Part shown: positions 1 through 64,000 of the stretch, piece after piece
Position numbering within the stretch: the first letter of the stretch is position 1
Layout: each line of letters begins with the position of its first letter
Assembly (NCBI GenBank): GCA_963695505.1
Contig: CAVOGX010000012.1
Location: 120,768 to 184,767, forward strand
DNA length: 64,000 nucleotides
DNA from: an uncultured Chloroflexia bacterium
GTDB lineage: Bacteria; Chloroflexota; Anaerolineae; Promineifilales; Promineifilaceae
Direction of reading: 5' to 3'
Made by a program: the position numbers and the translations under genes
The notes under the pieces: generated by a model
The model's database searches: none
What the model was told of the DNA's origin: nothing
Seen by the model: the letters and a program-made list of their open reading frames with translations, nothing else

Positions 1-255
1 AAGGCCACCCGCGAATTGGAAGTGGACATTGCGCTGCCGGACGGAGCCAGGCTAGTCACAGGACAGAAGAAGACGATGCTGGGCCAGCTTGCTGGGCGAG
101 ACGGCCAGGACAGCGCCCCCCTGTGGAACGACGACGCCACCAGCGAGCGGGCGAAAGTGGAGTGGGTGATAGAGGCTGAACCAGGGACGGAGGTGGAGAT
201 TGTCGCCAGCCACCAGCGGGCGGGCACCATCCGCCAAAGGGTGCGGTTGGAGTAA
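1..255 (+). CDS. C-terminal end of an unidentified protein (gene continues upstream of the window)
   Basis: Frame open from base 1 to the stop at 253-255. No domain is recognisable in the visible ~84 aa. Confidence 0.35.
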   Translation, partial: KATRELEVDIALPDGARLVTGQKKTMLGQLAGRDGQDSAPLWNDDATSERAKVEWVIEAEPGTEVEIVASHQRAGTIRQRVRLE

Positions 256-259
256 GGAT

Positions 260-1159
260 TTGGCGCATCAGGCGAAAGAGCACGGGGCAGCGGCGGCTTT
301 GCAAACGGCCGTTTCCGACCTGCACGTCTTCTTGCATGGGCTGCCTTCGGAAGCGTTACAGCCCAAGGCGTGGGGGCCGCGGGAGGTGTTGGCCCACCTG
401 GTTTTCTGGCTGGAGACCTACGCGACCCAGGTAGAAGCCATGCTGGCTGGCGATCCACCGCCGCGCCCTGTTGGCAGTTATGACCAGCTCAACCAGGCGG
501 CCATAGCCGCCAGCCAATCAGCCACCCTGGTAGATTTGCGGCAGCGCCACCTGGCCGCCAGTAGCCGCCTGGGTGACTTTGCCGCCAGCCACAACCCCGA
601 CACCTTGATTTTCACCCTCAAGGAGGGTTCTGCCCACCGCCGCCCGCTTTCCTGGTACATGCGCGCCGAAGCCCGGCATATCCGCCAACACCTGGCTAAA
701 CTCCAGGCCCAGCAGCAGTGGGATGGAGCAGCCGCTGGGCAAAGTTTGGCCACGGCCGTTTCCGACTTTTGTACCCTCATCACCTCTCTGCCGCCGGAAG
801 CGCTGGCAGCGCAGGCGTGGGGGCCACGTGGGGTGTTAGCGCATCTGGTTTTCTGGCACGAACGCTGGGCGCGAAATATTCAGGAAGTGTTAGCCGAACG
901 GCCGTTTAGCGGCCCATTTGGTACGGTACAGAAACTCAATGCGCTGGCCGTTGCTGAGGGGCGAAACGCTAACGTGGCTGACTTGCTGAAGGTGTTTCGC
1001 GCCGCATGCGAGCAACTGGTCCATTACGGCCGTACCGTCGACCCGCAAGCCATCGCTATTCCGCTGCGCCTGGCCCACGACCGGCGCACCCTGGATGACG
1101 TTCTCGCGGCCGCCACGGCGCACCTACAGGAGCATACCCAGGAACTTGGCGAGGTTTGA
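260..1159 (+). CDS. DinB/MDMPI-like four-helix-bundle protein, internally duplicated (two tandem domains)
   Basis: Two colinear repeats: LQTAVSDLHVFLHGLPSEALQPKAWGPREVLAHLVFW and LATAVSDFCTLITSLPPEALAAQAWGPRGVLAHLVFW. The ATG at 200 overlaps the upstream gene. TTG 260 with GGAG 7 nt upstream is more plausible, so the start is uncertain. Confidence 0.6.
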   Translation: MAHQAKEHGAAAALQTAVSDLHVFLHGLPSEALQPKAWGPREVLAHLVFWLETYATQVEAMLAGDPPPRPVGSYDQLNQAAIAASQSATLVDLRQRHLAASSRLGDFAASHNPDTLIFTLKEGSAHRRPLSWYMRAEARHIRQHLAKLQAQQQWDGAAAGQSLATAVSDFCTLITSLPPEALAAQAWGPRGVLAHLVFWHERWARNIQEVLAERPFSGPFGTVQKLNALAVAEGRNANVADLLKVFRAACEQLVHYGRTVDPQAIAIPLRLAHDRRTLDDVLAAATAHLQEHTQELGEV

Positions 1160-1197
1160 AACATGAAGTAAGGGTGAGGGTATCGCCAAAGCAGTGG

Positions 1198-1695
1198 TTA
1201 AGCATACAAGAAAGTGCCCGGATCATCTGCCCACATTTGCACCACTTTCTCAAACTGCATGCCCAGCTTCTCAATGAGCCTGATGGAGGCGGTGTTTTCG
1301 GGAACGGTGAGGGCCACAATTTGGGGGATGCCCAGAGTGGAACGGCCGTACTGTAAAACGGCCGTTGCCGCCTCGTAAGCGTACCCCTGGCGATGATAGG
1401 GCGACAGCAGGGCAAAGCCGACGTCCGTGACGTCCAGGCTGGGGCGGTAAAGCAGCCCGCACACGCCAATAGGCTCCCCACTGTCCTGCAACTCCACCAG
1501 CAACTGCCCGTAGCCCGGCCGGGGCTGGTTGGTCCACGCCCCTTCTTGAATGAAGCGTCGGGCGTCGTCCAGATTCCGCACCTCCTTGTCCCCAATGTGG
1601 GCCAGGAAAGCGGGTTCATTCACCAACCGCAGCACAAAGGCCGCGTCGTCCTTTGCCAACTTGCGCAGCCGCAGCCGCTTTGTTTCTAAAATCAT
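1198..1695 (-). CDS. GNAT family N-acetyltransferase (RimJ/RimL-like)
   Basis: 165 aa. MILETKRLRLRKL N-terminus and acetyl-CoA motif region SPYHRQGYAYEAATAVL are typical of RimJ-type GNATs. Confidence 0.8.
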   Translation of the reverse strand: MILETKRLRLRKLAKDDAAFVLRLVNEPAFLAHIGDKEVRNLDDARRFIQEGAWTNQPRPGYGQLLVELQDSGEPIGVCGLLYRPSLDVTDVGFALLSPYHRQGYAYEAATAVLQYGRSTLGIPQIVALTVPENTASIRLIEKLGMQFEKVVQMWADDPGTFLYA

Positions 1696-1809
1696 AATTT
1701 ATTCGTACTCTCAGGCTCGTTCCTAACGGTTTGCGGTACCGATTTCGCATATTGTTTTCGGAAAACGCGATGCTGGTGGCAATATGTTTTGTGAAACAAT
1801 CCTATAGTT

Positions 1810-2346
1810 CTACTGTTGGCTAAACTCTGGGCGCAATAAGCCATACATGATTCGATCCCAGCGTCGGCCATCACAGAAAATCGCTTCTCGTTCCTGCCCT
1901 TCTCGAACAAAACCACACTTTTCCAGGATTCGCTGGGCTGCCAGGTTATGGTTTGCCGTTTCTGCGCTCACGCGGTGCAAATCCAAATGCTGGAAGGCGT
2001 AACGCAGGAGTGTCACGGTCGCGTCCTTGCCATAGCCTTGCCCGCGGTTGACTTGCCGCGCAATACCCAATCCAATCTTAGCCGTACGCTGCCGCCAGTC
2101 GATGTGAGCAAGTTGGATGTCACCCAACAATTTACCGTCGTGGGTGAAAACGCCCAAATAGACATGCTGCTTTCCTTGCCCAGCTTGCATCTCCTCAAAC
2201 CATTTTTCAGCACCTTCAATGGATAACCCTGGGTTTAGCGGTTCGGTGGGTAAAGGCGCAGTTGGTTCATACGCCGCCCACAATTCTTTGCAATGCTCTC
2301 GTTCCAGTGTACGCAAAACAATTTTCTCGCCCGGTAATTCAATCAT
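1810..2346 (-). CDS. GNAT family N-acetyltransferase (RimJ/RimL-like)
   Basis: IELPGEKIVLRTLEREH... and GIARQVNRGQGYGKDATVTLL motifs. The internal ATG at 2346 has a GAGAGG SD; the ORF-track start at 2406 is less likely. Confidence 0.75.
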   Translation of the reverse strand: MIELPGEKIVLRTLEREHCKELWAAYEPTAPLPTEPLNPGLSIEGAEKWFEEMQAGQGKQHVYLGVFTHDGKLLGDIQLAHIDWRQRTAKIGLGIARQVNRGQGYGKDATVTLLRYAFQHLDLHRVSAETANHNLAAQRILEKCGFVREGQEREAIFCDGRRWDRIMYGLLRPEFSQQ

Positions 2347-2612
2347 TACACACACCTCTCGCTTTAGGACACTGCCTGACCCATTATCGCCCAATTCGCA
2401 GATCAACGGGCAACATATAAACCAGCTTTAGGGGCAGAACATAAAGCGGGATTCGAGAACCAAATATTAATGATATAACCGCTGTCAGTCAGCGTGTTGG
2501 CAGCAAGCGCTGGTTAGGCGCTGCTATCCGTCTCGCATAATGCTGGGCTTCATTATAACTGGCCCTCGGCAACTCTACCGCTGCTAAAATATCGTATCGC
2601 TACGTAACGACT

Positions 2613-3290
2613 TCACTCATCACTTTTAATAACCGTAGGTAGAAAGGTTGCACCAGGAGGGGCTTGATAGTAAATGCGAAAACCACACACCTGCGTATCA
2701 TTGCCCAGGTCATAAGGGCGCCAGTTGATGACATACGAATAGTTTAGGTAGTCGACCGTATGGGTAAATTCGCTGGTGGTGCCGTAGCCATTGCCGCTTT
2801 CACCGCTCGAATTGACCCCCCATTCGCTTACGATGGTGCCATACAAGTCATAAACAGTTAACCACGCAGACGAATTATAGGTGGCATTTGTGTCAAAGTA
2901 GTACATGCGCACATACTTCACCGTCGCACCCTGCGGCAGATACACCGGTGCGTTGAACACCGCATACGTACTGCCGCTGGAAGCGTAGATGCAGCCACCG
3001 CCACCGGCGCCAGTCCACTCCACATTGCTTTCCCGCGGCTTCAGCGCCGACCCCGAAATGCGTAGGGATGCGTTATAGGTGGCGGCCGTTTCGTCCACGG
3101 CACCAATGCTCTCAAGCTGGTCAGGCAAGCTTTGTACTTGCACCCCTTCCGGAATAGGTGCGCTGCTCAGCCAGATAGAGGTTTGGTCATCGTTCACTGG
3201 CGCCTGAGCCCAGCCGATGCCGCTGATGACCATGACTACACACAATAATCCCAGGGTTGCAGCCCCTAATAGCGCCAGGAACTTCTTCAT
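2613..3290 (-). CDS. Secreted hypothetical protein
   Basis: Signal peptide MKKFLALLGAATLGLLCVVMVISGIGWAQA. Asn/Tyr/Gly-rich beta-type sequence with no recognised domain. Confidence 0.6.
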   Translation of the reverse strand: MKKFLALLGAATLGLLCVVMVISGIGWAQAPVNDDQTSIWLSSAPIPEGVQVQSLPDQLESIGAVDETAATYNASLRISGSALKPRESNVEWTGAGGGGCIYASSGSTYAVFNAPVYLPQGATVKYVRMYYFDTNATYNSSAWLTVYDLYGTIVSEWGVNSSGESGNGYGTTSEFTHTVDYLNYSYVINWRPYDLGNDTQVCGFRIYYQAPPGATFLPTVIKSDE

Positions 3291-3725
3291 TGCAATCTTC
3301 CTTTTGCTCTGCTTAATCTGCCTCTAGCCCTGGCGGGCATGGTCTAAAGCCTAGTGCCCTACCCGAGCAATCACATTAAACAAAGCACTCAAAGCATGAG
3401 GGAGGATGCCCCTCCTGCTCAAACCCACTTTTATTAACCTGCATGCTTGTGGAAAAAGCTCACCAGTCAGCGAGAATGTGCGATCACAAGTGAAGGGTGA
3501 AGATAGAAAGCATGGTATCGACCTGCGTAACGGCCGTCTGACTCCCGCATCATGGGCCAAAACATACGCGCGCCCATGTGTTGGTATGGCTCTTGCCCAC
3601 ATTTGCAGGATAGCATACCCTTCATTTCCCGGTCAATTGCCTGGAGTTATCGTGCTGCAACGGCCGTTTTCATCCTCACCCAATCCCACATCGCACCATC
3701 GCCCATTTCCCGCTAAAATAACCTC

Positions 3726-6008
3726 ATGGATATTTTGCATGGACTCAACGACGCGCAGAAAACGGCCGTTTCCGCCCCACCTGGCCCCGTTCTCGTCTTG
3801 GCCGGACCGGGCAGCGGCAAAACCCGCGTCCTCACCCACCGCATCGTCTACCTCATCCGCGAAGCTAAACGTCGCCCCCTGGCACATCCTGGCCGTCACC
3901 TTCACCAACAAGGCCGCCCGCGAAATGAACCAGCGCATCGAGCAGATGTCTGGACGGCCGTCCACGCGGCCTGATGATGGGCACCTTCCACTCCACCTGC
4001 GCCCGCATCTTGCGCCGCGAAACCGACAACCTGACCTACTACGAGCAACGATTTCGTCATCTTCGACACCGCCGACCAACAGCAGGTGGTGAAGCAAGCC
4101 CTCAAAGACCTGAACCTGGACGACAAAAAGTTCCCGCCCAACAAGATGCTCAACGGCATCAGCAGCGCCAAGAATGAACTGGTGACGCCCAGGAATTATA
4201 CACGCCACCAACTACATCGCCGCCGTCACGCGGCGTGTTTACGAGCGCTACCAGGACATTTTGCACGCCAACAACGCCATGGACTTTGACGATTTGCTGA
4301 TGAACACCGTGCTTGCTCTTTGACGAACGCCCCGACGTGCTGCAAAAGTACCAGCAGCAGTACCAGCACATCCTGGTAGACGAGTTTCAGGACACCAACA
4401 CGGCCCAATACGCGCTGCTCAAGCGGCTGGCGGTCGGCCATCAACAACATTTTTGTCGTCGGCGACAGCGACCAATCCATTTACAAATGGCGCGGCGCCG
4501 ACTTACCGCAACATCAATCGCTTCCGCGAGAAATTACCCGGAGGCGCAACAAATTTTGCTGGAGCAAAACTACCGCTCCACGCAGATTATTCTGGACGCG
4601 GCCAAGGCGGTCATTCAGCATAACAGCAACCGCGTCCACAAAGATTTGTTCACCGAGCGGCAGGGGGGCGACCTCATCGTCGTGCGGGAAGCGTATAACG
4701 ACGGGAGGAGGCGGAAACCATTGTGAGCACGATTCAATCTGCTCCTGCTGGACGGCTATTCCCCCAGCGATTTTGCCGTCATGTACCGCACCAACGCCCA
4801 ATCCCGCGCCCTGGAAGAAGCCTTTGTCCGCGCCAGCATGCCCTACCGGCTGGTGGGGGCCACCCAATTTTATAAGCGGCGCGAGGTGAAAGACGTGATT
4901 GCCTATTTGCGACTGGTGCATAATCCGGCCGATTCGGTCAGCTTCAACCGTATCATCAACACCCCCACGCGCGGCATTGGCACCAAAACCTGCAAACGCT
5001 GAACTGCCTGGGCGCAGCAAATGGGCTGGCTGCCAGCGGAAGCGCTAATGAAGCTGGCCTTGACCCGGACGTACAGCATCCGTTTAACGGCCGTGCCTTC
5101 AACGCCCTGAGCGACTTTGGCGAGATGTACTCGATGCCTGGATCACGCTGCACGAGCAGGAAATCAGCGTCGGCGAACTGATGGACACCATTTTGGAGCA
5201 AACCGGCTACCGCGAATACATCGAAGACAGCGCCAAAGACAGCGACGAGTACGTGGACCGCTGGGCCAACGTGATGGAACTGCGCAACACGGCCGCAGAA
5301 GACGGCCGTTTCCCTCACCGAATTCCTGGAACATGTCGGCCCTGGTCTCCGAAACCGACAACGTGGAAGAGGGCATTGCCGCCACCACGCTGCTCACCCT
5401 GCACGCCGCCAAAGGGCTGGAGTTTCCGGTCGTCTTCATCGTTGGGCTGGAGGATGGCATTCTGCCCCACAGCCGCTCGCTGGACGACCCGCGACGACCT
5501 GGACGAGGAGCGCCGCCTCTTTTACGTGGGCATCACTCGCGCCATGGACCGCCTTTACCTCTCCCACGCCTTCCGGCGCACGGTGTGGGGCCAGCCGGAC
5601 GTGGCTGTGCCCTCCCGCTTTTTGCGCGAGATTCCCGATGACCTGCTGGCGGGGGCCAGCGCTAAAGCGCGGCGGCAGCAAACGAAAACGCGGGCCAGCA
5701 GTTGGAATTGGTCTGCCCAAGCTACACCCACCACCCGGTCAACCAGAAACAGCAGGCAGCAACAGGAACGGCCGTTGCCCCGCTCCCGCTCATTGCCCAC
5801 GCCCAATACCTATGATGAACCCACGCCGCCAGCCCCCAGCGGTCCCAGATTCCACACCGGGCAGCGCGTGCGCCACGCCAAATTCGGCGAAGGCACCGTC
5901 ATCGACAGCAAAGTCGTCGGCAATGACGAAGAAGTCCACGTCGCCTTTGCCGGGGAAGGGGTCAAGCGTCTGGCCGCCTCCTTTGCCAAACTCGAAATTC
6001 TTGATTAG
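3726..6008 (+). pseudogene. pcrA: UvrD/PcrA-type ATP-dependent DNA helicase, broken into at least 8 frame pieces as assembled
   Basis: Helicase motifs appear in the correct order across ORFs 3726-3974, 3406-4092, 3974-4177, 4086-4289, 4313-4726, 4781-5002, 5117-5641 and 5181-6008: [61 protein letters not shown] and a C-terminal Tudor-like tail GQRVRHAKFGEGTV. Confidence 0.9.
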
Positions 6009-6022
6009 CCTATTCACAAAAC

Positions 6023-6910
6023 ATGCACTATCTCATCGACGGCCATAACCTCATCGGCAAGCTGCCGGACATCAAGCTCAGCGATTCTGACGACGAGATT
6101 CGCCTGATTTTGCGCCTGAAGGGGTGGGTATCCGGCCACAAACAGCGCCAGGTGACGGTAGTTTTTGATGGCGGTATAACCGGCGGCATTTCGCACCGCC
6201 TTTCCACTAAAGCCATTACCGTGGTCTTTGCGCCGCAGGGCAAAACGGCCGACGATTTGCTCATTCAGCGGCTCAAGCGGCTGCGCAATCCGCGCAATTA
6301 CACTCTGGTCAGCAGCGACCGCCGCATTTTGGATGCGGCCAAAATTGCGCGCATCAAGCACCTGAAGTCGGAAGAGTTCATTACCCAGTTGGGCTTTGTC
6401 TTCCGCGAGGAGCCCAAACCGCCTGCGAAAACTGTCCCCGTTGCCTCGCCGCCTGACGCTGAAAAAGCGGATGACCCGCAAATCAGCGATGCCGAGGTGG
6501 ACGAATGGCTGAACCTCTTTGGCCCTGCCCCTAAATCGCAGCCGAAACGCCGGCGCGGATCTTACAGCGTGCTGCGCAAACAGGGGGAAGAGACCACGCC
6601 AGAAGCGGAGTCGCAGCCAGAGGAGCGCCGCCCGCTAACGCCGGAAGAGTTTGCGGCTATGGCGGAGTCGGACAACCCGGAGCTGGATGAGGCAGAGGTG
6701 GCAGAATGGCTGGCGCTGTTTGGCGGGGAGCAGGCGGGCAAGAAACGGCCGTCCATTACCTCCAAGCCCACCAAATCCCAATCCGTGCGCCAAAAAGAAG
6801 AGAAACCCGCCGCCTCTGGCCGCCTGACCACCATGAAAGACGCCCCGCGCAAGCTGAGCCAGGACGAAGTAGACGAGTGGCTGCAGCTTTTTGGCGGGGA
6901 CGCCGAGTAA
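6023..6910 (+). CDS. NYN/YacP-like (Rae1-type) RNase domain protein with a repetitive acidic C-terminal tail
   Basis: N-terminus MHYLIDGHNLIGKLP...VTVVFDGG...TADDLLIQR matches the YacP/NYN fold. The tail carries 3 copies of an EV(D/A)EWLxLFG motif. Confidence 0.7.
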   Translation: MHYLIDGHNLIGKLPDIKLSDSDDEIRLILRLKGWVSGHKQRQVTVVFDGGITGGISHRLSTKAITVVFAPQGKTADDLLIQRLKRLRNPRNYTLVSSDRRILDAAKIARIKHLKSEEFITQLGFVFREEPKPPAKTVPVASPPDAEKADDPQISDAEVDEWLNLFGPAPKSQPKRRRGSYSVLRKQGEETTPEAESQPEERRPLTPEEFAAMAESDNPELDEAEVAEWLALFGGEQAGKKRPSITSKPTKSQSVRQKEEKPAASGRLTTMKDAPRKLSQDEVDEWLQLFGGDAE

Positions 6911-6976
6911 TTAAAAGGGCGCACCTTTGATAGGTACGCCCTTCGTTGCGGGAATGGGAAATGTGGGAAACGGCCG

Positions 6977-8479
6977 TTACGCCATCTCTGCCGCCGCTAA
7001 CTCCTTCAACAGCCCTACCCGCTCGTTAAACGCATCAATCAGCGCGTCCATCTCATCCACGTGGCCGTGAATGCTCGTCCAGTAATTCGGATCATACCAC
7101 TGAGCCTGAATTTCTTCGTAGGTCTTGCCTTGCTGCTCGACCCAGGTGAAATACTTCAGGTTGTGGACCCGCTTGCGGTCCACGTAGGTCAGTTCCTGCA
7201 TATTGTCCGTCGTTTCGCCCAGCAGATAGCGTTGGAAGACGCCAGCCGCATCCAGTTCGCTGAATTCGCCTTCTTCTTCGGTGCAGTTCTACCAGCCGGC
7301 TCTGGTACATTTCCATCGAGTCGGTAGCGACGGTGATGATCACATCATTGCCGTCCATTTCATAATATTTGGCCGTCTTGATGGCCGCCAGCACATTGGC
7401 CATGCTGGAGATGCCCAACAGCGGCAGGTCGGCGACCAATTCCGGATCTACGCCCTGGCTGACCAGATATTCTTGCCCCGCCGGTTCGTTGAAGAGGCGG
7501 ATCAGGCCCATCGTGGCATTGTCGTCAATGGCCGTGACGATGTCGGTGTTCTTGACGTTGTGAATCCAGGGCACGTGCTTGTCGCCAATGCCTTCGATGC
7601 GGTGCGCGCCAAAGCCGTTGTTGAGCAAGGTGGGGCATTGCAGCGCTTCGCTGGCCACGATTTTGCTGTGCGGGGAACTGCTCTTTCATGTAGTCGCCAC
7701 AGGCAATGGTGCCGCCGGAACCGGTGTTGGAGACGGTGGCGCGGAAGCGGTCACCTGCGCCCATGACCTCGCCCAGAACTTCCATCATGGCCCGGCCGGT
7801 GACTTCGTAATGCCACAGGTAGTTGCCAAACTCTTCAAACTGGTTGAAGATGACCAGATCTTGCCCGGAGCGGCGCAGTTCCCAGCATTTGTCAAAGATT
7901 TCCTTGACGTTGCTTTCTGAGCCGGGGGTCTTGATGGTTTCGCCAGCCACCGATGGCCAGCCAGTCAAACCGTTCCTTGCTCATGCCTTCGGGCAAAATG
8001 GCGATGGATTCGCAGGCCAGCAGGTTGGAGTCGTATGCGCCGCCGCGGCAGTAGTTGCCGGTGGTGGGCCAGACCGCTTTTTGGGTGGTGGGGTCAAATT
8101 GGCCGGTGACCAGACGGGGCACCAGACAGCCAAAAGCCGCGCCGACTTTGTGCGCGCCGGTGGGGAACCATTTGCCCAGCAGAACGACGATGCGGGCATC
8201 GACGCCGGTCAGTTCTTTGGGCAGTTCCAGGTAGTTGACGCCGCCAAATTTGCCGCCGCTTTCTTTGGGCTCGTTGTGCCAGGTGATGCGGAACAGGTTC
8301 AGCGGGTTCAAATCCCACAAGCCGACATCTTCCAGCTTCTCCTTGATGGCGTCAGGAATCAGGTTCGGGTTGATCATCTGCTTGAAGGTGGGGATGATAA
8401 TATTTTGTTCGCGGGCGCGCTGAATGGCGCGTTCCAGCTTGGCTTCATCGTGAATGGTTAAATCAATTAAATCGCTCAT
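6977..8479 (-). pseudogene. Fold-type II PLP-dependent enzyme (cysteine synthase-like, ~490 aa), 3 frameshifts as assembled
   Basis: Pieces 7892-8479, 7525-7968, 7092-7658 and 6977-7201 are colinear. PLP-lysine region FPTGAHKVGAAF and phosphate loop SNTGSGGT are present. Confidence 0.75.
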
Positions 8480-8491
8480 GATTTTTCCTTG

Positions 8492-8549
8492 TAGAGAGAC
8501 TGGTGATTGAGGAATTGATTGCGGTATATCTCCAGTCTCTAATTTCTAA
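8492..8549. repeat. Imperfect hairpin built from short tandem units in an operon spacer
   Basis: tagagagactggtgat ... atctccagtctcta arms lie between the thrC-like stop (8550) and the PLP-enzyme start (8479). Confidence 0.6.
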
Positions 8550-9814
8550 TCATCCGATTTCTTGCATAACCTGCTTCAGGCTATCCAAATTTGGCTCCAC
8601 CCGGTTGGGTTTTGTGCCCACCATTTCGACTGATTTCATGGCGCCGGCGACATCTTTCAGGCCGTTGCCGGTGTTGAGGACGACAATGCGGTCGTCGGCG
8701 CGACACCAGCCCCAGTTCGACCGCTTTGACCAGGCCGGCGTAGGCGGCCGCTCCGGCCGGTTCGGCAAAGACGCCGGTGCCGCGGGCCAGGGCGGGAATG
8801 GCGGCCAGGATTTCGTCGTCGGTGACGCTGATGTAAGCGCCGTTGGTTTCGGTAACGGCCGCTAACGCTTTAATGCGGTCTCGCGGCAGCCCGGCGCTGA
8901 TGCTGTCGGCGACGGTGACGCCGGAGACGGGCGCTTTGGTCAGCACATCTTCGCCGTCTGCGCCACGCTTCGTACATGAAGGCGCTGCCTTCGGCCTGCA
9001 CGCCGATAGATGCGCGGCATGTGGTCAATCCAGCCCAGGGCCAGCAAATCTTTCAGCCCTTTGTGCAGCCCGCCGATGATGCAGCCATCGCCCACGCTGA
9101 CGAAGATGACATCGGGGGCGTTCCAGTCGAGCTGTTCACAAATTTCGTAAACGGCCGTTTTCTTGCCCTCGGTCATGTACGGATTGTAGGCGGTATTGCG
9201 GTTGTACCAGCCGTACTCGGCCGCCGCTTCCAGACACAGCTCAAAGGCGTCATCATAGGTGCCTTTGACCAGCATCACCGTCGAGCCAAAGACCAGCAGT
9301 TGGGCGATTTTGGCCTGCGGCGCGGATTCCGGCACAAAGATGACGTTGGGCTGCTTCGACGCTGGCGCAGATGCCGCTCAGGGCGGCGGCGGCGTTGCCG
9401 GTGCTGGCCGTGGTGATGATCTCGGCCCCTTTTTCCTGCGCTTTGACCACAGCGATGGCGCTGGCACGGTCTTTGAAGGAGGCGGTCGGTAAACGGCCGT
9501 CATCCTTCACCCACACATGCTTCAACCCCAATTCCGCCGCCAGCCGGTCCGCCTCGTACAGCGGCGTCCCGCCAACCGTCAGCGGCGGCACCGGCGCATC
9601 CGGCTGCAACCGGCAGCAGCGGCTTGTAGCGCCAGATCGTGTGATCCGGGTTCTCGGCCAGGCTTTCCCGGCTGATGCGCTGTCCAATTAGTTCATAATC
9701 GTAGCGCACATCAACAATGCCTTCGTTGCCGTGATCGGGGCAAATATACTCAATTTCATCCGGGGCATATTCTTTGCCGCAGATGAGACATTTAAGGTGT
9801 TTTACGTGATCCAT
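8550..9814 (-). pseudogene. thrC: Threonine synthase-like PLP enzyme, about 4 frameshifts as assembled
   Basis: Zn-ribbon N-terminus KCLICGKEY...CPDHG, PLP lysine motif PTASFKDRAS and STGNAAAALS. Colinear pieces are 9500-9814, 9253-9687, 8940-9335, 8581-8946 and 8550-8768. Confidence 0.8.
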
Positions 9815-9828
9815 AGTTCTCTCTTCCT

Positions 9829-9892
9829 CGTGAAACGTGAAGTCGTGATACGTGATTGACTACTTTTCACGTATCACATATTACGTTTCACG
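9829..9892. repeat. Long imperfect hairpin of (CGTGAAA/CGTGATA)-type tandem units in an operon spacer
   Basis: cgtgaaacgtgaagtcgtgatacgtga ... tcacgtatcacatattacgtttcacg, with ~26-nt arms, between the arcC stop and the thrC-like start. Confidence 0.7.
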
Positions 9893-10849
9893 TTTTAAGG
9901 TTCAATAAATGTTCCTGTCTCGCCGCGCAGGGCGCGGGCAATATTGGCGGGTCGGTGATGAGGGCTTTTTTGCCGCCATTTTCCAGGAAGTTGATCACCG
10001 CTTCAATCTTCGGAGCCATGCTGCCTTTGGCGAAATGCATGCCTTCGGCCAGATATTGTTTGGCTTCAGCCAGGGTCATGTGATCCAGCCATTTTTCGTT
10101 TGGTTTGCCAAAGTTGAGGGCGACTTTTTCAACGGCCGTACTGATCAACAACAAGTCTGCACCAATCTGCTGCGCCAGCAGCGCGCTGGCCCGATCCTTG
10201 TCAATGACAGCATACACGCCGCTCAGTTCGCGCAGTTCCCCTTTCTGATTCTGCACCACTGGAATGCCACCGCCGCCTACAGCAATGACGATATTGCCGG
10301 CGTTGGTCAGCGTCTGGATGGCATCCTGCTCCACGACTTCCAGAGGCATGGGTGAAGCGACCACACGCCGCCAGCCGCGGCCGGCATCTTCCACGACTTG
10401 CCAGCCTTCCGTCTCAAACTCTGCGCGCTTCTGCTTCTTCCATAAAACTACCAATGGGCTTCGTCGGGTTCTTGAAATCCGGGATCATCCCGGTCAACCA
10501 ACACCTGGGTTACGACGGAAACAACCGGCTTATCAATGCCCCGGCTGTTCAACTCATTGCGCAGTGCCTGCTGCAGCATGTAGCCAATGGAGCCTTGTGT
10601 ATCTGCGCCGATAATGTCCAGCGGCGTTGGGTGCACTTCATGCGCGGCCAATTCGTTGCGGCGCAAAATGTAGCCAACCTGCGGCCCATTGCCATGCGTC
10701 ACCACCAGCGTCCAGCCATCTTCAATCATATCGGCCAGATGGCGGCACGTTTCACGCACCGCATCCCATTGATGGGGCACGTCGGGATTGTTTTTATCTG
10801 TAATTAATGAATTGCCGCCAACAGCAACGACGGCCAATTTTTTACTCAT
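9888..10849 (-). pseudogene. arcC: Carbamate kinase, 2 frameshifts as assembled
   Basis: MSKKLAVVAVGGNSL...VTHGNGPQVG and IAVGGGGIPV motifs. The break is near 10450. The native C-terminus ANIARALRGETGTFIEP is recovered in another frame and ends at 9895. Confidence 0.85.
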
Positions 10850-10866
10850 AGTGGGAATCCTCCAGG

Positions 10867-10950
10867 ATTGTCAATGGTTCAATGGTCAATTGCCAATTCT
10901 CAGTGAGGAGCCGTTGACAATTGACCATTGGCTTATTAGCAATTGACAAT
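10867..10950. repeat. Heptamer-tract palindrome (ATTGTCA/ATGGTTC/AATGGTC ... GACAATT/GACCATT)
   Basis: 7-nt periodic arms of opposite polarity fill the spacer between the YgeW-like stop (10951) and the arcC start. Confidence 0.7.
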
Positions 10951-11934
<984 letters not shown>

Positions 11935-11951
11935 TTTTAGTCTCCTTGAAT

Positions 11952-12030
11952 CTGTCAGCTCGTCAGTAGTCTCAGTCAGTCAGCGCCAGATAGCTGAATG
12001 CTGACAATGACTACTTGACTAATTGACTGC
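11952..12030. repeat. Tandem-unit palindrome (GTCAGC/GTCAGT ... GCTGA/TTGAC units)
   Basis: Fills the spacer between the ATCase-like stop (12032) and the YgeW-like start (11934). Confidence 0.65.
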
Positions 12031-12031
12031 T

Positions 12032-12986
12032 TTACTCAGTTGCGCCCATAACCAGGGCCAACAGCGCCATGCGCATGACAACGCCGTTGAAGGCTTCTTG
12101 CCAGTAGCGGGACCAGCGGGTGATGTCTACATCGGCCGGAATTTCGTCCATACGCGGCAGGGAGTGCAGCAGGATGGCGTCGGATTTGGCTTTGTTGACC
12201 AGCAGGTCTTTGGTGATTTTGTAGTTGGAGGGGGTCAGACCCACATCGCCGTCACGCTCGTCGCGGGATTTGGTGTAGTCGGGCTGGACAACCGGCTCGA
12301 CGAGGATGACGTCGGCTTCGGCGATAGCTTCTTCGACATGCTCAACTTCTTTGAAGTTCAGGCCGTAGTTTTCGAAGTCGGCTTTCATTTCTTCGCTGAG
12401 ACGCTGCCCTTCGGGGGAAACGAAGGTGATGGGGCAGTCGAATTGGGTCAGGCCGTAGCCCAGGGAGTGCATGGTACGCATCCGCATATCGCCAACAGCC
12501 AGCCATTTCAAACCATCAATGCGCGCCTTTTTCGCGCAGAACGGTGTAGAGGTCGGTCAGAATCTGGGTGGGATGTTCGCCCCAGCCGTCGCCGCCGTTG
12601 ATGACGGGAACGCTGGCCCATTTGGCGGCTTCGTGCGGTGCACCTTGTTGGAAGTGACGCATGACGATGACGTCACCATAGAACTCCAGCATTTTGACGG
12701 TGTCTTTGATGGATTCCTGGTAGAAATCGCCAGCGCGGGTCATTTTGGCGTCGGAGAAGCCGGTGACCTGACCGCCGAGGCGGAGCATGGCGGCTTCGTG
12801 GGCCAAACGGGTGCGGGTGGAGGGTTGGTAGAAGGCGGTGACCAGGGTCTTGTCTTTCAACAAATCGGTGTTCTGACGATTACGGGCGATGGGTTCTAGT
12901 TCTTCGGCAATCTCGAAGACGCGGAAAAACTCTTGACGTTCAAAATCTTTGAGGGACAAAATGTCTCGTCCTGCAAAACTTCTCAT
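12032..12986 (-). pseudogene. Aspartate-carbamoyltransferase-family paralogue (atypical), 1 frameshift as assembled
   Basis: STRTR, GEHPTQ, HSLPRMDEIPADVD, NGVVMRMALLALV. The ATG at 12986 is preceded by AAGGAGAAT. The break is near 12515. Confidence 0.75.
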
Positions 12987-13077
12987 GATAATTCTCCTTA
13001 TTAAAATAGTGTGGGCTGTTGCAAAGCTGCCGGATGTAAATTGGTAAAAAGCTGCCGCCAATGGGCAACGGCAGGTA

Positions 13078-13821
13078 TCACACAATTAGCAGTACTTGCC
13101 GCCGAATGAGGCGCAAGCGCAGCAGATCGTCGCGGAAGCAGGAGGTTGACTTGATGATGGGTTCGTTGTCGTCATTGTAGCCTATTTCGCAAAAGGATAT
13201 GAGGCGGTGTTGGGGTTGGATGTGTAAGGTTTGGGCCAGATCTGGCTCAGCGATGATGGGGATGATTTCGGACAGGTAGTAGGTGAGGCGTTGACGGCCG
13301 TTTTCCCACAAAAATTGGTATACCGGCATGCGAAAATCTTCGGACTGATATGGTTTTTCAACCAGCTGCAGTCGGAATGCGATTGTAGGCCAGAATAACA
13401 GGCTGATCATCGGCCAGAAACAGCTTTTTAACCACCAACACCTCATCGCCAGGGGTCAGATTTCCAGCTCGGCGGCAACTTCATTGCCGGCCGGTTCGGT
13501 GCTGAACTTCGAGAATTTGGGTGGAGGGGGTATAGCCATGGGCGCTGGATCACATCTTCGTAAGACCAGATTTCTTCCAGGCGGGATTTGATTTGCAGCC
13601 CGGCTTCGTTGACGAAGGTGCCCGCCCCTTGTTTGCGGAAGATGACGCCTTCAATTTCTAGGCGGCTCAGGGCGTCGCGGATGGTGGTGCGGCTGACCTG
13701 TAGTTCGTCGGCCAGGTCGGTTTCGGAGGGGATACGGCCGTCTTCAAACGCATCATCTAAGAATGCGCTCTTTGATGTGGGACTTGGCCTGTTCGGTTAG
13801 GGAGGGCGTTCGCTTAAGCAT
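13078..13821 (-). pseudogene. GntR/HutC-family transcriptional regulator (wHTH + UTRA), several frameshifts as assembled
   Basis: N-terminus MLKRTPSLTEQAKSHIKERIL / DDAFEDGRIPSETDLADELQVSRTTIRDALSRLEIEGVIFRKQGAGTFV. UTRA-like C-terminus is in ORF 13078-13446. Confidence 0.75.
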
Positions 13822-13826
13822 TTATC

Positions 13827-13869
13827 GGTAAAATCGGTCATATCGTATGGTTGTATGACAAATTTTACC
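13827..13869. promoter_or_regulatory. Candidate operator: 43-nt nested palindrome directly upstream of the HutC-family gene
   Basis: GGTAAAAT-cg-GTCATA-tcgtatggttg-TATGAC-aa-ATTTTACC, ending 6 nt before the ATG. Confidence 0.4.
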
Positions 13870-13953
13870 GCATTTAGGAAACGGCCGTCAAGTAAAATTG
13901 GGCCAATCTGCCAAATGTCATGTGGAAAAGATGACATCCGACACCTCAGGGGT

Positions 13954-15497
13954 TCAGGGGCGCGAAATGGCGGGCAAGTAAAGCCGCCTTTGGGGCCAAA
14001 AGATGTTGTTGGAAAGCGGGGAATCGCCTCCGTCATTTCTGGTTTTGAGGGCAAAGTAGACGGTGCTGCCGCTGTAGGGCGTAACGGCCGTATACGTGCT
14101 CGCATTCCCGGCCAGTGAATCGGTTAGCAGGATGGCACTGTTCCAGTTGGCTGCGGTGATGGGCGCAGAGGCATAGCGAAGGGTGGTGGTGAGGGCGCCG
14201 GCTGGTGGCGTCCATTGCAGGGTGGCGGTCAGGGTGTTGGCGCTGGTGACTGCTTGGCTGATGGTCAGGTCAGAAACGGCCGTTGACGGAGACACGCCAT
14301 ACTCATCAGCACCCACGTCTGGGGCCGCGCCAATGGGCCGGGCGTCGCCGTCAAAATCGTCGGTGACGGCCGTCAGGGGACTGGCCTGATCAATGGCCGC
14401 CGTAGCCACGGCAGTCAGGTGCAAATCACCGCTGGCAACATTGGCAAACCAGCCTGTTTGGGCGTTGGTCAGGTTCCCGGTGCTGGTGGCCTGCGCTCCG
14501 TCCCGGTCTGCCCAGATGTTCATGTTGGTCAGATTGTAGGCAAACAGGCCCTGGGTGTCGCTGAAGCGCGCTTCCATGCCCCAGGTGAGGCCGGTAGCGG
14601 GATTGAGCAGAACGGCCGTGTTGTGAGCCACCAGCCAGCCCGTGGCATGGCTCATCTCGATGGCCACGTCGTGCGCCTCGCGAAACAGGAACATATTATT
14701 GCGCACAATGCCGCCCGGTATGGCCGCTGCTCAGGCCAAAGGCCACCCCGCGCCCGCAGTCCAGCAGAAAATTACGCTCCACCACGGTATCCGAGGAGCC
14801 ATTCCAAAAGAGAATGGCCGGAACAGGCGTGCCGTCGTCGGTGAGGATGCGCACCCACTCGTTGTCGCGCACCACCCAGCGGTGGGCATCGTGGGCGCTG
14901 ATGCCGTTGGTGTAATTGTCTGGGGCAGGTCGTGGTGTATTCCAGGCGTGAGCAGGCCAGCAGGCCGTCTTCACTGCCATCCCCAGCCGGATTCACCTTC
15001 ACCAATTGGTCGTTGATGTCCAGGATGTGCAGATTGTACAGGGTTGGCCGGTCGCGCCCCTGGATCGAGACACCGTGGTCGGCGGCGTTGCGGATGGTCA
15101 GATCGGCGATGGTCACGTCGTCGGCGTCGACCAGGATGCCAAAATGGCCGCCCACCATCCCGCCAAAGTCCAGTATGACGTCCCCGCGTCGGCCAGGTTG
15201 GCCGCGTAAAGTGATGCCATCGTGAATGATGTGGAGATAGCTGCTCATGTTGTAAATACCCGGCGCGATGCGAATAATGGTCCCAGGGGCAGCATTGTAG
15301 GCTTGGGCGATCAAATCCGCCTGGTTATCGACATCAATTGTAGGTGCATCGGGTAAGACCAGGACTGGGCAGTGGACGGTAGCAGCGGAGTGGGCGTTGG
15401 TTGCGGGGAAACGGCCGTTGCTAAACATTACCCGCCCCGCCAAAGCCAGCAACAAAATTATAAAGAATATCAGGGTTTCCCTTCTTGTAATTAACAT
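13954..15497 (-). pseudogene. Secreted right-handed beta-helix (pectate-lyase-fold) protein with an FN3-like C-terminus, 2 frameshifts as assembled
   Basis: Signal/TM MLITRRETLIFFIILLLALAG. Beta-helix repeats are present (VTIADLTIRNAADHGVSIQG...). Pieces are 14772-15557, 14696-14980 and 13954-14706. Confidence 0.65.
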
Positions 15498-15520
15498 AAA
15501 GGTTTGATTGAAGAGGGTAA

Positions 15521-16228
15521 TCAATAGGGTGGTTCTGCAGGGCCCACGTAACCACACTGCCCCATACGCGGTGAATTGACCACAGGCAGTGCCATCTCGC
15601 TGTCATGTGAATAATCTTTAAGGCAACTCTCGCAATACATCCACCAATCTTGGTCCCACATACATTCTGTGCAAATCCATTCGGCAGGTTTACTGCAATT
15701 TGCGCATTGCAAATCCATTAGCTTATTGCGGGCCATCAAGAAAATTGGTTTCCCTTGCCATTTCCCTTGGCGTATGTCAATAACGCGAATCGTCAATTCT
15801 GTCGTTGTCCCAAAGTCATACTCATAGGAGATTTCTATACCTGGAACAAAAAGGGGATCAACTCGTGCGCTCATGTCCCGTTCTTCTCGCCAGCCCCGGT
15901 CATCACCAAATAATTGGGTATAAAAAACATCTCCGATGGTAAAACCACTTAAGTGACCACAGCACTCCAGCCAGATAGTACGCAAATAATCATCCAGATC
16001 GTTCAGTGTCGCTTTTCCAGGAACTTCCAATTGCAGCCAAAAGTCCCCCCCATAGGCATCTTGCACGACAAGGAAATAGATATTACCATTCCACATTCGA
16101 CCTTTCCCACTAGATTCTTGGGCTGTTTGGCGTGCTTCACAGGTTTTCAAGTGGCGGATCATGCCACCTCGTGTGTATTCCTTACCGCAATAAACGCAAT
16201 CGCCCCTTGTTTGCTTTTTCCGAGCCAT
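15521..16228 (-). CDS. PRiA4b-ORF3-like domain protein with N- and C-terminal Cys-rich zinc-finger motifs
   Basis: LEVPGKATLNDLDDYLRTIWLECCGHLSGF resembles the plasmid pRiA4b ORF-3 family. CVYCGKEY..HLKTC and CANCSKPAEWICTEC..CESC are also present. GC is visibly lower than in the neighbours. Confidence 0.55.
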   Translation of the reverse strand: MARKKQTRGDCVYCGKEYTRGGMIRHLKTCEARQTAQESSGKGRMWNGNIYFLVVQDAYGGDFWLQLEVPGKATLNDLDDYLRTIWLECCGHLSGFTIGDVFYTQLFGDDRGWREERDMSARVDPLFVPGIEISYEYDFGTTTELTIRVIDIRQGKWQGKPIFLMARNKLMDLQCANCSKPAEWICTECMWDQDWWMYCESCLKDYSHDSEMALPVVNSPRMGQCGYVGPAEPPY

Positions 16229-16283
16229 TTTTCCCTCACATAGTTAACAGTGTCCAGGCCACAGGGTATGCTGGCCTGATAAG

Positions 16284-18099
16284 TTATGCAAACAAATCCA
16301 CCACCTCAAACTTCGTCACGTCTACCATCCCCAGGTCGGAAATGCGCAGTTCGGGGATGACGACGAGGGCCAGCAGGCTGAGCTGCATGTAGGCGTTGTT
16401 GAGCGTGCAGCCGCATTCGGCCATCGCCTGCACCATGCGCGCTGCCTTGTCGGCCACGATTTCCGCCCGTTCGTCGGACATGAGCCCGGCGATGGGCAGT
16501 TCGACCAGGGCAATTTCCTGCCCATCCTTGAAGACGACGACCCCGCCGCCCACTTCGCCCAGCCGGTTGGCCGCCAGGGCCATGTCTGCCTTTGCTGGTG
16601 CCGACGACAATCATGTGGTGGCTGTCGTGGGCGACGGTGGTGGCGACGGCGCAGGGCACGTTGAAGCCAAAGCCATGCACAAAGCCGTTGGTCACGCCGC
16701 CGGTGGCTTGATGCCGTTCGACCAGGGCAATTTGGCAGACATCTTGGCCGGCTGTCCATTTGCACCAGGCCATTTTCGACGGGCAGTTCGCGTTCAAGGG
16801 CGCGGGTCGGCGCCTGATTTTCGATGACGCCAATGACGCGAGCGGTTACGGCGTCAGATCTACGGGTTTCTGAAACCTTGCAGGTCTTGGGATGTCGAAG
16901 TCGGTAGCGGTGAGTGTTTTGCCGAGTTTGACGGTGTTTTTGGCGAAGTCGGGGTAGTCGTAGGGGGGAATATCGATGGCAATACGGCCGTTTTCCGCCA
17001 CAATTTCTCCACCGGCAATGACCAGTTTCGATGGGCAGCGTCGACCAAATCGCTGCTGATGACGATGTCGGCATAGCGGCCGGGGGTGATGGAGCCGATG
17101 TCTTTTTCCACGCCAAAATGTTCGGCCGTGTTGAGCGTCGCCATCTGGATCGCCGTGATCGGTTTGAGACCCTGGGCGATGGCGTGGCGCACGACGCGGT
17201 TCATGTGGCCGTCGTTGACCAGCGTGCCGGAGTGGCTGTCGTCGGTGCAGAGGATGAAATTGCGGCTGTCCAGCCCCTGTTCGGTGATCGCTTTGACCTG
17301 GGTGGCCACATCATACCAGGCCGAGCCGAGGCGCAGCATCGCTTTCATGCCCTGGCGCACGCGGGCGATGGCGTCTTCGACGCGGGTGCCTTCGTGGTCG
17401 TCGGCGGGGCCGCCAGCCACGTAGCCGTGAAAGGGGCGGCCCAGATCGGGCGAGGCGTAATGGCCGCCGATCGACTTTGCCCGCTTTCATCGTTTCGGCC
17501 ATTTCGGCGTGCATCTTGTCGTCGCTCATGAAAACGCCGGGGAAGTTCATCATCTCGCCCAGGCCGATGATGCCGGGCCAGGTCATCGCTTCGGCCACTT
17601 CGGCGGGGCCGATGGATGCGCCGGGCGTTTCCAGGCCGGGGGCGCTGGGCACGCAGGTGGGCATTTGCACGTAGATGTTGATGGGCAGGGTTTGGGCTTC
17701 GTCGTGCATCAGTTTGACGCCGGGCAGGCCGAGGACGTTGGCGATTTCGTGGGGGTCGATGAACATGCTGGTGGTGCCGTGCGGAATGACGGCGCGGGCA
17801 AATTCGGTGACGGTGACCATGCCGCTTTCGACGTGCATGTGGGCGTCGCACAGGCCGGGGATGAGGTAACGGCCGTTTGCCTCAATCACCTCCGTCTCTT
17901 CCCCAATGGTGTGGCTGGCATCTTCGCCGACGTAGGCGATGCGGCTCTGGCAGATGGCCACATCGGTGTTGGGAATGATTTCGCCGCTGTGGACGTTGAC
18001 CCAACGGCCGTTTCGAATGACCATGGTGGCCGGTTTGCGGCCCATTGCCACATCTACTAAATCTTTTGCTAATTCATGCCAGGGTTGTCGTTGCATCAT
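16284..18099 (-). pseudogene. ade: Adenine deaminase, about 3 frameshifts as assembled
   Basis: MMQRQPW...VIRNGRWVNV...IEANGRYLIPGLCDAHMHVESG... Colinear pieces are 17311-18339, 16860-17420, 16322-17116 and 16284-16610. The ATG at 18099 has a GGGAGAG SD. Confidence 0.85.
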
Positions 18100-18250
18100 T
18101 TCACTCTCCCTACATAATTGGAGGTAAGGCTGCTGGCTGCCAAGACCAGTGGTCTCTCTAACTGCCCCACCCGTGTAATCACGTTTTATGTGTAATGTTG
18201 TAGGCTGTCTGCAACAATAGCTTCTGCGGTAATCTTCATCCACTACCAGG

Positions 18251-19948
18251 CTATAATTCTGCTGGCAGCCACACCTGCACAAAAACCCCGTTCCCTGAAT
18301 CGCTGCGGGCGGAGACCGTGCCTTTATGTATGTGCACAATGCCCTGCACCAGCGTTAAACCTAAACCAATACCCAGTTTTCCACCATGCACAGCCCCGCT
18401 GCCACTGTAAAAACTATCAAACACGTGGGGCAGTTCTTCATCAGCAATACCGGCTCCCGTATCTTGCACTGTCAACCCTACCTGTTGTTGTTCCACATCC
18501 AGAAGGGTGCGCACGCGAATAGCCCCTGAAGCAGTAAAGGAAACCGCATTATCGAGCAAAAGGCCTAACATCTCCACCAACTGCTGCCAGTCCCCCCGCA
18601 CCAGAGGCAGATCGGGCACCAGCGTGATGTCTAACTGTAGCCCCAGGGCAGTCGCCCGCTGCCGGTACATATTCACGGCCGCCACAACAACGCTGTTTAA
18701 ATCGACCAGAGAGATGTCTAGCGGGGACTTCATCAGGTCCGTTTGCGCCAGGCGGACTAATCCTTCGGCCAGCTTTACCAGGTGCTGCGTTTGGTCCCGC
18801 AGCACTTCCAGGTATTGGGCCTGTTTTTCAGGATTAGCCCGCTCCCACAAATCCAGGTAGAGGGCTAGGTTGGTCACCGGGTTGAGCATTTCCTGGGTCA
18901 TACTATCCATCAACTCTGACTTAAATTGACCTAATGCCTGCAACCGTCCATATGCTTCAGTCAGTGCCCTGGTTTGTTCCACAACCCGCTGCTCTTCGTC
19001 AAGAACCTGTTCTTGCAAGCGGGCATGTTCGATGGCAACGGCAGCCTGCCGGGTGAAAATCATGGCAATGTCTGCTTCAGCCTGGCCATATTGATGGGGT
19101 TTGCCAGAACTCAGGTTCAATAAGCCGACAATTTCTGCCTGGATGATCAGCGGAATACCCATCCAGCAGCAAATTTGGCTGGTTTTGGGTAATGTTTGCC
19201 AACGGGGATCGTTGGCCGTATCGCCAACAATGACCGGCGCACGGGAACTAAAAACCCGTTGAATGTGGGGGAATTTTTCCAGCGGAAGCCGGGTGCCTTT
19301 GCGGCCACCAGCATGGAGACTGCGTTGGGCAACGCTTTGTAAATTGTCTCCCTGTAAAAGCATGATGGATGCACTATCGTAGGGCAATACGCGGGACAAT
19401 TGGTCGAGAATTTGCTCCAATACATCGTCGCGCCGCAGGCTTTTGTTAATGGCTTGAATAATGAGACCAAGGGTTTCGACCAGGGTGCGCTGCTGGCGTT
19501 CTGTCTTTGACAGCCGGGTGCGATATTGTTCGGCCTGAACCTGCTCGCGGGCAATTTGGTCTAGTTTATCCTGCAAATGCTGCCCATGTTCCACCACTTC
19601 TTTCAGGCGCAGTTGAATGCGGGTACGAACCAGGAGTTCTGACTGGTTAAAGGGTTTGCATAAATAATCGTCGGCGCCGGCTGTCAGTGCGCGGCTGCCG
19701 GACTGATGATCGGGTACCAGGGCAATGATGGGCACGTGTTGGGCCAGGAAGGTGGTCAGGGTGGCATTAATCTGGTGGGGGGCCAGGCTGAGTATGAACA
19801 GGTCAATGTCGGGGGGTAGGGGTGTGGCGCTGCCGGGAGAAACGGCCGTTACGCGGTAGCCATGGGATTGCAAGGTGGCCGTAACCACCATTTGCATGGC
19901 AAGTTCCTCGTCAACCAGCACCACGTGTGCGCTCATATCTTTGTCCAT
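18251..19948 (-). CDS. Hybrid sensor: receiver (REC) + GAF + HisKA + HATPase histidine kinase
   Basis: REC-like N-terminus VVLVDEE..., a GAF region and the HATPase G-boxes DTGAGI...GLGLTLV. The start is probably ATG 19948 (MDKDMSAH). Confidence 0.85.
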   Translation of the reverse strand: MDKDMSAHVVLVDEELAMQMVVTATLQSHGYRVTAVSPGSATPLPPDIDLFILSLAPHQINATLTTFLAQHVPIIALVPDHQSGSRALTAGADDYLCKPFNQSELLVRTRIQLRLKEVVEHGQHLQDKLDQIAREQVQAEQYRTRLSKTERQQRTLVETLGLIIQAINKSLRRDDVLEQILDQLSRVLPYDSASIMLLQGDNLQSVAQRSLHAGGRKGTRLPLEKFPHIQRVFSSRAPVIVGDTANDPRWQTLPKTSQICCWMGIPLIIQAEIVGLLNLSSGKPHQYGQAEADIAMIFTRQAAVAIEHARLQEQVLDEEQRVVEQTRALTEAYGRLQALGQFKSELMDSMTQEMLNPVTNLALYLDLWERANPEKQAQYLEVLRDQTQHLVKLAEGLVRLAQTDLMKSPLDISLVDLNSVVVAAVNMYRQRATALGLQLDITLVPDLPLVRGDWQQLVEMLGLLLDNAVSFTASGAIRVRTLLDVEQQQVGLTVQDTGAGIADEELPHVFDSFYSGSGAVHGGKLGIGLGLTLVQGIVHIHKGTVSARSDSGNGVFVQVWLPAEL

Positions 19949-19970
19949 ATCTGCTAGAATTTTCCCGCCA

Positions 19971-22205
19971 TCAGGCTGGGGGCAGCCACACCTCAAAGGT
20001 AGAGCCGTCGTCAACGACGCTCTCGAACTCAATTTTTCCTTGGTGCAGCTCTACAATTTCGCGCACGATAGCCAGCCCCAGACCCGTTCCGGGTTTGGAA
20101 AGCTGCCCGGTGCGCTCGCCACGATAAAAACGGTCAAAGAGGAACGGCCGTTCATGGTCCAAAATCCCCATGCCGGTGTCTTTAACCGTCAGCAGAACCA
20201 TCTCTTGCTCTTCGTCCCAGGTCGTCGTCACCCAGATTCCCCCTTTGGCCGTGTAGTTAATGGCGTTAACCAACAAATTCGTCACTACCTGCTCAATTTG
20301 CGTTTTATGCCCCAAAACCGGGGGTAATTCTGGCGCTGTTTCACATTCCAGATGCAAACTGGCAGCCTGGGCCTGGGGGCGATATTGCTGCACCACCTGC
20401 AGCACCACTTGATTGAAATTCAGCGCGCTAAAGGAAACGGCCGTTTTCTCCTGCTCCAGCTTGGAGAGGCTCAAAATATCAGCTATCAGCGTGCCCAAGC
20501 GGTCCGCCTGGCTGCGCACCACCTGAATGTATCTCTCCCGCTTTTCACCAGACACCTGCTGCATTAAATCCAGGTACAGCTTTAAACTGGTGACCGGTGT
20601 GCGCAGCTCGTGGGTGACATCAGACACAAACTTTGATTTCAGGCGGTCCAGCTCTTGCAAGCGCGTATTTGCCAGGGCCAATTCTTGGGTGCGCTCAGAG
20701 ACGCGCTGCTCCAACTCCGCTGCATAAGCGCGCTGCTGAGCATACAACCGCGCATTTTCGATGGCAATGGCCGCCTGCCCGGCAAACGTGGTGGCCATTT
20801 GGGCGTCTACCGCGCCATAAAACCCTGGCTCTGTGTGGTTTAAGTTTAGAATACCCACAATGCGGTCCTGGATCATCATGGGTACGCCCATCCAGCAGCG
20901 AATGAGGTTGGTTTCTGGCGCTTGCTGCCATCGGGCATCAACGGCCGTATCCGCGATAATCAATGGTTGGAACATCTCCAACATTTGCTGAATATGCATC
21001 AAATCATTGACCGGTAGTTCCATGGCCTGTTCCACTTGCGGATTCAGGGAACGAAACGCCACGCTTTGCAGTACGTCTTCTTGCAGCAGCATAATCGAGG
21101 CACTGTCATAAGCCACCACGCGCTGCAACTGCTCCAAAATCAAGACTAAAACCTGTTCGCGATCCAGACTGCTGTTCAGCGCCCCAGCCACTTCGCGCAG
21201 CGTCTCCGCCAATTCCCGCTGCTTGCGTTCCTCTGCCAACAGGCGCGTTCTAGCCATAGCCAGCGAAATTTGCCCTGTGGCCTGCTCCGCGCGAGAGATC
21301 TCATCCGCCGAAAAAGTATGTAACTCAGAAAACGTGATGATTACTGCCCCCAATTTTTGCTCGCCCACGGCCAGGGGCAGCGCCAGCAACGAACGGGCTG
21401 GCAAAATTTGTAGGAGGCGTCGACTAACATAAGCTGAGTTTTCAGCGTCGGACACAACCAAAACGCGCCCTGTTTCCACTACCGTAGACGTCACCGTAAA
21501 ATCATTTTTGGCAGAAACCAGAGTGCGATACAGTTTGTGCATCCCCTCGTGCGCTGCAGCCGGGAAAGCGCGCTTTGCTGCGGCATTCCACATGGAAATA
21601 TAGACGCCATCTGCCCGCAGCAGCTTTTTCAACAAATTAGCCTGCGTATGCAGCATTTGCTCATCGTCAAGGATAGTGGCGGCGGCGTAAGTGATCTGGT
21701 TGAGTTGATCCAGGTATTTTTGCTTTTCTTCCCGTTCACGGCGGACGGCGGCTTCGGCAATTTCCCGCCGCACAGCACCTACCAGGCGCACAATGTCATT
21801 TTTGACGACGTAATCATGCGCGCCAGCCTGCATAGCCGCCAAAGCACCCTTTTCACCAATGTCATCGGAAACGATAATCAAAGGAATGTCATAACCGCGT
21901 TCCTGCAGCACGTTGAGGGCGGCCAGTGCGCTAAACCGGGCCAATACGTGGTCAGCCAGAATGAGGTGCCAATCTTCTTCCTCAAGCGCCAGAATCAGAC
22001 CCGGGGCATCAACTACCTGGCGGTACTGTGGCTTGTACCCGCTCTGCCGCAAAGTACCCAGTATCAACTGCAAATCCTCCTCATTGTCTTCGACTATGAG
22101 GAGGCGAATTTGCCCGGGAGAGGAATACGTAAATCTGCCTGTGTCTGTCATTGTGGTGCTTTGGTTTTTAAACGCTGAGGCATTCGCCACCTTATACCGC
22201 AGCAT
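19971..22205 (-). CDS. Hybrid sensor: REC + 2x GAF + HisKA + HATPase histidine kinase
   Basis: LLIVEDNEEDL receiver, H-box FVSDVTHELRTPV, and DTGMGI..GTGLGLAIV. Alternative start at 22151. Confidence 0.85.
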   Translation of the reverse strand: MLRYKVANASAFKNQSTTMTDTGRFTYSSPGQIRLLIVEDNEEDLQLILGTLRQSGYKPQYRQVVDAPGLILALEEEDWHLILADHVLARFSALAALNVLQERGYDIPLIIVSDDIGEKGALAAMQAGAHDYVVKNDIVRLVGAVRREIAEAAVRREREEKQKYLDQLNQITYAAATILDDEQMLHTQANLLKKLLRADGVYISMWNAAAKRAFPAAAHEGMHKLYRTLVSAKNDFTVTSTVVETGRVLVVSDAENSAYVSRRLLQILPARSLLALPLAVGEQKLGAVIITFSELHTFSADEISRAEQATGQISLAMARTRLLAEERKQRELAETLREVAGALNSSLDREQVLVLILEQLQRVVAYDSASIMLLQEDVLQSVAFRSLNPQVEQAMELPVNDLMHIQQMLEMFQPLIIADTAVDARWQQAPETNLIRCWMGVPMMIQDRIVGILNLNHTEPGFYGAVDAQMATTFAGQAAIAIENARLYAQQRAYAAELEQRVSERTQELALANTRLQELDRLKSKFVSDVTHELRTPVTSLKLYLDLMQQVSGEKRERYIQVVRSQADRLGTLIADILSLSKLEQEKTAVSFSALNFNQVVLQVVQQYRPQAQAASLHLECETAPELPPVLGHKTQIEQVVTNLLVNAINYTAKGGIWVTTTWDEEQEMVLLTVKDTGMGILDHERPFLFDRFYRGERTGQLSKPGTGLGLAIVREIVELHQGKIEFESVVDDGSTFEVWLPPA

Positions 22206-22292
22206 GGCTCATCATATCATATTTTGAGAGCGCGGTAGTAAGAGGAGGTAGAAGTTTGGTTGAGTTGGAAGAAACGGCCGTTTTCCTTGAAT

Positions 22293-24035
22293 TTAATTCC
22301 GCCGCAAAAAGTCTACCAGCTCCGCGAGCGCCACCAGATGACGTTCCGCAGCGCTGCGCCGCTTCACCTCCACGCCCCCCTGGTCCAGATTGCGCGTGCT
22401 CACCGTGATGCGCCAGGGCACACCCATCAAATCCGCATCCTTAAACTTAACGCCGGCGCTGGCTTCCCGGTCATCGTACAGCACCTCAAAGCCCGCCTGC
22501 TGCAGGCTGGCATAGAGGGATTCGGCCGTTTCCAGAACTTGCTCACCCTTTCCCACATGCAGCAAGTGCACCTGGTAAGGAGCTACGCTGTCCGGCCAAA
22601 TGATGCCGTCCGCATCGTGGTGCTTTTCCACAATGATGGCCATCAACCGGTCCAGGCCAATGCCATAAGAGCCCATGAAAATATGCTGCGGCTGGCCCAT
22701 TTCATCTAGATAAGTGGCCTCAACAGCCTTGCTGTACCGCGTGCCCAGCTTGAAACAATGACCCGCCTCAATAGCCCGCTGGGCAGCCAACCGCCCACCA
22801 CAGTGCACACACTGATGGCCCGTATCAGCCTGGGCCACGTCTGCTATCTGGCTCACGGCAAAATCGCGGGGGTAGTTCGTCCCGGTGAAATGGAAGCCCA
22901 CCTCGTTGGCCCCCACCACAAAATTACCGCCGGTCGTAATGGATTCATCGGCCAGAACGAACACGCCCCCAGCCTCCTGGCCTGCCGTTACCAGCAACCC
23001 GGCGGGGGAAGCGTAGCCGGGCACGGCTCCCGCCGCCACGATTTCTTCGTCGGTGGCAGAACGCAGCAGGCCGCCACCCAGAGCGTTTATCAGCTTGACT
23101 TCGTTGATTTCCAGATCGCCGCGCACCAGACCAAACAGGAAACGGCCGTTGTCCACCGCCCCCTTTGCCAATTCACTTTCTGGCGTCCACCAGTAAAAGA
23201 CGGCTTTTAGCGTCTGGCTGGTAGGCACGCCTACAAAAGCGGCCACATCCGCAATGGTCTTGCAGTCCGGCGTGGCGACTTTGGTCAAATCTGCCAGCAC
23301 CTCAGGCGCATTGCCCTCTCGCACGAAAACGGCCGCTTCCACATTGGCCGCATAATCACAGCGCGTACAGGCAATGAAGGTATCCTCGCCATTTTCGTGC
23401 GGCACCATAAACTCGTGCGAACTTTTGCCGCCCATGGCCCCCACGTCGGCATGAACGGCCGTAGCCGGCGTGCCTACCCGCGTAAAAATATTGTGATACG
23501 CCTGCAGCATAGAAGGATAATACGCATCTAAAGCCGCTTCGCCGGTATCCAACGTGTAGGCATCCTTCATCACAAACTCCCGCAAACGCAGCAGCCCGCC
23601 TCGCGCGCGGGGTTCGTCGCGGAACTTTTTGCTGATGTGGTACACCATGCGCGGCAGGTCACGGTAGCTTTCTATTTCGCGCAGGGCCAGGTCTACCACC
23701 ACTTCTTCATGGGTGGCCGAGAGAGCATACTCGCGGCTGCCCCCGGCGGCTACTTTCATGAGGACGTCCACGGTATGCCAGCGCCCGGTGGCCTGCCACA
23801 GCGCCGCCGGATGCAAGTTGGGCATCCACATTTCCTGGCCGCCAATGGCGTCCATCTCCTCGGCCAAAATGTGCCAGATTTTGCGCATGACGCGGTAGCC
23901 CAGGGGCATGAAGGTGTATATGCCGGCCCCCGCCGGGCGCACAAAGTTGGCGCGAATGAGCAGTTGGTGGCTGATCATTTCGGCGTCTGCCGGGGCTTCA
24001 CGCAGGGTTTTGCCAAAAGCTTGTGAAAGTCGCAT
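22293..24035 (-). CDS. proS: Prolyl-tRNA synthetase, bacterial type with INS editing domain
   Basis: MRLSQAFGKTLREAPADAE...FMPLGYRV... class II motifs, about 580 aa with the inserted editing domain. SD GAGGAGGA lies before ATG 24035. Confidence 0.9.
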   Translation of the reverse strand: MRLSQAFGKTLREAPADAEMISHQLLIRANFVRPAGAGIYTFMPLGYRVMRKIWHILAEEMDAIGGQEMWMPNLHPAALWQATGRWHTVDVLMKVAAGGSREYALSATHEEVVVDLALREIESYRDLPRMVYHISKKFRDEPRARGGLLRLREFVMKDAYTLDTGEAALDAYYPSMLQAYHNIFTRVGTPATAVHADVGAMGGKSSHEFMVPHENGEDTFIACTRCDYAANVEAAVFVREGNAPEVLADLTKVATPDCKTIADVAAFVGVPTSQTLKAVFYWWTPESELAKGAVDNGRFLFGLVRGDLEINEVKLINALGGGLLRSATDEEIVAAGAVPGYASPAGLLVTAGQEAGGVFVLADESITTGGNFVVGANEVGFHFTGTNYPRDFAVSQIADVAQADTGHQCVHCGGRLAAQRAIEAGHCFKLGTRYSKAVEATYLDEMGQPQHIFMGSYGIGLDRLMAIIVEKHHDADGIIWPDSVAPYQVHLLHVGKGEQVLETAESLYASLQQAGFEVLYDDREASAGVKFKDADLMGVPWRITVSTRNLDQGGVEVKRRSAAERHLVALAELVDFLRRN

Positions 24036-24053
24036 TACATCCTCCTCAAGTAC

Positions 24054-24081
24054 AAAAAAGGGCAGGTGATGGCCTGCCCTT
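24054..24081 (-). terminator. Intrinsic terminator between the two proS genes
   Basis: On the minus strand: AAGGGCAGG-ccatca-CCTGCCCTT followed by TTTTTGT. It lies 32 nt after the upstream proS stop and ends 18 nt before the downstream ATG. Confidence 0.65.
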
Positions 24082-24112
24082 GCACACATTCAACGGTTGT
24101 TGTCTGTAAAGT

Positions 24113-25555
24113 TCAATAAGCACGGCCGAATATGGCGATTTTGCTAGCAGGTCGCCCGGTATAGAAGCAGGTGCCGCCGTTCTCTGGCTGCTCCAGGGGG
24201 AAGCAGCGAATGGTGGCTTTGGTTTCTTCTTTTACCTTTAGCTCTTCGGCATTGTCGCCTGCCCACCAAACGCGGGCAAAACCGGTCTGCACGGCCGTTT
24301 TGAAATCCTCATAATTCGACACGTCGTGGGTGTTTTCGTCGCGGAATTGGTTGGCGCGGGCCAGCAAGTTGGCCTGAATCTCCGCCAACAGGGCTTGCAC
24401 GGTGACCGCCAGGCCATCTTGCGAAACAAACTGCTTGCCCTCGCGGCCTGGGATGTCACGGCGGGCCAGGGCCACGCTGTGCTTTTCAATATCGCGGGGG
24501 CCAATTTCAATGCGTGCAGGCACGCCCCGCAGTTCCCAATCGTTGAATTTGTAGCCGGGGGTCAGGTTGTCGCGGTCGTCCATCTTTACCCGCACGCCCA
24601 CGTCTACCAGCTCTTGCTGAATGCGGTGGGCAGCTTCCAGAACGGCCGTTTTCTCGGCGTCTTTGCGGTAAATGGGCACAATCACCACCTGGTAGGGCGC
24701 CAGGCGGGGTGGCAGCACCAACCCACTGTCGTCGCCATGAGTCATGATGATGGCTCCCACAAAGCGCGTGCTCAGGCCCCAAGACGTCGTCCAAGCGTAT
24801 TGCAGCTCGTTGTTGGGGTCCAGGTATTGAATGTCGAAAGCTTTGGCAAAGTTCTGTCCCAAATTGTGGGAAGTGCCCGACTGCAGCGCCTTGCCATCTC
24901 CCATCATTGCTTCAATGGTCAGGGTCTGGTTAGCCCCGGCAAAGCGCTCCAACTCCGATTTTTCACCACGCAAAACAGGAACGGCCGCTTCGTTGATGGC
25001 AAAGTCCGCGTACACGTCGAGCATCATCCGCGTGCGCTCGTCGGCTTCCGCTTTCGTGGCGTGGGCGGTGTGCCCCTCTTGCCAGTAAAATTCCAGCGTG
25101 CGCAAAAACAGCTTGGTGCGCAGTTCCCAGCGCACCACGCTGTTCCACAGGTTAATCAGAATGGGCAAATCGCGGTAGCTCTGCACCCAGTTGGCGTAAG
25201 CGTGCCCAATGATGGTCTCCGAGGTGGGGCGCACCACAATGGGCTCGGCCAGTTCCTGCCCGCCGCCGTGGGTGACCACCGCCAGCTCAGGCGCAAATCC
25301 CTCTACGTGCTTGGCCTCTTTCTGCAAAAAGCTCATGGGGATAAACATGGGGAACCCGGCATTTTGCACGCCGGTAGCCTTAAACCGCTGGTCTAGCGCT
25401 TGCTGGATATTCTCCCACAAAGCCCACCCGTAAGGTTTAACAATCATGGTGCCGCGCACCGGGCCATAATCGGCCATGTCCGCCCGCAGCACTACGGAGT
25501 TGTACCATTCGTTGAAGTCTTCGCTGCGTGAGACAAGTCTGTCTTTATCCGCCAT
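24113..25555 (-). CDS. proS: Prolyl-tRNA synthetase, archaeal/eukaryote-like type (no INS domain, C-terminal Zn-binding-type domain)
   Basis: 480 aa. FNEWYNSVVLRADMADY..VRGTMIVKPYG, and C-terminus CFPLEQ...CFYTGRPA..IFGRAY. Confidence 0.9.
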   Translation of the reverse strand: MADKDRLVSRSEDFNEWYNSVVLRADMADYGPVRGTMIVKPYGWALWENIQQALDQRFKATGVQNAGFPMFIPMSFLQKEAKHVEGFAPELAVVTHGGGQELAEPIVVRPTSETIIGHAYANWVQSYRDLPILINLWNSVVRWELRTKLFLRTLEFYWQEGHTAHATKAEADERTRMMLDVYADFAINEAAVPVLRGEKSELERFAGANQTLTIEAMMGDGKALQSGTSHNLGQNFAKAFDIQYLDPNNELQYAWTTSWGLSTRFVGAIIMTHGDDSGLVLPPRLAPYQVVIVPIYRKDAEKTAVLEAAHRIQQELVDVGVRVKMDDRDNLTPGYKFNDWELRGVPARIEIGPRDIEKHSVALARRDIPGREGKQFVSQDGLAVTVQALLAEIQANLLARANQFRDENTHDVSNYEDFKTAVQTGFARVWWAGDNAEELKVKEETKATIRCFPLEQPENGGTCFYTGRPASKIAIFGRAY

Positions 25556-25785
25556 TCAAATACCTTTACATCACTGTTTTTTTGCAAGCTGCAAAACGAA
25601 GGAGAGTATAACAGTCATCAAATTACCCGTCAAAAGGGGCCGGTTCTGGGTGAATTTTGGGCTGTTGGGGCACAAATTGCTTGCCTCTCAGAGGAGTTTG
25701 CTCTAAGATGTGGTGACTCTAGAGAGAAAAATCGACTTGTCGGTTTTTGTGAGAGGAAATCTTTTTCTAAAAAGGAAGGTAAACA

Positions 25786-25980
25786 ATGGCATTTAGTTTT
25801 ACAAATTCAAAAGGACGTACTTACTTTTTGCACAAGCGTGACACGCAGTTGAAGAACGGCCGTTCCCAAACCATTTACTTCTTTGCCAAAGAGGTGAAGC
25901 CTGGGGCAATTGACGCCGTGCCAGCCGGGTACGCTGTGTCTGAAAGCCGCAATGGCCTGCCTGTTCTAAAGAAGAAATAA
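25786..25980 (+). CDS. Small conserved-looking hypothetical protein (64 aa)
   Basis: AAGGAAGG SD before the ATG, followed by a clean terminator. Confidence 0.55.
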   Translation: MAFSFTNSKGRTYFLHKRDTQLKNGRSQTIYFFAKEVKPGAIDAVPAGYAVSESRNGLPVLKKK

Positions 25981-26005
25981 ACAGGCGCCACCAGCAAAAT
26001 AAGCG

Positions 26006-26040
26006 AAAAAAGCCTCTTGCCACAGCTTGAGGCTTTTTTG
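26006..26040 (+). terminator. Rho-independent terminator
   Basis: AAGCCTC-ttgccacagctt-GAGGCTT followed by TTTTTG. Confidence 0.75.
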
Positions 26041-26052
26041 TTAGGCAGGCGG

Positions 26053-27174
26053 TTTGTGCCCTACTTCAATTATCAACTGGTTACGGCCGTTTCTCCCTGG
26101 CAGCGCCGCGAATTTCTGCATCATTGGTGGCGCATCTACCAGTCTGACCACCGCTGGACGCCACCCGTTTACGCCCATCTGCGCTGGGCCACCAACCCGC
26201 TGCTGAATCCCCACCTGGCCCGGCTCCAGCCCCAATTTCTGCATGTAGAAGCCCTGCACCGCCAGCAGCAAGGCATGCCTCATACTGGACGTATCCCTCT
26301 GAACGCATCTTTGACCGAAACGCCCCTGGCCGCAGGCATTCTGCTGCACGATCCGCGCCGGGCTGACAGGGCTGCCCACCTGGCTCTGGTACACTGCGCC
26401 AATGAGGCGGAGGCTTTTGAAACGTTGCTCTATGCCAGCGCCGAACGCCTGACCGCCGCGGGGATAAGGCGGTTGGTAGCTTTCACCGGTTTGTCTCCTC
26501 ATTTAGGCAGCGGTCTTCTTACCAATGAATGGCATCATGATCCCCCATGGCATACGCCCTACAACCCACCCTACCTGCCAGAGCTAGTAGAAAAGTGGTT
26601 GCACCCTTTAACCACAGGGAGCTTGTACCACCTGCCTGTACCCGCAGAACTGTCTCCAGTTTCTCAGCCGGCAACATTACGTCCCCTGGATGCAAATCGG
26701 CTGGCGCAAGATTTGCTGCCGCTGCTGGAAACGGCCGTTTCCACCCCCCATTTTCCCCCGCCAGACCAGGCCGAGGCCGCTTTTTTGCTGCGCTGGCTCG
26801 ATCCGCGCACCCTTCGAGGCTGGCTGGCCGAAATCCAAGGACGGCCCGTTGGCTTCCTGCTGCTGCAGCCTGACCTGGGGCCGCGTCTGCGCCAGACCCG
26901 GGGAAAGCCAAAATGGCTGCAGCAAATTTGGCTCAAGTCCCCTCTACGCCCTGTGCGCCAGGGACGGCTGCTTTTGGGGGGCGTATTGCCTGCCTACCGC
27001 CGCCAGGGCATCGGACGGCAGCTTTTAAGCAAGGCGATGGTCGCCGCGCAGGAGCAGGGGTGGCAAAAATTGGTGATAGGGCCAGTGTGGCAGGGGGAAA
27101 CGGCCGTCAAATTCCTCCTAAATCTGCAAGCCAAACCCTCCCAAACTTTTCGGTTATATGATTGGAACTTCTAA
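26053..27174 (+). CDS. GNAT-domain protein (acetyltransferase domain at the C-terminus)
   Basis: LGGVLPAYRRQGIGRQLLSKAMVAAQEQGW acetyl-CoA motif. The ORF-track start (TTG 26017) sits in the terminator loop, so GTG 26053 or a later codon is more likely. Confidence 0.55.
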   Translation, partial: FVPYFNYQLVTAVSPWQRREFLHHWWRIYQSDHRWTPPVYAHLRWATNPLLNPHLARLQPQFLHVEALHRQQQGMPHTGRIPLNASLTETPLAAGILLHDPRRADRAAHLALVHCANEAEAFETLLYASAERLTAAGIRRLVAFTGLSPHLGSGLLTNEWHHDPPWHTPYNPPYLPELVEKWLHPLTTGSLYHLPVPAELSPVSQPATLRPLDANRLAQDLLPLLETAVSTPHFPPPDQAEAAFLLRWLDPRTLRGWLAEIQGRPVGFLLLQPDLGPRLRQTRGKPKWLQQIWLKSPLRPVRQGRLLLGGVLPAYRRQGIGRQLLSKAMVAAQEQGWQKLVIGPVWQGETAVKFLLNLQAKPSQTFRLYDWNF

Positions 27175-27234
27175 ATAGGGCATAATACATTCATGCAAGC
27201 GTCTACTTCCCCGTACCGAAAAGGAGCGGAACAA

Positions 27235-27726
27235 ATGATTTCCGACCAAATGCGTCGACTGTATACCTACAACACCTGGGCCTGGCAGCACGTTTTCAAA
27301 AGCATCACCCAGCTTGACAACGAGACCTATCTTGCATCCCGCCCCATCTTCCAGCATTCTATCCACAGCCTGCTTGTCCACTGCATGGCCGCCGAAAAGA
27401 CCTGGTTGGCCCGCTGTCAAGGAGAAAGCCCCACCAGCCTGCCTGACCCGGCCGATTACCCCGACTTTACGGCCGTTAACCAGGTATGGAGCCACGTTCG
27501 GCATGCCTGGGCCAATTACTTGCAGTGGTTAAGCGATGACGATTGCAAGCAATTAATCAATTATCGCAACACGAGCGGTTCCGCTTACACGCTGCCACTG
27601 GCCGACATCTTGCAGCACGTTATCAATCACGCGACCGAGCACCGCAGCCAGCTAACCCCCGTTTTGTACGAATTAGGTGTCCCCACCGAGCCTCTCGATT
27701 ACATGCGTTTTCGGCTGGGTATGTAG
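27235..27726 (+). CDS. DinB family protein
   Basis: HSLLVHCMAAE...HVINHATEHRSQL. AAGGAG SD lies before ATG 27235; the ORF track gives 27193. Confidence 0.75.
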   Translation: MISDQMRRLYTYNTWAWQHVFKSITQLDNETYLASRPIFQHSIHSLLVHCMAAEKTWLARCQGESPTSLPDPADYPDFTAVNQVWSHVRHAWANYLQWLSDDDCKQLINYRNTSGSAYTLPLADILQHVINHATEHRSQLTPVLYELGVPTEPLDYMRFRLGM

Positions 27727-28362
27727 CTAGCTCCACTTCACCACAATCTCCAGAACCGTATCCGCTGCCCGGTCTCCCTGGTCGGCAGCATTAGACAAAT
27801 GGCGCAGCACTTCCCGCGTCTTCAATATTTCCATCACCCGGGCAATATCTTCTGGCCCCTCAAACAATTTGGCCAGGCTATGCCGGTACACCCCCTCCAC
27901 CTGGTTCTCTAGCCCTTTTGCCCGCCGCGCATGCTCTGACGCCACACCCGGGTGGTCTAACAAGCGGTGCAAGGCTAACAGCAGTTCGTTAGCCATCTCC
28001 AGCAGCAGCGCGGTAATTTCCATCACCGCTTCTGGGGGTTCCAACGCAAATATTTCCAACTCTTCTACAGTGTCATAGATATAATCAATAAAATTGTCGA
28101 GGGCACGCGTAAGTGCAAACAAATCTTCCCGGTCAATGGGCGTAACGAAGGTGTTCAGCAACTCATGCACAAAAATGCGCTCAATTTCATCTGCTTCTTT
28201 TTCAAGCTGGCGGGCACGGGTGCTTTTTTTGTCGCTCTGCTTGCGAATGTATGCTTGCAAAGCTTCTACCACAGCCACCGCATATTCCCCCTGCTCGATG
28301 AGCATCGGCATAAAATTGTCCTGCTTCGGTTTCAAGAACCGCTTCAACCATTCCATCTGCAT
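27727..28362 (-). CDS. DUF47 / PhoU-like phosphate-transport regulator (TIGR00153 type)
   Basis: MQMEWLKRFLKPKQDNF...ADEIERIFVHEL... It lies immediately downstream of a PiT transporter, which is the classic pairing. Confidence 0.8.
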   Translation of the reverse strand: MQMEWLKRFLKPKQDNFMPMLIEQGEYAVAVVEALQAYIRKQSDKKSTRARQLEKEADEIERIFVHELLNTFVTPIDREDLFALTRALDNFIDYIYDTVEELEIFALEPPEAVMEITALLLEMANELLLALHRLLDHPGVASEHARRAKGLENQVEGVYRHSLAKLFEGPEDIARVMEILKTREVLRHLSNAADQGDRAADTVLEIVVKWS

Positions 28363-28378
28363 ATTTTCACCTCCGTCA

Positions 28379-29374
28379 TCAACGGCCGTTTTCCATTGCC
28401 ACCACGATGACAAAGTAGCTGAGGGCTGCCAAAATGGCCGAGATAGGGATCGTTAGCACCCAGGCTACGAGCATTTCGTAACCCACCTGCCAGCGCACCT
28501 TGCTTACCCGTTCGGCCGTGCCTGCGCCCATGATTGACGAACTCATCACCTGGGTGGTGCTTACCGGGCCACCAAACAGGGCGGCTCCTAAAATGATAGC
28601 TGCTCCGGCAATTTGTGATACAAACCCGTGCACCGGGCGGATTTTATAAATGCGTCCACCCAGGGTTTTTATTAGCCGCCACCCGCCCAAGGCCGTGCCT
28701 AAGGCAATCATGCCCGCGCTGGCTGCCACAACCCAGATAGGCACAGCAAAAGTATCAATCTGTCCTTCCACCAATAAACCCAACGTGATAATGCCCATGG
28801 TTTTTTGCGCGTCGTTGGCGCCATGGCTCAAAGCCAGCCCCACAGAAGTCACCAACTGCGCTTTCTTGAAAAAACGGTTGATGCGTGGCGTTGCCCCGCG
28901 GGCCATGAACAGGGTCAGATTCATCAGCAAATAACCCACTACGATGCCTAACAGCGGAGAAAGGAACAAGGCCAGAGAAACTTTGATCAACCCGCTGGTT
29001 TGAATGGCGTTCAAACCTTCGCTGACGGCCACTGCACCTATAACCCCACCCACCAATGCATGGGACGAACTAGATGGAATACCCAGCCACCAGGTTATGA
29101 GATTCCAGATGACGGCCGAAACCATTGCGGCAATGATTACCGGCATGGTGACGTGTTCAGGATCGGCCAGCCCCTTCCCGATGGTTTCGGCCACCGCCAC
29201 GCCAAAGAGAAACGGGCCTGCAAAATGGGCTAAAGCGGCTAACAGCAGGATGCGGCGTGGAGCCAGGGCACGAGAGGCAATGGGCGTGGCCACGATGTTG
29301 GAACTGTCGTGGAAACCATTGAGAAAATCGAAAAGTAAAGCGCTGGCCAGCAGCGCGGCAAAGGTCAAGCTCAT
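28379..29374 (-). CDS. pit: Inorganic phosphate transporter, PiT family
   Basis: FDFLNGFHDSSNIVATPI and GANDAQKTMGII signature motifs; polytopic membrane protein. Confidence 0.9.
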   Translation of the reverse strand: MSLTFAALLASALLFDFLNGFHDSSNIVATPIASRALAPRRILLLAALAHFAGPFLFGVAVAETIGKGLADPEHVTMPVIIAAMVSAVIWNLITWWLGIPSSSSHALVGGVIGAVAVSEGLNAIQTSGLIKVSLALFLSPLLGIVVGYLLMNLTLFMARGATPRINRFFKKAQLVTSVGLALSHGANDAQKTMGIITLGLLVEGQIDTFAVPIWVVAASAGMIALGTALGGWRLIKTLGGRIYKIRPVHGFVSQIAGAAIILGAALFGGPVSTTQVMSSSIMGAGTAERVSKVRWQVGYEMLVAWVLTIPISAILAALSYFVIVVAMENGR

Positions 29375-29386
29375 AATTCACCTTAC

Positions 29387-29406
29387 TGTTAACAAATTGT
29401 TAACAA
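29387..29406. promoter_or_regulatory. Two TGTTAACA palindromes with 11-bp phasing upstream of pit
   Basis: cTGTTAACAaatTGTTAACAaa lies 13-32 nt upstream of the pit ATG. On the gene strand it reads TTAACA-N5-TTAACA, like Bacillus-type PhoP half-sites. Confidence 0.4.
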
Positions 29407-29883
29407 AAAGGGTGAGCAGTATAACAGGGCGTAAGGGGAAAAAGCAAGCGTTTAGCCAGTGATTGGGCCACGGACCATTGCTTTTTGGCCCGGGTGGGTA
29501 CAATTGGCAGGTCATGGATAAAAAACTGCGCATGGGAATCACCTGGGTAGGATTGCTGGCAGCCTTTTTTGTGACCGGCCTGGCAGCGACGCGGCTGGTT
29601 TATGAGGCGGCTTTTCCGCATTGGCTGTGGCTGGCACGGCCGTTTCCCGCCATACTCTATCGCCCTCGCCCTCACTGTCCTGGCCACCCGCGCCATCCGT
29701 CAAGTATCGCCTGTCTTGCCTCTCCTGCTCAACCTGCTGTGGCTCTTCGACCCCACCGTTGACCTGATCCGCAGTCGTCTCATTTTCGCCGCCAGCTTGT
29801 GGTTGGCGCTGCTGCTGGGGTTTTTTTATCACCAAGAGACAAAGCAAGAAATGGAACAAAGAAGTACATGGCCGACTGGCTTT

Positions 29884-29911
29884 ATTCCTCATTCCTCATT
29901 CCTCATTCCTC
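29884..29911. repeat. (ATTCCTC)x4 heptamer tract followed by T6, at a frame break
   Basis: Four perfect 7-mers. The upstream and downstream parts of the gene are in different frames on either side of this tract. Confidence 0.85.
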
Positions 29912-30310
29912 TTTTTTCTATGGCTGGTTCTGGCTCCCATCTACCTGCTGACCCTGGGGCGCACCGTTGGTCGGGCCGATACCTTTGAGTTTCAGGTGGT
30001 GGCGCCGCAGTTGGGCATTGCCCATCCTACCGGCTACCCGCTTTATTTGCTGCTGGGCAAGCTGTGGACGGAGCTCATTCCCTTTGGCACGGTGGCGTGG
30101 CGGCTAAATGTGGGAACGGCCGTTTACGCCCTCCTTGCTGCCACGTTCATTTACCTTACCGGGGCGCGGCTGCTGCGCCGACCCGTTCCCGCTCTCCTCG
30201 CCGCCCTCGCTTTGGGCATCACCCCCACCTTTTGGAGCCAGGCCGTTGAAGCAGAAGTGTACACCCTGCATGCCCTCATCATCAGCGTGGCGCTGTGGGT
30301 AATGGTGAAA

Positions 30311-30350
30311 ATTGGAGACTGGAGACTGGAGATTAGAGATTGGAAATTGA
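30311..30350. repeat. Heptamer tract (GGAGACT/GGAGATT/AGAGATT) in-frame in a CDS
   Basis: Translated as IGDWRLEIRDWKL. Confidence 0.8.
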
Positions 30351-30460
30351 TAGGGTTAGCGTTTTTGTTGGGGTTAGGCTTGACCAATCACTTGACAACG
30401 CTTTTCTTATTCCCGCCCGCCGCCATTATTCTTCTAACTGCCCTTTACCACAGCCGCAAA

Positions 30461-30490
30461 CAGTCTCTAATCTCCAATCTCCAATCCCTC
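30461..30490. repeat. Heptamer tract of complementary flavour (CAGTCTC/TAATCTC/CAATCTC) in-frame in a CDS
   Basis: Translated as QSLISNLQSL. It is the reverse-complement word family of 30311-30350. Confidence 0.8.
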
Positions 30491-30903
30491 CTCAAACTCT
30501 TATTTGCCTTTCTCGCCCCCCTCAGCCTCTACGCCTACCTGCCCCTGCGCTGGCAGGCGGTCAATGGCGAGCCCATGGGCTGGGCGCGCTTTGTAGATTG
30601 GGTGATAGGCGGCCGTTTTCAGGGCGCGCTGCAGTGGCGTGCCTGGCTGGACGACCCCACCCGCTACGAAATTGTGGGGCGGCTGTTCCTGGATAATTGG
30701 GGTTGGGTAAATCTAGGCCTGGCAGGCATCGGCTTCATTTACCTGATGGTGCAGCAGCGCCGCGCCGCCCTGCTGCTCTTTGTCACCTGGTTGGGCTTCA
30801 CTTTCTACGCCCTCAACTACTACGTCCCCGACCTCAACGTCTTTCTGATGGGCGCGCACGTCGTCGTGGCGCTGTGGTGGGCAGCAGGCGCAACGGCGAT
30901 TTT

Positions 30904-30972
30904 TGATGTCGGATGTCGGATGTCGGATTTTGAATTATGCCTTACCGCCCAATCTCTAGTCTCCAGTCTCCT
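30904..30972. repeat. (GATGTCG)x3 tract plus (CAATCTC/TAGTCTC/CAGTCTC) tract in-frame in a CDS
   Basis: Translated as DVGCRMSDFELCLTAQSLVSSL. Confidence 0.75.
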
Positions 30973-31860
30973 ATTCCTGCCCATTTTGCTCCTGGCCATT
31001 GCCACCTGGCCCCAGGTAGACCGTTCGCGGGCGGATGGGTTGACGCAGTGGGGCACGGCCGTTCTCAACCTACCCCTTGCTCCAAACAGCGCCATCCTGG
31101 CCGACAGCGAGAAAATTGCGCCGCTGTACTACTTACAGCAGGCCGAGGGCCTGCGCCCCGACCTGGACATCATGGTGCTGCCCGATGAGGCCGCCTACCG
31201 TGCGGAGCTGGAAGCGCGAGTTGCCGCCGGGCAGACTGTGTACCTGGCCCGCTATTTGCCGGGGCTGGAAGGCGTTTACCATTTGCGCGCTGTGGGGCCG
31301 CTAACCGAGGTCAGCACAAAGCCACTAGATAGCTTGCCCGCGTCAGCCATTCCCGCCAACCTCCGCTTTGGCCCACTGCGGTTGATTGGCTATGAAGGTA
31401 GCGGTTGAGAGTGCGTATGCGTCGCGCACGGCGGCCATTACATTCTACTGGCAGGCCGCCGCACCACCGGCAGCAGTTCTGGTACGTGTACGTACGCTGG
31501 CAGGGGCAGCCGCCGCTGAATGCCAGCGGGCAGCATCCGGCCAACGACGACTACCCCACCCTGGCCTGGCGCGCCGAAGAGATTGTGCCCGACTTTTACC
31601 TGCTGCCCCACCCCATCAGCGCCGCGCCGCAAAGGCTGGCGGTGCAGGTTGCCGTTGCGCCGCCCTTCACCCCAGAGGCAGAACTGACCTGGCAAACGGT
31701 GACCACGCTGGCGTTGCCCGCAACGGGAACTTTGGATTTGGCACGGCCGTATCGCATCCAGCTTGGCCCGGCCACCCTCAGCGGGGCGCAGTTCCCTACC
31801 CAAATTCGGCCGCAAACGGCTCTGCCCGTGCTGCTTACGGGTTCCGGTGAGCGGTTATCA

Positions 31861-31929
31861 GTCATCGGTAATCAATTATCGGTGGCCAGTGACCAGCAAC
31901 CAGCAACCAATCTCCAATCTCTAATCTCT
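31861..31929. repeat. Composite heptamer tract (ATCGGTA.., ACCAGCA.., CCAATCT..) in-frame in a CDS
   Basis: Translated as VIGNQLSVASDQQPATNLQSLIS. Confidence 0.75.
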
Positions 31930-32489
31930 TACGAAGTTGTGTTTGATGGTCTGGGGAACGGCCGTTTCCCCCTCATCGTGCAGGGAACGCCGGGGCAGGT
32001 GGTGTGCGGCTGGCTGCAAACCGGGCGTCGATGCCTGCACACTGGGCACGGTCGAAGTCAGCGGCGTGCCGTTGCCGGAGAGCGCGACCAACTTCGACGA
32101 CAAAATCGCCCTGCTGGACATTGCCATTCCCGAACACGCGGCTGCAAGCGGGCGGGCTACTGCCTCTTACGCTAACGTGGCAAGGGCTGGCCCCGCTGGC
32201 GGAAGATTACACCGTCTTTGTGCAGGTGCTAGACGCCAACGACCGCATTGTGGGGCAGGTGGACGCCTGGCCGGTGCAGGGCACGCACCCCACCAGCCAA
32301 TGGACGCCCGGCGAAACCATCAGCGACCCGTACACCGTGCCGCTTGACCCCGACCTGCCGCCGGGCGAATACCGCCTGATTGTCGGCTGGTACCTGCTGG
32401 CCGACCTGCGCCGCCTGCCCGTTTTGGATGCGGCCGGCTCGCCGGTGGATGATAGAGTGGTAGTAGAAGGATTGGTACGGCCGTAGCCG

Positions 32490-33287
32490 TCACCCCACCA
32501 CCCACGCCCCATACCCTACAACCCGATCCTTTGGCCCAGCGGTATCCCCAGAATTGCGCAAATCCAGCAGGTGTGTGTGCAGCCCGTGCTGCCGCGCCGC
32601 GTGCAGCAGCCCACCAATGGGGATGCGCCCGCAGGCAGAATTTTCACCCAATGCTGCCGGATTTAGCTGCTGGATGGCAACGGCCGTTTCCTCATCCATC
32701 TTCTTTGCCGCCCGGTAATCCAGGTAATGACTCAAATCCGAACTGATCACGACGAGTGTTTCTGCACCGCCCCACAGCCGCTCTAGCACCTCAGCCACCT
32801 CTGTGGGCTTTGCATCCCCCACCACCAGCGGCACCAGCTTAAAATCCAACCCCAGCGTCATTTGCAAAAAGGGTAGATGCACCTCCAGGCCGTGTTCACG
32901 GCCGTGCGCGGCGTCCAATACACGCACCTGCGGCAGCGGCAAAATCTGGATGATAGCATCCTGGTTGACTGCCACTTCCCCTAGCGGCGTGGCAAAGGCA
33001 TCGGCGCTGCAGGCAGCCAGGCCATGCAGGTACATGGTGTGCGCCGGACCGAGCAGCAGCACCCGTGTGACCTGCCCGCGCAGCGGAGCCACTTGCACGT
33101 AGGCGGACCCGGCAATGGGACCGGAATAGATGTAACCGGCATGGGGGGCAATGATGGCCTTGGGGGTGACAAGGGGCGTTGGGGGGGAAACGGCCGTTTC
33201 GATAAATCCTTGCACCATCTCTTGCAAACGGTGCGTGTTCGCGGGGTAAAAGGTACCGGCCACAGCCGGTTGGCGTGTGTAATACAT
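32490..33287 (-). CDS. AmmeMemoRadiSam system protein B (MEMO1 family)
   Basis: RQPAVAGTFYP...IIAPHAGYIYSGPIAG... is typical of the Memo family. Confidence 0.85.
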   Translation of the reverse strand: MYYTRQPAVAGTFYPANTHRLQEMVQGFIETAVSPPTPLVTPKAIIAPHAGYIYSGPIAGSAYVQVAPLRGQVTRVLLLGPAHTMYLHGLAACSADAFATPLGEVAVNQDAIIQILPLPQVRVLDAAHGREHGLEVHLPFLQMTLGLDFKLVPLVVGDAKPTEVAEVLERLWGGAETLVVISSDLSHYLDYRAAKKMDEETAVAIQQLNPAALGENSACGRIPIGGLLHAARQHGLHTHLLDLRNSGDTAGPKDRVVGYGAWVVG

Positions 33288-33416
33288 GACTCCCTCAATT
33301 TGTCATTTATAAACGGATCTGACAAGCCTCAATCTTAAGAAGCGATCAAAATTGGCGTCGATCAGACCCTGTTGTTCAGTCACCTCTTAAGAATAGCATA
33401 TTACAATAACCTTCGG

Positions 33417-34924
33417 GCAGCTGGCTGGGGAGCAGTAAAAACTCGTTAGATGGCAAAAGGTAATGAGGCCTGATCATACACGACCTCTTTCCACTGCCCG
33501 CTGAGCCATACAGCTCGGGCTTTTGCCACCCAGCGAGGCCTCCTTCTTCCAACCATTGTGCGCCAGAACGCTTCAGACGCATGGCGCCGATTTGTTTACA
33601 GCCACTTTCCACGGTGCCGCTGCCGATGAAATAACCTTGCTTCCGAAAATGAGCATAATCCATGCGCGCCAGATTGTTTTGAAAATAAGTGGCGGCGGTG
33701 GCGGCTGGCTCTGCCGCCGGGGCATGGTCGGCCAAGGCCGCACACTGATCAATCACCGTTTGGGTGCGACTGTGCCATAAGTGTTCCTTCATCGTAGTCA
33801 GCCACGCTGCTTGCGTGGCTTCCTCTGGAAATAAGGCTTGGGCGATAGGTGTCAGATACTCGACCGCATGATACCAGTCCAGAATTTGAATTGCCTGAGG
33901 AAAGTTGTCCTCAATCAAGCGCCAGATCCATTTGGCGCCATCACAGACAAAGATCAGCTCCTGGGCGCGGTCGGCCAGATAATGACATCCGGTGGCCCAC
34001 AACAAGGTCGAAAACGACTCGGCTTCCTGGATGTCACAATGATAGCGGATATCGGTGGCTTTCAAGGCCTCTAATTCTCCCACCCGCGCTTTGTAGCGGG
34101 AGGGCCACTGCCGGGCGGAGAGGGGGCTGACCTCATACCAACAAATCGTTTTCAACTCTCGCCACTCTGTCTGGGTCGGCACCATCACGCCGTCTATCGA
34201 CCCATACAACCGCCTGGGTGCCGGCTCTTCTTGCCGGGCCGGGTCATTCATATAATGATGCCAATCACTCAGCTTTTTCCATTTTGTCTCGAGTGCTTCC
34301 TGTTTTTGTCCCACCCACTGGGCCGCTTTACGAATGCTGTTATCACTGATTTCCAACAACAATAACTCTTTGGCCAACCGGGCCGCTTCGTCAAAGGACG
34401 TTTGGACCCCCAATAAGGCCAATAACGGCTTTAAGCCCTGGCTTACTTCTCCGGGCTTGATCTGCATCTGGGTGTCCAATGGCTTGGTACCGGTCTGGCA
34501 ATGGTCACATAGATAATAGCTGCGCTTGTATTGCACCCGCCCAAAGACCGTGATCACCATCCCCTGCCGCCGGCAGCGATAGCGGGCTTTGTGCTGACAG
34601 GTACAGCGGATGCTGGGGGCGACCTGGGTCACTCTTTCCCAAGACTTGTCCCAATGCTTGTCTCCCCACTTCCTGCAACATCTGCCTCATACTCTGTTCA
34701 ATCTCGCCGAGGGTCACACTTTCTTCTTCTTGCACATAGGTCACAACCAGGTCGCTTAACATGTTCGCAATTTGCGCCACACCTTCTTTCACCAGCTTTG
34801 TGTTAAAATCCATTTTCAGCCTCCTTGTGATTTCGTTTTGGTTTTGGTACCTATAACAAAATCACAAGAGGCTCTTTTTGTCCAACTTTTTTCTTTACGG
34901 GTTTTTACTACACCCGCTGGCTGC
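33417..34924. mobile_element. Insertion sequence, ISKra4/ISLre2-like (UPF0236-type DDE transposase)
   Basis: Terminal inverted repeats GCAGCTGGCTGGGGAGCAGTAAAAAC (33417-33442) and GTTTTTACTACACCCGCTGGCTGC (34901-34924). No clear target duplication is seen. There is no ACGGCCGT motif inside. Confidence 0.75.
33446..34813 (-). pseudogene. IS transposase, 2 frameshifts as assembled
   Basis: MDFNTKLVKEG... N-terminus (34505-34813), FVCDGAKWIW, YFQNNLARMDYAHFRKQGYFIGSGTVESGCKQIGAMRLKRSGAQW. The native C-terminus ...ARAVWLSGQWKEVV...AI* is recovered in another frame and ends at 33446. Confidence 0.8.
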
Positions 34925-35255
34925 AATATTTGTGCATGCAATTAGAGTTATTGTATAATTTTTTTGCGTTTACCCTCTTCTAGGCAATGTTAATTGCTGT
35001 TCTACACTATCTGCAGGAAGAGGCAGAGATATCAAACCAAAGATGCGCAACATTCCACAAGCTATCCACTCAAATCGATGCAGTCATTGTCTGATAAGGA
35101 AATCGTTATAAAGGGGGTGGTAATCAAAGAATAAATTGACCCATTGTTCTGTTTCCCATCATAAACGGCCGTAGTTGTGGCAAAGTTTAAAACTTTACCG
35201 CACATTACAAAACGGCCAGTTCACCACTTTAACCATTTTCTTGAGGAGGAAAAAC

Positions 35256-38200
35256 GTGTTAAAAAAACCAAGATTCAAGTTGATTTTGTTGGTTCTTGCC
35301 CTAATTGTAGTTCTGGTTGGTGTATCTGTCGCCTCTGCGCAAGAACGCACACGTGCAGAAGTGCCTGATCGCCCAGTGCCTGCCGCTGTCGAAACTGCGC
35401 GACTCGATGCACCAATCACCGTTGAGGGCATGGCTGCACCAAGCAAACTAAGCCCGACCCTTTTGGATGCTGAAGGTCCCCAAGAAGTCATCATCCGTCT
35501 AACCGTTGCTTCTACAGCCGAATTGACTGGTGATGCTGCGCCCCGTTTGCAATCGCTGCAAGTCAACAGTCGTCAGCCAGCAGCAAGCCGCCCTCATTCG
35601 CAGCGCCAAAGCATTGGACCCCTCGGTCAATGTACTGGGGCAAACTAGTAAAGTTCTCAATGCTGTCATGATGGAAGTGGATGCTGCAGTTCTGGACGAA
35701 TTGGCTAACCTTTCGGCTGTCGCTTCAATTAACCCTGTCAAAAATTACGAAATGGACCTGAGCGAAACTGTGCCCTATATCGGCGCAGCGGCAGCACAAG
35801 CCTTGGGGTTTGATGGCTCTGGTATCAGAGTTGCCATTCTGGATAGTGGTATTGACTACACCCATGCCAACTTGGGTGGTGGCGGCACCATTGCCGATTA
35901 CGATGCCGCTTATCTCGACCCAGCCTCTCGCGACGGCCTCTTCCCCACCGCCAAGGTAGTGGAAGGGTATGATTTTGTTGGCGAAATCTGGCCTTCCGGC
36001 CCTCTGCAGCCAGATGAAGACCCCATCGATTTTCAGGGACATGGCACACATGTAGCCGACATTGCCGGAGGCTTGGGTGGTGTTGCCCCTGGTGCAGAAC
36101 TGTATGCTGTTAAAGTATGTTCGGCCGTATCAACCTCCTGCAGTGGCGTAGCCCTCATTCAGGGTATGGAATATGCCATTGACCCTAATGGTGATGGCGA
36201 TCTCAGTGACCACGTAGATATTGTCAACATGTCATTGGGTTCAAACTATGGCCAGGCATTTGATGACGATCTGGCCCAGGCTGTCGAAAACGCCACGGCG
36301 GTTGGCGTTCTCACAGTTGCCTCTGCCGGTAATGGGTCGGATAAACCTTATGTGACCGGTACGCCGGCCGCGGCTCCTTCGGCTCTCTCCGTTGCCCAAA
36401 CCAACGTACCTTCGGCCTTCCAGCCATTAATGCAGGTCATTTCTCCTGCTAGTATTGCCGGTGACTATGCAGCCGTGTACCAGCCCTGGTCTGGTGAACT
36501 GACCAGCGTCATTGAAGCGCCCGTTGTCTACGGCGTTGACGGCAATACTCTGGGTTGTACGCCTTTCGCTCCAGGGTCTGTGGATGGCATGATTGTTTTG
36601 GTTGATCGCGGCTCGTGTTCTTTCAGCGTGAAAATTGACAATATCGGCCAGGGTGGCGGTGTGGTTGGTATCATTGGCCTGGTTGCCCCTGGTGATCCCT
36701 TTGCTGGTGGTTTCGGCGGCGGCAATCCTGTCATTCCCGGCTACATGATCAGCCAGGCAGATGCCAACACGATCAAGAGTGGCCTGGCAGAGGGTGTTGT
36801 AGCCCGCTTCGATCCCGACTATGGCATTGCTTTGGTAGGGCACATGGTGGGCTCTTCATCCCGCGGCCCGTCCATGAATGGCAACTTGATTAAGCCCGAA
36901 ATTGGAGCACCGGGTGCATCGGTCTCCGCCATCGTAGGCACAGGCGACGGCACTGGTCCCTTCGGCGGCACTTCTGGCGCCGCCCCCATGGTAACCGGCT
37001 CTGCCGCTATCGTCCTTGGCGCTTTCCCGGACCGCATGCCCCATGAGGTGAAGGCGGTGTTAATGAACACGGCCGAAACCAACATCATGAATACGCCCGC
37101 TTTCTTTGGCGGTGACCTGGCCCCCATTGCCCGTATCGGGAATGGTGAAGTCCGGGTTGATCAGGCTATTGCTTCTCCTGCTGCTGCCTGGGACAGCAAT
37201 TCCCTTAGCGCCGCTCTCTCCTTTGGCTTCCACGACGTACCCAAGAAAAATGTGGTACAGCACCGCACAGTCACCGTACGCAATTACTCGGACACCGGCA
37301 TTCTCTACAACATCACCCCATCGTTCCGCTTTGTAGACGATGAGCTGAACGGCGCCGTGCGCGTCATTACGCCTAACGCCGTGTACGTACCAGCAAATGG
37401 GGATGCTAGCTTCCAAGTAACCCTGCAAGTGCGTGGGGACATGCTGCGCGAGTGGGGCATGAACTCTGGTTCTTTAGGCGCTGATCCGGCCACAATTACG
37501 TTGTTTGAGTATGATGGCTACATCACGTTGACAGAAGTCCTGAAGAATAAAGCTGAGGGCTCTTCAATTCACCTGGGCTGGCACATCCTGCCCCGTGGTG
37601 CAGGTGACGTCCTGTTGCGCGAAGCCGGCGACATTGTAAAGGTCTTTAATCGTGGCGTGGGGACAACGACTATCGAAAGCTACTCGCTGGTTGGTGTCAG
37701 TGACGACCTGCCTGAGGGCGGCCCTGGTGAACAAAACCCCACCCCCGACTTGCGGTACGTTGGTTATGCCACTTATCCTGTACCGGCTGGATATTGTAGT
37801 GCTAATCCGTCCTTTGTCATGGCTTTTGCCGTAAATACCTGGGAGCGTCAGACACACTCTGTTGCTCCAGCCTACTTCCAGTTTGACCTAGATACGGACC
37901 AGGATGGTTTCTTTGACTACTCAGTCTTCAACCTTGACCTGTCCTACCTGGGCGCATCATTTAACTTAAGCGACGGCCGTAACGCTACCATTGTACGTAA
38001 TTACAGCACTAACACATCCAGCGTCTTCTTCTACACCGACCATGAAACCAACAGTGGCAATACCGTGCTGTACATCTGTGGCGAGCAAATTGGCATGAAT
38101 GCCAGCAACTTCTTTGATCCCATGGACGTTTACGTGGCCGCCTTTGACCTGTACTTTGGCGGCGACTTCGACTTCCTGCCGGGCTTCACCATTTCCCCGC

Positions 38201-38388
38201 TGGGCGAGCAGTATCTAGGCGTCTTTGAAAATGGTGGCGTGGGTTCAACAACCCTGGCCTACCGGGAATCGGACGTTCTGGAAGTGCTGGACTTCGGGCC
38301 GATAACCAACAACACGGAAACCGGTTTGCTGCTGCTTTACCGCGGCGGGGCGCCAGCAGACAATGAAGCAGGTATCGTCCTGCCATAA
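35256..38388 (+). pseudogene. Secreted subtilisin-like serine peptidase (S8) with PA-type insert and large C-terminal domains, 1 frameshift near 35560
   Basis: GTG 35256 follows GGAGGA. Signal peptide KKPRFKLILLVLALIVVLVGVSVASA. Catalytic triad contexts are ILDSGID, HGTHVADI and GTSGAAPMVTG. Confidence 0.85.
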
Positions 38389-38441
38389 AGAGTTGGTTTA
38401 GCCACTCCTTGGTAATGCATTCAAGGGTGGTTAGTTAGACA

Positions 38442-38479
38442 AGAGCGGCGTTGGGGGCTTCCCGACGCCGCTCTTTGTT
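38442..38479 (+). terminator. Rho-independent terminator after the S8 peptidase gene
   Basis: AGAGCGGCGT-tgggggcttccc-GACGCCGCTCT followed by TTGTT. Confidence 0.7.
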
Positions 38480-38565
38480 ATGAATTAGGAGTACCTGGCG
38501 GAACAGTAAATGGGGGAGTTTTGTTAGTACATAGTTGAAAATAGCCCTTTTCTGTAACACGGTAA

Positions 38566-39099
38566 TCAAAACTCTGTCCTTCTAACTTCTAGCACCACCC
38601 AATAACCGGCCACGATGGCTTGAGTGTATTCAACGCCGGGCTGAGGGCACCCCAAAGAGCCATCTGGCCACTGCACAAATTCGGCCCGTGTCACCTGTAC
38701 TTGGGTAGAGTCAGCGGTCACTTGTGCCAGCAAATCTGCCTGTAGAGCCTGCATAATGTCATTTGGAACTTCGCCCAGCACAGGAGCGGGCTCTAGCGAA
38801 GGCACTCTTTCGACCTTTGGCGTTGCTTCGGGTGTCATTCGCTCTATTAGCCCTGTATCTACTGGTTCAGGGTACGCAGGCGCAGGATATGCGGGGGCAG
38901 GGTATGCGGAAGAGGATGCGGTGGTGGGGTTTTGGTCTGGTGGCAGTGTTGGGGCGGTAGACGGCCGTTCTGGTTCAGGGCTGTCCTCGGGCAGCGGTTC
39001 GGAGCCCGGTTGGCAGCCCGTTAACAAAATTGCCACAAGAATCACCCCTATAAGCCAGATTTTACTTTCACGCCATCCATTTTTTTTGCTCATTTTCAA
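38566..39099 (-). CDS. Lipoprotein, Pro-rich linker, unknown function
   Basis: Lipobox LLTGC follows a TM-like signal. YPAPAYPAPAYPEP repeat. Confidence 0.6.
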   Translation of the reverse strand: MKMSKKNGWRESKIWLIGVILVAILLTGCQPGSEPLPEDSPEPERPSTAPTLPPDQNPTTASSSAYPAPAYPAPAYPEPVDTGLIERMTPEATPKVERVPSLEPAPVLGEVPNDIMQALQADLLAQVTADSTQVQVTRAEFVQWPDGSLGCPQPGVEYTQAIVAGYWVVLEVRRTEF

Positions 39100-39236
39100 C
39101 CTCCAATGCCCATAAATCGGGCTAAACAGTATTCAATCATAAGACGTTTGGCGACTCACTTAGTTCCCCAAATACGAAATTTGCCGCCTTTACGGGCAGG
39201 GGGTTTGGTATTATAGTGGTTGGTAGGAATAGCAAA

Positions 39237-40310
39237 ATGAATGATTATGTATCCACGCTTTATTGGCACAAACTAGCGGACGGCCGTATTCAATGCGACC
39301 TGTGCCCGCGCGAATGCAAGCTGAATAATGGGCAGCGCGGCTTGTGCTTTGTGCGCATGGCTGCAGATGACCAGATTGTGCTGACCACATACGGCCGTTC
39401 CAGCGGCTTTTGCGTTGACCCCATCGAGAAAAAACCCCTCAACCACTTCCTGCCCGGCACGCCAGTCTTATCCTTTGGCACGGCCGGCTGCAACCTGTCC
39501 TGCAAATTTTGCCAAAATTGGGACATCAGCAAATCCCGCGAGATGGACACCCTGGCCGACTCGGCCTCGCCGCAGGCCATCGCCCGCACGGCGTCCCAGC
39601 TAAACTGCCGCAGCGTTGCCTACACCTACAACGATCCCACCATTTTCATGGAGTACGCCATTGACGTAGCCCAGGCCTGCCATGAATCTGGCATCTACTC
39701 TGTAGCGGTAACGGCCGGCTACATCAACGAGGAGCCGCGCCGCGATTTTTATGCGCACATGGACGCCGCCAATGTCGATTTGAAGGGGTTTAGTGAGGCA
39801 TTTTATCAAAAACTGTGCGCCGGTTCGCTGCAGCCGGTGCTGGAAACGCTGCTCTATTTGCGCCATGAGACCAACGTCTGGGTGGAAATTACCAATCTCG
39901 TCATCCCGGGTTGGAACGACAGTGAAGCGGAGCTGCACGCCATGACCCAGTGGGTGGTAGAAAATCTGGGACCTGACGTGCCCATGCACTTCACAGCTTT
40001 CCACCCGGATTACAAAATGCGTGACGTGCCAGCCACGCCATCATCTACGCTGGTCAAAGCGCGGCGCATTGCCCTGGAGAATGGGATACGCCATGCGTAC
40101 ACGGGCAACGTGCGCGACAAAAGTGGACAGAGCACTTACTGTCACGCCTGTGGTGGTCTGCTTATTGGCCGGAACTGGTATGTGCTGAGCGAATGGGGGC
40201 TGGACGGAAACGGCCGTTGCCAACAGTGCGGAACCGCTTGCGCCGGCGTCTTCGAGAGCAAGCCCGGCGACTGGGGGGCCAGGCGGCTGCCCATTCGCCT
40301 TCGCGCATAA
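39237..40310 (+). CDS. AmmeMemoRadiSam system radical SAM enzyme
   Basis: CDLCPRECKLNNGQRGLC plus the radical-SAM cluster CNLSCKFCQNW, and a C-terminal CHACGG..CQQCG. The ORF track starts at GTG 39216; ATG 39237 has an AGGAA SD. Confidence 0.85.
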   Translation: MNDYVSTLYWHKLADGRIQCDLCPRECKLNNGQRGLCFVRMAADDQIVLTTYGRSSGFCVDPIEKKPLNHFLPGTPVLSFGTAGCNLSCKFCQNWDISKSREMDTLADSASPQAIARTASQLNCRSVAYTYNDPTIFMEYAIDVAQACHESGIYSVAVTAGYINEEPRRDFYAHMDAANVDLKGFSEAFYQKLCAGSLQPVLETLLYLRHETNVWVEITNLVIPGWNDSEAELHAMTQWVVENLGPDVPMHFTAFHPDYKMRDVPATPSSTLVKARRIALENGIRHAYTGNVRDKSGQSTYCHACGGLLIGRNWYVLSEWGLDGNGRCQQCGTACAGVFESKPGDWGARRLPIRLRA

Positions 40311-40335
40311 TTTTCCCAACATTCACGCACAATTC

Positions 40336-40364
40336 TTGCAATCCCCCTGGTTTTGTTGTATTAT
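40336..40364 (+). promoter_or_regulatory. Sigma70-like promoter upstream of minC
   Basis: TTGCAA - 17 nt - TATTAT. An 8-bp hairpin CCCATACA/TGTATGGG follows in the leader. Confidence 0.5.
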
Positions 40365-40442
40365 TTCAACAATTAGTTTTGTTGTAATAACCCGCACATT
40401 CTGGCCGCACCCATACACAAGTTGTATGGGCTTTAACTGTTT

Positions 40443-41159
40443 ATGAATCAATACGCTGCATCAGAAATCAGTATCAAAGGTATTCGTGATGGGTTGCTGG
40501 TCACCCTGGGGAATGGCCCTTATCCGGAGGTGCTGGCGCAGCTACATGTAGAGTTAGCGGACAAACGTGATTTTCTGCAAGGCAGTCGCATTGCGTTAGA
40601 GGTGGGAGAACGGCCGTTGCAGCGCGAACAGCTTGCCGAAATTCAGCAAGTTTTCGCCCAAAATCGCCTCCTGCTGTGGACCGTGCTTTCCAATAAAGAA
40701 ACGACCAAAACGGCCGCCCGCGAGTTAGAATTAGGGACCCGTTTACCCGGCAGCCATACCGATTTAGATGGCAATGCGCTAAACCAGGCAGCTACCCATT
40801 CTAGCGCTCACCGGACAGAAGCCACTTTGACGGGCGCATTGGTACTCAAAGAGACGCTGCGGTCGGGGCGATCGGTTTACCACGAAGGCGCCGTCATCGT
40901 GCTGGGTGATGTTAATGCGGGGGCCGAAGTGATTGCCGCTGGCGACGTACTGGTGTGGGGCCGACTGCGCGGCCTGGTACATGCGGGGGCATTGGGCGAT
41001 GACACGGCCGTTATCTGCGCCCTCGATCTCAACCCTACCCAACTCCGCATTGCCGACCAGATCGCCATTCCCCCTGAAACCCGGGGGCGCAAACCAGAAC
41101 CAGAACAAGCAGCCATTCGTGGCGGGCAAATTGTTGCCGATTCCTGGCAAACAAAGTGA
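40443..41159 (+). CDS. minC: Septum site-determining protein MinC
   Basis: C-terminal beta-helix LGDVNAGAEVIAAGDVLVWGRLRGLVHAG, directly upstream of minD and minE. Confidence 0.85.
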   Translation: MNQYAASEISIKGIRDGLLVTLGNGPYPEVLAQLHVELADKRDFLQGSRIALEVGERPLQREQLAEIQQVFAQNRLLLWTVLSNKETTKTAARELELGTRLPGSHTDLDGNALNQAATHSSAHRTEATLTGALVLKETLRSGRSVYHEGAVIVLGDVNAGAEVIAAGDVLVWGRLRGLVHAGALGDDTAVICALDLNPTQLRIADQIAIPPETRGRKPEPEQAAIRGGQIVADSWQTK

Positions 41160-41220
41160 GGGGTAATCGGGTGATTTATTTTCAAGCATCAGAACTTAAT
41201 AAAACGCATGAACCCCTAAA

Positions 41221-42036
41221 ATGGAGAAACTCATGAGCGCAAAAGTGATTACCGTTACTTCTGGCAAAGGCGGTGTGGGTAAAACAACCATCACCGCCAA
41301 CCTGGCCTCGGCATTGGCCATGCTAGACAAGCGCGTCGTCGCCATCGATGCAGACATTGGCCTGCGCAACCTGGATGTAGTAATGGGTCTGGAAAACCGC
41401 ATCGTCTACGATCTGGTTGACGTCATCGAAGGGCGCTGCCGCTTACGGCAAGCCATGATCAAAGACAAGCGCCAGCCCGAACTCTACCTCATTCCCGCGG
41501 CCCAAACGCGCGACAAAATGGCCGTCAGCCCTTCTGATATGATTCTGGTTTGCGACCAACTCCGTCAAGAAATGGACTACATCATCATCGACTCGCCCGC
41601 CGGCATTGAGCGCGGCTTCCGCAACGCCATTGCCCCTGCCGACCAGGTGATGGTCGTCACCAACCCGGAAGTGTCGTCGGTGCGCGACGCCGACCGCATC
41701 ATTGGTCTGATTGAAGCAGAAGAGAAAGGCCCCGGCTACCTGATAGTTAACCGGTTAAAGCCTGCGATGGTAGCGCGTGGCGACATGCTGTCGGTCGAAG
41801 ATGTGCTGGATATTCTGGCTATTCAGCTAATTGGTGTTATTCCTGAAGACGAGTCGATTTTGGTTTCAACCAATCAAGGTTTACCGGTGGCCATGAGCAG
41901 CGTCAACGGGTCCAGCGCCAGCCAGGCATTTCGCAATGTGGCACAGCGTCTCACAGGGCAAGATGTGCCATTCTTGGACCTTTCAGCCAAGCCTGGCTTG
42001 CGCGGCTGGTTGAAAGGCTTGATGAGCAGCCGATGA
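41221..42036 (+). CDS. minD: Septum site-determining ATPase MinD
   Basis: VITVTSGKGGVGKTT deviant Walker A. The start may be ATG 41233. Confidence 0.95.
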   Translation: MEKLMSAKVITVTSGKGGVGKTTITANLASALAMLDKRVVAIDADIGLRNLDVVMGLENRIVYDLVDVIEGRCRLRQAMIKDKRQPELYLIPAAQTRDKMAVSPSDMILVCDQLRQEMDYIIIDSPAGIERGFRNAIAPADQVMVVTNPEVSSVRDADRIIGLIEAEEKGPGYLIVNRLKPAMVARGDMLSVEDVLDILAIQLIGVIPEDESILVSTNQGLPVAMSSVNGSSASQAFRNVAQRLTGQDVPFLDLSAKPGLRGWLKGLMSSR

Positions 42037-42043
42037 AGGAGTA

Positions 42044-42307
42044 TTGGGCATGAGTTGGCTAGGACAGCTTTTTGGAAAGAAAGAAAACAGCAGCTCGGTG
42101 GCTAAGAAACGGCTGCAAATGGTGCTGGTCCATGATCGAAGTGATATTTCTCCAGGCTTGTTGGAAATCATCAAGGATGACATTATTCAAGTGATTGTGA
42201 AACACCTGGCGATTGATCCTAACGCAGTGGAGGTGAATTTAAACCAGGAAGGGCAGGAGAGCTTTTTGGTAGCAGAAATTCCTTTGCCAGGAGGAAACAG
42301 CAGGTAG
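42044..42307 (+). CDS. minE: Cell division topological specificity factor MinE
   Basis: SSVAKKRLQMVLVHDR... is a typical MinE N-terminus; the gene follows minD. Confidence 0.85.
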   Translation: MGMSWLGQLFGKKENSSSVAKKRLQMVLVHDRSDISPGLLEIIKDDIIQVIVKHLAIDPNAVEVNLNQEGQESFLVAEIPLPGGNSR

Positions 42308-42473
42308 GCAGCGATTTCCCTGTATCAGGTTCCATTGCCAGCTAACTTTAGGCGATGAACAATAAAATGTCTCTCTTTAGCTTCCAGAAAAGTTAGGTTC
42401 GTGTCCCTTATCCCCCTGAGGGTTTCGTAAAAATCTTCGCCAAATCTTCCCCTTTTAATAAAATAGTATTGTT

Positions 42474-43582
42474 ATGACTGAAAGACCATCTGTCTGGCGA
42501 TACTTCGATATTTGGTTAACTGCCGCCGTTTTACTGCTTAATGCGTACGGTATTCTTGATGATCCGCAGCGCGGTTACTGGCGCGCCGGCGCTAGAAGGC
42601 CATCCTCAACGCCAGCTTTATTGGGCGCTTGGTGGCATTGTTGTCATGATCATTTTCGCCAGCATCGATTATCGTTATCTTGCATCTGCCCACTGGTACA
42701 TTTACGGCGCTCTGGTGCTCTCACTGGTTTTCGTTGTGGTCGCCGGGCAAATTAACAATGACGCACGCCGTTGGATTAGCTTCGGGATTTTTGAGATCCA
42801 GCCATCGGAATTCGGCCGTGTATTTCTAACCATGACCTTTGCTCAATTCTTGGCTCATCGCCGCGACCGTATTAACCAATTTTCGAACACGCTGGTTACG
42901 TTGGCCTATATTGGCCTGCCTGTGGGACTCATCTTTATCCAGCCAGACCTGGGTATGTCCATACTCTTTTTCGTTGTCTGGTTTGTCATGATTTGGCTGG
43001 CTGGTTTGCCTTTATCTCATTTTCTTACCCTTGGCCGTTATCGGCATCATAAGCATTGGCCTTGTCTATCCCAACCTGGCGGACTACCAAAAAGAACGTA
43101 TCACAACCTTTCTCAATCCAGAAGCAGCCGATGAAGAAGATGTATTTAACGTCGACCAGGCAGTGATCAGCGTTGGCACTGGCGGGCTGTTTGGTAAGGG
43201 TTACTTGCAAGGCACTCAAAGCCAGTTCGGGTTTTTGCGTGTGCAGCATACCGATTTCATTTTTTCTGTGGTCACAGAAGAAATGGGACTGATTTTTGGT
43301 TCTTTAGTGGTGCTGAGCCTGATGGGTTTTATTCTTTGGCGCATATTGCGCATCGCCAACATGACCCCAGACCCAACCGGGAAACTTCTGGTTAGCGGCA
43401 TAGCGGCCATTCTTTTCTTCCAGACCGTGGTGAGTGTGGGCATGAACGTGCGCCTGCTGCCGGTTACCGGACTCACGCTGCCGTTTGTCAGTTACGGGGG
43501 CAGCTCTCTCATCACACTGTTCATCGCCATCGGTGTGGTACAATCCGTCCTTATGCGACATCGCAAGCAAGACTTCGGTTAA
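42474..43582 (+). pseudogene. rodA: SEDS protein RodA/FtsW, 2 frameshifts as assembled
   Basis: FEIQPSEFGRVF, HTDFIFSVVTEEMG, LPVTGLTLPFVSYGGSS. Pieces are 42474-42755, 42541-43134 and 43031-43582. Confidence 0.85.
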
Positions 43583-43648
43583 AAATTAATAGCAACTAGC
43601 TATGAGCAATGATTGATTGTAAATCGATTATTGCTCATTGAGGTGATC

Positions 43649-45130
43649 ATGACTGTACGAGTACGCTTTGCCCCCAGCCCAACGGGGTATTTGCATATTG
43701 GCGGGGCGCGCACGGCGCTGTTTAACTGGCTTTTTGCCCGCAAGCATGGCGGGCAGTTTATTTTGCGTATTGAAGATACAGACCAAAAGCGCACGGTACC
43801 CGGTGCCATTGATGCAATCATGGATGGCTTGCGCTGGCTGGGTTTGGATTGGGATGAAGGGCCAGACGTTGGTGGCCCTTATGGTCCTTACATTCAAACG
43901 GAACGCGCAGACTTGTATCGACAGTGGGCTCATTGGCTGGTAGATAATGGTCACGCCTACAAATGTTTTTGCACGCCGGAGGAATTGGCAGCGATGCGCG
44001 AGGAACAGAAGGAGAAAAAGCTGCCGTTGGGGTATAACGGCCGTTGCCGCCACCTCTCTTCCGTCCAAATCACCGAAAAGGAGTCAGCAGGTCGCAACTA
44101 CGTGATTCGCTTCAAAATGCCCCAGGAAGGCGAAACGACCATTGAAGATGCTATTCGCGGCCCTATCACCTACCAGAACAGCCAGATAATTGACGCCGTG
44201 CTCCTCAAGTCTGACGGGCTGCCCACCTACCACCTGGCTAACGTCGTCGATGACCATTTCATGCGCATTTCCCATATCATGCGCGCCGACGAATGGATCA
44301 ACACCGCCCCCCTGCACATTAACCTTTACCAGGCTTTCGGGTGGGAGATTCCGCAGTATGCGCACCTTTCTCTGGTGATGAACCCCAGCGGCAAGGGCAA
44401 GCTCAGCAAGCGCACCCAATCTTTTGACGACGACGGGCAGCAAGTGCTGGTTAAGGTCGAAGAATTCCAGGAAGCAGGCTATTTGCCAGAAGCAGTGGTG
44501 AATTTTTTGGCAAACGTAGGGTATGCCACCGGCGATGACCGCGAAATATTTACGATTCAGGAAGCCATTGACAACTTCAAGCTAGAAAATATAAACCCCG
44601 CTCCCTCGCGTCTGCCTTACAGCAAGCTGGATTGGCTCAATGGGCAATACATTCAGGAAATGGAGCCGCAGGCGCTGGCCAAAGCTGTCAAGCCTTTTCT
44701 TGACGCCCAAGGTTTTGAGGTGAATGCCGAAGCGCTGCTGGTGGTTATGCCGGCTATGAGCAAGCGCCTCAAGCGGCTGCCGGAAGCCATTGACTTTTTG
44801 CGCTTCCTTTTCAATGACGTACCCCTCCAGGCCACTGCCGCAGACCTGACCCACAAGAAAATGCCCTTCGAGGCTGCCAAACGCGCCTATCAACAAGCGC
44901 GAGACTTCGTGGCCACTGTAGAGCCATACACGCTGGAAACCATCAGCACAGGGCTGATGAAAATTGGTGAAAGCGCCACTGAAAATGGCAAAGCCGGTCC
45001 CTTTTTAGGGCAACTGCGCTTTGCCATAACCGGGCAGCAGGTTTCGCCCCCGCTCTTTGAATCGATGCTGGCCTTAGGCCGTCCTCGTACCCAGGCCAGA
45101 CTCGATGAAGTGTTGGCTTTATTCACCTGA
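43649..45130 (+). CDS. gltX: Glutamyl-tRNA synthetase
   Basis: VRVRFAPSPTGYLHIGGARTALFNW (HIGH) and KLSKR (KMSKS). Confidence 0.95.
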   Translation: MTVRVRFAPSPTGYLHIGGARTALFNWLFARKHGGQFILRIEDTDQKRTVPGAIDAIMDGLRWLGLDWDEGPDVGGPYGPYIQTERADLYRQWAHWLVDNGHAYKCFCTPEELAAMREEQKEKKLPLGYNGRCRHLSSVQITEKESAGRNYVIRFKMPQEGETTIEDAIRGPITYQNSQIIDAVLLKSDGLPTYHLANVVDDHFMRISHIMRADEWINTAPLHINLYQAFGWEIPQYAHLSLVMNPSGKGKLSKRTQSFDDDGQQVLVKVEEFQEAGYLPEAVVNFLANVGYATGDDREIFTIQEAIDNFKLENINPAPSRLPYSKLDWLNGQYIQEMEPQALAKAVKPFLDAQGFEVNAEALLVVMPAMSKRLKRLPEAIDFLRFLFNDVPLQATAADLTHKKMPFEAAKRAYQQARDFVATVEPYTLETISTGLMKIGESATENGKAGPFLGQLRFAITGQQVSPPLFESMLALGRPRTQARLDEVLALFT

Positions 45131-45160
45131 GAGGCCGACCTTTGCAAATTTGAGTCAAAA

Positions 45161-45188
45161 AAGCCCCTGGCGTTTGCAGGGGCTTTTC
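45161..45188. terminator. Bidirectional intrinsic terminator between convergent genes
   Basis: AAAAAAGCCCCTG-gcgttt-GCAGGGGCTTTT. Confidence 0.7.
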
Positions 45189-45219
45189 CATTTAAGCAAT
45201 GGGAAGGTACGAAAAGTGT

Positions 45220-45804
45220 TTAAGCTTGCCGGCGACGGTGTACGAGAACGAAACTGATCCCTGCCAATAATAACAGGCTCATACCAATTGGTAAGAAGGT
45301 GTTGGTAGTTGTCACATCAATCTGTTGCAATTGAATGGCTGTAGGGCCAGTGCCTGATTGAATATTACCAAAACTCATATTTGAGTTAATAAAAAGCAAA
45401 TTACGGATAGGGGCAGTTAATGTATCAGGGGGTGTATTTACTGACCCCGCACCCCATTGAACATACAAGCACACATAATCAGTGCCATCAGGCGAAGTTA
45501 GACCCCCTAACAATAAATCATCTGTTAACCAGGGATCAGCAAACCGCCCAGCATTCGCGGGATCATATCCTGCATCCCCTTCGCCAGGAACAACAATTGT
45601 GGCATAAATCTCATCCCCAATAATTGCTCCGCTAGCATCACAATTGATAGCATAGATATTTGCTCCGTTTGTCCATGGCAAATCGCTATCTCCGTCACCT
45701 GGCAATCCGTCAAACAGACGTCCAGAAACACCAGTATGGGCATATGCTGGTAGTACAACAATTAAAAGCATTATTACAGCTATGAGAATTGCATGTTTTT
45801 TCAT
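45220..45804 (-). CDS. Secreted hypothetical protein with a C-terminal TM anchor and basic tail
   Basis: Signal MKKHAILIAVIMLLIVVLPAYA. C-terminus FLPIGMSLLLLAGISFVLVHRRRQA. Visibly AT-rich relative to the flanks. Confidence 0.6.
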   Translation of the reverse strand: MKKHAILIAVIMLLIVVLPAYAHTGVSGRLFDGLPGDGDSDLPWTNGANIYAINCDASGAIIGDEIYATIVVPGEGDAGYDPANAGRFADPWLTDDLLLGGLTSPDGTDYVCLYVQWGAGSVNTPPDTLTAPIRNLLFINSNMSFGNIQSGTGPTAIQLQQIDVTTTNTFLPIGMSLLLLAGISFVLVHRRRQA

Positions 45805-45955
45805 TTTGATCTCCAATTTCTTTTCATTGATCGCATCTTGTAAATAAATTATATGTTGACGAATGGAATTTATTGGTTAGAAATTGGTTATGATTGGGGG
45901 CATGGAAAGTGGATGATCTTATTATGATGTCAATTTTACGGTAAAGGAGCAGGCC

Positions 45956-46414
45956 ATGATACAGGTTGGAGATATGGTGCCAGATTTTGCGCTGGTGTCG
46001 GATGAAGGTAAGACAATAAAGCTGGCAGATTTGCGGGGGAAGCAAGTTGTGTTGTTTTTCTACCCCAAAGCGGGAACCTCAGGCTGCACCACCCAGGCGT
46101 GTGGCTTTCGGGACAGCTTTCCCGTCATTGAGGCAGCTAACGCCACGGTGTTGGGCATCAGCCCTGATGAACCGGCGAAGCTGGCTAAGTGGAAGGCGAA
46201 AGAAAATTTACCCTACACTCTCCTTTCAGATCCTGATCACGCGGTGGCCGAAGCCTACGGCGTGTGGGGGGAGAAGAAGATGTACGGTAACACCTACATG
46301 GGTATCATTCGCAGCCATTTTGTGATTGATGCAGAGGGCACGCTGGCCGACGCGCAGGTGAAAATCAGCCCCAAGGACAGCGTGGCGAAGGCAGTAAAGT
46401 TTCTTGGGCAGTAG
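45956..46414 (+). CDS. bcp: Thioredoxin-dependent peroxiredoxin Bcp
   Basis: VVLFFYPKAGTSGCTTQACGFRD. Confidence 0.9.
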   Translation: MIQVGDMVPDFALVSDEGKTIKLADLRGKQVVLFFYPKAGTSGCTTQACGFRDSFPVIEAANATVLGISPDEPAKLAKWKAKENLPYTLLSDPDHAVAEAYGVWGEKKMYGNTYMGIIRSHFVIDAEGTLADAQVKISPKDSVAKAVKFLGQ

Positions 46415-46423
46415 CAATTACGA

Positions 46424-49400
46424 TTAACGGGTGAGGGCGAGCAGAGGAACGCGGTTTTCAGGATAGGGAGAAAGGGAATGGTTAACGGCCGTTCCGCTCA
46501 CAGCCGTCAACTGCGGAAACCGATCCCCCAAATTCTCATACCAGCCCACCAAAACCTGGTACTCACCCGGCGCCAGGGATGAAAGGTCCAGCGTCACGGC
46601 ATCCGGCACAATTTCTGCGGGCAGCCATTGGCTGGTGGGGTAGCTATTATCCTGGGGCATGGCATCATTTTGGACCACAAGCTGCCCCCGTGCGTCCAGT
46701 ACGTGCACAAAGCGCGTGTAATTGGTGGTCAAAGCCGCCAATGCTTCCCAGTAAAGCGTCAGGGTAACGGCCGTTTCTGTTTGCGCCAGGTTATAACCAT
46801 GCAATTGTATGACTGGGGTTTCATTGGCCAGGAAAACGGCCGTTTCCGCCACCATTTCCGCGGGTAGGGCAAACTGGCGCGCATACGCCGCAAAGGTCCA
46901 CACGGAGCCCACCCGTTGCACCGTTCCCAGCCGGCGATACAACACCGTCGCTCCGCCAATCTCATACAATTGCACCATCAGCACTGCCCGTTCCGGCAAA
47001 CTCTCGGGCAGCCGGAGAGATAGCCAATCATGCACCCACTGTCCCGGAGGCCACAAGCCGCTGGGTAAAAAACCATACCCCGGCTGCGCGTCAAAATGGG
47101 TCACAAGGTTTCCCGCCTCATCCAAAACGCGCAGCGACACATTGTAATTTCGGGCTAAAGGCTGCGCTGTTGCCCAGCGCAAGCGTGCCGACCACAATCC
47201 ATCTTGAGCCACGAACTGGGTCAATTCTACAGCCAACTCCCCTGCGTCAGCCATTTCTGGGGCAGCCACCACGCGCACAGGCCGCAAAAAGAGATCTCCG
47301 CGAGGCTGGCCAGAAGGCGTCAGCGCCGCAGATTCTTGTAATTCTCCCACGCGCAAACGCGGTACGTACAAGCCGGGCGGCGCATTTTCGGGGATGGCCA
47401 GATGGTACTCCAAAAATGGTTCCTGAGGAGCGGGTGCTGCTTGGGTCATGGGAAAAGCATCTGCTTCCTCCCAGCGCAGCGCTGCCGGGGTCAGCAGGGC
47501 CACTTCCGTATTGAACCCTGCCAATCCGCTGGCGGCTAGTTGCACAGTCAGCGTCTCGCCCGGCGCCAGGGTCTCCCGATCGTAGCGGTATTCTTGCAGC
47601 TTTCCGCCATTTGCAAAGGGAACACCCTGAGGTGCGTGATGCAAATAGCCCATTTGGGCAAAATCCCAGGTCAAATCGGTGTCCGGCAGTTCGTGGCGCG
47701 GCCAGAATTGGGCAGCCAGCGCCACCAGGATCAGGCCAACCAGGGCCAGCACCCACCGCCGCCACAACGGCCGTTTCCGCGGCCAAACCAACCACACAGT
47801 CACCAGCAAAGCCACCAGCGATCCCCATTCCGCCGCCAGGCGCATGGGGGTACGCGCCAGGCGCAAAGTGACGGCATGAGTCCCTTGCGGCAGTTCCAGA
47901 GCAATGAGGCCGCTGCCCGGCGACGGCCGTATTTCCACCGGCGCGCCGTCCACATCCGCCGCCCAGCCCGGCCAGGCCATCGTGGCAAATTGCACCATAC
48001 TGGGCGAAACAGCCGTTACCCGCCACTCCTGCTCCGCTGTGGCAAACTGCACCAGTTCCGAATCCCCTAATTCTCCGGATAAGGCGCGCACCTGGTGCCG
48101 CTGCCCCGTGTTCAACCAACTGCCGGTGTAGGGGCGCGGCGTGACCGTGGATGGCAAATACTCCGCGCTGACCGTGGTGCCAATATTGCCGGTAAACCAT
48201 TCGTACTGCGCCAGCTTTTCGGCCGTCACGTCGGCATCGGTTAATACCAGATGGTCGGTGCGCAGGGCGCCCAGCCCGCTGGCCGCCAGCAGCACAACCG
48301 CCATTGGGGCAATCGCCCGCTGCCACGGCAGCAGCGCCAGTCCACCCGCCGCCAGCGCCCCGGCAAAAGCCTGCACCGACAAAAAGCGCCACGGAAACTG
48401 GGTAAAGGGCAGCAAAGGCAAATGGTCCCACAACGGCCGGGACAATGGCGTGATCATGAATGTGGCGACGAGCAAAGCGAGGGTGGTAAAAAGCAGGGGG
48501 GCAGAGGGGCGGGGGAGCCAGGAAGCCCGGGAGCTTTCTAACTCTTGCCTTTGTCCCTTTCTACCTTTGTTTCTTTGTAATAAAAATGCCAGCAAACCCA
48601 GAACGGCCGTTGCTGCCTGCACCAGCCCCATACGAAACGCCTTACCGCCAGCCACGTCATACTCAAAGAAAAGGCTGCCCTGTACCAAATCCGCGCCGCG
48701 AAAATGATTGCTGTAATGGAAATACCCTTCCGTCACCGGGCCAAGCTGCGCCAGCGACTGCTCACCCAAGGCCGGCACAAAAAACCACGCCGCCAACGCC
48801 AGCCCCAACAGCAAAGATACCGCCAAAGGGAAAAGATTGGAGATTGGAGATTGGAGATTGGCCACTGACCATTGGCCATTGGCTTTTAACCATTTGAGCA
48901 GGATGTACAGCAGCAAAAAGGGCGAAAAAATCAGCGCCGAGATATTGTGGCTCAACACCAACGCCGCATACGCCAATGCCAGCCCCGCTATCGCCCGCCG
49001 CTTGCTGTTGCCCGTACCCTGCACGTTTATAACCGCATCGGCAGCTAGGATTACCCACGGATACCATGCCATAGCCCAAAACTCGGCTAGCGAATCCCCA
49101 CGCACGTAGACGTTGACCATGTGGAAGGGGGCAAAGGTGTAGGCAACGGCCGTTACCGCTCCCACCCATGCGCTCCCCCACCAGCGCCGCGCCAGCCGGT
49201 ACATCCCCCACGCGGCTGCCAGATAACCGGCTACTTGCGCGGCCTCAATCGCCCCCACGTAGCTGAAACCCAGAAAGCGGAAAACTGCCGCAATGTAAAT
49301 GGAAAGCGGCGCATAAAAATTAAAGAAAGGGTACCCATAACCATAATTGGCGTCTGGCATCCAGCGCACCGGGAAATGGCCATCCCGCAGCGCCGTCTCC

Positions 49401-49564
49401 AACTGCTGCAAACGCTGCAGCAAGAAGGGGCTGTCGCCGCCCCCCCGGGTATTCAGCAGCCCTGGCTCGGCCAATAATGGCAAAGCGGCTGCCAGCGCTA
49501 AAAGGCCGACAGCCGCCACAAACCAATCAATTCTCTTCCAGGTCAATTTGCTCACGTGAGACAT
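46424..49564 (-). CDS. Large polytopic membrane protein, GT-C-like glycosyltransferase (PTPS-related/YfhO-like N-terminus) with a long extracytoplasmic C-terminal region
   Basis: 1046-aa intact ORF. RWMPDANYGYGYPFFNFYAPL, with many TM segments in the first ~600 aa. Confidence 0.65.
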   Translation of the reverse strand: MSHVSKLTWKRIDWFVAAVGLLALAAALPLLAEPGLLNTRGGGDSPFLLQRLQQLETALRDGHFPVRWMPDANYGYGYPFFNFYAPLSIYIAAVFRFLGFSYVGAIEAAQVAGYLAAAWGMYRLARRWWGSAWVGAVTAVAYTFAPFHMVNVYVRGDSLAEFWAMAWYPWVILAADAVINVQGTGNSKRRAIAGLALAYAALVLSHNISALIFSPFLLLYILLKWLKANGQWSVANLQSPISNLFPLAVSLLLGLALAAWFFVPALGEQSLAQLGPVTEGYFHYSNHFRGADLVQGSLFFEYDVAGGKAFRMGLVQAATAVLGLLAFLLQRNKGRKGQRQELESSRASWLPRPSAPLLFTTLALLVATFMITPLSRPLWDHLPLLPFTQFPWRFLSVQAFAGALAAGGLALLPWQRAIAPMAVVLLAASGLGALRTDHLVLTDADVTAEKLAQYEWFTGNIGTTVSAEYLPSTVTPRPYTGSWLNTGQRHQVRALSGELGDSELVQFATAEQEWRVTAVSPSMVQFATMAWPGWAADVDGAPVEIRPSPGSGLIALELPQGTHAVTLRLARTPMRLAAEWGSLVALLVTVWLVWPRKRPLWRRWVLALVGLILVALAAQFWPRHELPDTDLTWDFAQMGYLHHAPQGVPFANGGKLQEYRYDRETLAPGETLTVQLAASGLAGFNTEVALLTPAALRWEEADAFPMTQAAPAPQEPFLEYHLAIPENAPPGLYVPRLRVGELQESAALTPSGQPRGDLFLRPVRVVAAPEMADAGELAVELTQFVAQDGLWSARLRWATAQPLARNYNVSLRVLDEAGNLVTHFDAQPGYGFLPSGLWPPGQWVHDWLSLRLPESLPERAVLMVQLYEIGGATVLYRRLGTVQRVGSVWTFAAYARQFALPAEMVAETAVFLANETPVIQLHGYNLAQTETAVTLTLYWEALAALTTNYTRFVHVLDARGQLVVQNDAMPQDNSYPTSQWLPAEIVPDAVTLDLSSLAPGEYQVLVGWYENLGDRFPQLTAVSGTAVNHSLSPYPENRVPLLALTR
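48834..48883. repeat. (GATTGGA)x4 + (CACTGAC/CATTGGC) heptamer tract in-frame in a CDS
   Basis: Read on the gene strand as ...ANGQWSVANLQSPISNLF... Confidence 0.8.
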
Positions 49565-49597
49565 CCGCTTCTCACCACAAAGCGAATGCCTGATTAC

Positions 49598-50905
49598 CTA
49601 CGCCCTGCGCAACACCACGAACAGCAGTACGCCTAACAGCAGCACTGCGATAATCATCACCGCCAGCCCAGCCCAGGCAAAAGAGCTACCCCCATCTTCT
49701 GCCGCGGCATCGGGCGCTTGTGTGGGCACAACGGCCGTTGGCAATTCCGTATTGCTGGCCACCGTATCCGGGCTGGATGTATCCGTACTGGTTATGTCTG
49801 CCCGGGGGCGCACCCGGCTGCCAAACTCCAGGCCCACCGTTTTGCCCTCTTCCACATTAATAGCGGCACTGCCGGCCGTCGTCATCTCCAGCGCGCCGGG
49901 CACAATTTGCGATACCTGGTACGTTCCCGCCGGAACTCCCTCAAAGCAAAAGGCGGTGTCTGTTCCGGCCGAAACGGCTTCGCCAACGCGCATCTCGGTG
50001 CTGGCTACGCTGAAAGTCACCCCAGCCATGTACCCCTCGTTGGGATCGCGTACGCCGTTGGCATTTTCATCGGCAAAGGCATTTACGCACACGCGCCCCC
50101 CGGTAGGCGTAGGCGATGGGGTAACGGTGGGCGTCTCGGTGGGCGTTGGCGTAAATTCAGGCGTAGGCGTTGCCGTTGGAGGCAGCGGCGTGTTGGTTGC
50201 TGGCGGGGGAGGTGGCGGCGTATTGGTAGGCGGCGGCCCGACTTCCACCAACTGCGCTGCATCATAATAGGTATCCAAAAATTTGTAGCATTGGTTGACG
50301 CCCTGCACCGCCCAATTGGCAGAGGTAAAGACTGTCATTGTGCTGCCCGTGGCCGTAGCCTGCACCGAGAAGCGCACCCATTGATCGTGGGCATTTCCGG
50401 CTGCGCCCCACACTACGTCACCATCAGACCAGAGGCCGCTGCCGTTCGGGTCTATGCCGGCGCGAATGTTCATGTTTAAACCAGTGTACGAAGGAGCTGG
50501 CGCGCCTTCCATGGCCCCCCGGCCGCGGGCGTAAAAGGAGAACTCGTAAGTGGCTCCGGGGGTCACGCTGACGTTTTGCCACATGCCGGCTGACCAGGTA
50601 TCCCAGTTGTTGCCAATGTACTGCGAGCTGCTGCCTTCATACACAAAGTCTGTGGCCTGCCCCCAACGCGGCAGCTTCCAGTAGCCGTTGGTGCAGTCGC
50701 CAAATTGGTCTGGGCTGCTTTCGCGGTGCCAGCGGATCCAATCTTGGGCGCCGCCGTTGTTGCTGGCCGGATAGGGCGGCTCAAAGCTCGGGTTTTTGAG
50801 GAGATTGGTACCTTGCGCCTGTACGGCCGTTTCCGGGGCGTTTGGTGTGGCAAAGAATAACAGCGCCACCATCGCGGCAAATAGAATAAAACTCGTTTTT
50901 CTCAT
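49598..50905 (-). CDS. Secreted CBM4/9-like + Pro/Thr linker + SdrD-B/Cna-B-like domain protein with a C-terminal TM anchor
   Basis: Signal peptide, NLLKNPSFE, PPPTNTPPPPPPATNTP linker, AFADENANGVRDPNEGYMAGV, C-terminal hydrophobic segment + RRA. Confidence 0.65.
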   Translation of the reverse strand: MRKTSFILFAAMVALLFFATPNAPETAVQAQGTNLLKNPSFEPPYPASNNGGAQDWIRWHRESSPDQFGDCTNGYWKLPRWGQATDFVYEGSSSQYIGNNWDTWSAGMWQNVSVTPGATYEFSFYARGRGAMEGAPAPSYTGLNMNIRAGIDPNGSGLWSDGDVVWGAAGNAHDQWVRFSVQATATGSTMTVFTSANWAVQGVNQCYKFLDTYYDAAQLVEVGPPPTNTPPPPPPATNTPLPPTATPTPEFTPTPTETPTVTPSPTPTGGRVCVNAFADENANGVRDPNEGYMAGVTFSVASTEMRVGEAVSAGTDTAFCFEGVPAGTYQVSQIVPGALEMTTAGSAAINVEEGKTVGLEFGSRVRPRADITSTDTSSPDTVASNTELPTAVVPTQAPDAAAEDGGSSFAWAGLAVMIIAVLLLGVLLFVVLRRA

Positions 50906-50944
50906 AGCTTTACCTTTCCTAAACCATGAACAATTGCTGATTGC

Positions 50945-51862
50945 TCATTTTATTTGCTTCCAAATTAGTAAGAATATCACACCCACCAGCAAGATCATAG
51001 CAACAAACCCCGCCGCCCAAAAGCCTGCGCCGGGATTCCACCCGGTAGTCGTGGGTTGAGGCGTGGGGTTTGCAGCCTGCGTGGGCGAATTTGCCGCTGG
51101 CGTAACGGCCGTTCCCCCTCCCGCCGGGCGCAAATAGCTGCCAAAGGCCAGTTGCGCCACGCTGCCCACTGATAAGCTTACTGCCCAATCCCCATCGGTA
51201 GTCAGCACTTCCTGGGGGTTGATGGAGCGGGTCACGTGATAAGCGCCGCCCCGCAGTCCCTCAATGCAGTACGGTTCAGAACTGCCGTTGGTAATGTAAT
51301 TAGCGACAACGGCCGTTTCGTCATACACCGTAAAGGCTACTCCCGGGCGCAGCGCCTCCCCGGCATCGTACACGCCGTCCCGGTTCTGGTCGTTAAAGGC
51401 CAACAGACAAACGGCCGTGCGCGGCGGCAAAATCGTGGGGCGTGGCGTAGGCGGGGGCAGCGTGGCCGTCGGCACTGGGGGGGCGGTCGGGGTTGCCGGC
51501 GGCTCTACAATTCCCACGATTAGCAAATCTCCCGGGCGAATCAACGTATTTTCCGTCAGCCCCTCATTCAGCGCCAGAAGCTCGGCAAACAACAACCCGT
51601 GCCGCCCAGCAATGGCCCACAATGAATCATTGGGCTGCACCACCGCATAAATGACGCCGTTGGCATCCGGCGTGGAGGTAGGCAGCGGCGGCTCTTGGGC
51701 CAGCGCCGGGGTGGCTAGCAAGAAAAGCAGCAAAAGTATTAAGATTAGAGATTGGAGATTAGAGATTGGTAGCGTTAATTGCCAATCTCCAATTTCCAAT
51801 CTTCGTTTATTACTTATCAATGTCCACTCTCCAGCTATCGCCTGCCCCACGGCCATTGCCAT
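50945..51862 (-). CDS. LysM + Pro-rich linker + SdrD-B-like domain protein with a C-terminal TM anchor
   Basis: LysM motif YAVVQPNDSLWAIAGRHGLLFAELLALN, and AFNDQNRDGVYDAGEALRPGV. The start is uncertain (possibly TTG 51799, 8 nt after the upstream stop). Confidence 0.65.
   Translation of the reverse strand: MAMAVGQAIAGEWTLISNKRRLEIGDWQLTLPISNLQSLILILLLLFLLATPALAQEPPLPTSTPDANGVIYAVVQPNDSLWAIAGRHGLLFAELLALNEGLTENTLIRPGDLLIVGIVEPPATPTAPPVPTATLPPPTPRPTILPPRTAVCLLAFNDQNRDGVYDAGEALRPGVAFTVYDETAVVANYITNGSSEPYCIEGLRGGAYHVTRSINPQEVLTTDGDWAVSLSVGSVAQLAFGSYLRPAGGGTAVTPAANSPTQAANPTPQPTTTGWNPGAGFWAAGFVAMILLVGVIFLLIWKQIK
51741..51803. repeat. Heptamer-tract hairpin (GATTAGA/GATTGGA ... CCAATCT/CCAATTT)
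   Basis: gattggagattagagattgg-tagcgttaatt-gccaatctccaatttccaatc lies at the junction of the GT39 stop and the LysM gene 5' end. Confidence 0.8.
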
Positions 51863-53762
51863 CCACTACCGGCAGGCGGTTTTGCCCGGCATCATACAAA
51901 CCAATGAGCACATAATGCCCGGCCGGATCAAAGCCATCGGGCAAGGTCATGGTGCGCTGCTCTTGCAGTTGCAAACCCGGCCGCCACCATGCTGACGGCC
52001 AAAAACCGCCACCGGGCGGCGCATCGTCCTGAGCCACCAGCCCATCAGGGCCAATGACGTGGACAAAGGCGGTCAGCGGTTGGGATACGGCCGTTTCGGC
52101 CGTCCACACCACATTCACCTGCAAGGTCTCATCATCATACAAGAGTGCCTGGGCAGCCTGCAAATACAGCACCCCGCCAAATGAAGCATTGCCAAAGGTG
52201 GCCTGCACCGGCAGGGGCCGCGCCTCCTGCACCTGGTAGCGCACAAACAGCGGGTAAGCCTCTGGCTCCAAATCGCCCCGCGCCTGGGGGCCGGCCGCAA
52301 CGCTCACCAATGCAGTCGGCGGAAATGCTGCCGCCACAAAATCCGTGGCAGCATAGGGCCACACAAACAGGTCGGACGGCAGCGGCAAGGGCGCGGGCAG
52401 CCCAGCGGCGGGTGTGAAGCGGCTCGCGTGGGGGGTTGTCACCAAAAAGGGCACTGCTGGCCAGCCGGACCAATACCGTTCATCCACAAAAATGGCGGCG
52501 TTGGGGTCAGCCCCATTTACATCCTCAGCCAGGGAGCGAGCCGCCGCCTCGAACAGGTAACTCGTATTGGGGTCTCTGCTGTAATTGACATAATCACGAA
52601 CGGTAACGGCCGTACTTCCCACCAGCAGCAGCCCCACCCCCAGCGCCGCCAGCCAGGGTCTGCGCAGCCAATCGGCAATCTGAGACAGCCCCAGCGCCGG
52701 TAAAATAACCACGGCGGGCAGCACGCCTGCCGCCCGCAAAAAATGGGGGGTATCGGCCGCTAAAATCGTCGGCCCCAGCATGACCGCCACCCACAGCAGC
52801 AGCACCCCCGCCGCAGGCTGCCGCCAATGGCGCAAGCACCACACCACGCCCATGAGAAAAGGCAGGGCCATGAAAAGGTCAAATACGGGCCGGCCCGCCG
52901 GATTGTGGCGTAAAATAGTATCTCCGCGCCAGATGAACATGCCCAGCGCCGCCCCCGTCTGCCGCAGCAGCGTACCCCACAAATCGCCGCCGTTTACGGC
53001 CGTATTCAACATAGAAACCTGTCCGGTGCGCCCCAGCAAAATCTCTGGCTGTTGCACCACCAAAAGCGCCAGCGGCAGCAGGGAAACGGCCGTGCCCAGG
53101 GCGAAGAGAAAGAATCAGTAAGCGGTAAGCGGTAAGTAGCAAGCGGAAAGCGGCGCTGACGCCTGGCACCCAAAAACACCACAATCCCCACCAGCAAAAG
53201 CGGCGTAAAGCGCACCGCCAGGTAGGTGTAAAAGGCTGCGCCATACACCAATCCGGCTGCCAACCACAGCCAACCGTGGCGCAACGGTAAGCCCGCGTGC
53301 CCAGCCAAAAGGTCAGCCCCAGCAGCGGAGCCAGCAAAATGGCCCGCAGCCCAATGCGGCTCAGGTGCACAGGCCACAGGGTGATGGCCCACAGCGACGC
53401 CGCCAGCAGCCCCACGCGCTGCCCAAACCACTCGCGCCCCAGCATATAGACCACCAGCGTGGTCAGGCTGCCCACCACCGCCGCCCCCAGGCGCACGGCC
53501 AACGCAGTGCGCCCAAGCAGGGCAATGGCCGCAGCGGTCAGGTAAATGTAAGCTGGTTCACGGCCGTTGTTGGCCGTGAAAAAGAGCGCATGTTCCCCAT
53601 CCAGCACGCGCAGCGCGTCCAGGCCGTTATACGCTTCGTCCCGGTACAGACCGGGCGGCCAATCACCCAACTGCCAGAAGCGCAGGAAAACGGCCGTAGC
53701 CAGCACCAATAGCAATAAAGCCCACCCAACTTTGGTGAGCTTAAGTCTCGTCCCATATCCAT
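51810..53762 (-). pseudogene. GT39/ArnT-like (PMT_2) membrane glycosyltransferase, at least 3 frameshifts as assembled
   Basis: FLRFWQLGDWPPGLYRDEAYNGLDALRVL..FFTANNGREPAYIY. Pieces are 53538-53762, 52879-53715, 53006-53431 and 51810-53063. Confidence 0.8.
53114..53153. repeat. (CGGTAAG/CAGTAAG/CGGAAAG) heptamer tract inside the GT39 gene, at a frame break
   Basis: Read as RFPLATYRLPLTDSF on the gene strand. The reading frame changes at its downstream edge. Confidence 0.75.
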
Positions 53763-53771
53763 TCCTTGAGC

Positions 53772-53830
53772 TTGTCAGCCGGTCAGCGTGTCAGGCTGAT
53801 TAGCTGAAAGGCTGATCTGGCTGAAATGCT
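53772..53830. repeat. Tandem-unit palindrome (GTCAGC.. / GCTGA..) in a divergent promoter region
   Basis: ttgtcagccggtcagcgtgtcaggc / gctgattagctgaaaggctgatctggctgaaatgc. Confidence 0.7.
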
Positions 53831-53944
53831 TACAGCCATTTGTCAAAGCGGGGCAAGTATAGCAAAATAGCCCTGGAGCCTGCGTGAAGCCGCTCCCACA
53901 AACGATATGCAAACTCACCCACACGCAAACTCACATACCCTTTT

Positions 53945-55057
53945 ATGCGCATCTTAATGCTCTCAAAGGCCTGCTTGGTCGGGTCATACCAACCAAAACT
54001 AGAAGAAATCGCCCGCTTCGACGACGTGGAGCTGCTGTCATTGTGCCGCCCTTCCTGGAACGATCCGGCGGGACCGGTGCAGCTGGAACGCAGCTCACAC
54101 ACCGGGCTATCGGCTGCTGGTTGATCCGATTCGCTTTAATGGCCGTTACCACCTCCATTACTATCCACACTTGCCGCAGCGGCTGGCCGAGTTTCGGCCA
54201 GATATCGTGCACATTGACGAAGAACCGTACAACCTGGCGACCTGGCTGGCGATGCGGCAGGCCAAAGCGGTCGGGGCCAAACGCTCTTTTTTACCTGGCA
54301 AAATTTGCACCGCCGCTACCCATTTCCGTTCAGCTTGCTGGAAAAGCAGGTGTTGAACGGGGTTGATTACGCCCTTATGGGCAACCAGGACGCGGCGTTC
54401 ATGTGGCAAACAAAGGGGTATCGCGGCCCGCTGCGCGTTCTCCCGCAGTTTGGCGTGGACCCAGACCTTTACCAACCGCCGCCACGCAGGAACGCGACGT
54501 TTTTACCATCGGCTGCGCCAACCGGCGGCTGGTGCCGGAAAAAGGGGAGGACTTGTGCTGCAGGCGGCGGCCAAACTGCCCGGCATCTGGCAGCTTCACA
54601 TTGCCGGGGAAGGTCCGGAACGGCCAGTACTGCAAAAATTAGCCCATCAGTTAAACATTGCCGACCGGGTGCAGTTTGATGGTACTATTGCCTCGGGGCA
54701 GATGCCGCACTATTTGCAACAGCTGGATGTGCTGGTGCTGGCCTCGCGCACGCGCCCAACTGGAAAGAGCAGTTTGGCCGGGTGCTGGTCGAGGCGATGG
54801 CGTGTGAAATGGCCGTGATCGGCTCAGACAGCGGCGAAATTCCCTACGTTATTGGCGACGCCGGGCTGATTTTCCCGGAAGATGACGCCGTCGCCCTGCA
54901 TGACCACCTGCTGCGGCTGATGCAGTCGCCCGATGAAAGAAAAACATTCGGCCAAAAGGGTCGCCAGCGCGTGCTAGCCCATTACACCCAGGCCCAAATT
55001 GCCGCCCAAACCGTCGCCGTTTACCGTGAAATGTTCAACGCGCAGCAAACCGTATGA
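53945..55057 (+). pseudogene. GT4-family (GT-B fold) glycosyltransferase, at least 4 frameshifts as assembled
   Basis: MRILMLSKACLVGSYQ..., IVHIDEEPYNLATW, and EQFGRVLVEAMACEMAVIGSDSGEIPYVIGDAG (EX7E region). Confidence 0.8.
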
Positions 55058-56106
55058 GTGATTACGAAGCCATCCCCCATGATGAAGCAGTCTCTGGCAA
55101 GAAAACCCGTCGTGGTCGCCGCGTACTGGGGCTTGTCCTTCTCATTACTTCACTGCTCCTGGCAATTTATTTGTTGGTGGCCTATATGGGCTGGCAAAGC
55201 GGGCAGGCTTTACTGGTTGAAAAACAGCAAACCGGTTTGAGCAACCTGGTCAGCCGCCAGATCGAATTGGCCCAGGAAGATATCGCCCAGGGCAGCTACT
55301 CGCTGGCCATTCGCCGCCTGGAATGGGTGCTGGAGCGCTCGCCGGGCAACAATCAGGCCGAGGTACTGCTGCTGCAAGCCCAAGAAGCGCTGCAAATTGT
55401 GCTGACTCCTGACCTGGCTGCTGCTTCGCCAACGGCTACAATCGCGCCTATGCCTTCACCAACGCCTGGCGCTATCTCCGACCCAGACCAGGAGCTGCAG
55501 CGCATTCGCCGCCTGGTGGTTATTGAAGCCTGGGAGGACGCTATGGAAGCGCTTGTTTCCTTCCAATTGCAATTTCCTGATTTCGAGCGCCAGGAAACCA
55601 ATCGAATGCTTTACGATGCCTATCTGAACCTGGGCTTGCAGAATGTAGAGGGGGAGTACGTGGAATTGGGGTTGTATTACCTGGGTCTGGCCGAAAATTT
55701 GGGTGATTTGCCCCAAGAAGCAGAAGATTACCGGCTGTGGGCAGATTGGTATTTGCAGGGTATAGGCTTTTATGGTGTGAATTGGGAATTCGCCACGGGC
55801 TATTTTCGAGATTTATGCCTGGTGGCGCCTTTTTATCAGGCTTCCTGTGATTTGCTGTACGAGTCGCTGGTAGCCCTAGGAGACCAGTATGCCGCCGCAG
55901 GTGAGTGGTGCCCGGCACAGGAACAGTACCAGGAAGCCCGGCAGCAGCAGCGCAGCGTTGCCCTGATAGATAAGCTTGAAACGGCCGTTACCAACTGCAG
56001 CAGCGCCACGCCAACGCCGTCCGTGATTACCAATACGCTGCCCCTTAGCCAAACCCAACAGTTTGTACCGCCATTTTTTGTCACGCCGACGCCGCTTTCT
56101 CCATAA
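55054..56106 (+). CDS. Membrane-anchored TPR-like protein
   Basis: ATGA start/stop overlap with the GT4 gene. One TM (LGLVLLITSLLLAIYLLVAY) is followed by helical-repeat sequence. Confidence 0.55.
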   Translation: MSDYEAIPHDEAVSGKKTRRGRRVLGLVLLITSLLLAIYLLVAYMGWQSGQALLVEKQQTGLSNLVSRQIELAQEDIAQGSYSLAIRRLEWVLERSPGNNQAEVLLLQAQEALQIVLTPDLAAASPTATIAPMPSPTPGAISDPDQELQRIRRLVVIEAWEDAMEALVSFQLQFPDFERQETNRMLYDAYLNLGLQNVEGEYVELGLYYLGLAENLGDLPQEAEDYRLWADWYLQGIGFYGVNWEFATGYFRDLCLVAPFYQASCDLLYESLVALGDQYAAAGEWCPAQEQYQEARQQQRSVALIDKLETAVTNCSSATPTPSVITNTLPLSQTQQFVPPFFVTPTPLSP

Positions 56107-56158
56107 GAAATCATTATGCATTTTGTCACTTGCCGCAGTACGCGCTATAAACAAAGCT

Positions 56159-57553
56159 ATGCCTGAACTTGGTGAACCTCTCAGCGACCGCGAAATGGAC
56201 GTGCTGGCCTGCATGGTGCAAGGCGCGCAAAATAAAGAGATTGCCGCGGAGCTATTCATTAGCGAAAACACGGTGAAAGTACACCTGCGGCGTATTTACA
56301 CGAAGCTGGGCGTCTCTTCGCGTACCGAAGCCACCACCGTTGCCCTGCAAAAAGGGCTGGTAGCCGTGCCCGGCCTGGAAACAACCAGCCCCGTGGCGGA
56401 CGACCCAGACCCGGCAGCAGCAGACGTGGGTGTCGGGGAAGGGGAAGCCGAGTCTGGGGCAATATCCGACAATGTGCCTGAAACGGCCGTTTCTGACCTA
56501 TCTCCTGCTGCTCGCCCTGCGCCATGGCGCAATCTTGGTTTGGGAATCGCTCTCGTCGTCATTGTGGCGCTGCTGGGATTTGTTGTGTGGCAGCAGCAAA
56601 ACGTCATTGCGCCAGATGATGACCCGCAGACGTGCAGCGAGCGCCCCTTAGGCGATTCCCGCTGGTTGGTTAGCCAGGCTATGCCCGAGGGGCGAATGGG
56701 TATGGCCACGGCAGCCGTGGGCCTGGACATTTACCTCATTGGGGGAGGCAGCGGGCAGGATGCCGTGAACCAGGTCGACGTATACGATACGGCAAACTGC
56801 CAGTGGCGCTCGGGCGCGCCCAAGCCAACGGCCGTTTCCGACACGCGGGCAGCCGTCCTCTTCGGTGAAATCTATATTCCGGGCGGGCGGGGCGCAGATG
56901 GTTTACCCACCAGCACTGTGGAAGTGTTCAGTCCCGCCAACAACCTGTGGCGGACCATCGCCCCCCTGCCCGCACCCAACAGCGGCGGGCTGGTACTGGA
57001 ACAGGGCGGCTTGCTCTACCTCTTTGGCGGTTGGGATGGCGAGAGCTATTTGGCCACAGCTTACGCCTACAACCCGGCTCTGGACAGTTGGGAAACCCTG
57101 CCGCCTATGGGCCAGGCGCGCGCATTTGCCACCGGCGGCGCCCTCTCCGGGCTGCTTTTTGCGGTCGGTGGTTACGATGGCGCCAACGAACTGAATACCT
57201 GCGCCGCGTTCGATCCTGCTGGCAGCGCCTGGCAAGCCTGCCCCGGCATGCTTCAGCCCCGCGCCGGGGCCGGAGCAGTCGTCATCCTCAACAAGCTGTA
57301 CGTGATGGGCGGGGGCATGCAGGCCGACAGCCTCATTTCCTACGGTGAAGAATACAATCCGGCTACCCAAACCTGGCAAGTCGTGGACACGCCCATGCTC
57401 GGGAATGCTGGAAGCTGGTTCTTACCGGGCATCGCCAACATTGAAACCCGCATCTATGCTTTTGGCGGCCGCCAAAACGAGACAGTGCTGGCCGACACCT
57501 ACGTGCTGCGGGCTGTCTTCCAAACCTTTTTGCCCGCTATGCCCAATCAGTAA
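56159..57553 (+). CDS. LuxR-type HTH + TM + Kelch-repeat beta-propeller protein
   Basis: LSDREMDVLACMVQGAQNKEIAAELFISENTVKVHLRRIYTKLGV, TM GLGIALVVIVALLGFVVW, and repeated ..YLIGG/..YIPGG/..YLFGG/..FAVGG/..YVMGG Kelch blades. Confidence 0.75.
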   Translation: MPELGEPLSDREMDVLACMVQGAQNKEIAAELFISENTVKVHLRRIYTKLGVSSRTEATTVALQKGLVAVPGLETTSPVADDPDPAAADVGVGEGEAESGAISDNVPETAVSDLSPAARPAPWRNLGLGIALVVIVALLGFVVWQQQNVIAPDDDPQTCSERPLGDSRWLVSQAMPEGRMGMATAAVGLDIYLIGGGSGQDAVNQVDVYDTANCQWRSGAPKPTAVSDTRAAVLFGEIYIPGGRGADGLPTSTVEVFSPANNLWRTIAPLPAPNSGGLVLEQGGLLYLFGGWDGESYLATAYAYNPALDSWETLPPMGQARAFATGGALSGLLFAVGGYDGANELNTCAAFDPAGSAWQACPGMLQPRAGAGAVVILNKLYVMGGGMQADSLISYGEEYNPATQTWQVVDTPMLGNAGSWFLPGIANIETRIYAFGGRQNETVLADTYVLRAVFQTFLPAMPNQ

Positions 57554-60118
57554 TGGCCCAATCTGGGGGTATGTACCAGGCCAATTTTGCGCGATACGGC
57601 CGTTTCCTGCGCACACTGGCCTTGTTTCTCGGTGTTTTGATTTTTCTGGTCTGGGGTGTGTGGGGCACGTTGCCGCACACCGCACTGCGCAGCCTGTTCA
57701 GCCCCATCACGGCCGTTGACATCAACCAGCACCGCCGCGACACCCCCGCCCCCATACCCACAGGCGCTTTCACCCTGCAGCAAACCTTCACCCCCCGCTG
57801 GAATGGCTTTCGTGAGCTGGAAGTTCGCTTTTATCGTGTTGCAGAAACGCCGAATGCCGGCAAGCATTACCTTGCGCTTGCAAGACGCCGGTGGGCAAAC
57901 CATCAGCGAAGCCACGCTGCCCAACGACACAATAGCCCAGGACCAGCGTCACGTGATGCAATTTCCGCCCCAGGCAAACTCTGCCGGGCAGGTGTACACG
58001 CTGGCTGTTAGCGGAGATGCGTGCCAACGAAGTGTCGCTTTGGGGGTATGGCTTGGATGCCCATGCGGGGGGCGCGCTGGCCCTGGTTTACGGCCCGTTG
58101 GCGGCCGAAACGGCCGAAACCCCCACCAGCGCCGCCGACCTCACCTTTACCACCCGCTACCACCTAACCGGGAAAGATGCCCTGGCCTACCTGGGTCAAA
58201 CGTTAACCCGGCAGGGAAGCCTGCTGCTGCTCACCCTGCTCTTTTTGCTGCTGCCTGGCGCGCTGCTGCTGCTGGGGTGGCGCAGCCCTCTTTCACATTG
58301 GGACGCCGCAGCCTGGACCGGCACAGCTTTGGCCCTGGGAACGGCCGTCTGGCCTCTGCTTTGGCAGTTTCTGACCCTGTTAGGCGGGCGCTGGCGCGGG
58401 TGGTCTCTGTGGGCGGTACTCATCCTGGGCTGGCTGGCCGTCCTTTGGCTGCTTTGGAAAAGATGGAACGCAGAGTTTCGCAGAGAAAAAACACCAAAAG
58501 CGCTGTTTGCTCCTCCGCGCCCTTGCTCCTCTGCTCCCTTGCTCCCCCACGTCTCCGCTCCCTTGCTTCCCCGCTCCTCCGCGCCCTTGCTCCTCGTTCT
58601 GCTGCTCGCCGTAGGGCTGGCGGTGCGGCTGCTGGCGGTGCGGGACATTAACATCCCGCCCTGGGTAGACGCCAGCCGCCACGGCCTGATTACGGCCGTG
58701 ATGCGCGACAGCGGCCAGGCCATCAGCGACTACGGGAGCTATTTGCCCGTTACCCGTTTTCCCTACCATTACGGCTTCCACACCCTTTCCGCCAGCCTGG
58801 CGCTGCTGTCGGGGCGACCCTTGCCAGAGCTGCTGCTCTTTTTGGGGCAGTTACTCAATGCCCTGGTGCCGCTGACCACCTATGCGGCGCTGTGGCTGCT
58901 GACGCGGCGGCCTATGGCCGGGCTGCTGGGGGCCTTTTTCGTGGCGCTGCCCTTTTTGTTCCCGGGCTACTACGCCACCTGGGGCCGCCTGACGCAGCTC
59001 ACAGCCATGCTGCTCATGCCGCTGGCCCTGGCCCTGACCTGGCTGGTGGTGCGCGGGGGCCGAGTTGGCGGCGGGGCTGGTGGCTGCTGGCACTGCTGGC
59101 GGCGGGGCTGTTTTTGGTGCATTTTCGCGTGTTTACCTTTTATTTGCCTTTTGCGGCGCTGGTGTGGCTGGCGAGCCGGGGGCGCAACGGCCGTTTCCTG
59201 GCTTTGGCGGCTGCGGTGGGGCTGCTGCTGGTCAGCCCGCGCCTCTGGCAGTTACTGTCCGTCACCGACCCGGCGCGGGCCATCAACGCCGGCCCCAGCG
59301 ACTACAACGCCTTCCCCACCGGTTACCTGGAAGCGGGCTGGGAGCAGGCCTTTGTGGCCCTGGGCGCCATTTGCCTGGCGCTGGCCCTGGCAGGCGCACT
59401 CAAACGCCGCCGCTGGGCGGCGCTGCCCCTGCTGCTGGCGGCCTGGGTGGCGGCCCTTTTCTTGCTGCTGGCGGGCGAGCGGCTGGGGCTGCCGGAAACC
59501 TGGGTGATTAACCTGAACAGCATGTACATCACCCTCTTTTTGCCCCTGGCCATGCTGCTGGCTGTAACGGCCGTTCAGGTGTGGCAATGGCTGGCGCGGC
59601 AGCGCTGGTGGCTGCAAATGACGGCCAGCTTGCTGGCGGGCGGGCTGCTGGCGGCCCTGTTCCTCTTTGGCGTGCGCAATCAGGTCAACATCCTCAATCC
59701 GCAGACGGTTTTGGCGGAGCCGCCGGACCTGGCGGGCATAGCCTGGGTCGATGCCCACCTGCCGCCGGAGGCACTCATTGCCGTGAGCAGTTGGCAATGG
59801 CTGGGGCAAACCTGGGCCGGGCAGGACGGCGGGGCGTGGCTGACGCCTTTAACCCAGCGCCAAACCACCACGCCCCCGGCCGACTACATTTACAACCGGG
59901 ATTTGGCGGAAGAGGTGCGGGCTTTCAACGAAACGGCCGTGGCCGTGGCCGACTGGAGCGACCCGGCCCAGGCGGAATGGCTGCGGCAGCAGGGGGTCAC
60001 CCACGTCTTTGTGGGCGCGCGGGGCGGCTTTTTTGACCCGGCGGCCCTGGCCCGCAACCCGGAATTGGAATTGCTGTACGCGGAAGATGGCGTATTTGTC
60101 TTTGCCGTGCGCGACTAA
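57553..60118 (+). pseudogene. Large GT-C-like membrane glycosyltransferase, about 3 frameshifts as assembled
   Basis: TAATG overlap with the upstream gene. Colinear pieces are 57553-58011, 57656-58651 (part), 58017-59507 and 58892-60118. Many TM segments are followed by a soluble C-terminus. Confidence 0.65.
58509..58595. repeat. 8-nt periodic tract (GCTCCTCC/GCGCCCTT/GCTCCCTT...) in-frame in a CDS
   Basis: Read as APPRPCSSAPLLPHVSAPLLPRSSAPLL. Confidence 0.75.
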
Positions 60119-60204
60119 CGTTTAGCTGAGGAACGCAGCCGCTGGCCATTAACAGCCAGGCCCCGCTTGTTTCAACTTTTTGGTTGGCGATGGTGGTTTT
60201 TTTG

Positions 60205-60234
60205 TTGACTCACATCAAAGCTTCTGCATATACT
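60205..60234 (+). promoter_or_regulatory. Sigma70-like promoter (copy A)
   Basis: TTGACT - 18 nt - TATACT, conserved in copy B. Confidence 0.6.
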
Positions 60235-60266
60235 GTCGTAGAATGCCTCATTCGTAGAATGCCTTT

Positions 60267-60320
60267 ATGCGGCGGCTGGTAAGCTGGATGGTAAGGGTTG
60301 TTTTTCACCGCACCGCATGA
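60267..60320 (+). other. Conserved 17-codon mini-ORF / quasi-palindromic leader element (copy A)
   Basis: ATG CGG CGG CTG ... ACC GCA TGA = MRRLVSWMVRVVFHRTA. It has the same length and frame as copy B despite many substitutions. There is no obvious SD. Confidence 0.35.
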
Positions 60321-60361
60321 ATAGCTTAATTCGTTAGGGAGCGTATTAGATCGAAGCGCAG

Positions 60362-61108
60362 ATGCACCAAAAACAGATTTCTCTCGTCAGGTCAATGATT
60401 GAAAAAGAAGTAAGCGAAAATTGGGCGCGTCTATACAAAGTGCCCAGTACATTTACGTGGAAATGCCTTGACCATCTCAGCAGTCTGAAACCCTCTAGCC
60501 AGGAGAAAGTGTTTGCGGAAATTTCATTGAGAGCTCCGATCATGCTGGGATCAGTAAATCCACCAACAAAGTGGGATGAGTCGATCCTGAAGCATTTCTA
60601 CGAAGGGGTCCTTCAATCTCCGAGTGAGCATATATCATCAAGACTACTTCGCGGGATGCTCGCATCAAAGCAGGTGGATGGGGCGGAAAGTATGTTTGCG
60701 AATTTGTCTGATGAGATGGTTGAAAAAGCTAAATCCATCAACCCCACCAAGGCATCTGAAATCCGAAAGGTAGTTAAGCGTGAATTCGCAGATCACTTTG
60801 GCAGCAATCCAGTAAATTTTGGGGGAGGGACTTGGAAGTATGAGGGGGAATCATCGTCAAGGCGCATATCCGTTCTAATCGATTATGGCGGCCTTGGTGA
60901 TCAGCTGCGCTACTGGGTCGAGTTTCAAGATCAAACCAATATGCTGCACCCGAGGATGTTGACTTATGAAGGACTGCTTGGAATGGGGCATGGCCGTTGG
61001 GATTATGTCACAGCGGACAATCTTGTAGCTAGTATCCAACTGCTTCGGGAAATGATCGAAGAATTGGCTACTATACCAGATCGGCTCAAATCATTTGGCT
61101 CCATCTAA
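60362..61108 (+). CDS. Orphan hypothetical protein (248 aa) in the AT-rich island
   Basis: Intact ORF, GC visibly lower than the host, no ACGGCCGT motif and no recognisable domain. Confidence 0.6.
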   Translation: MHQKQISLVRSMIEKEVSENWARLYKVPSTFTWKCLDHLSSLKPSSQEKVFAEISLRAPIMLGSVNPPTKWDESILKHFYEGVLQSPSEHISSRLLRGMLASKQVDGAESMFANLSDEMVEKAKSINPTKASEIRKVVKREFADHFGSNPVNFGGGTWKYEGESSSRRISVLIDYGGLGDQLRYWVEFQDQTNMLHPRMLTYEGLLGMGHGRWDYVTADNLVASIQLLREMIEELATIPDRLKSFGSI

Positions 61109-61115
61109 CCACTCC

Positions 61116-61281
61116 CTGGAGCGACTCGGCCCAGGCGGCATGGCTGCGGCAGCAGGGGGTCACCCACGTCTTTGTGGGCGCGCGGGGCGGCTTTTTCGAC
61201 CCGGCGGCCCTGGCCCGCAACCCGGCAATGGAATTGCTGTACGCTGATGATGGCGTATTTGTGTTTGCCGTGCGTGATTAG
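61116..61281 (+). pseudogene. Relic 3' fragment (~55 codons) of a diverged allele of the GT-C gene
   Basis: Reads WSDSAQAAWLRQQGVTHVFVGARGGFFDPAALARNPAMELLYADDGVFVFAVRD*, versus the native WSDPAQAEWLRQQ...NPELELLYAEDGVFVFAVRD*. Several of the differences are synonymous. Confidence 0.85.
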
Positions 61282-61368
61282 CGTTTAGCGGAGGAACGCA
61301 GCCGCTGGCCACCGGCAGCCAGGCTCAACTTGTTTCATCTCTGTTGGTTGGCGATGGTGATTTTTTTG

Positions 61369-61398
61369 TTGACTAACATCAAAACTTCTGCATATACT
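61369..61398 (+). promoter_or_regulatory. Sigma70-like promoter (copy B)
   Basis: TTGACT - 18 nt - TATACT. Confidence 0.6.
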
Positions 61399-61532
61399 GT
61401 ACCTGGAAATGGGTCGCCTTTGGAGGTTAGGTTAGCCAGGAAAATGCCTGAATCCTCAAGGGAAAACAGACCCGCTTTCCCAACTTTGTTCAACCGCGAT
61501 TTAACTAAATGCCGCATTTGGAAAATGCCATT

Positions 61533-61586
61533 ATGCGGCGGCTGACGCACTGGTTGATGAAGGTCGTTTTTCACTGCACCGCATGA
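61533..61586 (+). other. Conserved 17-codon mini-ORF / quasi-palindromic leader element (copy B)
   Basis: MRRLTHWLMKVVFHCTA. Confidence 0.35.
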
Positions 61587-61645
61587 AACGCTTAATTCGT
61601 TAGCTAGCTTTTCGATACAATGAAGTGGTGAACAGAAGAGGAATC

Positions 61646-63394
61646 ATGTTTATTGATGGGCTAGGCATTTCAAACTACAGAAGTTTCGGGAATGAGATTC
61701 AACTGATGAGTCCATTCGCGAAAATAAATCTTTTCATCGGGAAAAACAACTCGGGGAAATCCAATATCCTTCTGTTTTTTTCAAACCATTATCAACAAAC
61801 ACTTAATGCTTTTCATAACAAAAATGCGAGTTTGAGTCTACAAGCATTAGATCGACCTGTTGGGATCAGTTCTGACAAAATAAGAATTGCATTCCCACTT
61901 GTCCCAGAACGTAGAGCCTATAAAACTTTACTTGACAAATGTGAAAAGGCATTAGGCTCATCCCAATTATTAGTGAAAGTATTGAGTTCGAAAGCTTTTT
62001 CATTTGGAGCGGAGGATATTTGGTTATCTTTTGAGTCCCAATGGGATGGGAATAAAATACTGATCTTTCCCAGTGGCATTTTCAAATCAATTCAGTCTGA
62101 AAATGTTTTGAGAGAAGGAGAGTGGCAAAAACTTTGGAGTTCACTGGTAGAAAAATCAGGTGGAAGTATTAATAGACATTGGATACCTGAGACCATCGAT
62201 TGGATACGAAGGAACACCGAATTCGCTATTCCGAAGGTAACATTAATTCCGGCAATTCGTCGAGTACAAGCTGGTCAATCTGAATCTGATGATTATAGCA
62301 GTTTGGGAATCATCGATCGCCTTGCGAAACTGCAAAACCCAGATTATGACCAACAAGGTTTGAAGGATGCCTTTGAAGAAATTAATAATTTTCTCCGCAA
62401 CGTAACCGGAGATAATTCTGCTACTCTTGAAATACCATATGAGCGTGACAAAATAATTGTTCACATGAATAACAAATCTTTGCCACTCAGCTCTTTGGGG
62501 ACTGGCATTCATGAAGTCGTAATATTGGCTTCTGCTGCAACAGTTTTGCAGGATCAGGTTATTTGCATTGAAGAACCTGAATTGCATTTACATCCTTCGT
62601 TGCAAAAGAAGTTAATCCAGTACATGGTAGAAAAAACTAATAACCAATATTTTATTACTACACATTCAGCGCATTTGTTGGATACTACAAATGCTGCGAT
62701 ATTTCATGTTTACTTGCGAGATGGGGTGTCTATTATCAGTGCTGTAAATTCTGATTCTCAGAAATCTGCTATTTGTGCTGATCTAGGATATCGCGCATCA
62801 GATTTGTTGCAGACAAATTGTGTTATTTGGGTAGAAGGTCCATCAGATCGTATATATCTAAATCACTGGATAAAAGCACAAGATCCTGATCTTTTCGAAG
62901 GTGTTCACTATTCCATAATGTTTTATGGTGGAAGATTGCTCAGCCACCTAAGCGCAGATGATCCGGAAATTGACGAGTTTATTTCTCTTCGACGATTAAA
63001 TAGAAATATTTGTATTTTGATGGATAGTGATCGTCAAAAACCGCGCTCCCGAATAAATCAGACGAAAAAACGTGTTCAGGATGAGTTCGATAGAGGTCCG
63101 GGGTTTTCGTGGGTGACTAAAGGGCGAGAAGTGGAAAATTATATTGACCCAGAACAACTTGAAACGGCAGTGTGTGAAGTTCATTCACAAGCAACCGGAT
63201 TGATTGATACAAATATGTATGCCAATTGTCTTAAACGGTACAAAACAAAAAAGGGTATTTCAAATCAAGGCGCAGATAAGGTTAAGGTTGCACGTGAGGT
63301 AGTTAAGTCGCCAGCTAATTTGGATGTGCTTGACCTAAAACAAATGATATCGAAAGTTGTTAACTTCATTCATGAATCAAATGACATAAGGTAA
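61646..63394 (+). CDS. OLD-family nuclease: ABC-type ATPase fused to a Toprim domain
   Basis: Walker A FIGKNNSGKSN, signature-like LSSLGTGIHE, Walker B VICIEEPELHLHP, H-loop ITTHSAHLL, Toprim Glu CVIWVEGPSDRIYL and DxD ICILMDSDRQ. ATG 61646 follows AGAGGA (the ORF track gives GTG 61625). Strongly AT-rich. Confidence 0.85.
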   Translation: MFIDGLGISNYRSFGNEIQLMSPFAKINLFIGKNNSGKSNILLFFSNHYQQTLNAFHNKNASLSLQALDRPVGISSDKIRIAFPLVPERRAYKTLLDKCEKALGSSQLLVKVLSSKAFSFGAEDIWLSFESQWDGNKILIFPSGIFKSIQSENVLREGEWQKLWSSLVEKSGGSINRHWIPETIDWIRRNTEFAIPKVTLIPAIRRVQAGQSESDDYSSLGIIDRLAKLQNPDYDQQGLKDAFEEINNFLRNVTGDNSATLEIPYERDKIIVHMNNKSLPLSSLGTGIHEVVILASAATVLQDQVICIEEPELHLHPSLQKKLIQYMVEKTNNQYFITTHSAHLLDTTNAAIFHVYLRDGVSIISAVNSDSQKSAICADLGYRASDLLQTNCVIWVEGPSDRIYLNHWIKAQDPDLFEGVHYSIMFYGGRLLSHLSADDPEIDEFISLRRLNRNICILMDSDRQKPRSRINQTKKRVQDEFDRGPGFSWVTKGREVENYIDPEQLETAVCEVHSQATGLIDTNMYANCLKRYKTKKGISNQGADKVKVAREVVKSPANLDVLDLKQMISKVVNFIHESNDIR

Positions 63395-63555
63395 AGGGCA
63401 CCAGCCAACTTGGGTTGTGTCTGACCAGGGCTAAGCCCTGCGGGGAAGCGGCGCGATTTTTGATGAGTTAGCCTGAGGCAAAGGATCGTCAGGGTCAAAC
63501 CCGCCCCGGCAGCTAAGCCAACCGTTAGGCAGCAACCCCAGATGGAGGTTCAGAT

Positions 63556-64000
63556 ATGGTGAACAGAGAGCGGCGCGATTGGTCACACTTCGCCCTGCTG
63601 CTCGTCGATGTGCAGCAGAGCTTCTGGCCGGTGCAGGGCAGGCCGGACTTCCCCGACTTCCCGGCAAACGTAGCGCGCCTGCTGGCTCTCTGCCGGTCCG
63701 AAGGGCTGGAAGTCATCCACGTGCGCTCCCGGTTCAAGCCGGACAAGTCGGATTGGATGCTCATGTACCGCCTGCGCGTCCCCGTCAGCTCATCACCCAT
63801 GCGTAGCCGGGCAGGAGGGAGAAAAGCCGGCGCCCTTTGCCGCCAGCGAACCTGGGGAGCTTGTTGTCTACAAGCAGACCTTCGATGCCCTGCATACGCC
63901 GGAACTGGTTCCCTATCTGCGCGAGAATGACAAGCGGGTCCTCTTGGTGGCCGGGCTGCTTACTTCGGTTTGCGTCTTCTTTACCGCAGCATCGGCTGCC
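63556..64000 (+). pseudogene. Isochorismatase-family cysteine hydrolase (partial at window edge, frameshift near 63790)
   Basis: FALLLVDVQQSFW... and, in another frame, ...KQTFDALHTPELVPYLRENDKRVLLVAGLLTSVCVFFTA. Confidence 0.7.

Follow-up and report, generated by a model that had tools for sequence, protein, structure and literature searches.

A described counterpart of the palindrome ACGGCCGT is the cyanobacterial element HIP1, the function of which is still debated. ACGGCCGT matches the highly iterated palindrome (HIP) phenomenon feature by feature, the phylum and the word being new, and no paper describing a ACGGCCGT element was found in the literature. Because ACGGCCGT exceeds its chance frequency ~65-90-fold in the genome, in filamentous Chloroflexota relatives and in the phages of these bacteria, and is selectively kept, it is apparently an undescribed second-phylum counterpart of HIP1. 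The initial annotation, which likened this hyper-abundant palindrome to HIP1 while noting that the word differs, passed all tests run (excess, reading phases, clade-wide occurrence, conserved columns, point substitution and variant words).

Abundance of ACGGCCGT relative to expectation

A DNA search of the window (the whole 64,000-nt stretch analysed here) returned 90 exact copies of ACGGCCGT, starting with the one at 305-312 and ending with the one at 59933-59940, in agreement with the ~90 octamers between 305 and 59940 counted previously by eye; the example sites from that count all hold, at 3762, 9151, 20437, 22274, 46836 and 59187. Only ~1-3 copies are expected in the window, and the excess over chance is ~65-90-fold; the earlier estimate was ~2 expected copies and a tens-fold excess. 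G+C content is 56% rather than the ~60% assumed. Dinucleotide shuffles of the window contained 1.04 +/- 1.02 copies (maximum 4), and the proposed comparison with Markov models, per-site and trained on the window itself, gave expectations of 1.5, 1.9 and 2.75 copies at orders 0, 2 and 3, respectively. The corresponding values of 8 (order 4) and 34 (order 5) are too high because sub-words of ACGGCCGT inflate them. When the motif was masked for calculation of the expectation in pooled clade DNA (209 kb), 307 copies were present versus 4.3-4.9 expected. The runner-up among palindromic octamers in the window has only 8 copies.

Placement, flanks and encoded peptides

All three reading phases are represented among the copies of ACGGCCGT, and some copies are intergenic, in line with the earlier remark on genes and spacers. 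The excess is not a codon artefact. The recurring peptides reported earlier can be attributed to reading phase, with T-A-V encoded in phase 0, x-G-R in phase 1 and R-P-x in phase 2; the T-A-V tripeptide is six-fold more frequent owing to ACGGCCGT copies. The flanks are non-random, as described, and the preference is symmetric, with A at -1 in 68% and T at +1 in 66% of copies, and G at -3/-4 and C at +3/+4 each in ~50%, forming a weak extension around the octamer (GGAA-ACGGCCGT-TTCC). Of the extended words, AACGGCCGTT occurs 42 times in the window, AAACGGCCGTTT nine times and the 16-mer GGAAACGGCCGTTTCC once, the last being an exact match at the position given before (26727-26742). All copies are listed below without strand, as coordinates, left/right flanks, and ORF (strand) with phase; L082 denotes a copy at the same column in L082.

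305..312; gcaa/ttcc; ORF 200-1159(+), phase 0
752..759; ggcc/ttcc; ORF 200-1159(+), phase 0
898..905; ccga/ttag; ORF 200-1159(+), phase 2
1026..1033; catt/accg; ORF 200-1159(+), phase 1
1342..1349; tgga/actg; ORF 1198-1695(-), phase 1
1358..1365; taaa/tgcc; ORF 1198-1695(-), phase 0
3530..3537; cgta/ctga; ORF 3406-4092(+), phase 1
3660..3667; tgca/tttc; ORF 3406-4092(+), phase 2
3762..3769; gaaa/ttcc; ORF 3406-4092(+), phase 2
3954..3961; ctgg/ccac; ORF 3406-4092(+), phase 2
5087..5094; ttta/gcct; between ORFs
5302..5309; gaag/ttcc; ORF 5181-6008(+), phase 1
5768..5775; agga/tgcc; ORF 5181-6008(+), phase 2
6745..6752; agaa/ccat; ORF 6023-6910(+), phase 2
6970..6977; ggaa/tacg; between ORFs
9151..9158; gtaa/tttc; ORF 8976-9416(+), phase 1
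9493..9500; gtaa/catc; ORF 9371-9691(+), phase 2
10132..10139; ttca/actg; ORF 9888-10454(-), phase 0
13294..13301; gttg/tttc; ORF 13078-13446(-), phase 1; L082
13734..13741; ggat/cttc; between ORFs; L082
13881..13888; ggaa/caag; between ORFs; L082
14084..14091; cgta/atac; ORF 13954-14706(-), phase 0
14276..14283; agaa/tgac; ORF 13954-14706(-), phase 0
14366..14373; ggtg/cagg; ORF 13954-14706(-), phase 0
14612..14619; caga/gttg; ORF 13954-14706(-), phase 0
15411..15418; ggaa/tgct; ORF 14772-15557(-), phase 1
16984..16991; caat/tttc; ORF 16322-17116(-), phase 2; L082
17869..17876; ggta/ttgc; ORF 17311-18339(-), phase 1; L082
18004..18011; ccca/ttcg; ORF 17311-18339(-), phase 1
19842..19849; agaa/tacg; between ORFs
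20144..20151; agga/tcat; ORF 19971-22205(-), phase 2; L082
20437..20444; ggaa/tttc; ORF 19971-22205(-), phase 0
20941..20948; atca/atcc; ORF 19971-22205(-), phase 0; L082
22274..22281; agaa/tttc; between ORFs
23142..23149; ggaa/tgtc; ORF 22293-24089(-), phase 1; L082
23455..23462; atga/agcc; ORF 22293-24089(-), phase 0
24291..24298; ctgc/tttg; ORF 24113-25555(-), phase 0; L082
24642..24649; caga/tttc; ORF 24113-25555(-), phase 0; L082
25856..25863; aaga/tccc; between ORFs; L082
26083..26090; ggtt/ttct; ORF 26017-27174(+), phase 0
26727..26742; GGAAACGGCCGTTTCC, sole perfect 16-mer, core octamer 26731-26738; ORF 26017-27174(+), phase 0
27100..27107; ggaa/caaa; ORF 26017-27174(+), phase 0
27469..27476; cttt/taac; ORF 27193-27726(+), phase 0
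28382..28389; atca/tttc; ORF 27727-28413(-), phase 0
29636..29643; tggc/ttcc; ORF 29602-29988(+), phase 1; L082
30116..30123; ggga/ttac; ORF 29996-31408(+), phase 0; L082
31055..31062; gggc/tctc; ORF 29996-31408(+), phase 0; L082
31743..31750; tggc/atcg; ORF 31405-32175(+), phase 2; L082
31958..31965; ggga/ttcc; ORF 31405-32175(+), phase 1; L082
32477..32484; tggt/agcc; ORF 32207-32512(-), phase 1
32680..32687; ggca/ttcc; ORF 32490-33287(-), phase 0; L082
32898..32905; gttc/gcgc; ORF 32490-33287(-), phase 1
33190..33197; ggaa/ttcg; ORF 32490-33287(-), phase 0; L082
35165..35172; ataa/agtt; between ORFs
37973..37980; agcg/aacg; ORF 35530-38388(+), phase 1
38961..38968; gtag/tctg; ORF 38566-39099(-), phase 2
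39280..39287; gcgg/attc; ORF 39216-40310(+), phase 1; L082
39391..39398; acat/tcca; ORF 39216-40310(+), phase 1; L082
40210..40217; ggaa/tgcc; ORF 39216-40310(+), phase 1
40610..40617; gaga/tgca; ORF 40443-41159(+), phase 2
41004..41011; tgac/tatc; ORF 40443-41159(+), phase 0
44037..44044; tata/tgcc; ORF 43613-45130(+), phase 1
46485..46492; gtta/tccg; ORF 46424-49564(-), phase 0
46767..46774; ggta/ttct; ORF 46424-49564(-), phase 0
46836..46843; gaaa/ttcc; ORF 46424-49564(-), phase 0
47767..47774; caca/ttcc; ORF 46424-49564(-), phase 2
47923..47930; ggcg/attt; ORF 46424-49564(-), phase 2
48603..48610; caga/tgct; ORF 46424-49564(-), phase 0
49146..49153; ggca/tacc; ORF 46424-49564(-), phase 0
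49731..49738; caca/tggc; ORF 49598-50905(-), phase 0
50823..50830; ctgt/ttcc; ORF 49598-50905(-), phase 0
51105..51112; cgta/tccc; ORF 50945-51862(-), phase 0
51309..51316; gaca/ttcg; ORF 50945-51862(-), phase 0
51411..51418; acaa/gcgc; ORF 50945-51862(-), phase 0
52087..52094; ggat/ttcg; ORF 51810-53063(-), phase 0
52606..52613; ggta/actt; ORF 51810-53063(-), phase 0
52996..53003; gttt/attc; ORF 51810-53063(-), phase 0
53086..53093; ggaa/gccc; ORF 53006-53431(-), phase 2
53560..53567; gttc/tgtt; between ORFs
53690..53697; gaaa/agcc; between ORFs
55981..55988; tgaa/tacc; ORF 55054-56106(+), phase 0
56483..56490; tgaa/ttct; ORF 56063-57553(+), phase 0
56828..56835; gcca/ttcc; ORF 56063-57553(+), phase 0
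57596..57603; cgat/ttcc; ORF 57553-58011(+), phase 1
57709..57716; catc/tgac; ORF 57553-58011(+), phase 0
58341..58348; ggga/ctgg; ORF 58017-59507(+), phase 0
58692..58699; gatt/gatg; ORF 58017-59507(+), phase 0
59187..59194; cgca/ttcc; ORF 58017-59507(+), phase 0
59567..59574; tgta/tcag; between ORFs
59933..59940; cgaa/ggcc; last copy, 13 nt ahead of the start of the motif-free tail

Conservation in relatives and phages

In independent metagenome-assembled genomes (MAGs) of Promineifilaceae/Ca. Leptofilum relatives (Chloroflexota, Anaerolineae), the density of ACGGCCGT is 11-20 copies per 10 kb, and a short contig of 98.4% identity has 11/11 sites in common. Because the motif occurs throughout the clade and recurs in assemblies made independently, it is neither confined to this contig nor introduced by assembly, outcomes that would have counted against the original proposal; an assembly artefact was rejected as the source of the excess on the same ground. 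At ~80% nucleotide identity, 77-95% of ACGGCCGT sites are found at the same column, versus 21-29% for control octamers, and the copies are held in position by selection. Sites alter via single point substitutions. The copy at 23455..23462 is a lineage-specific gain accompanied by two amino-acid changes (PATAVHA, versus PAVAINA in most relatives). In sister lineages, words with the same CGGCCG core and different outer bases are also enriched.

True phages of these Chloroflexota hosts have a ACGGCCGT density that is host-like or higher. The element had also been likened to DNA uptake sequences, a comparison weakened both by this abundance in phage genomes and by ACGGCCGT being palindromic. With regard to a molecular reader of the ACGGCCGT site, we only infer one, because no methyltransferase was found in the accessible DNA. 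A link to a CGGCCG/GGCC methyltransferase or to Vsr-type repair had been suggested; the window and ~1 Mb of related DNA contain no gene for either.

Motif-free stretches

ACGGCCGT is missing from a transposase and from a defence island, located as follows.

33376..34632, minus strand: UPF0236-family transposase-like ORF without the motif, within a 1967-nt gap between ACGGCCGT copies
59941..64000, no strand: tail without the motif (4060 nt, G+C 0.47)

The transposase-like ORF is probably recently arrived DNA. At the mean density of the window, the probability of zero ACGGCCGT copies in the tail is 0.002, and the tail is probably recently acquired DNA in which ACGGCCGT has not accumulated so far. 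Direct repeats are found within the tail, which also encodes an AriA/GajA/OLD-like defence ATPase (61625-63394).

An eight-base palindrome in large excess

An exact search of the window (G+C 56.1%) returned 90 copies of the palindromic octamer ACGGCCGT, the first at 305-312 and the last at 59933-59940, in agreement with the initial annotation, which had counted about 90 exact copies by eye between 305 and 59940; its example positions, including a perfect 16-mer GGAAACGGCCGTTTCC at 26727-26742, were all verified. The expectation was 1.04 ± 1.02 copies (maximum 4) in 100 dinucleotide-preserving shuffles of the window, and 1.5, 1.9 and 2.75 copies under window-trained Markov models of order 0, 2 and 3, respectively, so that the tens-fold excess first proposed holds against both the shuffles and the order-3 model. 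The higher expectations at order 4 (8 copies) and order 5 (34 copies) are inflated because ACGGCCGT itself supplies most of its 5- and 6-mers. The runner-up among palindromic octamers in the window has 8 copies. Across 209 kb of pooled clade DNA, 307 copies stand against 4.3-4.9 expected with the motif masked (~65-fold), placing the over-representation of ACGGCCGT at ~65-90-fold and its density at ~1.4 per kb (~1400 per Mb).

The bases around the copies are non-random, as had also been claimed. Position -1 is A in 68% of window copies and +1 is T in 66%, while -3/-4 is G and +3/+4 is C in about half of them, a weak symmetric preference whose information falls to nil past ±4 nt. Families identified by find_repeats in the window have the ACGGCCGT core alone in common, with decay within four bases on each side, and the unit is therefore 8 nt, at most 16, with no longer element. 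REP/BIME and MITE sequences are likewise dispersed and palindromic, but they are at least 20-40 nt long, imperfect, intergenic and mobilised by transposase-like enzymes, whereas just 8 (at most 16) bases are common here and ~88% of window copies lie inside ORFs. Left-right covariation of the flanks is slight (z lies around 0-2 for most positions and reaches 3.8 at ±4 in host DNA), and symmetric flanks with so little covariation fit a dimer on two half-sites better than a base-paired hairpin or cruciform; the hairpin/cruciform reading was rejected, and Rfam and tRNA scans of the window were empty. Regular spacing of the copies was also rejected, as their placement is near random (CV 1.03) with only a mild depletion of spacings below ~60 nt, and there is therefore no hint of regular placement at the 64-kb scale.

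Copies were found both within genes and in spacers, as the initial annotation had described, and in all three reading phases. Using a crude set of non-overlapping window ORFs, 43 copies were assigned to phase 0 (ACG GCC GTn, encoding T-A-V), 21 to phase 1 (x-G-R) and 15 to phase 2 (R-P-x), with 11 copies between ORFs (12%, equal to the share of the window outside called ORFs); these counts are approximate because the many frameshifts in the window make gene calls crude, and the DNA-level results are independent of ORF calls. Synonymous codon shuffling within ORFs left 10.2 ± 2.9 copies compared with the 80 observed, a null that is itself too high owing to the alteration of the proteins: the tripeptide T-A-V occurs 48 times in window ORFs against 8 expected (six-fold), its permutations occur 6-18 times each, and 43 of the 48 are spelled by ACGGCCGT. 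The excess over synonymous shuffling and the T-A-V surplus together indicate that the pressure acts on DNA and that proteins bear the cost. ACGGCCGT is thus a DNA-level signal rather than a gene, RNA, mobile element or protein motif.

The effect on proteins can be followed in prolyl-tRNA synthetase (ProRS), for which the window carries two adjacent genes:

22293-24089 (-), ProRS of bacterial type with editing domain
24113-25555 (-), ProRS of archaeal/eukaryote-like type

The window ProRS reads PATAVHA where most relatives have PAVAINA, and the ProRS of L001 (a related Chloroflexota locus) reads EITAVGA where others have EIVAAGA, each a gain of the word with amino-acid change. At ProRS positions whose residues permit the word (N-G-R, R-P-L), motif-rich genomes use the exact motif codons, unlike L009 and L010, two motif-poor relatives of high GC. 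The gene pair is kept in L001, L005, L008, L081, L082 and L084, and the Leptofilum group lacks it; an exact database look-up of the second window ProRS returned no record.

Distribution, conservation and gain of sites

The best relatives of the bacterial-type window ProRS (68-76% identity) are all from Chloroflexota metagenome-assembled genomes (MAGs), labelled Anaerolineae, Ardenticatenaceae, Candidatus Promineifilaceae or Candidatus Leptofilum, and loci fetched around them fall into classes of distinct ACGGCCGT density.

Density of ACGGCCGT in comparison loci (copies per 10 kb)
L001-L004, L006, L007 (independent MAGs): 11-20
L005, L008, L011: 3-5
L010, L013: 0
Unrelated loci (other phyla, distant Chloroflexota): at most 1.8

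Closer relatives (L081-L084) were fetched via a protein index. L081, a short contig from a different assembly with 98.4% nucleotide identity to the window over 6.5 kb, has 11 of 11 sites in common with it, and L082 and L083 are ~78-83% identical to the window with synteny over ~17 kb. The 16-mer GGAAACGGCCGTTTCC was found in at least 120 metagenome contigs; 84 of the 120 matches listed have at least 4 further copies per 10 kb, and among the matches listed these motif-rich contigs span 43 to 62% G+C. The GGAA...TTCC extension is identical across all motif-rich genomes. The word is therefore neither confined to this contig, being abundant in independent MAGs, nor a product of assembly or polishing, since the identical word and positions recur in independent assemblies.

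An artefactual or trivial cause, whether assembly or polishing error, codon or amino-acid usage, or copies of a REP/MITE family, could draw on the noise of the window assembly, where comparison with the syntenic relative L082 reveals 26 one-base insertions and 5 deletions. Those indels are not close to motif copies, and a link between sequencing error and the motif was rejected on this ground; copies stand in frame within conserved genes without indels, synonymous shuffling yields 10 copies and not 80, and the repeat families share only the core, decaying within four bases either side. The independent assemblies, the shuffling and the core-only repeat families already refute this reading, and the probability left to it is negligible.

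Sister lineages enrich the same CGGCCG core with different outer bases. The window contains 139 CGGCCG, of which 90 lie within ACGGCCGT and the rest are at about chance level. L012 (JAKEFB010000121.1, Chloroflexota MAG PMV_2.24) has 142 CGGCCG in 21.7 kb, compared with 13-36 in unrelated loci of comparable G+C, and there the outer bases form CCGGCCGG 36 times and ACGGCCGT 5 times, with C in front of half of the half-sites; L012 thus carries a variant word. In L009-L011 the outer bases are mixed and CGGCCG stands at 3.5-4.9 per kb.

Conservation of sites was assessed following Xu et al. (PMC5861425), by scoring whether an exact copy occurs at the same alignment column in a second genome, with all other octamers and octamers of 75% G+C with two CpG as controls.

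Conservation of ACGGCCGT between genome pairs (pair; identity; motif copies conserved; conserved fraction of all octamers; conserved fraction of 75%-GC, two-CpG octamers)
Window-L082; 79%; 20/26; 0.21; 0.23
L002-L004; about 80%; 21/22; 0.22; 0.24
L003-L004; about 81%; 27/29; 0.26; 0.29
L002-L003; about 82%; 20/22; 0.27; 0.28
Window-L001; 74%; 6/11; 0.14; 0.14

In the four best-sampled pairs, at ~80% identity, 77-95% of sites are conserved compared with 21-29% for controls (about four times; binomial P = 7e-9 to 7e-13), and the sequence flanking conserved copies diverges freely. Aligned blocks contain five of the window copies between ORFs, three of which are conserved. Copies are thus maintained in position well above control octamers, which could in principle stem from word-restoring repair instead of functional selection.

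Mapping copies onto orthologue alignments, a check proposed in the initial annotation for distinguishing substitution from gene conversion, showed that copies arise via point substitution, as reported for HIP1, the highly iterated palindrome (HIP) of cyanobacteria. The alignments at 88-98% identity, few in number, have 50 copies in common and 4 that differ by a single base; where the sequence is locally divergent, one L007 copy is 3-4 bases off L003/L004. In many cases a non-shared site and its orthologous partner disagree at three or more of the eight positions, amino-acid-changing sites included. In-frame gains in ProRS and other orthologues are free of indels with one exception, a 9-nt in-frame insertion in the ProRS of L001 (9752-11542), which reads GAA ACG GCC GTT GGC where all relatives have GAC GGC and holds a complete motif beside an older GGCCGT; this is the sole indel-linked gain seen. 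Flank scores are 3.99 for shared (older) and 3.59 for unshared (younger) sites (P = 0.11), so that older flanks are not worse. Templated patch conversion was rejected, since older flanks are not poorer and close pairs show mostly single-base changes, and for the same reasons one-step templated writing of the word is unsupported. Pooled mismatch counts at non-shared partners peak at 1 and 3, peaks that are not relied on because the pairs are not phylogenetically independent.

One-off variants of ACGGCCGT in the 209 kb of pooled clade DNA are overall near Markov expectation. Transitions at CpG cytosines (the ATGGCCGT and ACAGCCGT classes) are in modest excess (O/E 1.8), as are the outer-base variants TCGGCCGT (O/E 4.5) and GCGGCCGT (O/E 2.1), and variants at central positions 4/5 are the rarest (7 found, about 14 expected). 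The orthologous partners of lost or gained copies show a like spectrum of CpG transitions and outer-base changes, with central changes again the rarest (4 of 69 one-off partners).

This spectrum bears on the proposal that ACGGCCGT is a functionless by-product of a methyltransferase and VSP-type or other site-directed repair, which would convert near-cognates to the word and restore mutated copies. VSP repair changes T:G to C:G only, inside an otherwise complete site; the target that it shapes belongs to an m5C methyltransferase acting with Vsr and shows modest cognate enrichment at the cost of T-for-C neighbours, and the oligonucleotide biases of E. coli ascribed to it are far below ~65-fold. 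A repair bias would act on any DNA replicating in the cells and so load phages too, would be time-dependent, as fits chromosomal islands empty of the word, and is in keeping with one-off variants that are chiefly CpG transitions; a repair ratchet was proposed by Elhai for the origin of HIP1 (PMC4390886). However, the one-transition neighbours number 19 and 14 against 10.5 and 7.6 expected in the 209 kb, about chance and not depleted, and a pool of about chance size is too small to feed a ~65-fold excess. The many non-shared sites with three or more changed positions also speak against it, as does a search of ~1 Mb of clade DNA, a small sample, in which no vsr-like gene was found. A pure VSP-type drive therefore seems quantitatively insufficient, and repair bias as the whole explanation is unlikely.

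Motif-poor DNA and phage genomes

The word is missing from, or scarce in, several parts of the window:

33376-34632 (-), transposase-like ORF of the UPF0236 family: no copies
35.2-38.0 kb, subtilase region, G+C lower than the rest of the window: copies scarce
41012-46484, region with MinD, RodA/FtsW, GltX and AhpC, G+C 0.50 compared with 0.56: one copy in 5.5 kb
59941-64000, tail of the window, 4,060 nt, G+C 0.47: no copies (P = 0.002 at mean window density)
61625-63394, AriA/GajA/OLD-like ATPase encoded in the tail, third-codon-position G+C 0.32

DNA that resembles recent acquisition is without ACGGCCGT. The tail also contains direct repeats at 59953-60342 and 61116-61608 (225 nt at 91% and 101 nt at 80% identity), which duplicate the 3' end of the ORF at 58892-60118 and its downstream spacer. 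The first repeat copy begins 13 nt past the last motif copy; one copy precedes the ORF at 60362-61108 and the other precedes the ATPase gene at 61625-63394. The arrangement looks like the junction of an insertion into a gene 3' end, at the edge of low-GC, motif-free DNA.

Phage genomes bear the word in abundance. GGAAACGGCCGTTTCC was present in 31 IMG/VR loci, ~23 of them with 10-35 copies per 10 kb, densities that are biased upwards since these loci were mostly found via the 16-mer itself. All along contig UViG_3300037470_000663 (IMGVR; loci L097, L111 and L116), ACGGCCGT stands at 21-30 copies per 10 kb, and CGGCCG occurs 128 times in 21.4 kb. The contig encodes a major head protein, portal, TerL, TerS, HNH, a DnaB-like helicase and an O-like initiator and, in L111, two DNA methyltransferases (N6_N4 and D12 class), and is by this predicted gene content a bona fide phage. 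A set chosen independently of the motif was obtained from relatives of its large terminase subunit TerL.

Density of ACGGCCGT in phage loci selected by TerL (locus; identity to the L116 TerL; copies per 10 kb)
L117; 86%; 26.5
L118; 65%; 8.6
L119; 64%; 5.7
L121; 58%; 18.5
19 further relatives; at most 47%; 0 copies in 17, one copy each in L123 and L125

The TerL-selected relatives with at least 58% identity, an unbiased set, range from 5.7 to 26.5 copies per 10 kb and overlap the host range, and therefore phages of these hosts are loaded and recently acquired chromosomal islands are not. Phages of these hosts bear ACGGCCGT at host-like or higher density. Two distant TerL relatives from IMG/VR (L120 and L122, 52.6% G+C) have zero CGGCCG in 6.4 and 9.6 kb, a tiny sample in which the absence may reflect avoidance of an EagI-type restriction site in other hosts.

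Loading of phages weighs against functions confined to the chromosome, such as uptake-driven accumulation and chromosome architecture, and favours either a process useful to any resident replicon or a mutational or repair drive. The first of the chromosomal functions would make ACGGCCGT a DNA uptake sequence, a recognition signal for natural transformation accumulated by molecular drive through uptake and recombination. As with the DUS of Neisseria and the USS of Pasteurellaceae (~1 per kb), copies are frequent (~1.4 per kb), lie in genes at the cost of constrained peptides, are found clade-wide and are scarce in seemingly recent DNA. Known uptake sequences are, however, asymmetric 9-12-mers read by a competence receptor, with DUS often paired in terminators, whereas ACGGCCGT is a perfect palindrome with symmetric half-site flanks, shows no excess between genes and none in terminator-like pairs, and is abundant in phages, whose head, portal and terminase genes should not reach or exceed host density through uptake drive. 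Methylated HIP1 increases transformation efficiency in Synechococcus PCC 7002 (bioRxiv 10.1101/2024.09.10.611283), and a link between HIP1 and uptake has been argued (bioRxiv 10.64898/2026.06.24.733823). Overall, an uptake function appears rather unlikely for ACGGCCGT.

A binding site for a nucleoid-associated or chromosome-organising protein would agree with a symmetric 16-bp site of independent half-sites, with the conserved positions and with the mild depletion of neighbours closer than ~60 nt, and such a role is favoured for HIP1 by Xu et al., who describe a 10-90 kb periodicity (PMC5861425). Chromosome architecture nevertheless gives phages no obvious cause for equal or higher density, spacing is otherwise random within 64 kb and no candidate protein is known, which together leave this role very unlikely.

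Alternatively, ACGGCCGT could act in the manner of Chi, as a signal for recombination or nuclease attenuation, or as a mark of self for a host nuclease, such that replicons with many copies are protected or recombine better. Chi is also an over-represented 5-8-mer read by a DNA-processing enzyme, and phages relying on host recombination have Chi as well. This proposal accounts best for phages at host density or higher together with recent islands that are empty. It is set back by the asymmetry of known Chi sites, which are strand-oriented and co-oriented with replication, whereas ACGGCCGT is a palindrome without orientation, and by the over-representation of Chi, which falls far short of 65-fold. 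For HIP1, a role resembling that of Chi has been suggested (PMC4390886; bioRxiv 10.1101/2024.09.10.611283). Taken by itself it is distinctly unlikely here, although it overlaps with the explanation that we prefer, in which it would be one possible identity of the process that reads the sites.

Candidate mechanism and relation to other repeated words

The preferred explanation, which we consider somewhat more probable than not, is that ACGGCCGT is a HIP-type, genome-wide, DNA-level signal of a filamentous Chloroflexota clade (Promineifilaceae/Ca. Leptofilum relatives, Anaerolineae), maintained by the following candidate mechanism. A dimeric, sequence-specific protein would read two half-sites (GGAA-ACGG / CCGT-TTCC) with CGGCCG at the centre. 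On the analogy of HIP1, this reader would most likely be a solitary DNA methyltransferase together with whatever recognises the methylated site, methylation itself being proposed here on the strength of that analogy. Sites so marked would direct a repair or recombination-type process on every replicon in the cell, whether chromosome or phage. Ordinary point mutation would supply new copies, which selection would fix and keep, possibly aided by a repair bias to the cognate word, so that density would climb with residence time in the lineage. The HIP1 system is defined by the cognate methyltransferases DmtA and DmtC; ACGGCCGT has no internal GATC, and a Dam-type partner is therefore not implied. 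In the case of HIP1, an orphan methyltransferase targets the core, and the methylated site boosts transformation and recombination efficiency (bioRxiv 10.1101/2024.09.10.611283).

Candidate readers were sought in the host and phage loci. Pfam and NCBIfam scans of the ~60 window ORFs gave no DNA methyltransferase, Vsr or other candidate reader, and tblastn with three search seeds (M.HhaI, M.HaeIII and the Vsr of E. coli) against all fetched loci gave no C5-methyltransferase or Vsr match in ~1 Mb of motif-rich, host-like DNA. The matches obtained were a phage C5-methyltransferase in L119 and a partial match in L128. The L119 gene (5632-6702), next to the terminase genes in a phage that bears the motif, encodes a putative C5-cytosine methyltransferase whose N-terminal half shows 38% identity to the M.HaeIII seed; relatives of this enzyme make up a very large family, located on short contigs of phage-like character, and none was tied to a host chromosome. 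The two methyltransferases of L111 (N6_N4 and D12) recur just sporadically in other loci.

The initial annotation had likened the element to HIP1 with a different word, and the likeness extends to abundance, presence in all phases, conservation, substitution, flank extension and variant words. According to PMC4390886 and PMC5861425, HIP1 occurs at 300-2700 copies per Mb and is 15-300-fold over-represented, ranges that include the ~1400 per Mb and ~65-90-fold found here. In the same sources, HIP1 (GCGATCGC) is, like ACGGCCGT, an 8-nt perfect palindrome that occupies all reading phases and spacers, has sites conserved between diverged genomes well above control octamers (PMC5861425), spreads by nucleotide substitution, shows weak palindromic extension, tolerates change least at its two central bases, and is accompanied in related lineages by variant words on a common 6-nt core. 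ACGGCCGT is nevertheless of the HIP kind and not HIP1 itself, as word, core and phylum all differ: the core is CGGCCG and not CGATCG, and the carriers are Chloroflexota, non-photosynthetic filamentous Anaerolineae, and not cyanobacteria. Abundance in phages, observed here, is not mentioned for HIP1 in PMC4390886 or in the available parts of PMC5861425. Alternative cyanobacterial HIPs described in these papers are GGGATCCC (Yellowstone Synechococcus), CAGGCCTG (PCC 6312), and TCGATCGA and GGCGCC (Calothrix); there, too, words drift or are replaced between lineages, as do ACGGCCGT and CCGGCCGG/NCGGCCGN here, but all of these are within Cyanobacteria and none has ACGGCCGT or a CGGCCG core.

A literature search for the word and for Chloroflexota found no report of it as an over-represented element, there or elsewhere, although an earlier mention is possible, and the HIP literature that was found concerns cyanobacteria only. 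Tentatively, and at a likelihood that we place somewhat below even, ACGGCCGT represents an independent second origin of HIPs outside Cyanobacteria, on a CGGCCG core and carried by the phages of the clade too. If true, hyper-abundant palindromes would be a general marking of resident DNA for repair, recombination or self-recognition and no cyanobacterial peculiarity, and phage genomes could discriminate among the competing HIP functions. The function of HIP1 has been disputed for thirty years between methyl-directed repair, a recombination hotspot, an uptake signal and nucleoid structure. To our knowledge, all known HIP cases belong to one phylum and share one evolutionary history, which is part of the reason that the question has stayed open. 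A second, unrelated case makes it comparative, with a different word, densities graded from 0 to 20 per 10 kb among relatives, a sister word and phages, and the co-variation of methyltransferases, nucleases and competence or recombination genes with the motif can now be asked about in both phyla. The Promineifilaceae are abundant wastewater filaments, and the word offers a strong marker, both taxonomic and for host assignment, with which to bin metagenomic contigs and link phages to them; its absence flags recently acquired DNA.

Two further features of the window were observed. The one-base insertions and deletions relative to L082 lie in coding DNA, outside homopolymers and away from the motif, at 11.2-14.0 kb, 16.3-18.1 kb and 29.5-32.5 kb and probably also at 3.4-6.0 kb and 9.9-10.8 kb. 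They disrupt several genes of which L082 has intact versions (adenine deaminase, ornithine carbamoyltransferase, a GntR regulator and a 977-aa glycosyltransferase), and UvrD-like and amino-acid-kinase ORFs of the window also appear split; the cause is either an insertion-prone, noisy long-read assembly or real pseudogenes.

The second feature is a set of short tandem arrays of heptanucleotides, chiefly of a GGAGATT/AATCTCC family, with CGTGAAA/TTTCACG, GTCAATG/TTGACAA, ATTCCTC, GATGTCG and GTAAGCG also present:

9829-9895, heptamer array
10870-10951, heptamer array
29884-29911, heptamer array
30311-30349, heptamer array
30464-30486, heptamer array
30905-30971, heptamer array
31892-31928, heptamer array
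48834-48883, heptamer array
51738-51800, heptamer array
53118-53153, heptamer array

The arrays often form inverted pairs 10-150 nt apart, and several lie within large membrane glycosyltransferase-like ORFs. L082 has heptamer arrays at matching places with partly different units. They resemble the STRR heptamer repeats of cyanobacteria, a second parallel with cyanobacterial genomes.

Follow-up and report, generated by a model that had tools for sequence, protein, structure and literature searches.

A row of six genes is located on the minus strand at 6977-13821 of the window, the whole 64,000-nt stretch of DNA from an uncultured Chloroflexia bacterium that was analysed. The gene identities, as named in the original prediction, were confirmed by family scans of the window fragments and of the intact orthologues in L009, a relative from the same genus that also served as reference for the indel comparison. 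The features of the locus are as follows.

13078-13821, minus strand: GntR/HutC-family regulator (PF00392 and PF07702 on the intact L009 orthologue; ATG start at 13821)
12032-12986, minus strand: ATCase-like 'pseudo-ATCase' paralogue (TIGR00670, 257 bits)
10951-11934, minus strand: short (about 326 aa) YgeW-related transcarbamylase (OTCace family, under all NCBIfam cut-offs)
9888-10849, minus strand: carbamate kinase (TIGR00746, 374.5 bits against a cut-off of 358.25)
8550-9814, minus strand: ThrC-like fold-type II PLP enzyme (NF006050, 315 bits against a cut-off of 303)
6977-8479, minus strand: PLP490, a CysK/CBS-fold PLP enzyme of about 500 aa (cysK, 96 bits against a cut-off of 351)
13826-13870, no strand assigned: 17-nt inverted repeat with 11-nt spacer, a candidate HutC-type operator abutting the regulator start codon
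13862-13891, minus strand: putative sigma-70-like promoter (TTGACG, 18-nt spacer, TAAAAT), a consensus match that overlaps the palindrome

The L009 orthologues are, in order from the regulator to PLP490, 242, 317, 326, 325, 436, and 492 aa long. The carbamate kinase is the sole one found in the window's genome. Adenine deaminase, placed 2.5 kb away in the original prediction, is represented by fragments at 16860-18339, about 2.5-3 kb from the regulator. The proposed check of neighbourhood conservation revealed the core gene order in 10/10 relatives examined and in dozens of named MAGs; the clustering of the six genes is far beyond chance. The regulator has a GntR HTH and a UTRA effector domain. 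For the inverted repeat upstream of it, 0 were expected by chance, and L009 carries a similar palindrome, GTAAAATTTGTC / GACAAATTTTAC, at the corresponding place.

All six genes are frameshifted in the window, as the earlier mention of 'repaired proteins' had implied, with at least 17 frame-breaking indels in 6.8 kb, mostly +1 insertions. About two or more frameshifts are in the regulator gene, one in the ATCase-like gene (near 12521), three in the short transcarbamylase gene (11114, 11805, 11826), three in the carbamate kinase gene (9949, 10421, 10478), at least five in the ThrC-like gene (extra bases at 9006 and 9354 among them), and three in the PLP490 gene (7283, 7675, 7956). When compared with L009, nearly all coding indels are +1 insertions in the window. 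In relatives the six genes are intact and syntenic, and the extra bases are absent from the relatives' contigs, which come from two sediment studies. Because the breaks fall inside a local error-dense patch, where long ORFs are scarcer than in all but ~0.5% of the genome, sequencing or assembly error is the best reading, not gene decay. An operon truly pseudogenised or decaying in the organism is unlikely, even with so many breaks within 6.8 kb and with a search for the source reads in which the best runs shared only 5-6% of sampled words. Decay is expected to mix deletions, insertions, and nonsense changes, but almost all indels here are +1. The in-frame segments are 85-97% identical to relatives, a protein identity as high as among intact relatives. 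The patch also reaches unrelated neighbour genes and has similar counterparts at other sites of the genome. Elsewhere, the canonical gene for the essential ArgF is likewise frameshifted, and the top threonine-synthase match is broken up and contains in-frame stops.

The genome has canonical ArgF and PyrB matches at other sites; the two transcarbamylases of the row are additional paralogues, and their second-substrate loops are altered. Canonical PyrB scores about 376 bits in four same-genus genomes, the ATCase-like paralogue about 255 bits. The latter retains STRTR, HPTQ, and the R167 equivalent, but its 240s loop is EPVVQPDYTKSR, not RxQxER, and HSLP stands where HPLP is expected. The short transcarbamylase has a YgeW-type extended 120s loop, a KPxSVPQ proline-rich loop, and HPLP, with KSWGPL where DxxxSMG is expected. 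In a midpoint-rooted FastTree tree (support values aside) it is placed beside the true YgeW clade, with which it has diagnostic loops in common. The name 'YgeW-like' is right as to relationship, but the enzyme is only a short relative, without the terminal helices and two inserts of YgeW and with 191-200 bits to the YgeW models against cut-offs of 453-500. As predicted, neither enzyme is a genuine OTC or PTC, and neither is a genuine PyrB; both fall outside the ArgF and PyrB clades, the specificity motifs are absent, and the synteny is kept. The ATCase-family protein is indeed a paralogue of ATCase, but not an unprecedented one, as 'pseudo-ATCases' were described already in 2013 (Barba et al. 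2013, PMC4016543); in line with that group, the protein here belongs to the ATCase branch, keeps STRT and HPTQ, has lost RxQ, and carries HSLP. The neighbours of its gene include purine genes and a ygeW homologue, an arrangement also described for Nocardioides sp. JS614, and the Nocardioides-type subgroup carries no assigned activity (PMC4016543).

PLP490 shares its fold and PLP lysine (in FPTGAHKVGA) with O-acetylserine sulfhydrylase and cystathionine beta-synthase, with a TM of about 0.8 to CysK/CBS cores in Foldseek. Unlike CysK, whose model it matches far below the cut-off, it carries about 190 extra residues in conserved helical extensions (N-terminal ~90 aa, C-terminal ~100 aa). The ThrC-like enzyme has an N-terminal Cys ribbon and retains the SFKDR lysine; fold and PLP lysine are common to it and threonine synthase, with 160-190 bits to solved threonine synthases. 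However, the family reads STGNA and NP[YF][MTL]xEGKKT in place of the STGNT and NPYR[IL]EGQKT of solved threonine synthases. It thus lacks two residues shared by the four solved bacterial ThrC chains in the alignment, namely Thr in STGNT and Arg in NPYR.

The ATCase-like protein scores above the NCBIfam 'equivalog' cut-off for aspartate carbamoyltransferase and the ThrC-like protein above that for threonine synthase, so pipelines may well annotate both under those names. That housekeeping genes (PyrB, ArgF/ArcB, ThrC, CysK) and carbamate kinase were simply juxtaposed by chance is nevertheless hardly credible. Paralogue and motif tests contradict it: further threonine-synthase-family matches are found elsewhere beside the canonical PyrB and ArgF ones, the specificity motifs are altered family-wide, and different phyla keep the same gene order.

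A phylogenetic profile was computed for 121 genomes of the class with at least 90% completeness. PLP490 is present in 97/121 and SsnA in 98/121 (92 over the cut-off); 94 genomes have both genes, 3 have PLP490 without SsnA, 4 have SsnA without PLP490, and 20 have neither. The ThrC-like gene was found in 96/121, the short transcarbamylase in 93/121, and the YgeX family in 1/121. These counts overstate the support because related genomes are not independent. The window's genome itself encodes a bona fide SsnA (526.6 bits) adjoining a luciferase-like F420-type oxidoreductase, an arrangement described as the Chloroflexota variant (PMC12507026). XdhABC with YqeB, YqeC, and MocA is also encoded, as is an 8-oxoguanine-deaminase homologue; the upper-module genes sit on other contigs, away from the operon. 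In the same genome, no YgeX was found, and no YgeY over the cut-off (177 against 321.5 bits). A search of this genome, which is 85% complete, gave no HyuA/D-hydantoinase, although 5/5 relatives carry it.

An oxidative allantoin branch could be considered, with the ATCase-like enzyme as a ureidoglycine carbamoyltransferase acting on allantoate and Pi (as shown for Rubrobacter Rxyl_2847) and the YgeW-like enzyme as an oxamate-type transcarbamylase. The Rubrobacter enzyme, whose motif pair differs from that of the paralogue here, is the only assayed pseudo-ATCase and phosphorolyses allantoate; its gene lies beside one for carbamate kinase (PMC4016543); allantoate, as diureidoacetate, is 2,3-diureidopropanoate minus one carbon. 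This branch is improbable here, as searches of the window's genome gave neither uricase nor allantoinase, and the partner genes track SsnA, the reductive-route marker. The HSLP / V-x-P pair belongs to another row of Table 1 in PMC4016543 than the H[ST]LP / GX[SC] pair, and the context (ygeW homologue, xdhABC, hyuA) is that of the Nocardioides-type subgroup (PMC4016543). Moreover, the oxamic transcarbamylase of E. coli is AllFGH, of another family (PMC11326118).

Neighbours were identified in 90 PLP490-holding loci, from named MAGs and relatives, by tblastn with the proteins of the E. coli ygeW-xdhD cluster. These were the ThrC-like gene in 61 loci, short transcarbamylase in 43, carbamate kinase in 39, HyuA/D-hydantoinase in 31, XdhA in 18, YgeY in 17, SsnA in 10, YgfK in 5, and true YgeW (65-69% identical to E. 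coli) in 4; a strict purine-pathway marker is present in 53/90. PLP490 is found within reductive uric-acid (2,8-dioxopurine) clusters (SsnA, XdhABC, YgfK, HyuA, YgeY, true YgeW) in at least eight phyla. Its holders include Chloroflexota, Bacillota (Vallitalea maricola), Terriglobia, SAR324, Desulfobacterota, Myxococcota, Actinomycetota, and Bipolaricaulota, and in 7/9 non-Chloroflexota holders the YgeX family was not found. In L108, a Bacillota cluster, PLP490 is directly paired with a homologue of YgeX, and a ThrC-like gene is lacking; therefore, PLP490 may catalyse a reaction different from that of YgeX. Beside PLP490, 18 loci had the ATCase-like gene only, 13 YgeY only, 2 both, and 13 neither, and at least 6/23 class-sample genomes have a YgeY-family gene no more than 5 kb from the ATCase-like one; replacement of YgeY by the ATCase-like enzyme is only a tendency. 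Bmp ABC transporters of the purine-nucleoside type and 8-oxoguanine deaminase are also among the neighbours.

Among the amidohydrolase neighbours, the most frequent one passes TIGR02033, the model for D-hydantoinase/dihydropyrimidinase, with 510 bits, and the literature contains a proposal for a catabolic transcarbamylase of beta-alanine (PMC4581275). Pyrimidine or hydantoin breakdown, with ring opening by dihydropyrimidinase and phosphorolysis of N-carbamoyl-beta-alanine or another N-carbamoyl amino acid, is still very unlikely: it would leave two alpha-amino-acid-type fold-II PLP enzymes idle with beta-alanine, the neighbours include Xdh, SsnA, YgfK, YgeY, and the purine-related deaminase and transporters, and the same-family E. 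coli HyuA is a proven ring-opener of the urate pathway (PMC12507026; bioRxiv 10.1101/2025.04.24.650524).

From the PLP490 cluster neighbourhoods and the class profile, the predicted ATP-yielding, catabolic ureido phosphorolysis by transcarbamylase and carbamate kinase therefore holds. The energy principle, ureido phosphorolysis followed by substrate-level phosphorylation, is that of the arginine and agmatine deiminase pathways, but those use other transcarbamylase subfamilies and substrates, and the row here has no deiminase and no OTC or PTC motifs. The view that the substrate, and that of YgeW, was unassigned is outdated, because the oxygen-free uric-acid (purine) breakdown pathway was solved in 2025 and YgeW was assigned to 2,3-diureidopropanoate (PMC12507026; bioRxiv 10.1101/2025.04.24.650524). 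YgeW and YqeA produce ATP from this compound (bioRxiv 10.1101/2025.04.24.650524), though the two reports disagree on the ureido group cleaved. The same transcarbamylase and carbamate kinase logic is found in the E. coli/clostridial cluster (xdhD-ygfM, ygfK, ssnA, hyuA, ygeW, ygeY, ygeX, yqeA), whose companions SsnA, Xdh, YgfK, HyuA, and YgeY recur in other genomes, and SsnA and Xdh/YqeB/YqeC also in the window's genome. ATCase itself uses L-aspartate. The intermediates of the uric-acid pathway are D-configured (bioRxiv 10.1101/2025.04.24.650524), a difference that counts against placing the operon in it.

The operon probably encodes the Chloroflexota version of the lower module, the one that conserves energy, in the reductive uric-acid (2,8-dioxopurine) pathway. 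Judging from gene context, an upper module elsewhere in the genome (Xdh-type molybdenum hydroxylase with YqeB/YqeC, F420-type reductase beside SsnA, hydantoinase) would supply 2,3-diureidopropanoate. The short transcarbamylase would first convert one ureido group by phosphorolysis to carbamoyl phosphate, from which carbamate kinase would form ATP with ADP; the pseudo-ATCase would then take off the second ureido group, yielding a second ATP. The product would be a diaminopropionate or albizziine-type amino acid, the kind of purine breakdown product guessed originally and to which the evidence points; PLP490 and the ThrC-like enzyme, in the place of E. coli YgeX, would convert it to pyruvate and ammonia. 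The GntR/HutC regulator, which stands in place of the sigma-54 YgeV of E. coli, is probably a repressor that acts on the operon through the palindrome at its own promoter and is released once a pathway intermediate binds the UTRA domain. Unlike in the E. coli/clostridial cluster, SsnA and the F420-type reductase are not encoded beside the lower module, an ATCase-derived paralogue is present and YgeY was not found, and two other fold-II PLP enzymes are present in place of YgeX. Most likely, this is an environmental version of the pathway, in which uncharacterised enzymes stand in for three E. coli ones.

Six genes lie in a single minus-strand string in the window and, in a stop-to-stop reading of 6500-14800, each is broken into two to five frames. 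In NCBIfam scans the fragments matched a GntR/HutC regulator, an ATCase-like protein, a member of the OTCace family whose best scores were on N-acetylornithine, YgeW, and OTC models, carbamate kinase, a threonine-synthase-like protein, and a cysteine-synthase-like PALP protein. The string and gene identities named in the original prediction were borne out by these scans and by mapping intact orthologues back onto the genome, which gave the following limits:

13078-13821, minus strand, GntR/HutC regulator
12032-12986, minus strand, ATCase-like protein
10951-11934, minus strand, short transcarbamylase
9888-10849, minus strand, carbamate kinase
8550-9814, minus strand, threonine-synthase-like (ThrC-like) PLP enzyme
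6977-8479, minus strand, PLP490, a CysK-like PLP enzyme of about 500 aa

The bounds 6977-13821 correspond exactly to the last stop codon and the regulator ATG. At L009, a locus of the same genus with intact orthologues, the products from regulator to PLP490 are 242, 317, 326, 325, 436, and 492 aa long, and the carbamate kinase passes TIGR00746 (374.5 bits, cut-off 358.25) and scores 397 bits on NF009007. The gene set is intact and syntenic elsewhere, with the identical six-gene order on an independent 3.6-Mb contig (L021). PLP490 is adjoined by the short transcarbamylase or ThrC-like gene in all 10 relatives examined; the short transcarbamylase is present in eight of them, the ThrC-like gene in seven, carbamate kinase in six, and the ATCase-like gene only in the three closest. 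No relevant paper came out of a literature search on the five genes in combination. Two small ORFs (111 and 203 aa, without Pfam family) between the ThrC-like gene and PLP490 at L009:9347-10280 are absent from the window. Directly downstream of PLP490, on the opposite strand, is an intact NYN/YacP-like gene (6023-6910, plus strand) with a repeated EV(D/A)EWLxLFG tail.

The L009 regulator has GntR (PF00392, 62.7 bits) and UTRA (PF07702, 78.8 bits) domains, as expected for GntR/HutC. Directly against the regulator ATG, at 13826-13870, is an inverted repeat of two 17-nt arms around an 11-nt spacer. Its core, TGTCATA-N10-TATGAC, has no other match in the window, where none is expected by chance, and a similar palindrome is at the same place in a same-genus genome. 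A promoter match, TTGACG-18-TAAAAT, overlaps the palindrome, and the simple reading would be autoregulated repression of the whole operon.

The frameshifts in the row are most likely sequencing or assembly errors. The genome is 5.0 Mb in 23 contigs and 85% complete, and the window is C12:120768-184767. Long-ORF coverage drops only over about 120-135 kb of contig C12, among the lowest approximately 0.5% of 10-kb windows, with a handful of similar patches elsewhere in the genome (e.g., C15:430 kb, C14:1-10 kb, and C14:60 kb). Window positions 1-18000 form a patch dense in single-base frameshifts across unrelated genes, namely a beta-helix exoprotein, adenine deaminase, and the six-gene operon; the remainder of the window has long intact ORFs. 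In DNA alignment with L009 (83-86% identity), nearly all coding frame breaks are one extra base in the window, not limited to homopolymers. At or beside 7669/7672, 7952, 9008, 9358, 10933, 11805, and 11828 the extra base is absent from contigs of about 90% identity from two sediment studies, which are relatives and speak only for the relatives' lack of extra bases and not for the source reads. A search of sequencing runs found no source run for the assembly, the best three sharing 5-6% of words. Real decay of the operon would also leave broken frames, but it is improbable, at about the level of an outside chance: in-frame pieces of the row retain 85-97% protein identity to relatives, and canonical ArgF (C7:108.9-109.8 kb; DVWTSMG, HCLP) is also in three frames, a sign that indel errors reach essential genes beyond the patch too. 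The best threonine-synthase match elsewhere in the genome is likewise split, with in-frame stops.

Both cluster transcarbamylases are extra non-canonical paralogues. Only three OTCace genes were found in this genome, two in the cluster and the third on C7, which is ArgF according to its DxxxSMG and HCLP motifs; in relatives, canonical PyrB (TRVQKER, HPLP) and ArgF are located elsewhere. Placement relative to characterised AOTC, SOTC, PTC, and UGTCase was by HMM cut-offs and motifs. The short transcarbamylase is below every NCBIfam cut-off, with 259-262 bits for OTC (258.6 on TIGR00658, cut-off 280.85), 252 for AOTC, 211 for PTC, and 191-200 for YgeW (L009: 191.4 on TIGR03316 and 200.1 on NF005538, cut-offs 500 and 453). 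Ornithine carbamoyltransferase is ruled out by the TIGR00658 shortfall and by KSWGPL.. and HPLP in place of DxxxSMG and HCLP. Together with the altered motifs of the ATCase-like protein on the PyrB branch, this agrees with the original prediction that neither enzyme is OTC- or PTC-like. Its label YgeW-like holds in part: the short transcarbamylase branches next to true YgeW in a midpoint-rooted tree read together with motifs, and in alignment it has YgeW-like loops, an extended 120s loop and a KPxSVPQ loop, but it fails the YgeW cut-offs and has 326 aa versus 396 aa, lacking the N- and C-terminal helices and two inserts of YgeW. A proline-rich loop and an extended 120s loop are the signature of knotted transcarbamylases (PMC4581275); the AF2 model (pLDDT 65.8) was too poor for a knot check or fold search. 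A further YgeW-related transcarbamylase of 352 aa with KAWCPTV and HCLP motifs is encoded in a same-genus genome (G004:C18:74512-79763), about 3.4 kb from D-hydantoinase, and would be the third catabolic-type transcarbamylase in the genus.

The ATCase-like L009 orthologue passes TIGR00670 (257 bits, cut-off 237), on which canonical PyrB from four same-genus genomes scores about 376 bits versus about 255 for the cluster paralogue. In the tree with motif read-out its clade is beside PyrB and retains STRTR, HPTQ, and the R167 equivalent, with EPVVQPDYTKSR in place of the ATCase RxQxER (240s loop) and HSLP in place of HPLP. Despite the TIGR00670 pass, true PyrB is ruled out by the missing RxQxER and HPLP. 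All 15 clade members have STRT, HPTQ, HSLP, and V-x-P at the RxQ position, and the neighbourhood data contain ygeW homologue, xdh, or hyuA neighbours. These features fit the HSLP / VxP row of Table 1 for pseudo-ATCases in Barba et al. 2013 and the context of the Nocardioides sp. JS614 pseudo-ATCase, which adjoins a ygeW homologue, xdhABC, and hyuA (PMC4016543); we infer the match of Table 1 rows to that paper's numbered subgroups. The alpha-carboxylate arginine is kept and the beta-carboxylate pair lost, which suits an N-alpha-carbamoyl amino acid without side-chain carboxylate; candidate substrates would be 2-ureido-3-amino- or 2,3-diureidopropanoate.

The original prediction proposed ureido phosphorolysis with ATP gain on an unknown substrate of a YgeW family still unassigned. 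The mechanism stands; the statement on the substrate is outdated, as two 2025 studies assign 2,3-diureidopropanoate. E. coli YgeW phosphorolyses this compound in the reductive uric-acid (2,8-dioxopurine) pathway, where YqeA makes ATP, YgeY hydrolyses the other ureido group, and YgeX turns 2,3-diaminopropionate into pyruvate (PMC12507026; bioRxiv 10.1101/2025.04.24.650524). The two studies conflict on which ureido group YgeW removes. Chloroflexota clusters have an F420-type reductase beside SsnA, and 'YgeX' and 'YgeW' neighbours were scored by Pfam family alone, PF00291 and PF00185 (PMC12507026); no mention of the ThrC-like and CysK-like enzymes was found in the text of the preprint (bioRxiv 10.1101/2025.04.24.650524).

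The cluster is most likely a variant of this known pathway and not a system of a new kind. Across 90 PLP490 loci the neighbours were ThrC-like (61), short transcarbamylase (43), carbamate kinase (39), D-hydantoinase (31), XdhA (18), YgeY (17), SsnA (10), YgfK (5), true YgeW (4), and YgeX (1). Outside Chloroflexota, Vallitalea maricola and Terriglobia, SAR324, and Desulfobacteraceae MAGs are among the holders with nearly every gene of the E. coli cluster and with the PLP pair at the YgeX position. On a Desulfobacter-type contig the ThrC-like gene and PLP490 are between Bmp-type ABC transporters, 8-oxoguanine deaminase (695 bits), and YqeB/YqeC maturation genes. Thirty-one loci (L068:12220-12801 and 30 others) encode, just after PLP490 or HyuA, a conserved protein of about 193 aa without Pfam family, which may represent lineage synteny or a further pathway component.

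The class-wide profile was computed on 121 genomes at least 90% complete.

Genomes of the class with each gene (n = 121)
PLP490: 97
SsnA: 98
ThrC-like: 96
short transcarbamylase: 93
YgeX family: 1

PLP490 and SsnA occur together in 94 genomes, PLP490 alone in three, SsnA alone in four, and neither in 20, which span about ten GTDB families. The genomes are related and the counts overstate statistical weight, but the co-occurrence is clear despite kinship. Outside Chloroflexota, no YgeX-family gene was found in seven of nine PLP490 holders.

In the genome of the window, SsnA (C14:784868-786196) scores 526.6 bits (cut-off 455.5), with a luciferase-like (F420-type) oxidoreductase alongside. Contig C1 carries XdhABC with YqeB, YqeC, and MocA, and C16 a homologue of 8-oxoguanine deaminase. 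Searches of this genome turned up neither uricase nor allantoinase, which argues against the oxidative allantoin route. HyuA/D-hydantoinase was also not found in the 85%-complete assembly; the enzyme is over cut-off in five of five relatives, and at this completeness the gap more likely reflects missing assembly than missing biology. The SsnA region (C14:779-790 kb) also encodes an Amidohydro_3 protein, F420-glutamyl ligase, and two proteins without Pfam family, one of which (341 aa) has a 65%-identical paralogue adjoining the 8-oxoguanine-deaminase homologue on C16. A further gene of the window fits the purine theme:

16860-18339, minus strand, adenine deaminase (TIGR01178), fragmented

Its adjacency is not kept in L009; there the neighbour of the regulator is an FG-GAP repeat protein.

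PLP490 falls far short of the model for the cysteine synthase CysK, with 95.9 bits on TIGR01139 (L009; cut-off 350.95). Conserved are the Schiff-base lysine (FPTGAHKVGA aligned to SVKDR) and the Asn-loop and glycine-loop positions. The predicted fold is confident (pLDDT 83.7, pTM 0.89), with a core similar to CysK, CBS, and beta-cyanoalanine synthase structures (TM about 0.8 by target) and, outside it, predicted helical extensions of about 90 residues at the N-terminus and 100 at the C-terminus. The protein is highly conserved, with 84% identity between Chloroflexota- and Desulfobacterales-labelled sequences, and at least 596 stretches in the species-representative genome collection encode relatives. 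Three sequence subtypes (about 65-90%, 43-49%, and 36% identity) all have the same cluster context. The ThrC-like enzyme retains SFKDR, but in 55 of 55 family members the Thr of STGNT is Ala and the Arg of NPYR(I/L)EGQKT is M, T, or L, never Arg. We take these two residues to bind the substrate phosphate, as in the T. thermophilus threonine synthase structure, and their replacement would make action on O-phosphohomoserine unlikely. Both are kept in solved ThrC chains 6cgq and 2zsj. In both residues the enzyme departs from threonine synthase, despite a score over the NCBIfam cut-off (315 versus 303).

Regarding YgeX (TIGR03528, cut-off 532 bits), the ThrC-like enzyme reached just 64.6 bits on the related NF006058, PLP490 had no DAP-lyase match, and the genome of the window yielded no member of the family. 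Since both PLP enzymes are near-obligate SsnA companions in the class, the variant seems to need two PLP steps. One Bacillota cluster, HyuA-PLP490-YgeX without ThrC-like gene, is a hint that the ThrC-like enzyme takes the part of YgeX and that PLP490 has another role, which might be racemisation of the D-configured intermediate or beta-elimination from albizziine. Complex prediction for the two enzymes, run without controls, scored 0.00 and is neither for nor against binding.

The number of ATP gained would depend on the second ureido group. Next to PLP490 the pattern looks like one of alternatives, either the ATCase-like gene or YgeY (ATCase-like only 18, YgeY only 13, both 2, neither 13). 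The ATCase-like gene is in 23 of the 121 genomes, all SsnA-positive, and in at least six of these a YgeY-family gene is within 5 kb of it; YgeY-family genes are in 100 of the 121, some without SsnA. These side-by-side cases and the YgeY count reject strict complementarity at genome level, and the class-wide co-occurrence weakens the alternative-gene pattern beside PLP490. No YgeY over cut-off was found in the genome of the window (best 177 versus 321.5 bits), where the ATCase-like enzyme is the sole candidate for the second ureido cleavage. Double phosphorolysis comes near to an even chance. More tentative is the full proposal that PLP490 and the ThrC-like enzyme each have a new function and together give a non-YgeX route from D-diaminopropionate or albizziine to central metabolism (e.g., a deaminating lyase working with a racemase or a urea-eliminating lyase), with the pseudo-ATCase making the lower pathway fully phosphorolytic at two ATP per urate.

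The added value of the window itself is modest, as its gene copies are error-ridden. The solution of the reductive uric-acid pathway dates only from 2025 and covers gut bacteria alone. About 80% of high-quality genomes of this Chloroflexota class have the variant, which is also seen in at least seven phyla besides. It is without YgeX, the link of the pathway to pyruvate, and has two uncharacterised PLP enzymes instead. Automated pipelines would probably call the ATCase-like and ThrC-like genes 'aspartate carbamoyltransferase' and 'threonine synthase'. Assigning the two PLP enzymes and the ATCase-derived enzyme would correct the public labels 'pyridoxal-phosphate dependent enzyme' and 'cysteine synthase', would show whether one or two ATP are gained per urate, and would fill the remaining gaps in the pathway for the majority of purine degraders in the environment.

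Follow-up and report, generated by a model that had tools for sequence, protein, structure and literature searches.

A tandem of two complete prolyl-tRNA synthetase genes of different architecture in an Anaerolineae bacterium

The tandem of two complete, differently built prolyl-tRNA synthetase (ProRS) genes in this Chloroflexota bacterium is real, as confirmed here; the source genome is a metagenome-assembled genome (MAG) of the Anaerolineae (5.01 Mb, 84.8% complete). Our best explanation, which we hold with somewhat less than even confidence, is that the locus would be an operon-like tandem of two working ProRS isozymes acting on one bacterial-type tRNAPro pool, with the P-type (bacterial) enzyme kept mostly for editing.

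Architecture of the two genes

Within the window (the whole 64,000-nt stretch of DNA analyzed), domain searches, family scores, and open reading frame (ORF) coordinates bear out the preliminary description of two architectures side by side on the same strand. The features are as follows.

24113..25555, minus strand: proS-I, E-type (archaeal/eukaryote-like) ProRS, 480 aa, without INS domain
22293..24035, minus strand: proS-II, P-type (bacterial) ProRS with INS, about 580 aa; the ORF extends to 24089
24116..24313, minus strand: ProRS-C_1 domain of proS-I, residues 415-480 (PF09180, 73.7 bits), with terminal Tyr
22875..23273, minus strand: INS (tRNA_edit) domain within proS-II (PF04073, 60.1 bits), ORF residues 273-405
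24036..24112, minus strand: intergenic spacer, 77 nt, with a hairpin, a T-run, and then the Shine-Dalgarno sequence GAGGAGG of proS-II
24058-24081, minus strand: terminator-like hairpin in the spacer (fold, -24.5 kcal/mol; z, -2.0)
25605..25633, minus strand: promoter-like site upstream of proS-I (TTGACG, 17 nt, TATACT; TG before the second hexamer)
23142..24649, no strand: host palindrome ACGGCCGT, four copies, starting at 23142 and 23455 (proS-II) and at 24291 and 24642 (proS-I)

proS-I sits 77 nt upstream of proS-II, both on the minus strand. A proS-II start at 24089, giving a 598-aa ORF and a 23-nt spacer, was rejected. The family models begin at ORF residue 19, which is the ATG at 24035 (MRLSQAF), and GAGGAGG lies just 5' of this ATG; thus, proS-II is about 580 aa long and the spacer 77 nt. 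A genome-wide profile search retrieved exactly one full match to each ProRS type, one E-type and one P-type.

The proS-I product scored 557.9 bits against TIGR00408 (proS_fam_I; cutoff, 437). Its Pfam domains were tRNA-synt_2b, HGTP_anticodon, and ProRS-C_1 (PF09180), and the Pfam search gave no match to tRNA_edit (PF04073) in this protein. It aligns over its full length (609.8 bits) with the ProRS of Thermus thermophilus (1H4Q), a bacterial enzyme that is likewise E-type and has its domains in the same order. Class II motifs 2 and 3 are intact (VVRWELRTKLFLRTLEFYWQEGH and TTSWGLSTRFVGAIIMTHGDD align with 1H4Q), and the C terminus (...GRAY) shares the terminal Tyr conserved in 1H4Q. As a control, Thermus was matched by the type I model and did not rise above the type II cutoff. 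Unlike the Thermus enzyme, proS-I keeps only one of the four Thermus C-terminal-domain cysteines, which we take to be zinc ligands. In the 1H4Q alignment, the motif 2 loop reads LRTK in proS-I and MRTR in Thermus. The loop is unlike the eukaryotic FKHPQ, as are TTR in Bacillus thuringiensis and RTR in Thermus, and the RTR loop goes with E-type enzymes specific for bacterial-type tRNAPro (PMC11229370, in the sections covered).

The proS-II product scored 659.6 bits against NF006625 (cutoff, 558) and 565.4 bits against TIGR00409 (cutoff, 306.7), and it aligns over its full length with the ProRS of Pseudomonas aeruginosa (5UCM; 434.7 bits). The tRNA_edit (INS) domain interrupts the class II core between motifs 2 and 3. 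Its motifs TLK, GAVPGYASPAG, and GANEVGFH are conserved class-wide in an alignment with 31 other class sequences; the conserved Lys, the GxxPGYxSPxG loop, and the GAN...H motif are all kept. Motif alignment also found the synthetic site retained (THEE, the motif 2 arginines, GGKSSHEF, FKLGT, and GSYGIG), with only conservative changes relative to the copies in G007, G014, G023, and G019, genomes in which no type I gene was found; the site also aligns with that of 5UCM. The catalytic motifs are intact in both copies, so the dead paralogue that the preliminary description had allowed for is not what we find. The candidate reading of proS-II as an editing-only relic was likewise rejected, as every synthetic motif is intact. 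Judged from its sequence, proS-II is more than a proofreader, its full charging site being kept under selection.

Promoter and terminator calls are consensus matches only. The site upstream of proS-I matches the consensus at 10 of 12 positions and is the sole minus-strand promoter-like site in 21800-26300, a region in which the search for a T-box or other leader RNA returned only one chance-level miRNA match (E value, 0.22). The spacer hairpin recurs in congeners G002 and G004, with a weaker T-run in G004, and is absent from the other tandem relatives whose spacers were compared. In G011 the two genes overlap by 1 nt and in L043 they are 11 nt apart, which argues for cotranscription there. At the window locus, transcription would begin upstream of proS-I, and the hairpin and T-run before proS-II would probably reduce read-through without abolishing it; against this last step, the hairpin is common to the closest congeners only.

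Descent, selection, and distribution

The host palindrome is ACGGCCGT; base composition predicts about 106 copies in the 5.01 Mb, and 6,108 are present. HIP1 (GCGATCGC), a cyanobacterial palindrome, was considered for this role and rejected, having no copies in the window. As described earlier, both genes carry the host palindrome, with two ACGGCCGT copies in each. Their GC3 values, 0.717 and 0.697, are similar. In its own tree each gene falls in a clade spanning the family, and the two trees branch identically inside the genus. On all of these counts, the earlier view that neither gene looks recently imported holds. Of the 17 family genomes carrying both types, 9 have the tandem, which occurs in at least five family genera (g1, g7, g14, g17, and g20). 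Comparison of the gene trees shows the pair to have been inherited together within the window's family. The trees resolve three ProRS lineages in the family, namely, type I and two type II lineages. A single clade of the family's type II genes was rejected (AU test, p 8.6e-5); thus, the window's type II lineage may be an old import.

Across 10 pairs from five genomes of the genus, omega was 0.033 to 0.072 for type I and 0.069 to 0.126 for type II, rough values given that dS (0.73 to 2.08) is near or beyond saturation. In the same pairs, dN of type II was 1.4 to 3.3 times that of type I. These rate estimates show purifying selection acting on both genes.

The preliminary description had offered three reasons for the duplication without choosing among them. 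One of these was inhibitor resistance, whereby one copy would be insensitive to a natural ProRS inhibitor from the organism or its neighbors, as with IleRS2 and mupirocin. Resistant aminoacyl-tRNA synthetase paralogues are an established pattern (PMC5388404 and PMC9437257, in the parts covered). Natural ProRS-directed compounds include febrifugine, cispentacin, and phosmidosine, and halofuginone sensitivity differs about 100-fold between P-type and E-type enzymes (PMC11229370). The pair also resembles the IleRS2/mupirocin and SerRS2/albomycin duplicates in that a single genome encodes two synthetases for the same amino acid (PMC9437257). Unlike resistance-type duplicates, however, the window pair has no linked biosynthetic cluster (none among the 19 ORFs in 11090-38388, which include kinases, GNAT, DinB, and phosphate transport proteins). 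Its vertical inheritance in the family and the occurrence of both types in 40% of the class genomes sampled are likewise unlike a sporadic resistance gene, and both genes bear host signatures. Resistance therefore gained nothing from the analysis, and we regard it as quite improbable. We know of no ProRS inhibitor for the habitat of this organism.

Both ProRS types were found in 100 of the 251 class genomes sampled, only type I in 85, and only type II in 63; of the 90 genomes sampled elsewhere in the phylum, 16 had both. Outside the window's family, linked pairs occur in six further families of the class and in a single family belonging to a different class. The literature agrees with the earlier statement that only one type is present in most bacteria (PMC11229370, in the sections covered). 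The preliminary description had also allowed that the pairing might be common and already characterized throughout the phylum. The first part stands, at the frequencies just given; as to the second, our literature search retrieved no characterization of paired ProRS in Chloroflexota or Anaerolineae. Pairing is thus common in the class, and the same kind of pair is already known from Bacillus.

This mosaic would also suit a genome midway through swapping ProRS types, with no specific benefit of either copy. The three lineages in the family fit such transient redundancy, as does the type I gene of G013, which reads in three frames. Against it, omega is at most 0.13 for both genes in all 10 genus pairs (at saturated dS), and the tandem persists in at least five family genera, a span over which neutral redundancy would be expected to decay. 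We therefore consider it improbable.

In G007, G014, and G023 the search found no ProRS other than the window's type II lineage, and in G020 (two contigs, 93% complete) none other than type I. Each lineage thus stands as the sole ProRS found in certain relatives and is probably able to sustain translation alone. Weak type II matches were present in 33 class genomes, 32 of which also had type I. Of the weak-scoring type II genes from the class, 18 were examined, and 16 of these have eroded charging motifs alongside intact INS motifs. These 16 eroded P-type partners of an E-type enzyme occur in other class genomes, not in that of the window. Like them, the window's P-type enzyme belongs to this phylum, is full length, carries the INS motifs, and has an E-type partner; unlike them, it retains the THEE, motif 2 arginine, GGKSSHEF, FKLGT, and GSYGIG motifs that the relics have lost.

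The tRNAPro pool and the roles of the two enzymes

Two tRNAPro genes (CGG and GGG) were found; they share C1:G72, A73, and identical acceptor stems. The presence of two tRNAPro classes was rejected for both genes found, since each is of the bacterial type (G72/A73). In other organisms, acceptor stem recognition differs between the two ProRS types (PMC11229370, in the sections covered), and each enzyme might accordingly serve its own subset of isoacceptors. The identical stems of the CGG and GGG tRNAs speak against such a division, which we find hardly credible; the 84.8%-complete assembly yielded no UGG isoacceptor.

The genome encodes four free-standing editing proteins, roughly assigned as one YbaK-like, one TTHA1699-like, one APE2540-like, and one remote member. 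All four score below the TIGR00011 cutoff, and none matched a solved ProXp-ala at an E value of ≤1e-5. Among relatives, G020 (only type I found) has two such genes, G019 and G007 (only type II found) have three and two, respectively, and G016 and G011 (both types) have five each, the range being four to five among genomes with both types. These five family genomes, with G020 as the only type-I-only case, reveal no pattern of compensation by free-standing editing genes.

We favor a reading in which the E-type enzyme, which changes more slowly, would be the main charging enzyme. The main reason for keeping the P-type enzyme would be that Ala-tRNAPro is cleared by its INS domain under guidance of its anticodon-binding domain, a task for which the E-type enzyme has no domain; the P-type enzyme would also supply backup charging. 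Nothing suggests a heterodimer of the two enzymes. Editing of Ala-tRNAPro by INS is known to work via anticodon recognition (PMC3973320, in part). The 16 P-type partners that have lost the charging site and kept the editing domain suggest, without proving, that proofreading is what retains the P-type copy. Of the earlier options, different editing needs thus receives indirect support, from relatives with an editing-only P-type copy.

Several observations run counter to this reading. Since only type I was found in 85 of 251 class genomes, an INS-bearing ProRS is dispensable in the class, and the type-I-only G020, with just two free-standing editing genes, gives no sign of compensation. The window's P-type enzyme keeps a full charging site under selection. 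Furthermore, the studied precedent proposes stress tolerance, not editing, as the benefit (PMC11229370, in the sections covered).

That precedent underlies the stress option, in which both enzymes would charge the same tRNAPro and both would be kept because one, probably the E-type, works under heat, oxidative, or reducing stress. In B. thuringiensis, BtProRS1 (P-type) and BtProRS2 (E-type) are both constitutively expressed and both charge P-type tRNAPro, and BtProRS2 better tolerates heat, H2O2, and dithiothreitol (PMC11229370). The window has the same two enzyme types and only P-type tRNAPro was found. However, the sequence gives no indication of stability either way, and a tandem, probably cotranscribed layout leaves little scope for stress-specific regulation. 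The stress option also leaves unexplained the class P-type partners that have lost the charging site and kept the editing domain. We consider it unlikely, if worth retaining.

The proofreading interpretation may extend to a Chloroflexota-wide two-enzyme module, in which the E-type enzyme charges and the P-type enzyme is chiefly a tRNAPro-targeted proofreader. The window would then represent the intact bifunctional state, the editing-only relics the end state, and linkage in seven other families selection for joint expression. We put this extension forward as doubtful.

Relation to the Bacillus pair and significance

As in B. thuringiensis, one genome holds a P-type ProRS with INS and a Tyr-ending E-type ProRS (BtProRS1 and BtProRS2 there), together with bacterial-type tRNAPro only (G72, A73), here judged from the two tRNAPro genes found (PMC11229370). 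The host differs in being an uncultured member of the Anaerolineae. The window genes are in tandem and probably cotranscribed; the Bacillus gene layout is not given in the sections covered (PMC11229370).

Why some bacteria keep two ProRS enzymes has one studied case, B. thuringiensis, which pointed to stress tolerance (PMC11229370, in the sections covered). In practical terms the present finding is of modest value: it should improve how dual ProRS genes are annotated in MAGs from Chloroflexota, with the caution that two proS genes in a MAG do not signal contamination. Two intact enzymes and known tRNAPro genes make the window pair a good first subject for biochemistry. The class itself presents a natural series, from genomes with both genes intact and linked, through those with the P-type enzyme reduced to an editor, to those in which only one type was found. 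Such a series could reveal which activity selection retains.

Two differently built ProRS genes

The minus strand carries two long ORFs, head to tail, both encoding prolyl-tRNA synthetases (ProRS): one E-type (archaeal/eukaryote-like; type I) and one P-type (bacterial; type II).

24113-25555, minus strand: proS-I, E-type ProRS, 480 aa (TIGR00408, 557.9 bits; cutoff, 437)
22293-24089, minus strand: ORF of proS-II, P-type ProRS, downstream of proS-I (NF006625, 659.6 bits; cutoff, 558)
24058-24081: hairpin with T-run in the spacer (-24.5 kcal/mol, z -2.0)
Upstream of proS-I, minus strand: promoter-like site, TTGACG, 17 nt, TATACT, with TG (sequence scan)

The proS-I product comprises a class II core, an anticodon-binding domain, and a ProRS-C_1 extension, and a domain search found no editing domain in it; proS-II has a tRNA_edit (INS) domain inside its catalytic core. 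Matches to the family models start only at residue 19 of the proS-II ORF, where an ATG (24035) is preceded by GAGGAGG; therefore, proS-II is assigned ~580 aa and the spacer 77 nt. ORFs, profile scores, and domains bear out the preliminary description of two differently built ProRS side by side on one strand. The whole genome (5.01 Mb, 23 contigs, 84.8% complete) holds exactly one full match per type. Directly downstream of proS-II, after 87 nt and on the same strand, lie two consecutive hybrid genes (18251-22205, minus strand; receiver, GAF, HisKA, HATPase).

Both genes appear functional by every sequence test. End-to-end alignment of proS-I with Thermus thermophilus ProRS (1H4Q; 609.8 bits) showed conservation of motifs 2 and 3 and of the terminal Tyr, while the motif 2 loop reads LRTK rather than the MRTR of Thermus. 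Of the four cysteines in the C-terminal domain of Thermus ProRS, which presumably bind zinc, only one is retained. The proS-II product aligns with Pseudomonas aeruginosa ProRS (5UCM; 434.7 bits) and, in a separate alignment of 32 class sequences, keeps all charging-site and all INS motifs, the pattern of copies from genomes in which no other ProRS was found. Across 10 pairs from five genomes of the genus, omega was 0.033 to 0.072 for type I and 0.069 to 0.126 for type II, ratios that are rough because dS (0.73 to 2.08) is near or past saturation; amino acid change in type II was 1.4 to 3.3 times that in type I. With intact motifs and low omega, neither copy is a dead paralogue.

The closest named relatives (79 to 87% identity) are Anaerolineae, Ardenticatenaceae, or Chloroflexota MAGs, and GC3 of the proS genes is 0.717 and 0.697. 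An abundant octamer palindrome, ACGGCCGT, has 6108 copies in the 5.01-Mb genome (~1.2 per kb), versus ~106 predicted by base composition, and 90 copies in the window (e.g., at 20144, 22274, and 25856). As described earlier, both proS genes carry this host palindrome, two copies each. It resembles a highly iterated palindrome but is distinct from cyanobacterial HIP1, which is absent from the window. Another sequence, AACGGCCGTT, has 2768 copies in the genome.

Occurrence and ancestry of the pairing

Within the family (25 genomes), both types occur together in 17 genomes, whereas 5 show type II alone and 3 show type I alone. Two of these last three are doubtful: one genome is 70% complete, and in the other the gene sits at the end of a contig. 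For the class, 251 genomes were sampled, namely the window's own and 250 that are at least 90% complete. Type I was found in 185 of them and type II in 163: 100 have both, 85 only type I, 63 only type II, and 3 neither. Among 90 genomes of other classes, 16 have both, 33 only type I, and 41 only type II (including G302, flagged unpublished). The pairing is common in the class and also occurs elsewhere in the phylum. The preliminary description would have been refuted by a pairing both common and already characterized throughout the phylum, but a literature search that was thin in subscription journals gave no paper describing dual ProRS in Chloroflexota. One class genome (G151) has two full-score type I matches (C108 and C356) and one type II. 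Three genomes of another class (G320, G328, and G360) have two full-length type II matches each (~1e-165 to 1e-170) and no type I, a P-type plus P-type duplication.

The tandem layout occurs in 9 of the 17 family genomes with both types. In the class, 68 genomes have full-score matches to both types; in at least nine of these, the pair lies on one strand within 1.5 kb, a lower bound because the type I position was not displayed for 10 of the 68. These nine pairs come from seven families, including the window's own, and show both gene orders; the eight besides the window's pair were fetched and confirmed. A further I-to-II tandem occurs in another class (G306). Of 10 named loci with 79% identity or more to the window's type I, 7 have the tandem; all 70 below that value lack it.

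In a quick maximum-likelihood tree, 14 type I sequences from the family group as a single clade (99*), nearest, with unstarred support, to an Armatimonadota sequence and an Acidobacteriota-dominated group. Family type II falls into two lineages: a long-stemmed clade (100*) with every tandem copy and the copies of three genomes in which no type I was found, and another that groups with the sister family of the same order. A single family type II clade was rejected (AU test; log-likelihood difference, 132.75; p = 8.6e-5) in a post hoc comparison, made after the tree was seen, on a taxonomy-defined group. Thus, three ProRS lineages exist in the family, and any one genome retains one or two of them. 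The two type II lineages (loci L137, L139, L141, L145, and L189 versus L120-L126) are ~49% identical, with one per genome in the 19 sequences compared; G009, which lacks a type I match but has two for type II, may hold both. Host signatures and family-level clades agree with the earlier view that the window's type II is no recent import; it may have been imported long ago and come to lie behind proS-I. In G013, the type I gene reads in three frames (L135, C1, 1007-2448; residues 1-263, 260-313, and 315-480), with an intact type II gene 3.1 kb downstream; either this type I gene is decaying or the seven-contig assembly contains indel errors.

Expression and retention of two enzymes

The promoter-like site of proS-I was the only one on the minus strand in 4.5 kb scanned, and no Rfam family, including T-box, matched the region scanned around the pair. 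Spacing in relatives with the tandem varies between a 1-nt overlap (G011) and 302 nt, with 11 nt in L043; such short or overlapping spacers make co-transcription likely in several relatives. The window's hairpin recurs among them only in G002 and G004, the latter with a weaker T-run, and proS-II is probably reached by attenuated read-through from proS-I. In two relatives (L044, 5441-5592; L048, 5441-5745), the spacer contains a small ORF (~40 codons) for a hydrophobic peptide ending in LLLYG[ML]FFKKR[EQ].

Bacillus thuringiensis is a known precedent for both types in one genome. There, as described in PMC11229370, both are expressed and charge bacterial-type tRNAPro, and the E-type, said to occur in ~22% of bacteria, tolerates stress better than the P-type. 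A division of tRNAs between the two enzymes is not supported: the tRNAPro genes found (CGG and GGG) both have C1:G72, A73, and identical acceptor stems; a UGG gene was not found in the 84.8% complete genome. Nor is there any sign of self-resistance, with one copy as an inhibitor-resistant paralogue, as the 19 flanking ORFs (kinases, GNAT, DinB, phosphate transport) include no biosynthetic cluster.

Proofreading would be another reason to keep the P-type copy. Against it, a third of class genomes showed only type I, the sole only-type-I family genome examined has no extra editing genes, and the window's P-type enzyme is still a full synthetase. However, 33 class genomes have only a weak type II match, 32 of them alongside type I. 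Among 18 such genes fetched, 2 were normal and 16 had eroded charging motifs with intact INS motifs.

L200-L215: eroded, full-length type II genes, type I also in the genome (G056, G277, G080, G200, G169, G175, G250, G240, G052, G100, G157, G259, G170, G220, G071, and G275)
C10:75817-76293, C21:428035-428532, C14:238636-239109, and C13:35555-36031: four free-standing INS-superfamily editing genes of the window's genome

The erosion pattern varies by family; in the f42 group, segments around GGxxSHEF and FKLGT are also missing. According to PMC3973320, INS edits Ala-tRNAPro via anticodon recognition by the synthetase, and ProXp-ala does so where ProRS has no INS. None of the four free-standing genes (one YbaK-like, one Thermus TTHA1699-like, one Aeropyrum APE2540-like, and one remote) reaches the YbaK equivalog cutoff, and none of their products matches solved ProXp-ala at E ≤ 1e-5. 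The relics, the role of INS, and this absence of a ProXp-ala match therefore make proofreading the favored explanation for why a P-type copy is retained next to an E-type enzyme. While the E-type and P-type pairing is already known as a phenomenon, its tandem layout, its high frequency in Anaerolineae, and its link to editing-only relics are new.

What the first reader, a model, noticed from the sequence alone, without database searches (positions are those of the whole stretch)
29884..58595. One heptamer-repeat family is inserted in-frame inside envelope-protein genes
Tracts of tandem 7-nt (sometimes 8-nt) units lie inside coding sequence, and the ORF stays open through them. Tract 30311-30350 reads IGDWRLEIRDWKL, and 30461-30490 reads QSLISNLQSL. 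Further tracts lie at 30904-30972 and 31861-31929. Tract 48834-48883 reads ANGQWSVANLQSPISNLF, 51741-51803 reads RRLEIGDWQLTLPISNLQSLIL, and 53114-53153 reads RFPLATYRLPLTDSF. Tract 58509-58595 reads SSAPLLPHVSAPLLPRSSAPLL. The GATTGGA/TCCAATC word recurs in at least four different genes and in both orientations. It is therefore a dispersed repeat family rather than gene-specific low complexity. All the hosts are membrane glycosyltransferases or secreted proteins. None of the cytoplasmic housekeeping genes in the window carries a tract.
Basis: seen in the sequence. Interest (0 to 1): 0.65.

Follow-up and report, generated by a model that had tools for sequence, protein, structure and literature searches.

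The report
In-frame heptamer repeats in glycosyltransferase loops
Short runs of a 7-base tandem repeat, common between genes in this filamentous Chloroflexota lineage, also sit in frame in floppy inner loops of membrane sugar-transferase genes, inherited and reshuffled on the spot rather than inserted by a mobile element; this is a coding variant of a known repeat class.

Summary
The tracts are real and far from chance. Period 7 is the only enriched tandem period in the window (7 tracts, 0 expected). It also dominates 1.55 Mb from 80 related species.

The hosts are four GT-C-type membrane glycosyltransferase genes (DUF2723/TMEM260-like, PF10131, PMT_2, DUF6541-like). A fifth site is the leader of a secreted LysM protein.

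They are not one family: 101 tracts carry 57 different units, and GGAGATT is only the commonest. They do not look like insertions of a dispersed element. In relatives the same loops hold heptamer arrays in the same 7-nt register with different units. This fits resident microsatellites that turn over in place.

Arrays are densest in intergenic DNA (39 per 100 kb), where half form hairpins. They are almost absent from the interior of soluble-protein genes (0.25 per 100 kb).

One tract (EIGDWRL) is partly a conserved protein motif. The 51741-51803 tract is an intercistronic hairpin. The 58509-58595 tract is an 8/24-nt local triplication.

Two tracts lie at frame breaks. Every break that could be checked, including two in rodA, is a single-base indel absent from near-identical strains, so I read them as assembly errors. 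A phase-variation switch is not supported.

Verdict: a new variant of a known kind, of moderate interest.

The parts
29602..32486 (+). DUF2723/TMEM260-like GT-C glycosyltransferase gene, the host of five tract sites. This assembly has five single-base frame breaks in it (about 29912, 31394, 31469, 32028 and 32140).
   Evidence: Pfam PF11028, E 4.8e-29. The joined 961-aa reading is 79% identical over 99% of its length to intact orthologues of 977-985 aa. Independent metagenome contigs lack one base at 31394, 31469 and 32028.
29884..29911 (+). (ATTCCTC)x4, perfect. It lies in the loop between the second N-terminal helix and the helix that precedes the catalytic ADTFEF loop, so it is inferred to be cytoplasmic. 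The gene's frame changes directly after it, at the T6 run.
   Evidence: The closest orthologues carry other heptamer-type peptides here (ILHPSSFIL, VNSQWS). Distant orthologues have a short loop.
30310..30350 (+). GGAGACT/GGAGATT array, read as IGDWRLEIRDWKL, at the exit of a transmembrane helix. The first 21 nt encode a motif conserved in the family.
   Evidence: The motif is shared by many orthologues with 1-3 copies. It is conserved with synonymous changes in L091, L092, L106 and L107.
30461..30490 (+). Inverted arm (CAGTCTC TAATCTC CAATCTC CAATCC), read as QSLISNLQSL, at the entry of the next helix pair. It can pair with 30314-30343 across 117 nt.
   Evidence: The fold of 30300-30500 pairs the two arms (dG -57.2, z -3.2). 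Both arms are kept in at least 7 of 9 orthologues.
30904..30972 (+). (GATGTCG)x3.4 followed by CCAATCTCTAGTCTCCAGTCTCC, in the last cytoplasmic loop before the periplasmic C-terminal domain.
   Evidence: In orthologues this loop is hypervariable, with EIGDWRLE...NLQSLISxLL patterns. There is no hairpin in the window copy (z +1.4).
31852..31929 (+). Composite array (GGTTATC-like units, ACCAGCA, CCAATCT) in a variable linker of the C-terminal domain.
   Evidence: Orthologues carry QSPISNL-type and other heptad peptides of very different length here.
46424..49564 (-). Intact 1046-aa PF10131 (PTPS_related) membrane protein with a GT-C-like N-terminal domain.
   Evidence: Pfam hit. 1398 homologues. 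AlphaFold pLDDT 79, pTM 0.78. The membrane part matches ArnT 5f15 and AftD 6w98.
48816..48899 (-). 84-nt loop that is heptamer-periodic throughout: AATGGCC-type units followed by (AATCTCC)x4. The core is 48834-48883, read as ANGQWSVANLQSPISNLF. The loop limits are approximate.
   Evidence: Residues 231-240 have pLDDT 49 and no helix. Over 76 orthologues the lag-7 identity is 0.41 against 0.25 in control coding DNA.
50945..51862 (-). Secreted LysM/SdrD_B protein ORF. Its upstream-extended reading covers the hairpin tract.
   Evidence: Pfam hits. The orthologue in L003 starts after the equivalent region, and the one in L001 uses the overlapping upstream ATG.
51738..51803 (-). Hairpin with heptamer arms (AGATTGG-type, 12-nt loop, CCAATCT-type). 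It starts 7 nt downstream of the PMT_2 stop codon and ends just before the LysM signal-peptide core.
   Evidence: dG -26.4 kcal/mol, z -7.9, 0 of 200 shuffles fold as well.
51810..53748 (-). PMT_2-type GT-C glycosyltransferase gene. This assembly has two frame breaks in it (about 53282 and at the tract).
   Evidence: Pfam PF13231. tblastn with the intact 666-667-aa orthologues gives three frame segments.
53114..53153 (-). CCGCTTA-type array (GTAAGCG on the + strand) in a K/R-rich loop, inferred to be cytoplasmic. It is homologous to arrays at the same loop in L003 (CCGCTTC) and L001 (ACGGATT).
   Evidence: A contig from another sample has one more T at 53112, which restores the frame.
57553..60118 (+). 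DUF6541-like membrane protein gene, also frame-broken in this assembly.
   Evidence: tblastn with the L001 and L003 orthologues gives segments in frames 1, 3 and 2.
58507..58595 (+). Repeat of period 8/16/24 nt: about three copies of SAPLLPxx, where orthologues have a single RSSAPLLL before a transmembrane helix. It is not part of the heptamer class.
9829..9895 (-). Intergenic hairpin with CGTGAAA/TTTCACG heptamer arms. It belongs to the same repeat class and lies outside the finding's range.
   Evidence: dG -29.9, z -6.9.
10870..10951 (-). Intergenic hairpin with GTCAATG/TTGACAA-type arms.
   Evidence: dG -34, z -7.0.

Best explanation
These are heptanucleotide microsatellite arrays, the 7-nt class of long simple-sequence repeats, which are abundant in this Ardenticatenaceae/Promineifilaceae lineage of Chloroflexota.

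Origin (inferred). They arise and turn over where they lie, by slipped-strand duplication. Often they start from native sequence at the end of a transmembrane helix. Examples are the AAATGGT of the conserved K/R-W codons, and GAGATTGGAGATTGG, which encodes EIGDW.

Selection as a filter (census shown, filter inferred). The arrays are frequent between genes, where half form hairpins with array arms. Inside genes they survive only under three conditions. The unit must be stop-free in all three frames of the sense strand. The net length must keep the frame; three units equal seven codons. The encoded heptad peptide must fall in an unconstrained segment. In practice these segments are the short, disordered cytoplasmic loops of GT-C membrane glycosyltransferases, signal-peptide leaders and one variable domain linker.

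Inheritance (shown). Once present, an array is inherited vertically and keeps its position and 7-nt register. Unit variants spread or are replaced within it.

Frame breaks (shown for six). The frame breaks seen at two arrays in this window are single-base assembly-type indels, not unit-number switches.
For: Period 7 is uniquely enriched.
- Window: 7 tracts against 0 simulated.
- 80 relatives: 97 tracts at period 7, 34 at period 8 and at most 11 at any other period apart from the multiples 14 and 16 (70 and 21).
- No tract appears in 0.8 Mb of simulated sequence.

Density per 100 kb in the relatives:
- intergenic 38.8
- soluble-gene interior 0.25
- genes with 1-3 transmembrane helices 1.2
- genes with 4 or more helices outside the query family 3.6 (against soluble genes, p 0.002)
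- PF10131 family 23.5

Stop filter. 68 of 71 coding units are stop-free on the sense strand, against 67% for random heptamers. Only 16 of 70 non-coding units are stop-free on both strands, against 48% expected.

Resident arrays. The window, L001 and L003 have the same 84-nt loop in the same 7-nt register with different units, and L016 keeps the register with a longer loop. The PMT_2 loop arrays of the three species share unit cores. Over 76 orthologues the lag-7 identity is 0.41, and 26 of 76 reach 0.5 against 1 of 76 controls.

Loop nature. pLDDT is 49 with no helix at residues 231-240. The loops alternate with conserved loops taken to be periplasmic and are rich in K and R.

Frames. 78 of 80 orthologues are open across the loop; the other two lacked the anchor motifs. 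Near-identical strains lack the window's extra base at 31394, 31469, 32028, 42558 and 43033, and have one more base at 53112.

Precedent. Heptanucleotides are reported as the commonest long SSR in prokaryotes and ascribed to polymerase slippage (as summarised in PMC4679880 and PMC4692102).
Against: - The GGAGATT/AATCTCC unit recurs at unrelated loci, in both orientations and in several species. It is also abundant with many different flanks in metagenomes. Pure local slippage does not predict this.
- In the PF10131 loop the step from AATGGCC to AATCTCC has no intermediates. The closest relative L001 has unrelated sequence where L003 and the window share AATCTCC. This suggests replacement or conversion rather than point mutation plus slippage.
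- EIGDW(R)L and KSLISNLQSL are conserved well beyond what neutral loop sequence should be.
- The PF10131 census is biased, because the loci were chosen through that gene.
- My gene calls are home-made.
- No whole-genome census was possible.
Confidence: 0.62

Rival explanations
1. Contingency (phase-variation) loci. Gain or loss of one 7-nt unit shifts the frame and switches envelope glycosyltransferases on and off, as in neuO of E. coli K1 or pglE of Neisseria (both from my own knowledge).
For: The repeats are non-triplet and lie inside glycan-enzyme genes. Two arrays coincide with frame breaks in the window, although arrays cover under 1% of these genes. A near-identical strain differs by one base at the edge of the 53114-53153 array.
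Against: The difference at 53112 is 1 nt, not 7. The other five breaks that could be checked, including two in the rodA/ftsW homologue, are also single-base indels away from any array. 78 of 80 orthologues are in frame across the array loop, and the other two lacked the anchor motifs. Perfect runs are short, at most 4 units. Loop length is identical in three species.
Confidence: 0.1
2. Selected nucleic-acid structures or selected peptides. The paired arrays would form RNA or DNA stems that act on the transcript, for example in stability, termination or translational pausing after a transmembrane helix. Alternatively, the heptad peptides themselves (EIGDWRL, QSLISNL) would be functional interfacial helices.
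For: 48% of intergenic tracts have an inverted partner within 160 nt, against 0-5% for controls. The hairpins are strong (z -6.9 to -7.9). The two DUF2723 arms pair across 117 nt (z -3.2) and are both kept in at least 7 of 9 orthologues. One lineage (L087) carries the C variant (GAGACTG) in both arms. EIGDW is conserved with synonymous changes.
Against: Coding-interior arrays are mostly single-armed: 14% have a partner against 5% for controls. They do not fold. Across 31 orthologues, cognate arm pairs are hardly better than non-cognate ones, -47 against -42 kcal/mol. L102 keeps arm 2 after losing arm 1. Unit sequences at one loop differ freely between species.
Confidence: 0.15
3. A dispersed mobile or templated element. 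Arrays or array hairpins would be copied into new sites, or exchanged between sites by gene conversion.
For: The same GGAGATT unit occurs at six sites in three genes of the window and in 9 of 80 relatives' loci. Many different flanks join the same hairpin in metagenome contigs. Units are replaced abruptly inside orthologous arrays.
Against: There are 57 different units in 101 tracts. Arrays sit at orthologous positions in the same register. No termini, target duplications or associated transposase were seen.
Confidence: 0.1
4. Assembly or sequencing artefact.
For: The window's assembly clearly contains single-base indel errors.
Against: Arrays occur at the same loops in dozens of independent assemblies made by different groups and methods.
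Confidence: 0.01

Closest known systems
Over-represented heptanucleotide long simple-sequence repeats of prokaryotes (Mrazek and co-workers 2007, as summarised in PMC4679880 and PMC4692102). This includes the GGGAATC repeats of Xanthomonas and the GGGGA(T/C)T repeats of Nostoc.
   Same: Tandem 7-nt units. Period 7 is singled out among all periods. Many loci, mostly intergenic. Some occur as inverted pairs that can form stem-loops. Length and sequence vary between close relatives at the same loci. Some units here (GGGGATT, AGGGATT, GGAGATT) resemble the Nostoc type.
   Different: The phylum is Chloroflexota. There are many different units rather than one dominant G-rich unit. A sizeable share is translated in frame inside genes, at positions conserved across a bacterial family.
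STRR (short tandemly repeated repetitive) heptamers of heterocystous cyanobacteria (Calothrix/Nostoc; Mazel et al. 1990, cited from my own knowledge and in PMC4692102).
   Same: Heptamer tandem arrays of several unit types in a filamentous bacterium. They coexist with a hyper-abundant 8-nt palindrome (HIP1 there, ACGGCCGT here).
   Different: The STRR unit sequences (CCCCAGT, TTGGTCA, CAACAGT) are absent here. STRR are described as intergenic. The lineage is unrelated.
TAACTGA direct repeats of marine Beggiatoaceae (PMC4679880).
   Same: Heptamer repeats, mostly intergenic and close to gene starts. A minority lie inside ORFs, in the stop-free orientation and at the periphery of proteins. That paper invokes the same stop-codon filter.
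   Different: That case has a single unit. Its ORF occurrences are few and mostly terminal. Here there are many units, in internal loops, conserved across orthologues.
Intragenic heptanucleotide phase-variation repeats: neuO O-acetyltransferase of E. coli K1 (AAGACTC) and pglE of Neisseria
   Same: A 7-nt repeat inside the coding region of a glycan-modifying enzyme. Only multiples of three units keep the frame. The repeat encodes a heptad peptide.
   Different: Those are long perfect arrays near the 5' end with documented unit-number switching. Here the arrays are short and imperfect, lie in several internal loops, are in frame in 78 of 80 species, and show no unit-number polymorphism.

Membership tests
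Heptanucleotide long SSR class | Head-to-tail tandem copies of a 7-nt unit | tested here: met
   TRF and exact-run scans.
Heptanucleotide long SSR class | Period 7 over-represented relative to other periods and to chance | tested here: met
   Window: 7 tracts against 0. 80 relatives: 97 tracts against at most 11 for other periods, apart from period 8 (34) and the multiples 14 and 16 (70 and 21). No tract in simulated sequence.
Heptanucleotide long SSR class | Many loci across the genome, mainly non-coding | tested here: inconclusive
   Met in 1.55 Mb of relatives' loci: 38.8 per 100 kb in intergenic DNA.
Cyanobacterial STRR | Host is a heterocystous cyanobacterium and the units are STRR1-3 | tested here: not met
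   The homologues and loci are Ardenticatenaceae/Promineifilaceae, Chloroflexota. No STRR unit is among the 57 units found.
Phase-variable contingency locus | Non-triplet repeat within or just upstream of an ORF | tested here: met
Phase-variable contingency locus | Unit-number variation between strains or within a population that gives on and off frames | tested here: not met
   78 of 80 orthologues are in frame, and the other two lacked the anchor motifs. Strain differences at the breaks are single bases. Raw reads of the source sample were not available, so heterogeneity within a population is untested.
Phase-variable contingency locus | Long perfect array that makes slippage frequent | tested here: not met
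   The longest perfect run in the window is 4 units.
Mobile miniature element (MITE- or REP-like) | Defined ends or target-site duplication, and near-identical copies at non-orthologous sites | tested here: not met
   The arrays are orthologous and in register between species. The units are heterogeneous. No termini were recognised. Empty against filled sites in very close strains could not be examined.
GT-C fold glycosyltransferases (the hosts) | Polytopic N-terminal domain with a first extracytoplasmic loop bearing acidic catalytic residues, followed by a soluble C-terminal domain | tested here: met
   Pfam PF11028, PF13231/PF02366 and PF10131. Invariant D44 and D71 in loop 1 of the PF10131 family, and ADTFEF in DUF2723. 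The AlphaFold model matches ArnT and AftD. Enzyme activity was not tested.

The most novel reading that the evidence does not exclude
The heptamer arrays and the hyper-abundant palindrome ACGGCCGT would be two products of one lineage-specific DNA process in these filamentous Chloroflexota. Their densities co-vary across 80 species (rho 0.62). This mirrors the HIP1-plus-STRR pair of filamentous cyanobacteria. The process could be a repair, methylation or templated-copying activity. It would actively write and homogenise 7-nt arrays and array-armed hairpins, including the inverted GGAGATT/AATCTCC arms kept inside the DUF2723 gene. It would thereby supply new cytoplasmic loop peptides to envelope enzymes. 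At least one such peptide (EIGDWRL) has since come under protein-level selection.
Probability: 0.1. Interest if true: 0.8.

Novelty: new variant of a known kind. Interest (0 to 1): 0.4.

Why it matters
Non-triplet microsatellites inside genes are usually treated as short-lived or as pathogen on/off switches. Here frame-breaking 7-nt arrays persist at the same loops of envelope glycosyltransferases across a whole family of free-living filamentous Chloroflexota. This holds for at least a third of 76 species at one loop. They supply loop sequence, and one stretch has become a conserved motif.

That gives a concrete case of repeat-driven creation of protein sequence. It also gives a rule for where such repeats can live: a stop-free unit, three units per seven codons, and disordered cytoplasmic loops.

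There are practical consequences too. The arrays are places where gene callers and long-read assemblies break genes. The peptides they encode (IGDWRLE, QSPISNL, ITHHASR, WQVASGK) should not be read as functional motifs without checking the DNA.

Earlier notes of this scan report look-alike cases in several other phyla. If so, the phenomenon may be general and under-described. This single instance adds a well-documented Chloroflexota example rather than a new principle.

Tried and rejected
I replaced it with a census on 80 genome loci, using my own codon-usage gene caller. That caller may misplace starts, so tracts scored as N-terminal may in fact lie upstream of genes.
- Population heterogeneity of array length. 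Only Logan contigs of low-share runs were available, no raw reads, and the source sample was not found.
- Laying contigs on 48600-49100. Only the repeat itself was recovered, from other organisms.
- Frame breaks as biology. Rejected after the same kind of single-base difference was found at rodA and at non-array sites.
- Cognate against non-cognate arm pairing in 31 and then 9 orthologues. The test had little power, because all arrays of the clade share the unit family.
- Coding arrays as hairpins. Rejected for 48828-48886 and 30900-30975.
- Loop length as a multiple of 21 nt. No preference: 15 of 76 against 11 expected.
- Foldseek. The top hits are complement/MG-domain proteins that match the C-terminal beta-sandwich repeats at TM-scores near 0.08. 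Only the ArnT and AftD matches are informative.
- Literature on heptamer repeats in Chloroflexi or Promineifilum. Nothing was found in the held library.

Full report
**Observation.**
Exact self-matches of 12 or more bases occur only at period 7: five runs, against none for any other period from 1 to 16. With a scored detector there are 7 period-7 tracts. Periods 2-6 and 8-13 give none, and 20 Markov simulations give none.

GATTGGAGATTGG with up to two mismatches occurs 19 times against 1.7 expected. The matches fall at six sites in three genes. The bare 7-mer is not significantly enriched.

**Hosts and organism.**
- The ORFs at 29602-32486 are one DUF2723/TMEM260-like gene (PF11028).
- 46424-49564 is an intact 1046-aa PF10131 protein.
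- 51810-53748 is a PMT_2 gene.
- 50945-51862 is a LysM/SdrD_B secreted protein.
- 57553-60118 is a DUF6541-like membrane protein.

Homologues are named Ardenticatenaceae, Promineifilaceae, Anaerolineae or Chloroflexota. An AlphaFold model of the PF10131 protein (pLDDT 79, pTM 0.78) matches the GT-C enzymes ArnT and AftD in its membrane part.

**Frame breaks are assembly-type indels.**
tblastn with intact orthologues from two syntenic relatives shows two frame changes in PMT_2, one of them at the 53114-53153 tract. It also shows two in the rodA/ftsW homologue, whose protein is 85% identical on both sides of each break.

The DUF2723 gene has five frame changes. Its joined reading is nevertheless 79% identical over 99% of its length to intact orthologues.

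Contigs of near-identical strains from independent metagenomes lack exactly one base at 31394, 31469 and 32028. They also lack one base at 42558 and 43033 in rodA. They carry one more base at 53112. So all six breaks that could be checked are single-base differences.

I therefore treat the breaks as errors of this assembly, or at most very recent lesions, and the genes as intact. The break after (ATTCCTC)x4 at about 29912 could not be checked. It needs the removal of one base, which is the commonest error type here, or the loss of one unit.

**What the coding tracts are.**
In an alignment of 60 PF10131 orthologues the tract lies in a hypervariable loop between two highly conserved helices. Many orthologues have their own heptad-periodic peptides there, such as IHNSQFTIHNS, LQVCKFASLQVCKFA, WQVAGSRWQVAS and QSPISNFQSP.

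At DNA level the loops of the window, L001 (73% identity) and L003 (66%) are all 84 nt long. They align in one 7-nt register from the conserved K/R-W codons onward, and L016 keeps the same register with a longer loop. Their units differ: AATGGCC then AATCTCC in the window, AAGGGTC/AAGGGCC in L001, and AATAGCC/AATCGCC/AATCGTA in L016. The PMT_2 loop arrays of the three species likewise share unit cores.

Over 76 species the loop has lag-7 identity 0.41 (lag 14: 0.38) against 0.25 in control coding DNA. It also loses the usual codon periodicity. 26 of 76 orthologues reach 0.5, against 1 of 76 controls. 78 of 80 orthologues are open across the loop, and the other two lacked the anchor motifs.

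These are resident, vertically inherited arrays with turnover in place. They do not look like repeated insertions.

**The DUF2723 sites.**
- The N-terminal loop (29884-29911) and the third loop (30904-30972) are hypervariable.
- So is the C-terminal linker (31861-31929).
- Orthologues carry array-type peptides at all three, and the loops are short in distant orthologues.
- The first loop differs. EIGDW(R)L, which equals three units of GAGATTG, is shared by many orthologues in one to three copies.
- In distant orthologues that motif is kept with synonymous codon changes that destroy the 7-nt periodicity.
- So it is under protein-level constraint, or it was the seed of the array.
- The second loop (KSLISNLQSL) is its reverse complement and is also widely kept.
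- The two arms can pair across 117 nt (z -3.2).
- Cognate pairs are not clearly better than non-cognate ones, and one lineage keeps arm 2 without arm 1.

**Two sites belong elsewhere.**
- 51738-51803 is a strong hairpin (dG -26.4, z -7.9) starting 7 nt after the PMT_2 stop codon. It resembles the intergenic hairpins at 9829-9895 and 10870-10951 (z about -7). Whether it is translated depends on the LysM start codon. If it is, it lies in a signal-peptide leader that would be cleaved off.
- 58507-58595 is a triplication of period 8/24 nt. It copies the gene's own RSSAPLLL segment.

**Census in relatives.**
The census covers 80 loci, 1.55 Mb and 80 species. There are 97 tracts at period 7, 34 at period 8 and at most 11 at any other period apart from the multiples 14 and 16.

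| Class | Tracts per 100 kb |
|---|---|
| Intergenic | 38.8 |
| Gene ends | 9.3 |
| Soluble-gene interior | 0.25 |
| Genes with 1-3 transmembrane helices | 1.2 |
| Other genes with 4 or more helices | 3.6 |
| PF10131 family | 23.5 |

Simulated sequence gives none. The PF10131 figure is biased, because the loci were chosen through that gene.

The units are diverse: 57 in 101 tracts, with GGAGATT the commonest at 11. Coding units are stop-free on the sense strand in 68 of 71 cases. Non-coding units are enriched for stop-containing units. 48% of intergenic tracts have an inverted partner within 160 nt, against 14% of coding ones.

**Topology (inferred).**
In the PF10131 model the tract is the lowest-confidence inter-helix loop (residues 231-240, pLDDT 49). 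It is separated by one helix from a conserved loop taken to be periplasmic. It is separated by two helices from a K/R-rich loop. So it should be cytoplasmic. Counting helices from the catalytic ADTFEF loop and from the periplasmic C-terminal domain places DUF2723 loops 0-3 in the cytoplasm as well. The PMT_2 loop is rich in K and R.

**Mechanism.**
My best explanation is slippage-generated heptamer arrays filtered by selection (confidence about 0.6). The steps that are shown:
- enrichment of period 7;
- the distribution across sequence classes;
- the stop filter;
- orthology and shared register of the arrays;
- the disordered nature of the loop;
- intact reading frames in relatives.

The steps that are inferred:
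- slippage as the generator, in line with the proposal summarised in PMC4679880 and PMC4692102;
- cytoplasmic location of the loops;
- neutrality of the encoded peptides.

Some things are not explained. The GGAGATT unit recurs at unrelated loci and in metagenomes. Units are replaced abruptly within arrays. Both inverted arms are kept in DUF2723.

**Comparison with what is known.**
The class is the known heptanucleotide long SSR. Examples are cyanobacterial STRR, Xanthomonas and Nostoc G-rich heptamers, and Beggiatoaceae TAACTGA. Intragenic precedents are neuO and pglE.

The new elements here are the lineage and the many array sites per gene in internal cytoplasmic loops of GT-C enzymes. The conservation of position and register across a family is also new, as is one array-encoded motif under protein-level constraint.

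The held literature has nothing on such repeats in Chloroflexota. Earlier notes of this scan describe look-alike cases in other phyla. I treat those as unchecked leads, but they lower the surprise of this single case.

**Verdict.**
It is wrong about one family and about insertion. This is a new variant of a known kind, with interest 0.4.

Noticed in passing
window 1-64000; loci L005-L084: The palindrome ACGGCCGT occurs 90 times in the window, where I estimate about 1.5 by base composition. Across 80 relatives' loci its density co-varies with heptamer-tract density (Spearman 0.62, p 1e-9). Loci rich in the palindrome have about 7 times more tracts. The test is not corrected for phylogeny.
   Followed up: partly
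window 42474-43579, 29602-32486, 51810-53748, 57553-60118, probably also 8581-13446: This assembly carries frequent single-base indels that split genes, including the rodA/ftsW homologue. Independent contigs of near-identical strains lack the extra base at 31394, 31469, 32028, 42558 and 43033. ORF-based readings of this contig need that caveat.
   Followed up: yes
window 58507-58595; 12008-12036; 53769-53830; loci L005-L084: Period-8 tandem tracts are the second enriched class in this lineage: 34 in 1.55 Mb against at most 11 for other periods (leaving aside period 7 and the multiples 14 and 16).
   Followed up: partly
window 48834-48861 and 30311-30350/31907-31929, as seen in runs X2-X4, X15: (AGATTGG)n, and GGAGATT arm - short loop - AATCTCC arm hairpins, appear at high depth with many different flanks in sediment, freshwater and marine metagenome contigs. 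This unit is therefore widespread beyond this genome.
   Followed up: no
window 50945-53748; L001 5759-8615: The LysM ORF overlaps the 3' end of the PMT_2 gene by 52 nt in both the window and L001. In L003 the called LysM start lies after a 68-nt spacer, so the true start codon is uncertain.
   Followed up: partly
window 32490-39100 versus L001 20330-23090: Synteny with relatives (PMT_2, LysM, SdrD_B, PF10131, redoxin, GlnRS-like, rodA, minEDC, radical SAM, Memo) ends at the Memo gene. In the window the DUF2723 gene follows it. In relatives that gene lies elsewhere, next to DinB or response-regulator genes.
   Followed up: no
loci L087, L094, L102, L145-type orthologues: Other DUF2723 orthologues carry long loop expansions of different periodic peptides in the same loop, for example PPTNDRR x5 in L094 and TPHTSTPAHP-type repeats in L087. 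These suggest longer-period arrays as well.
   Followed up: no
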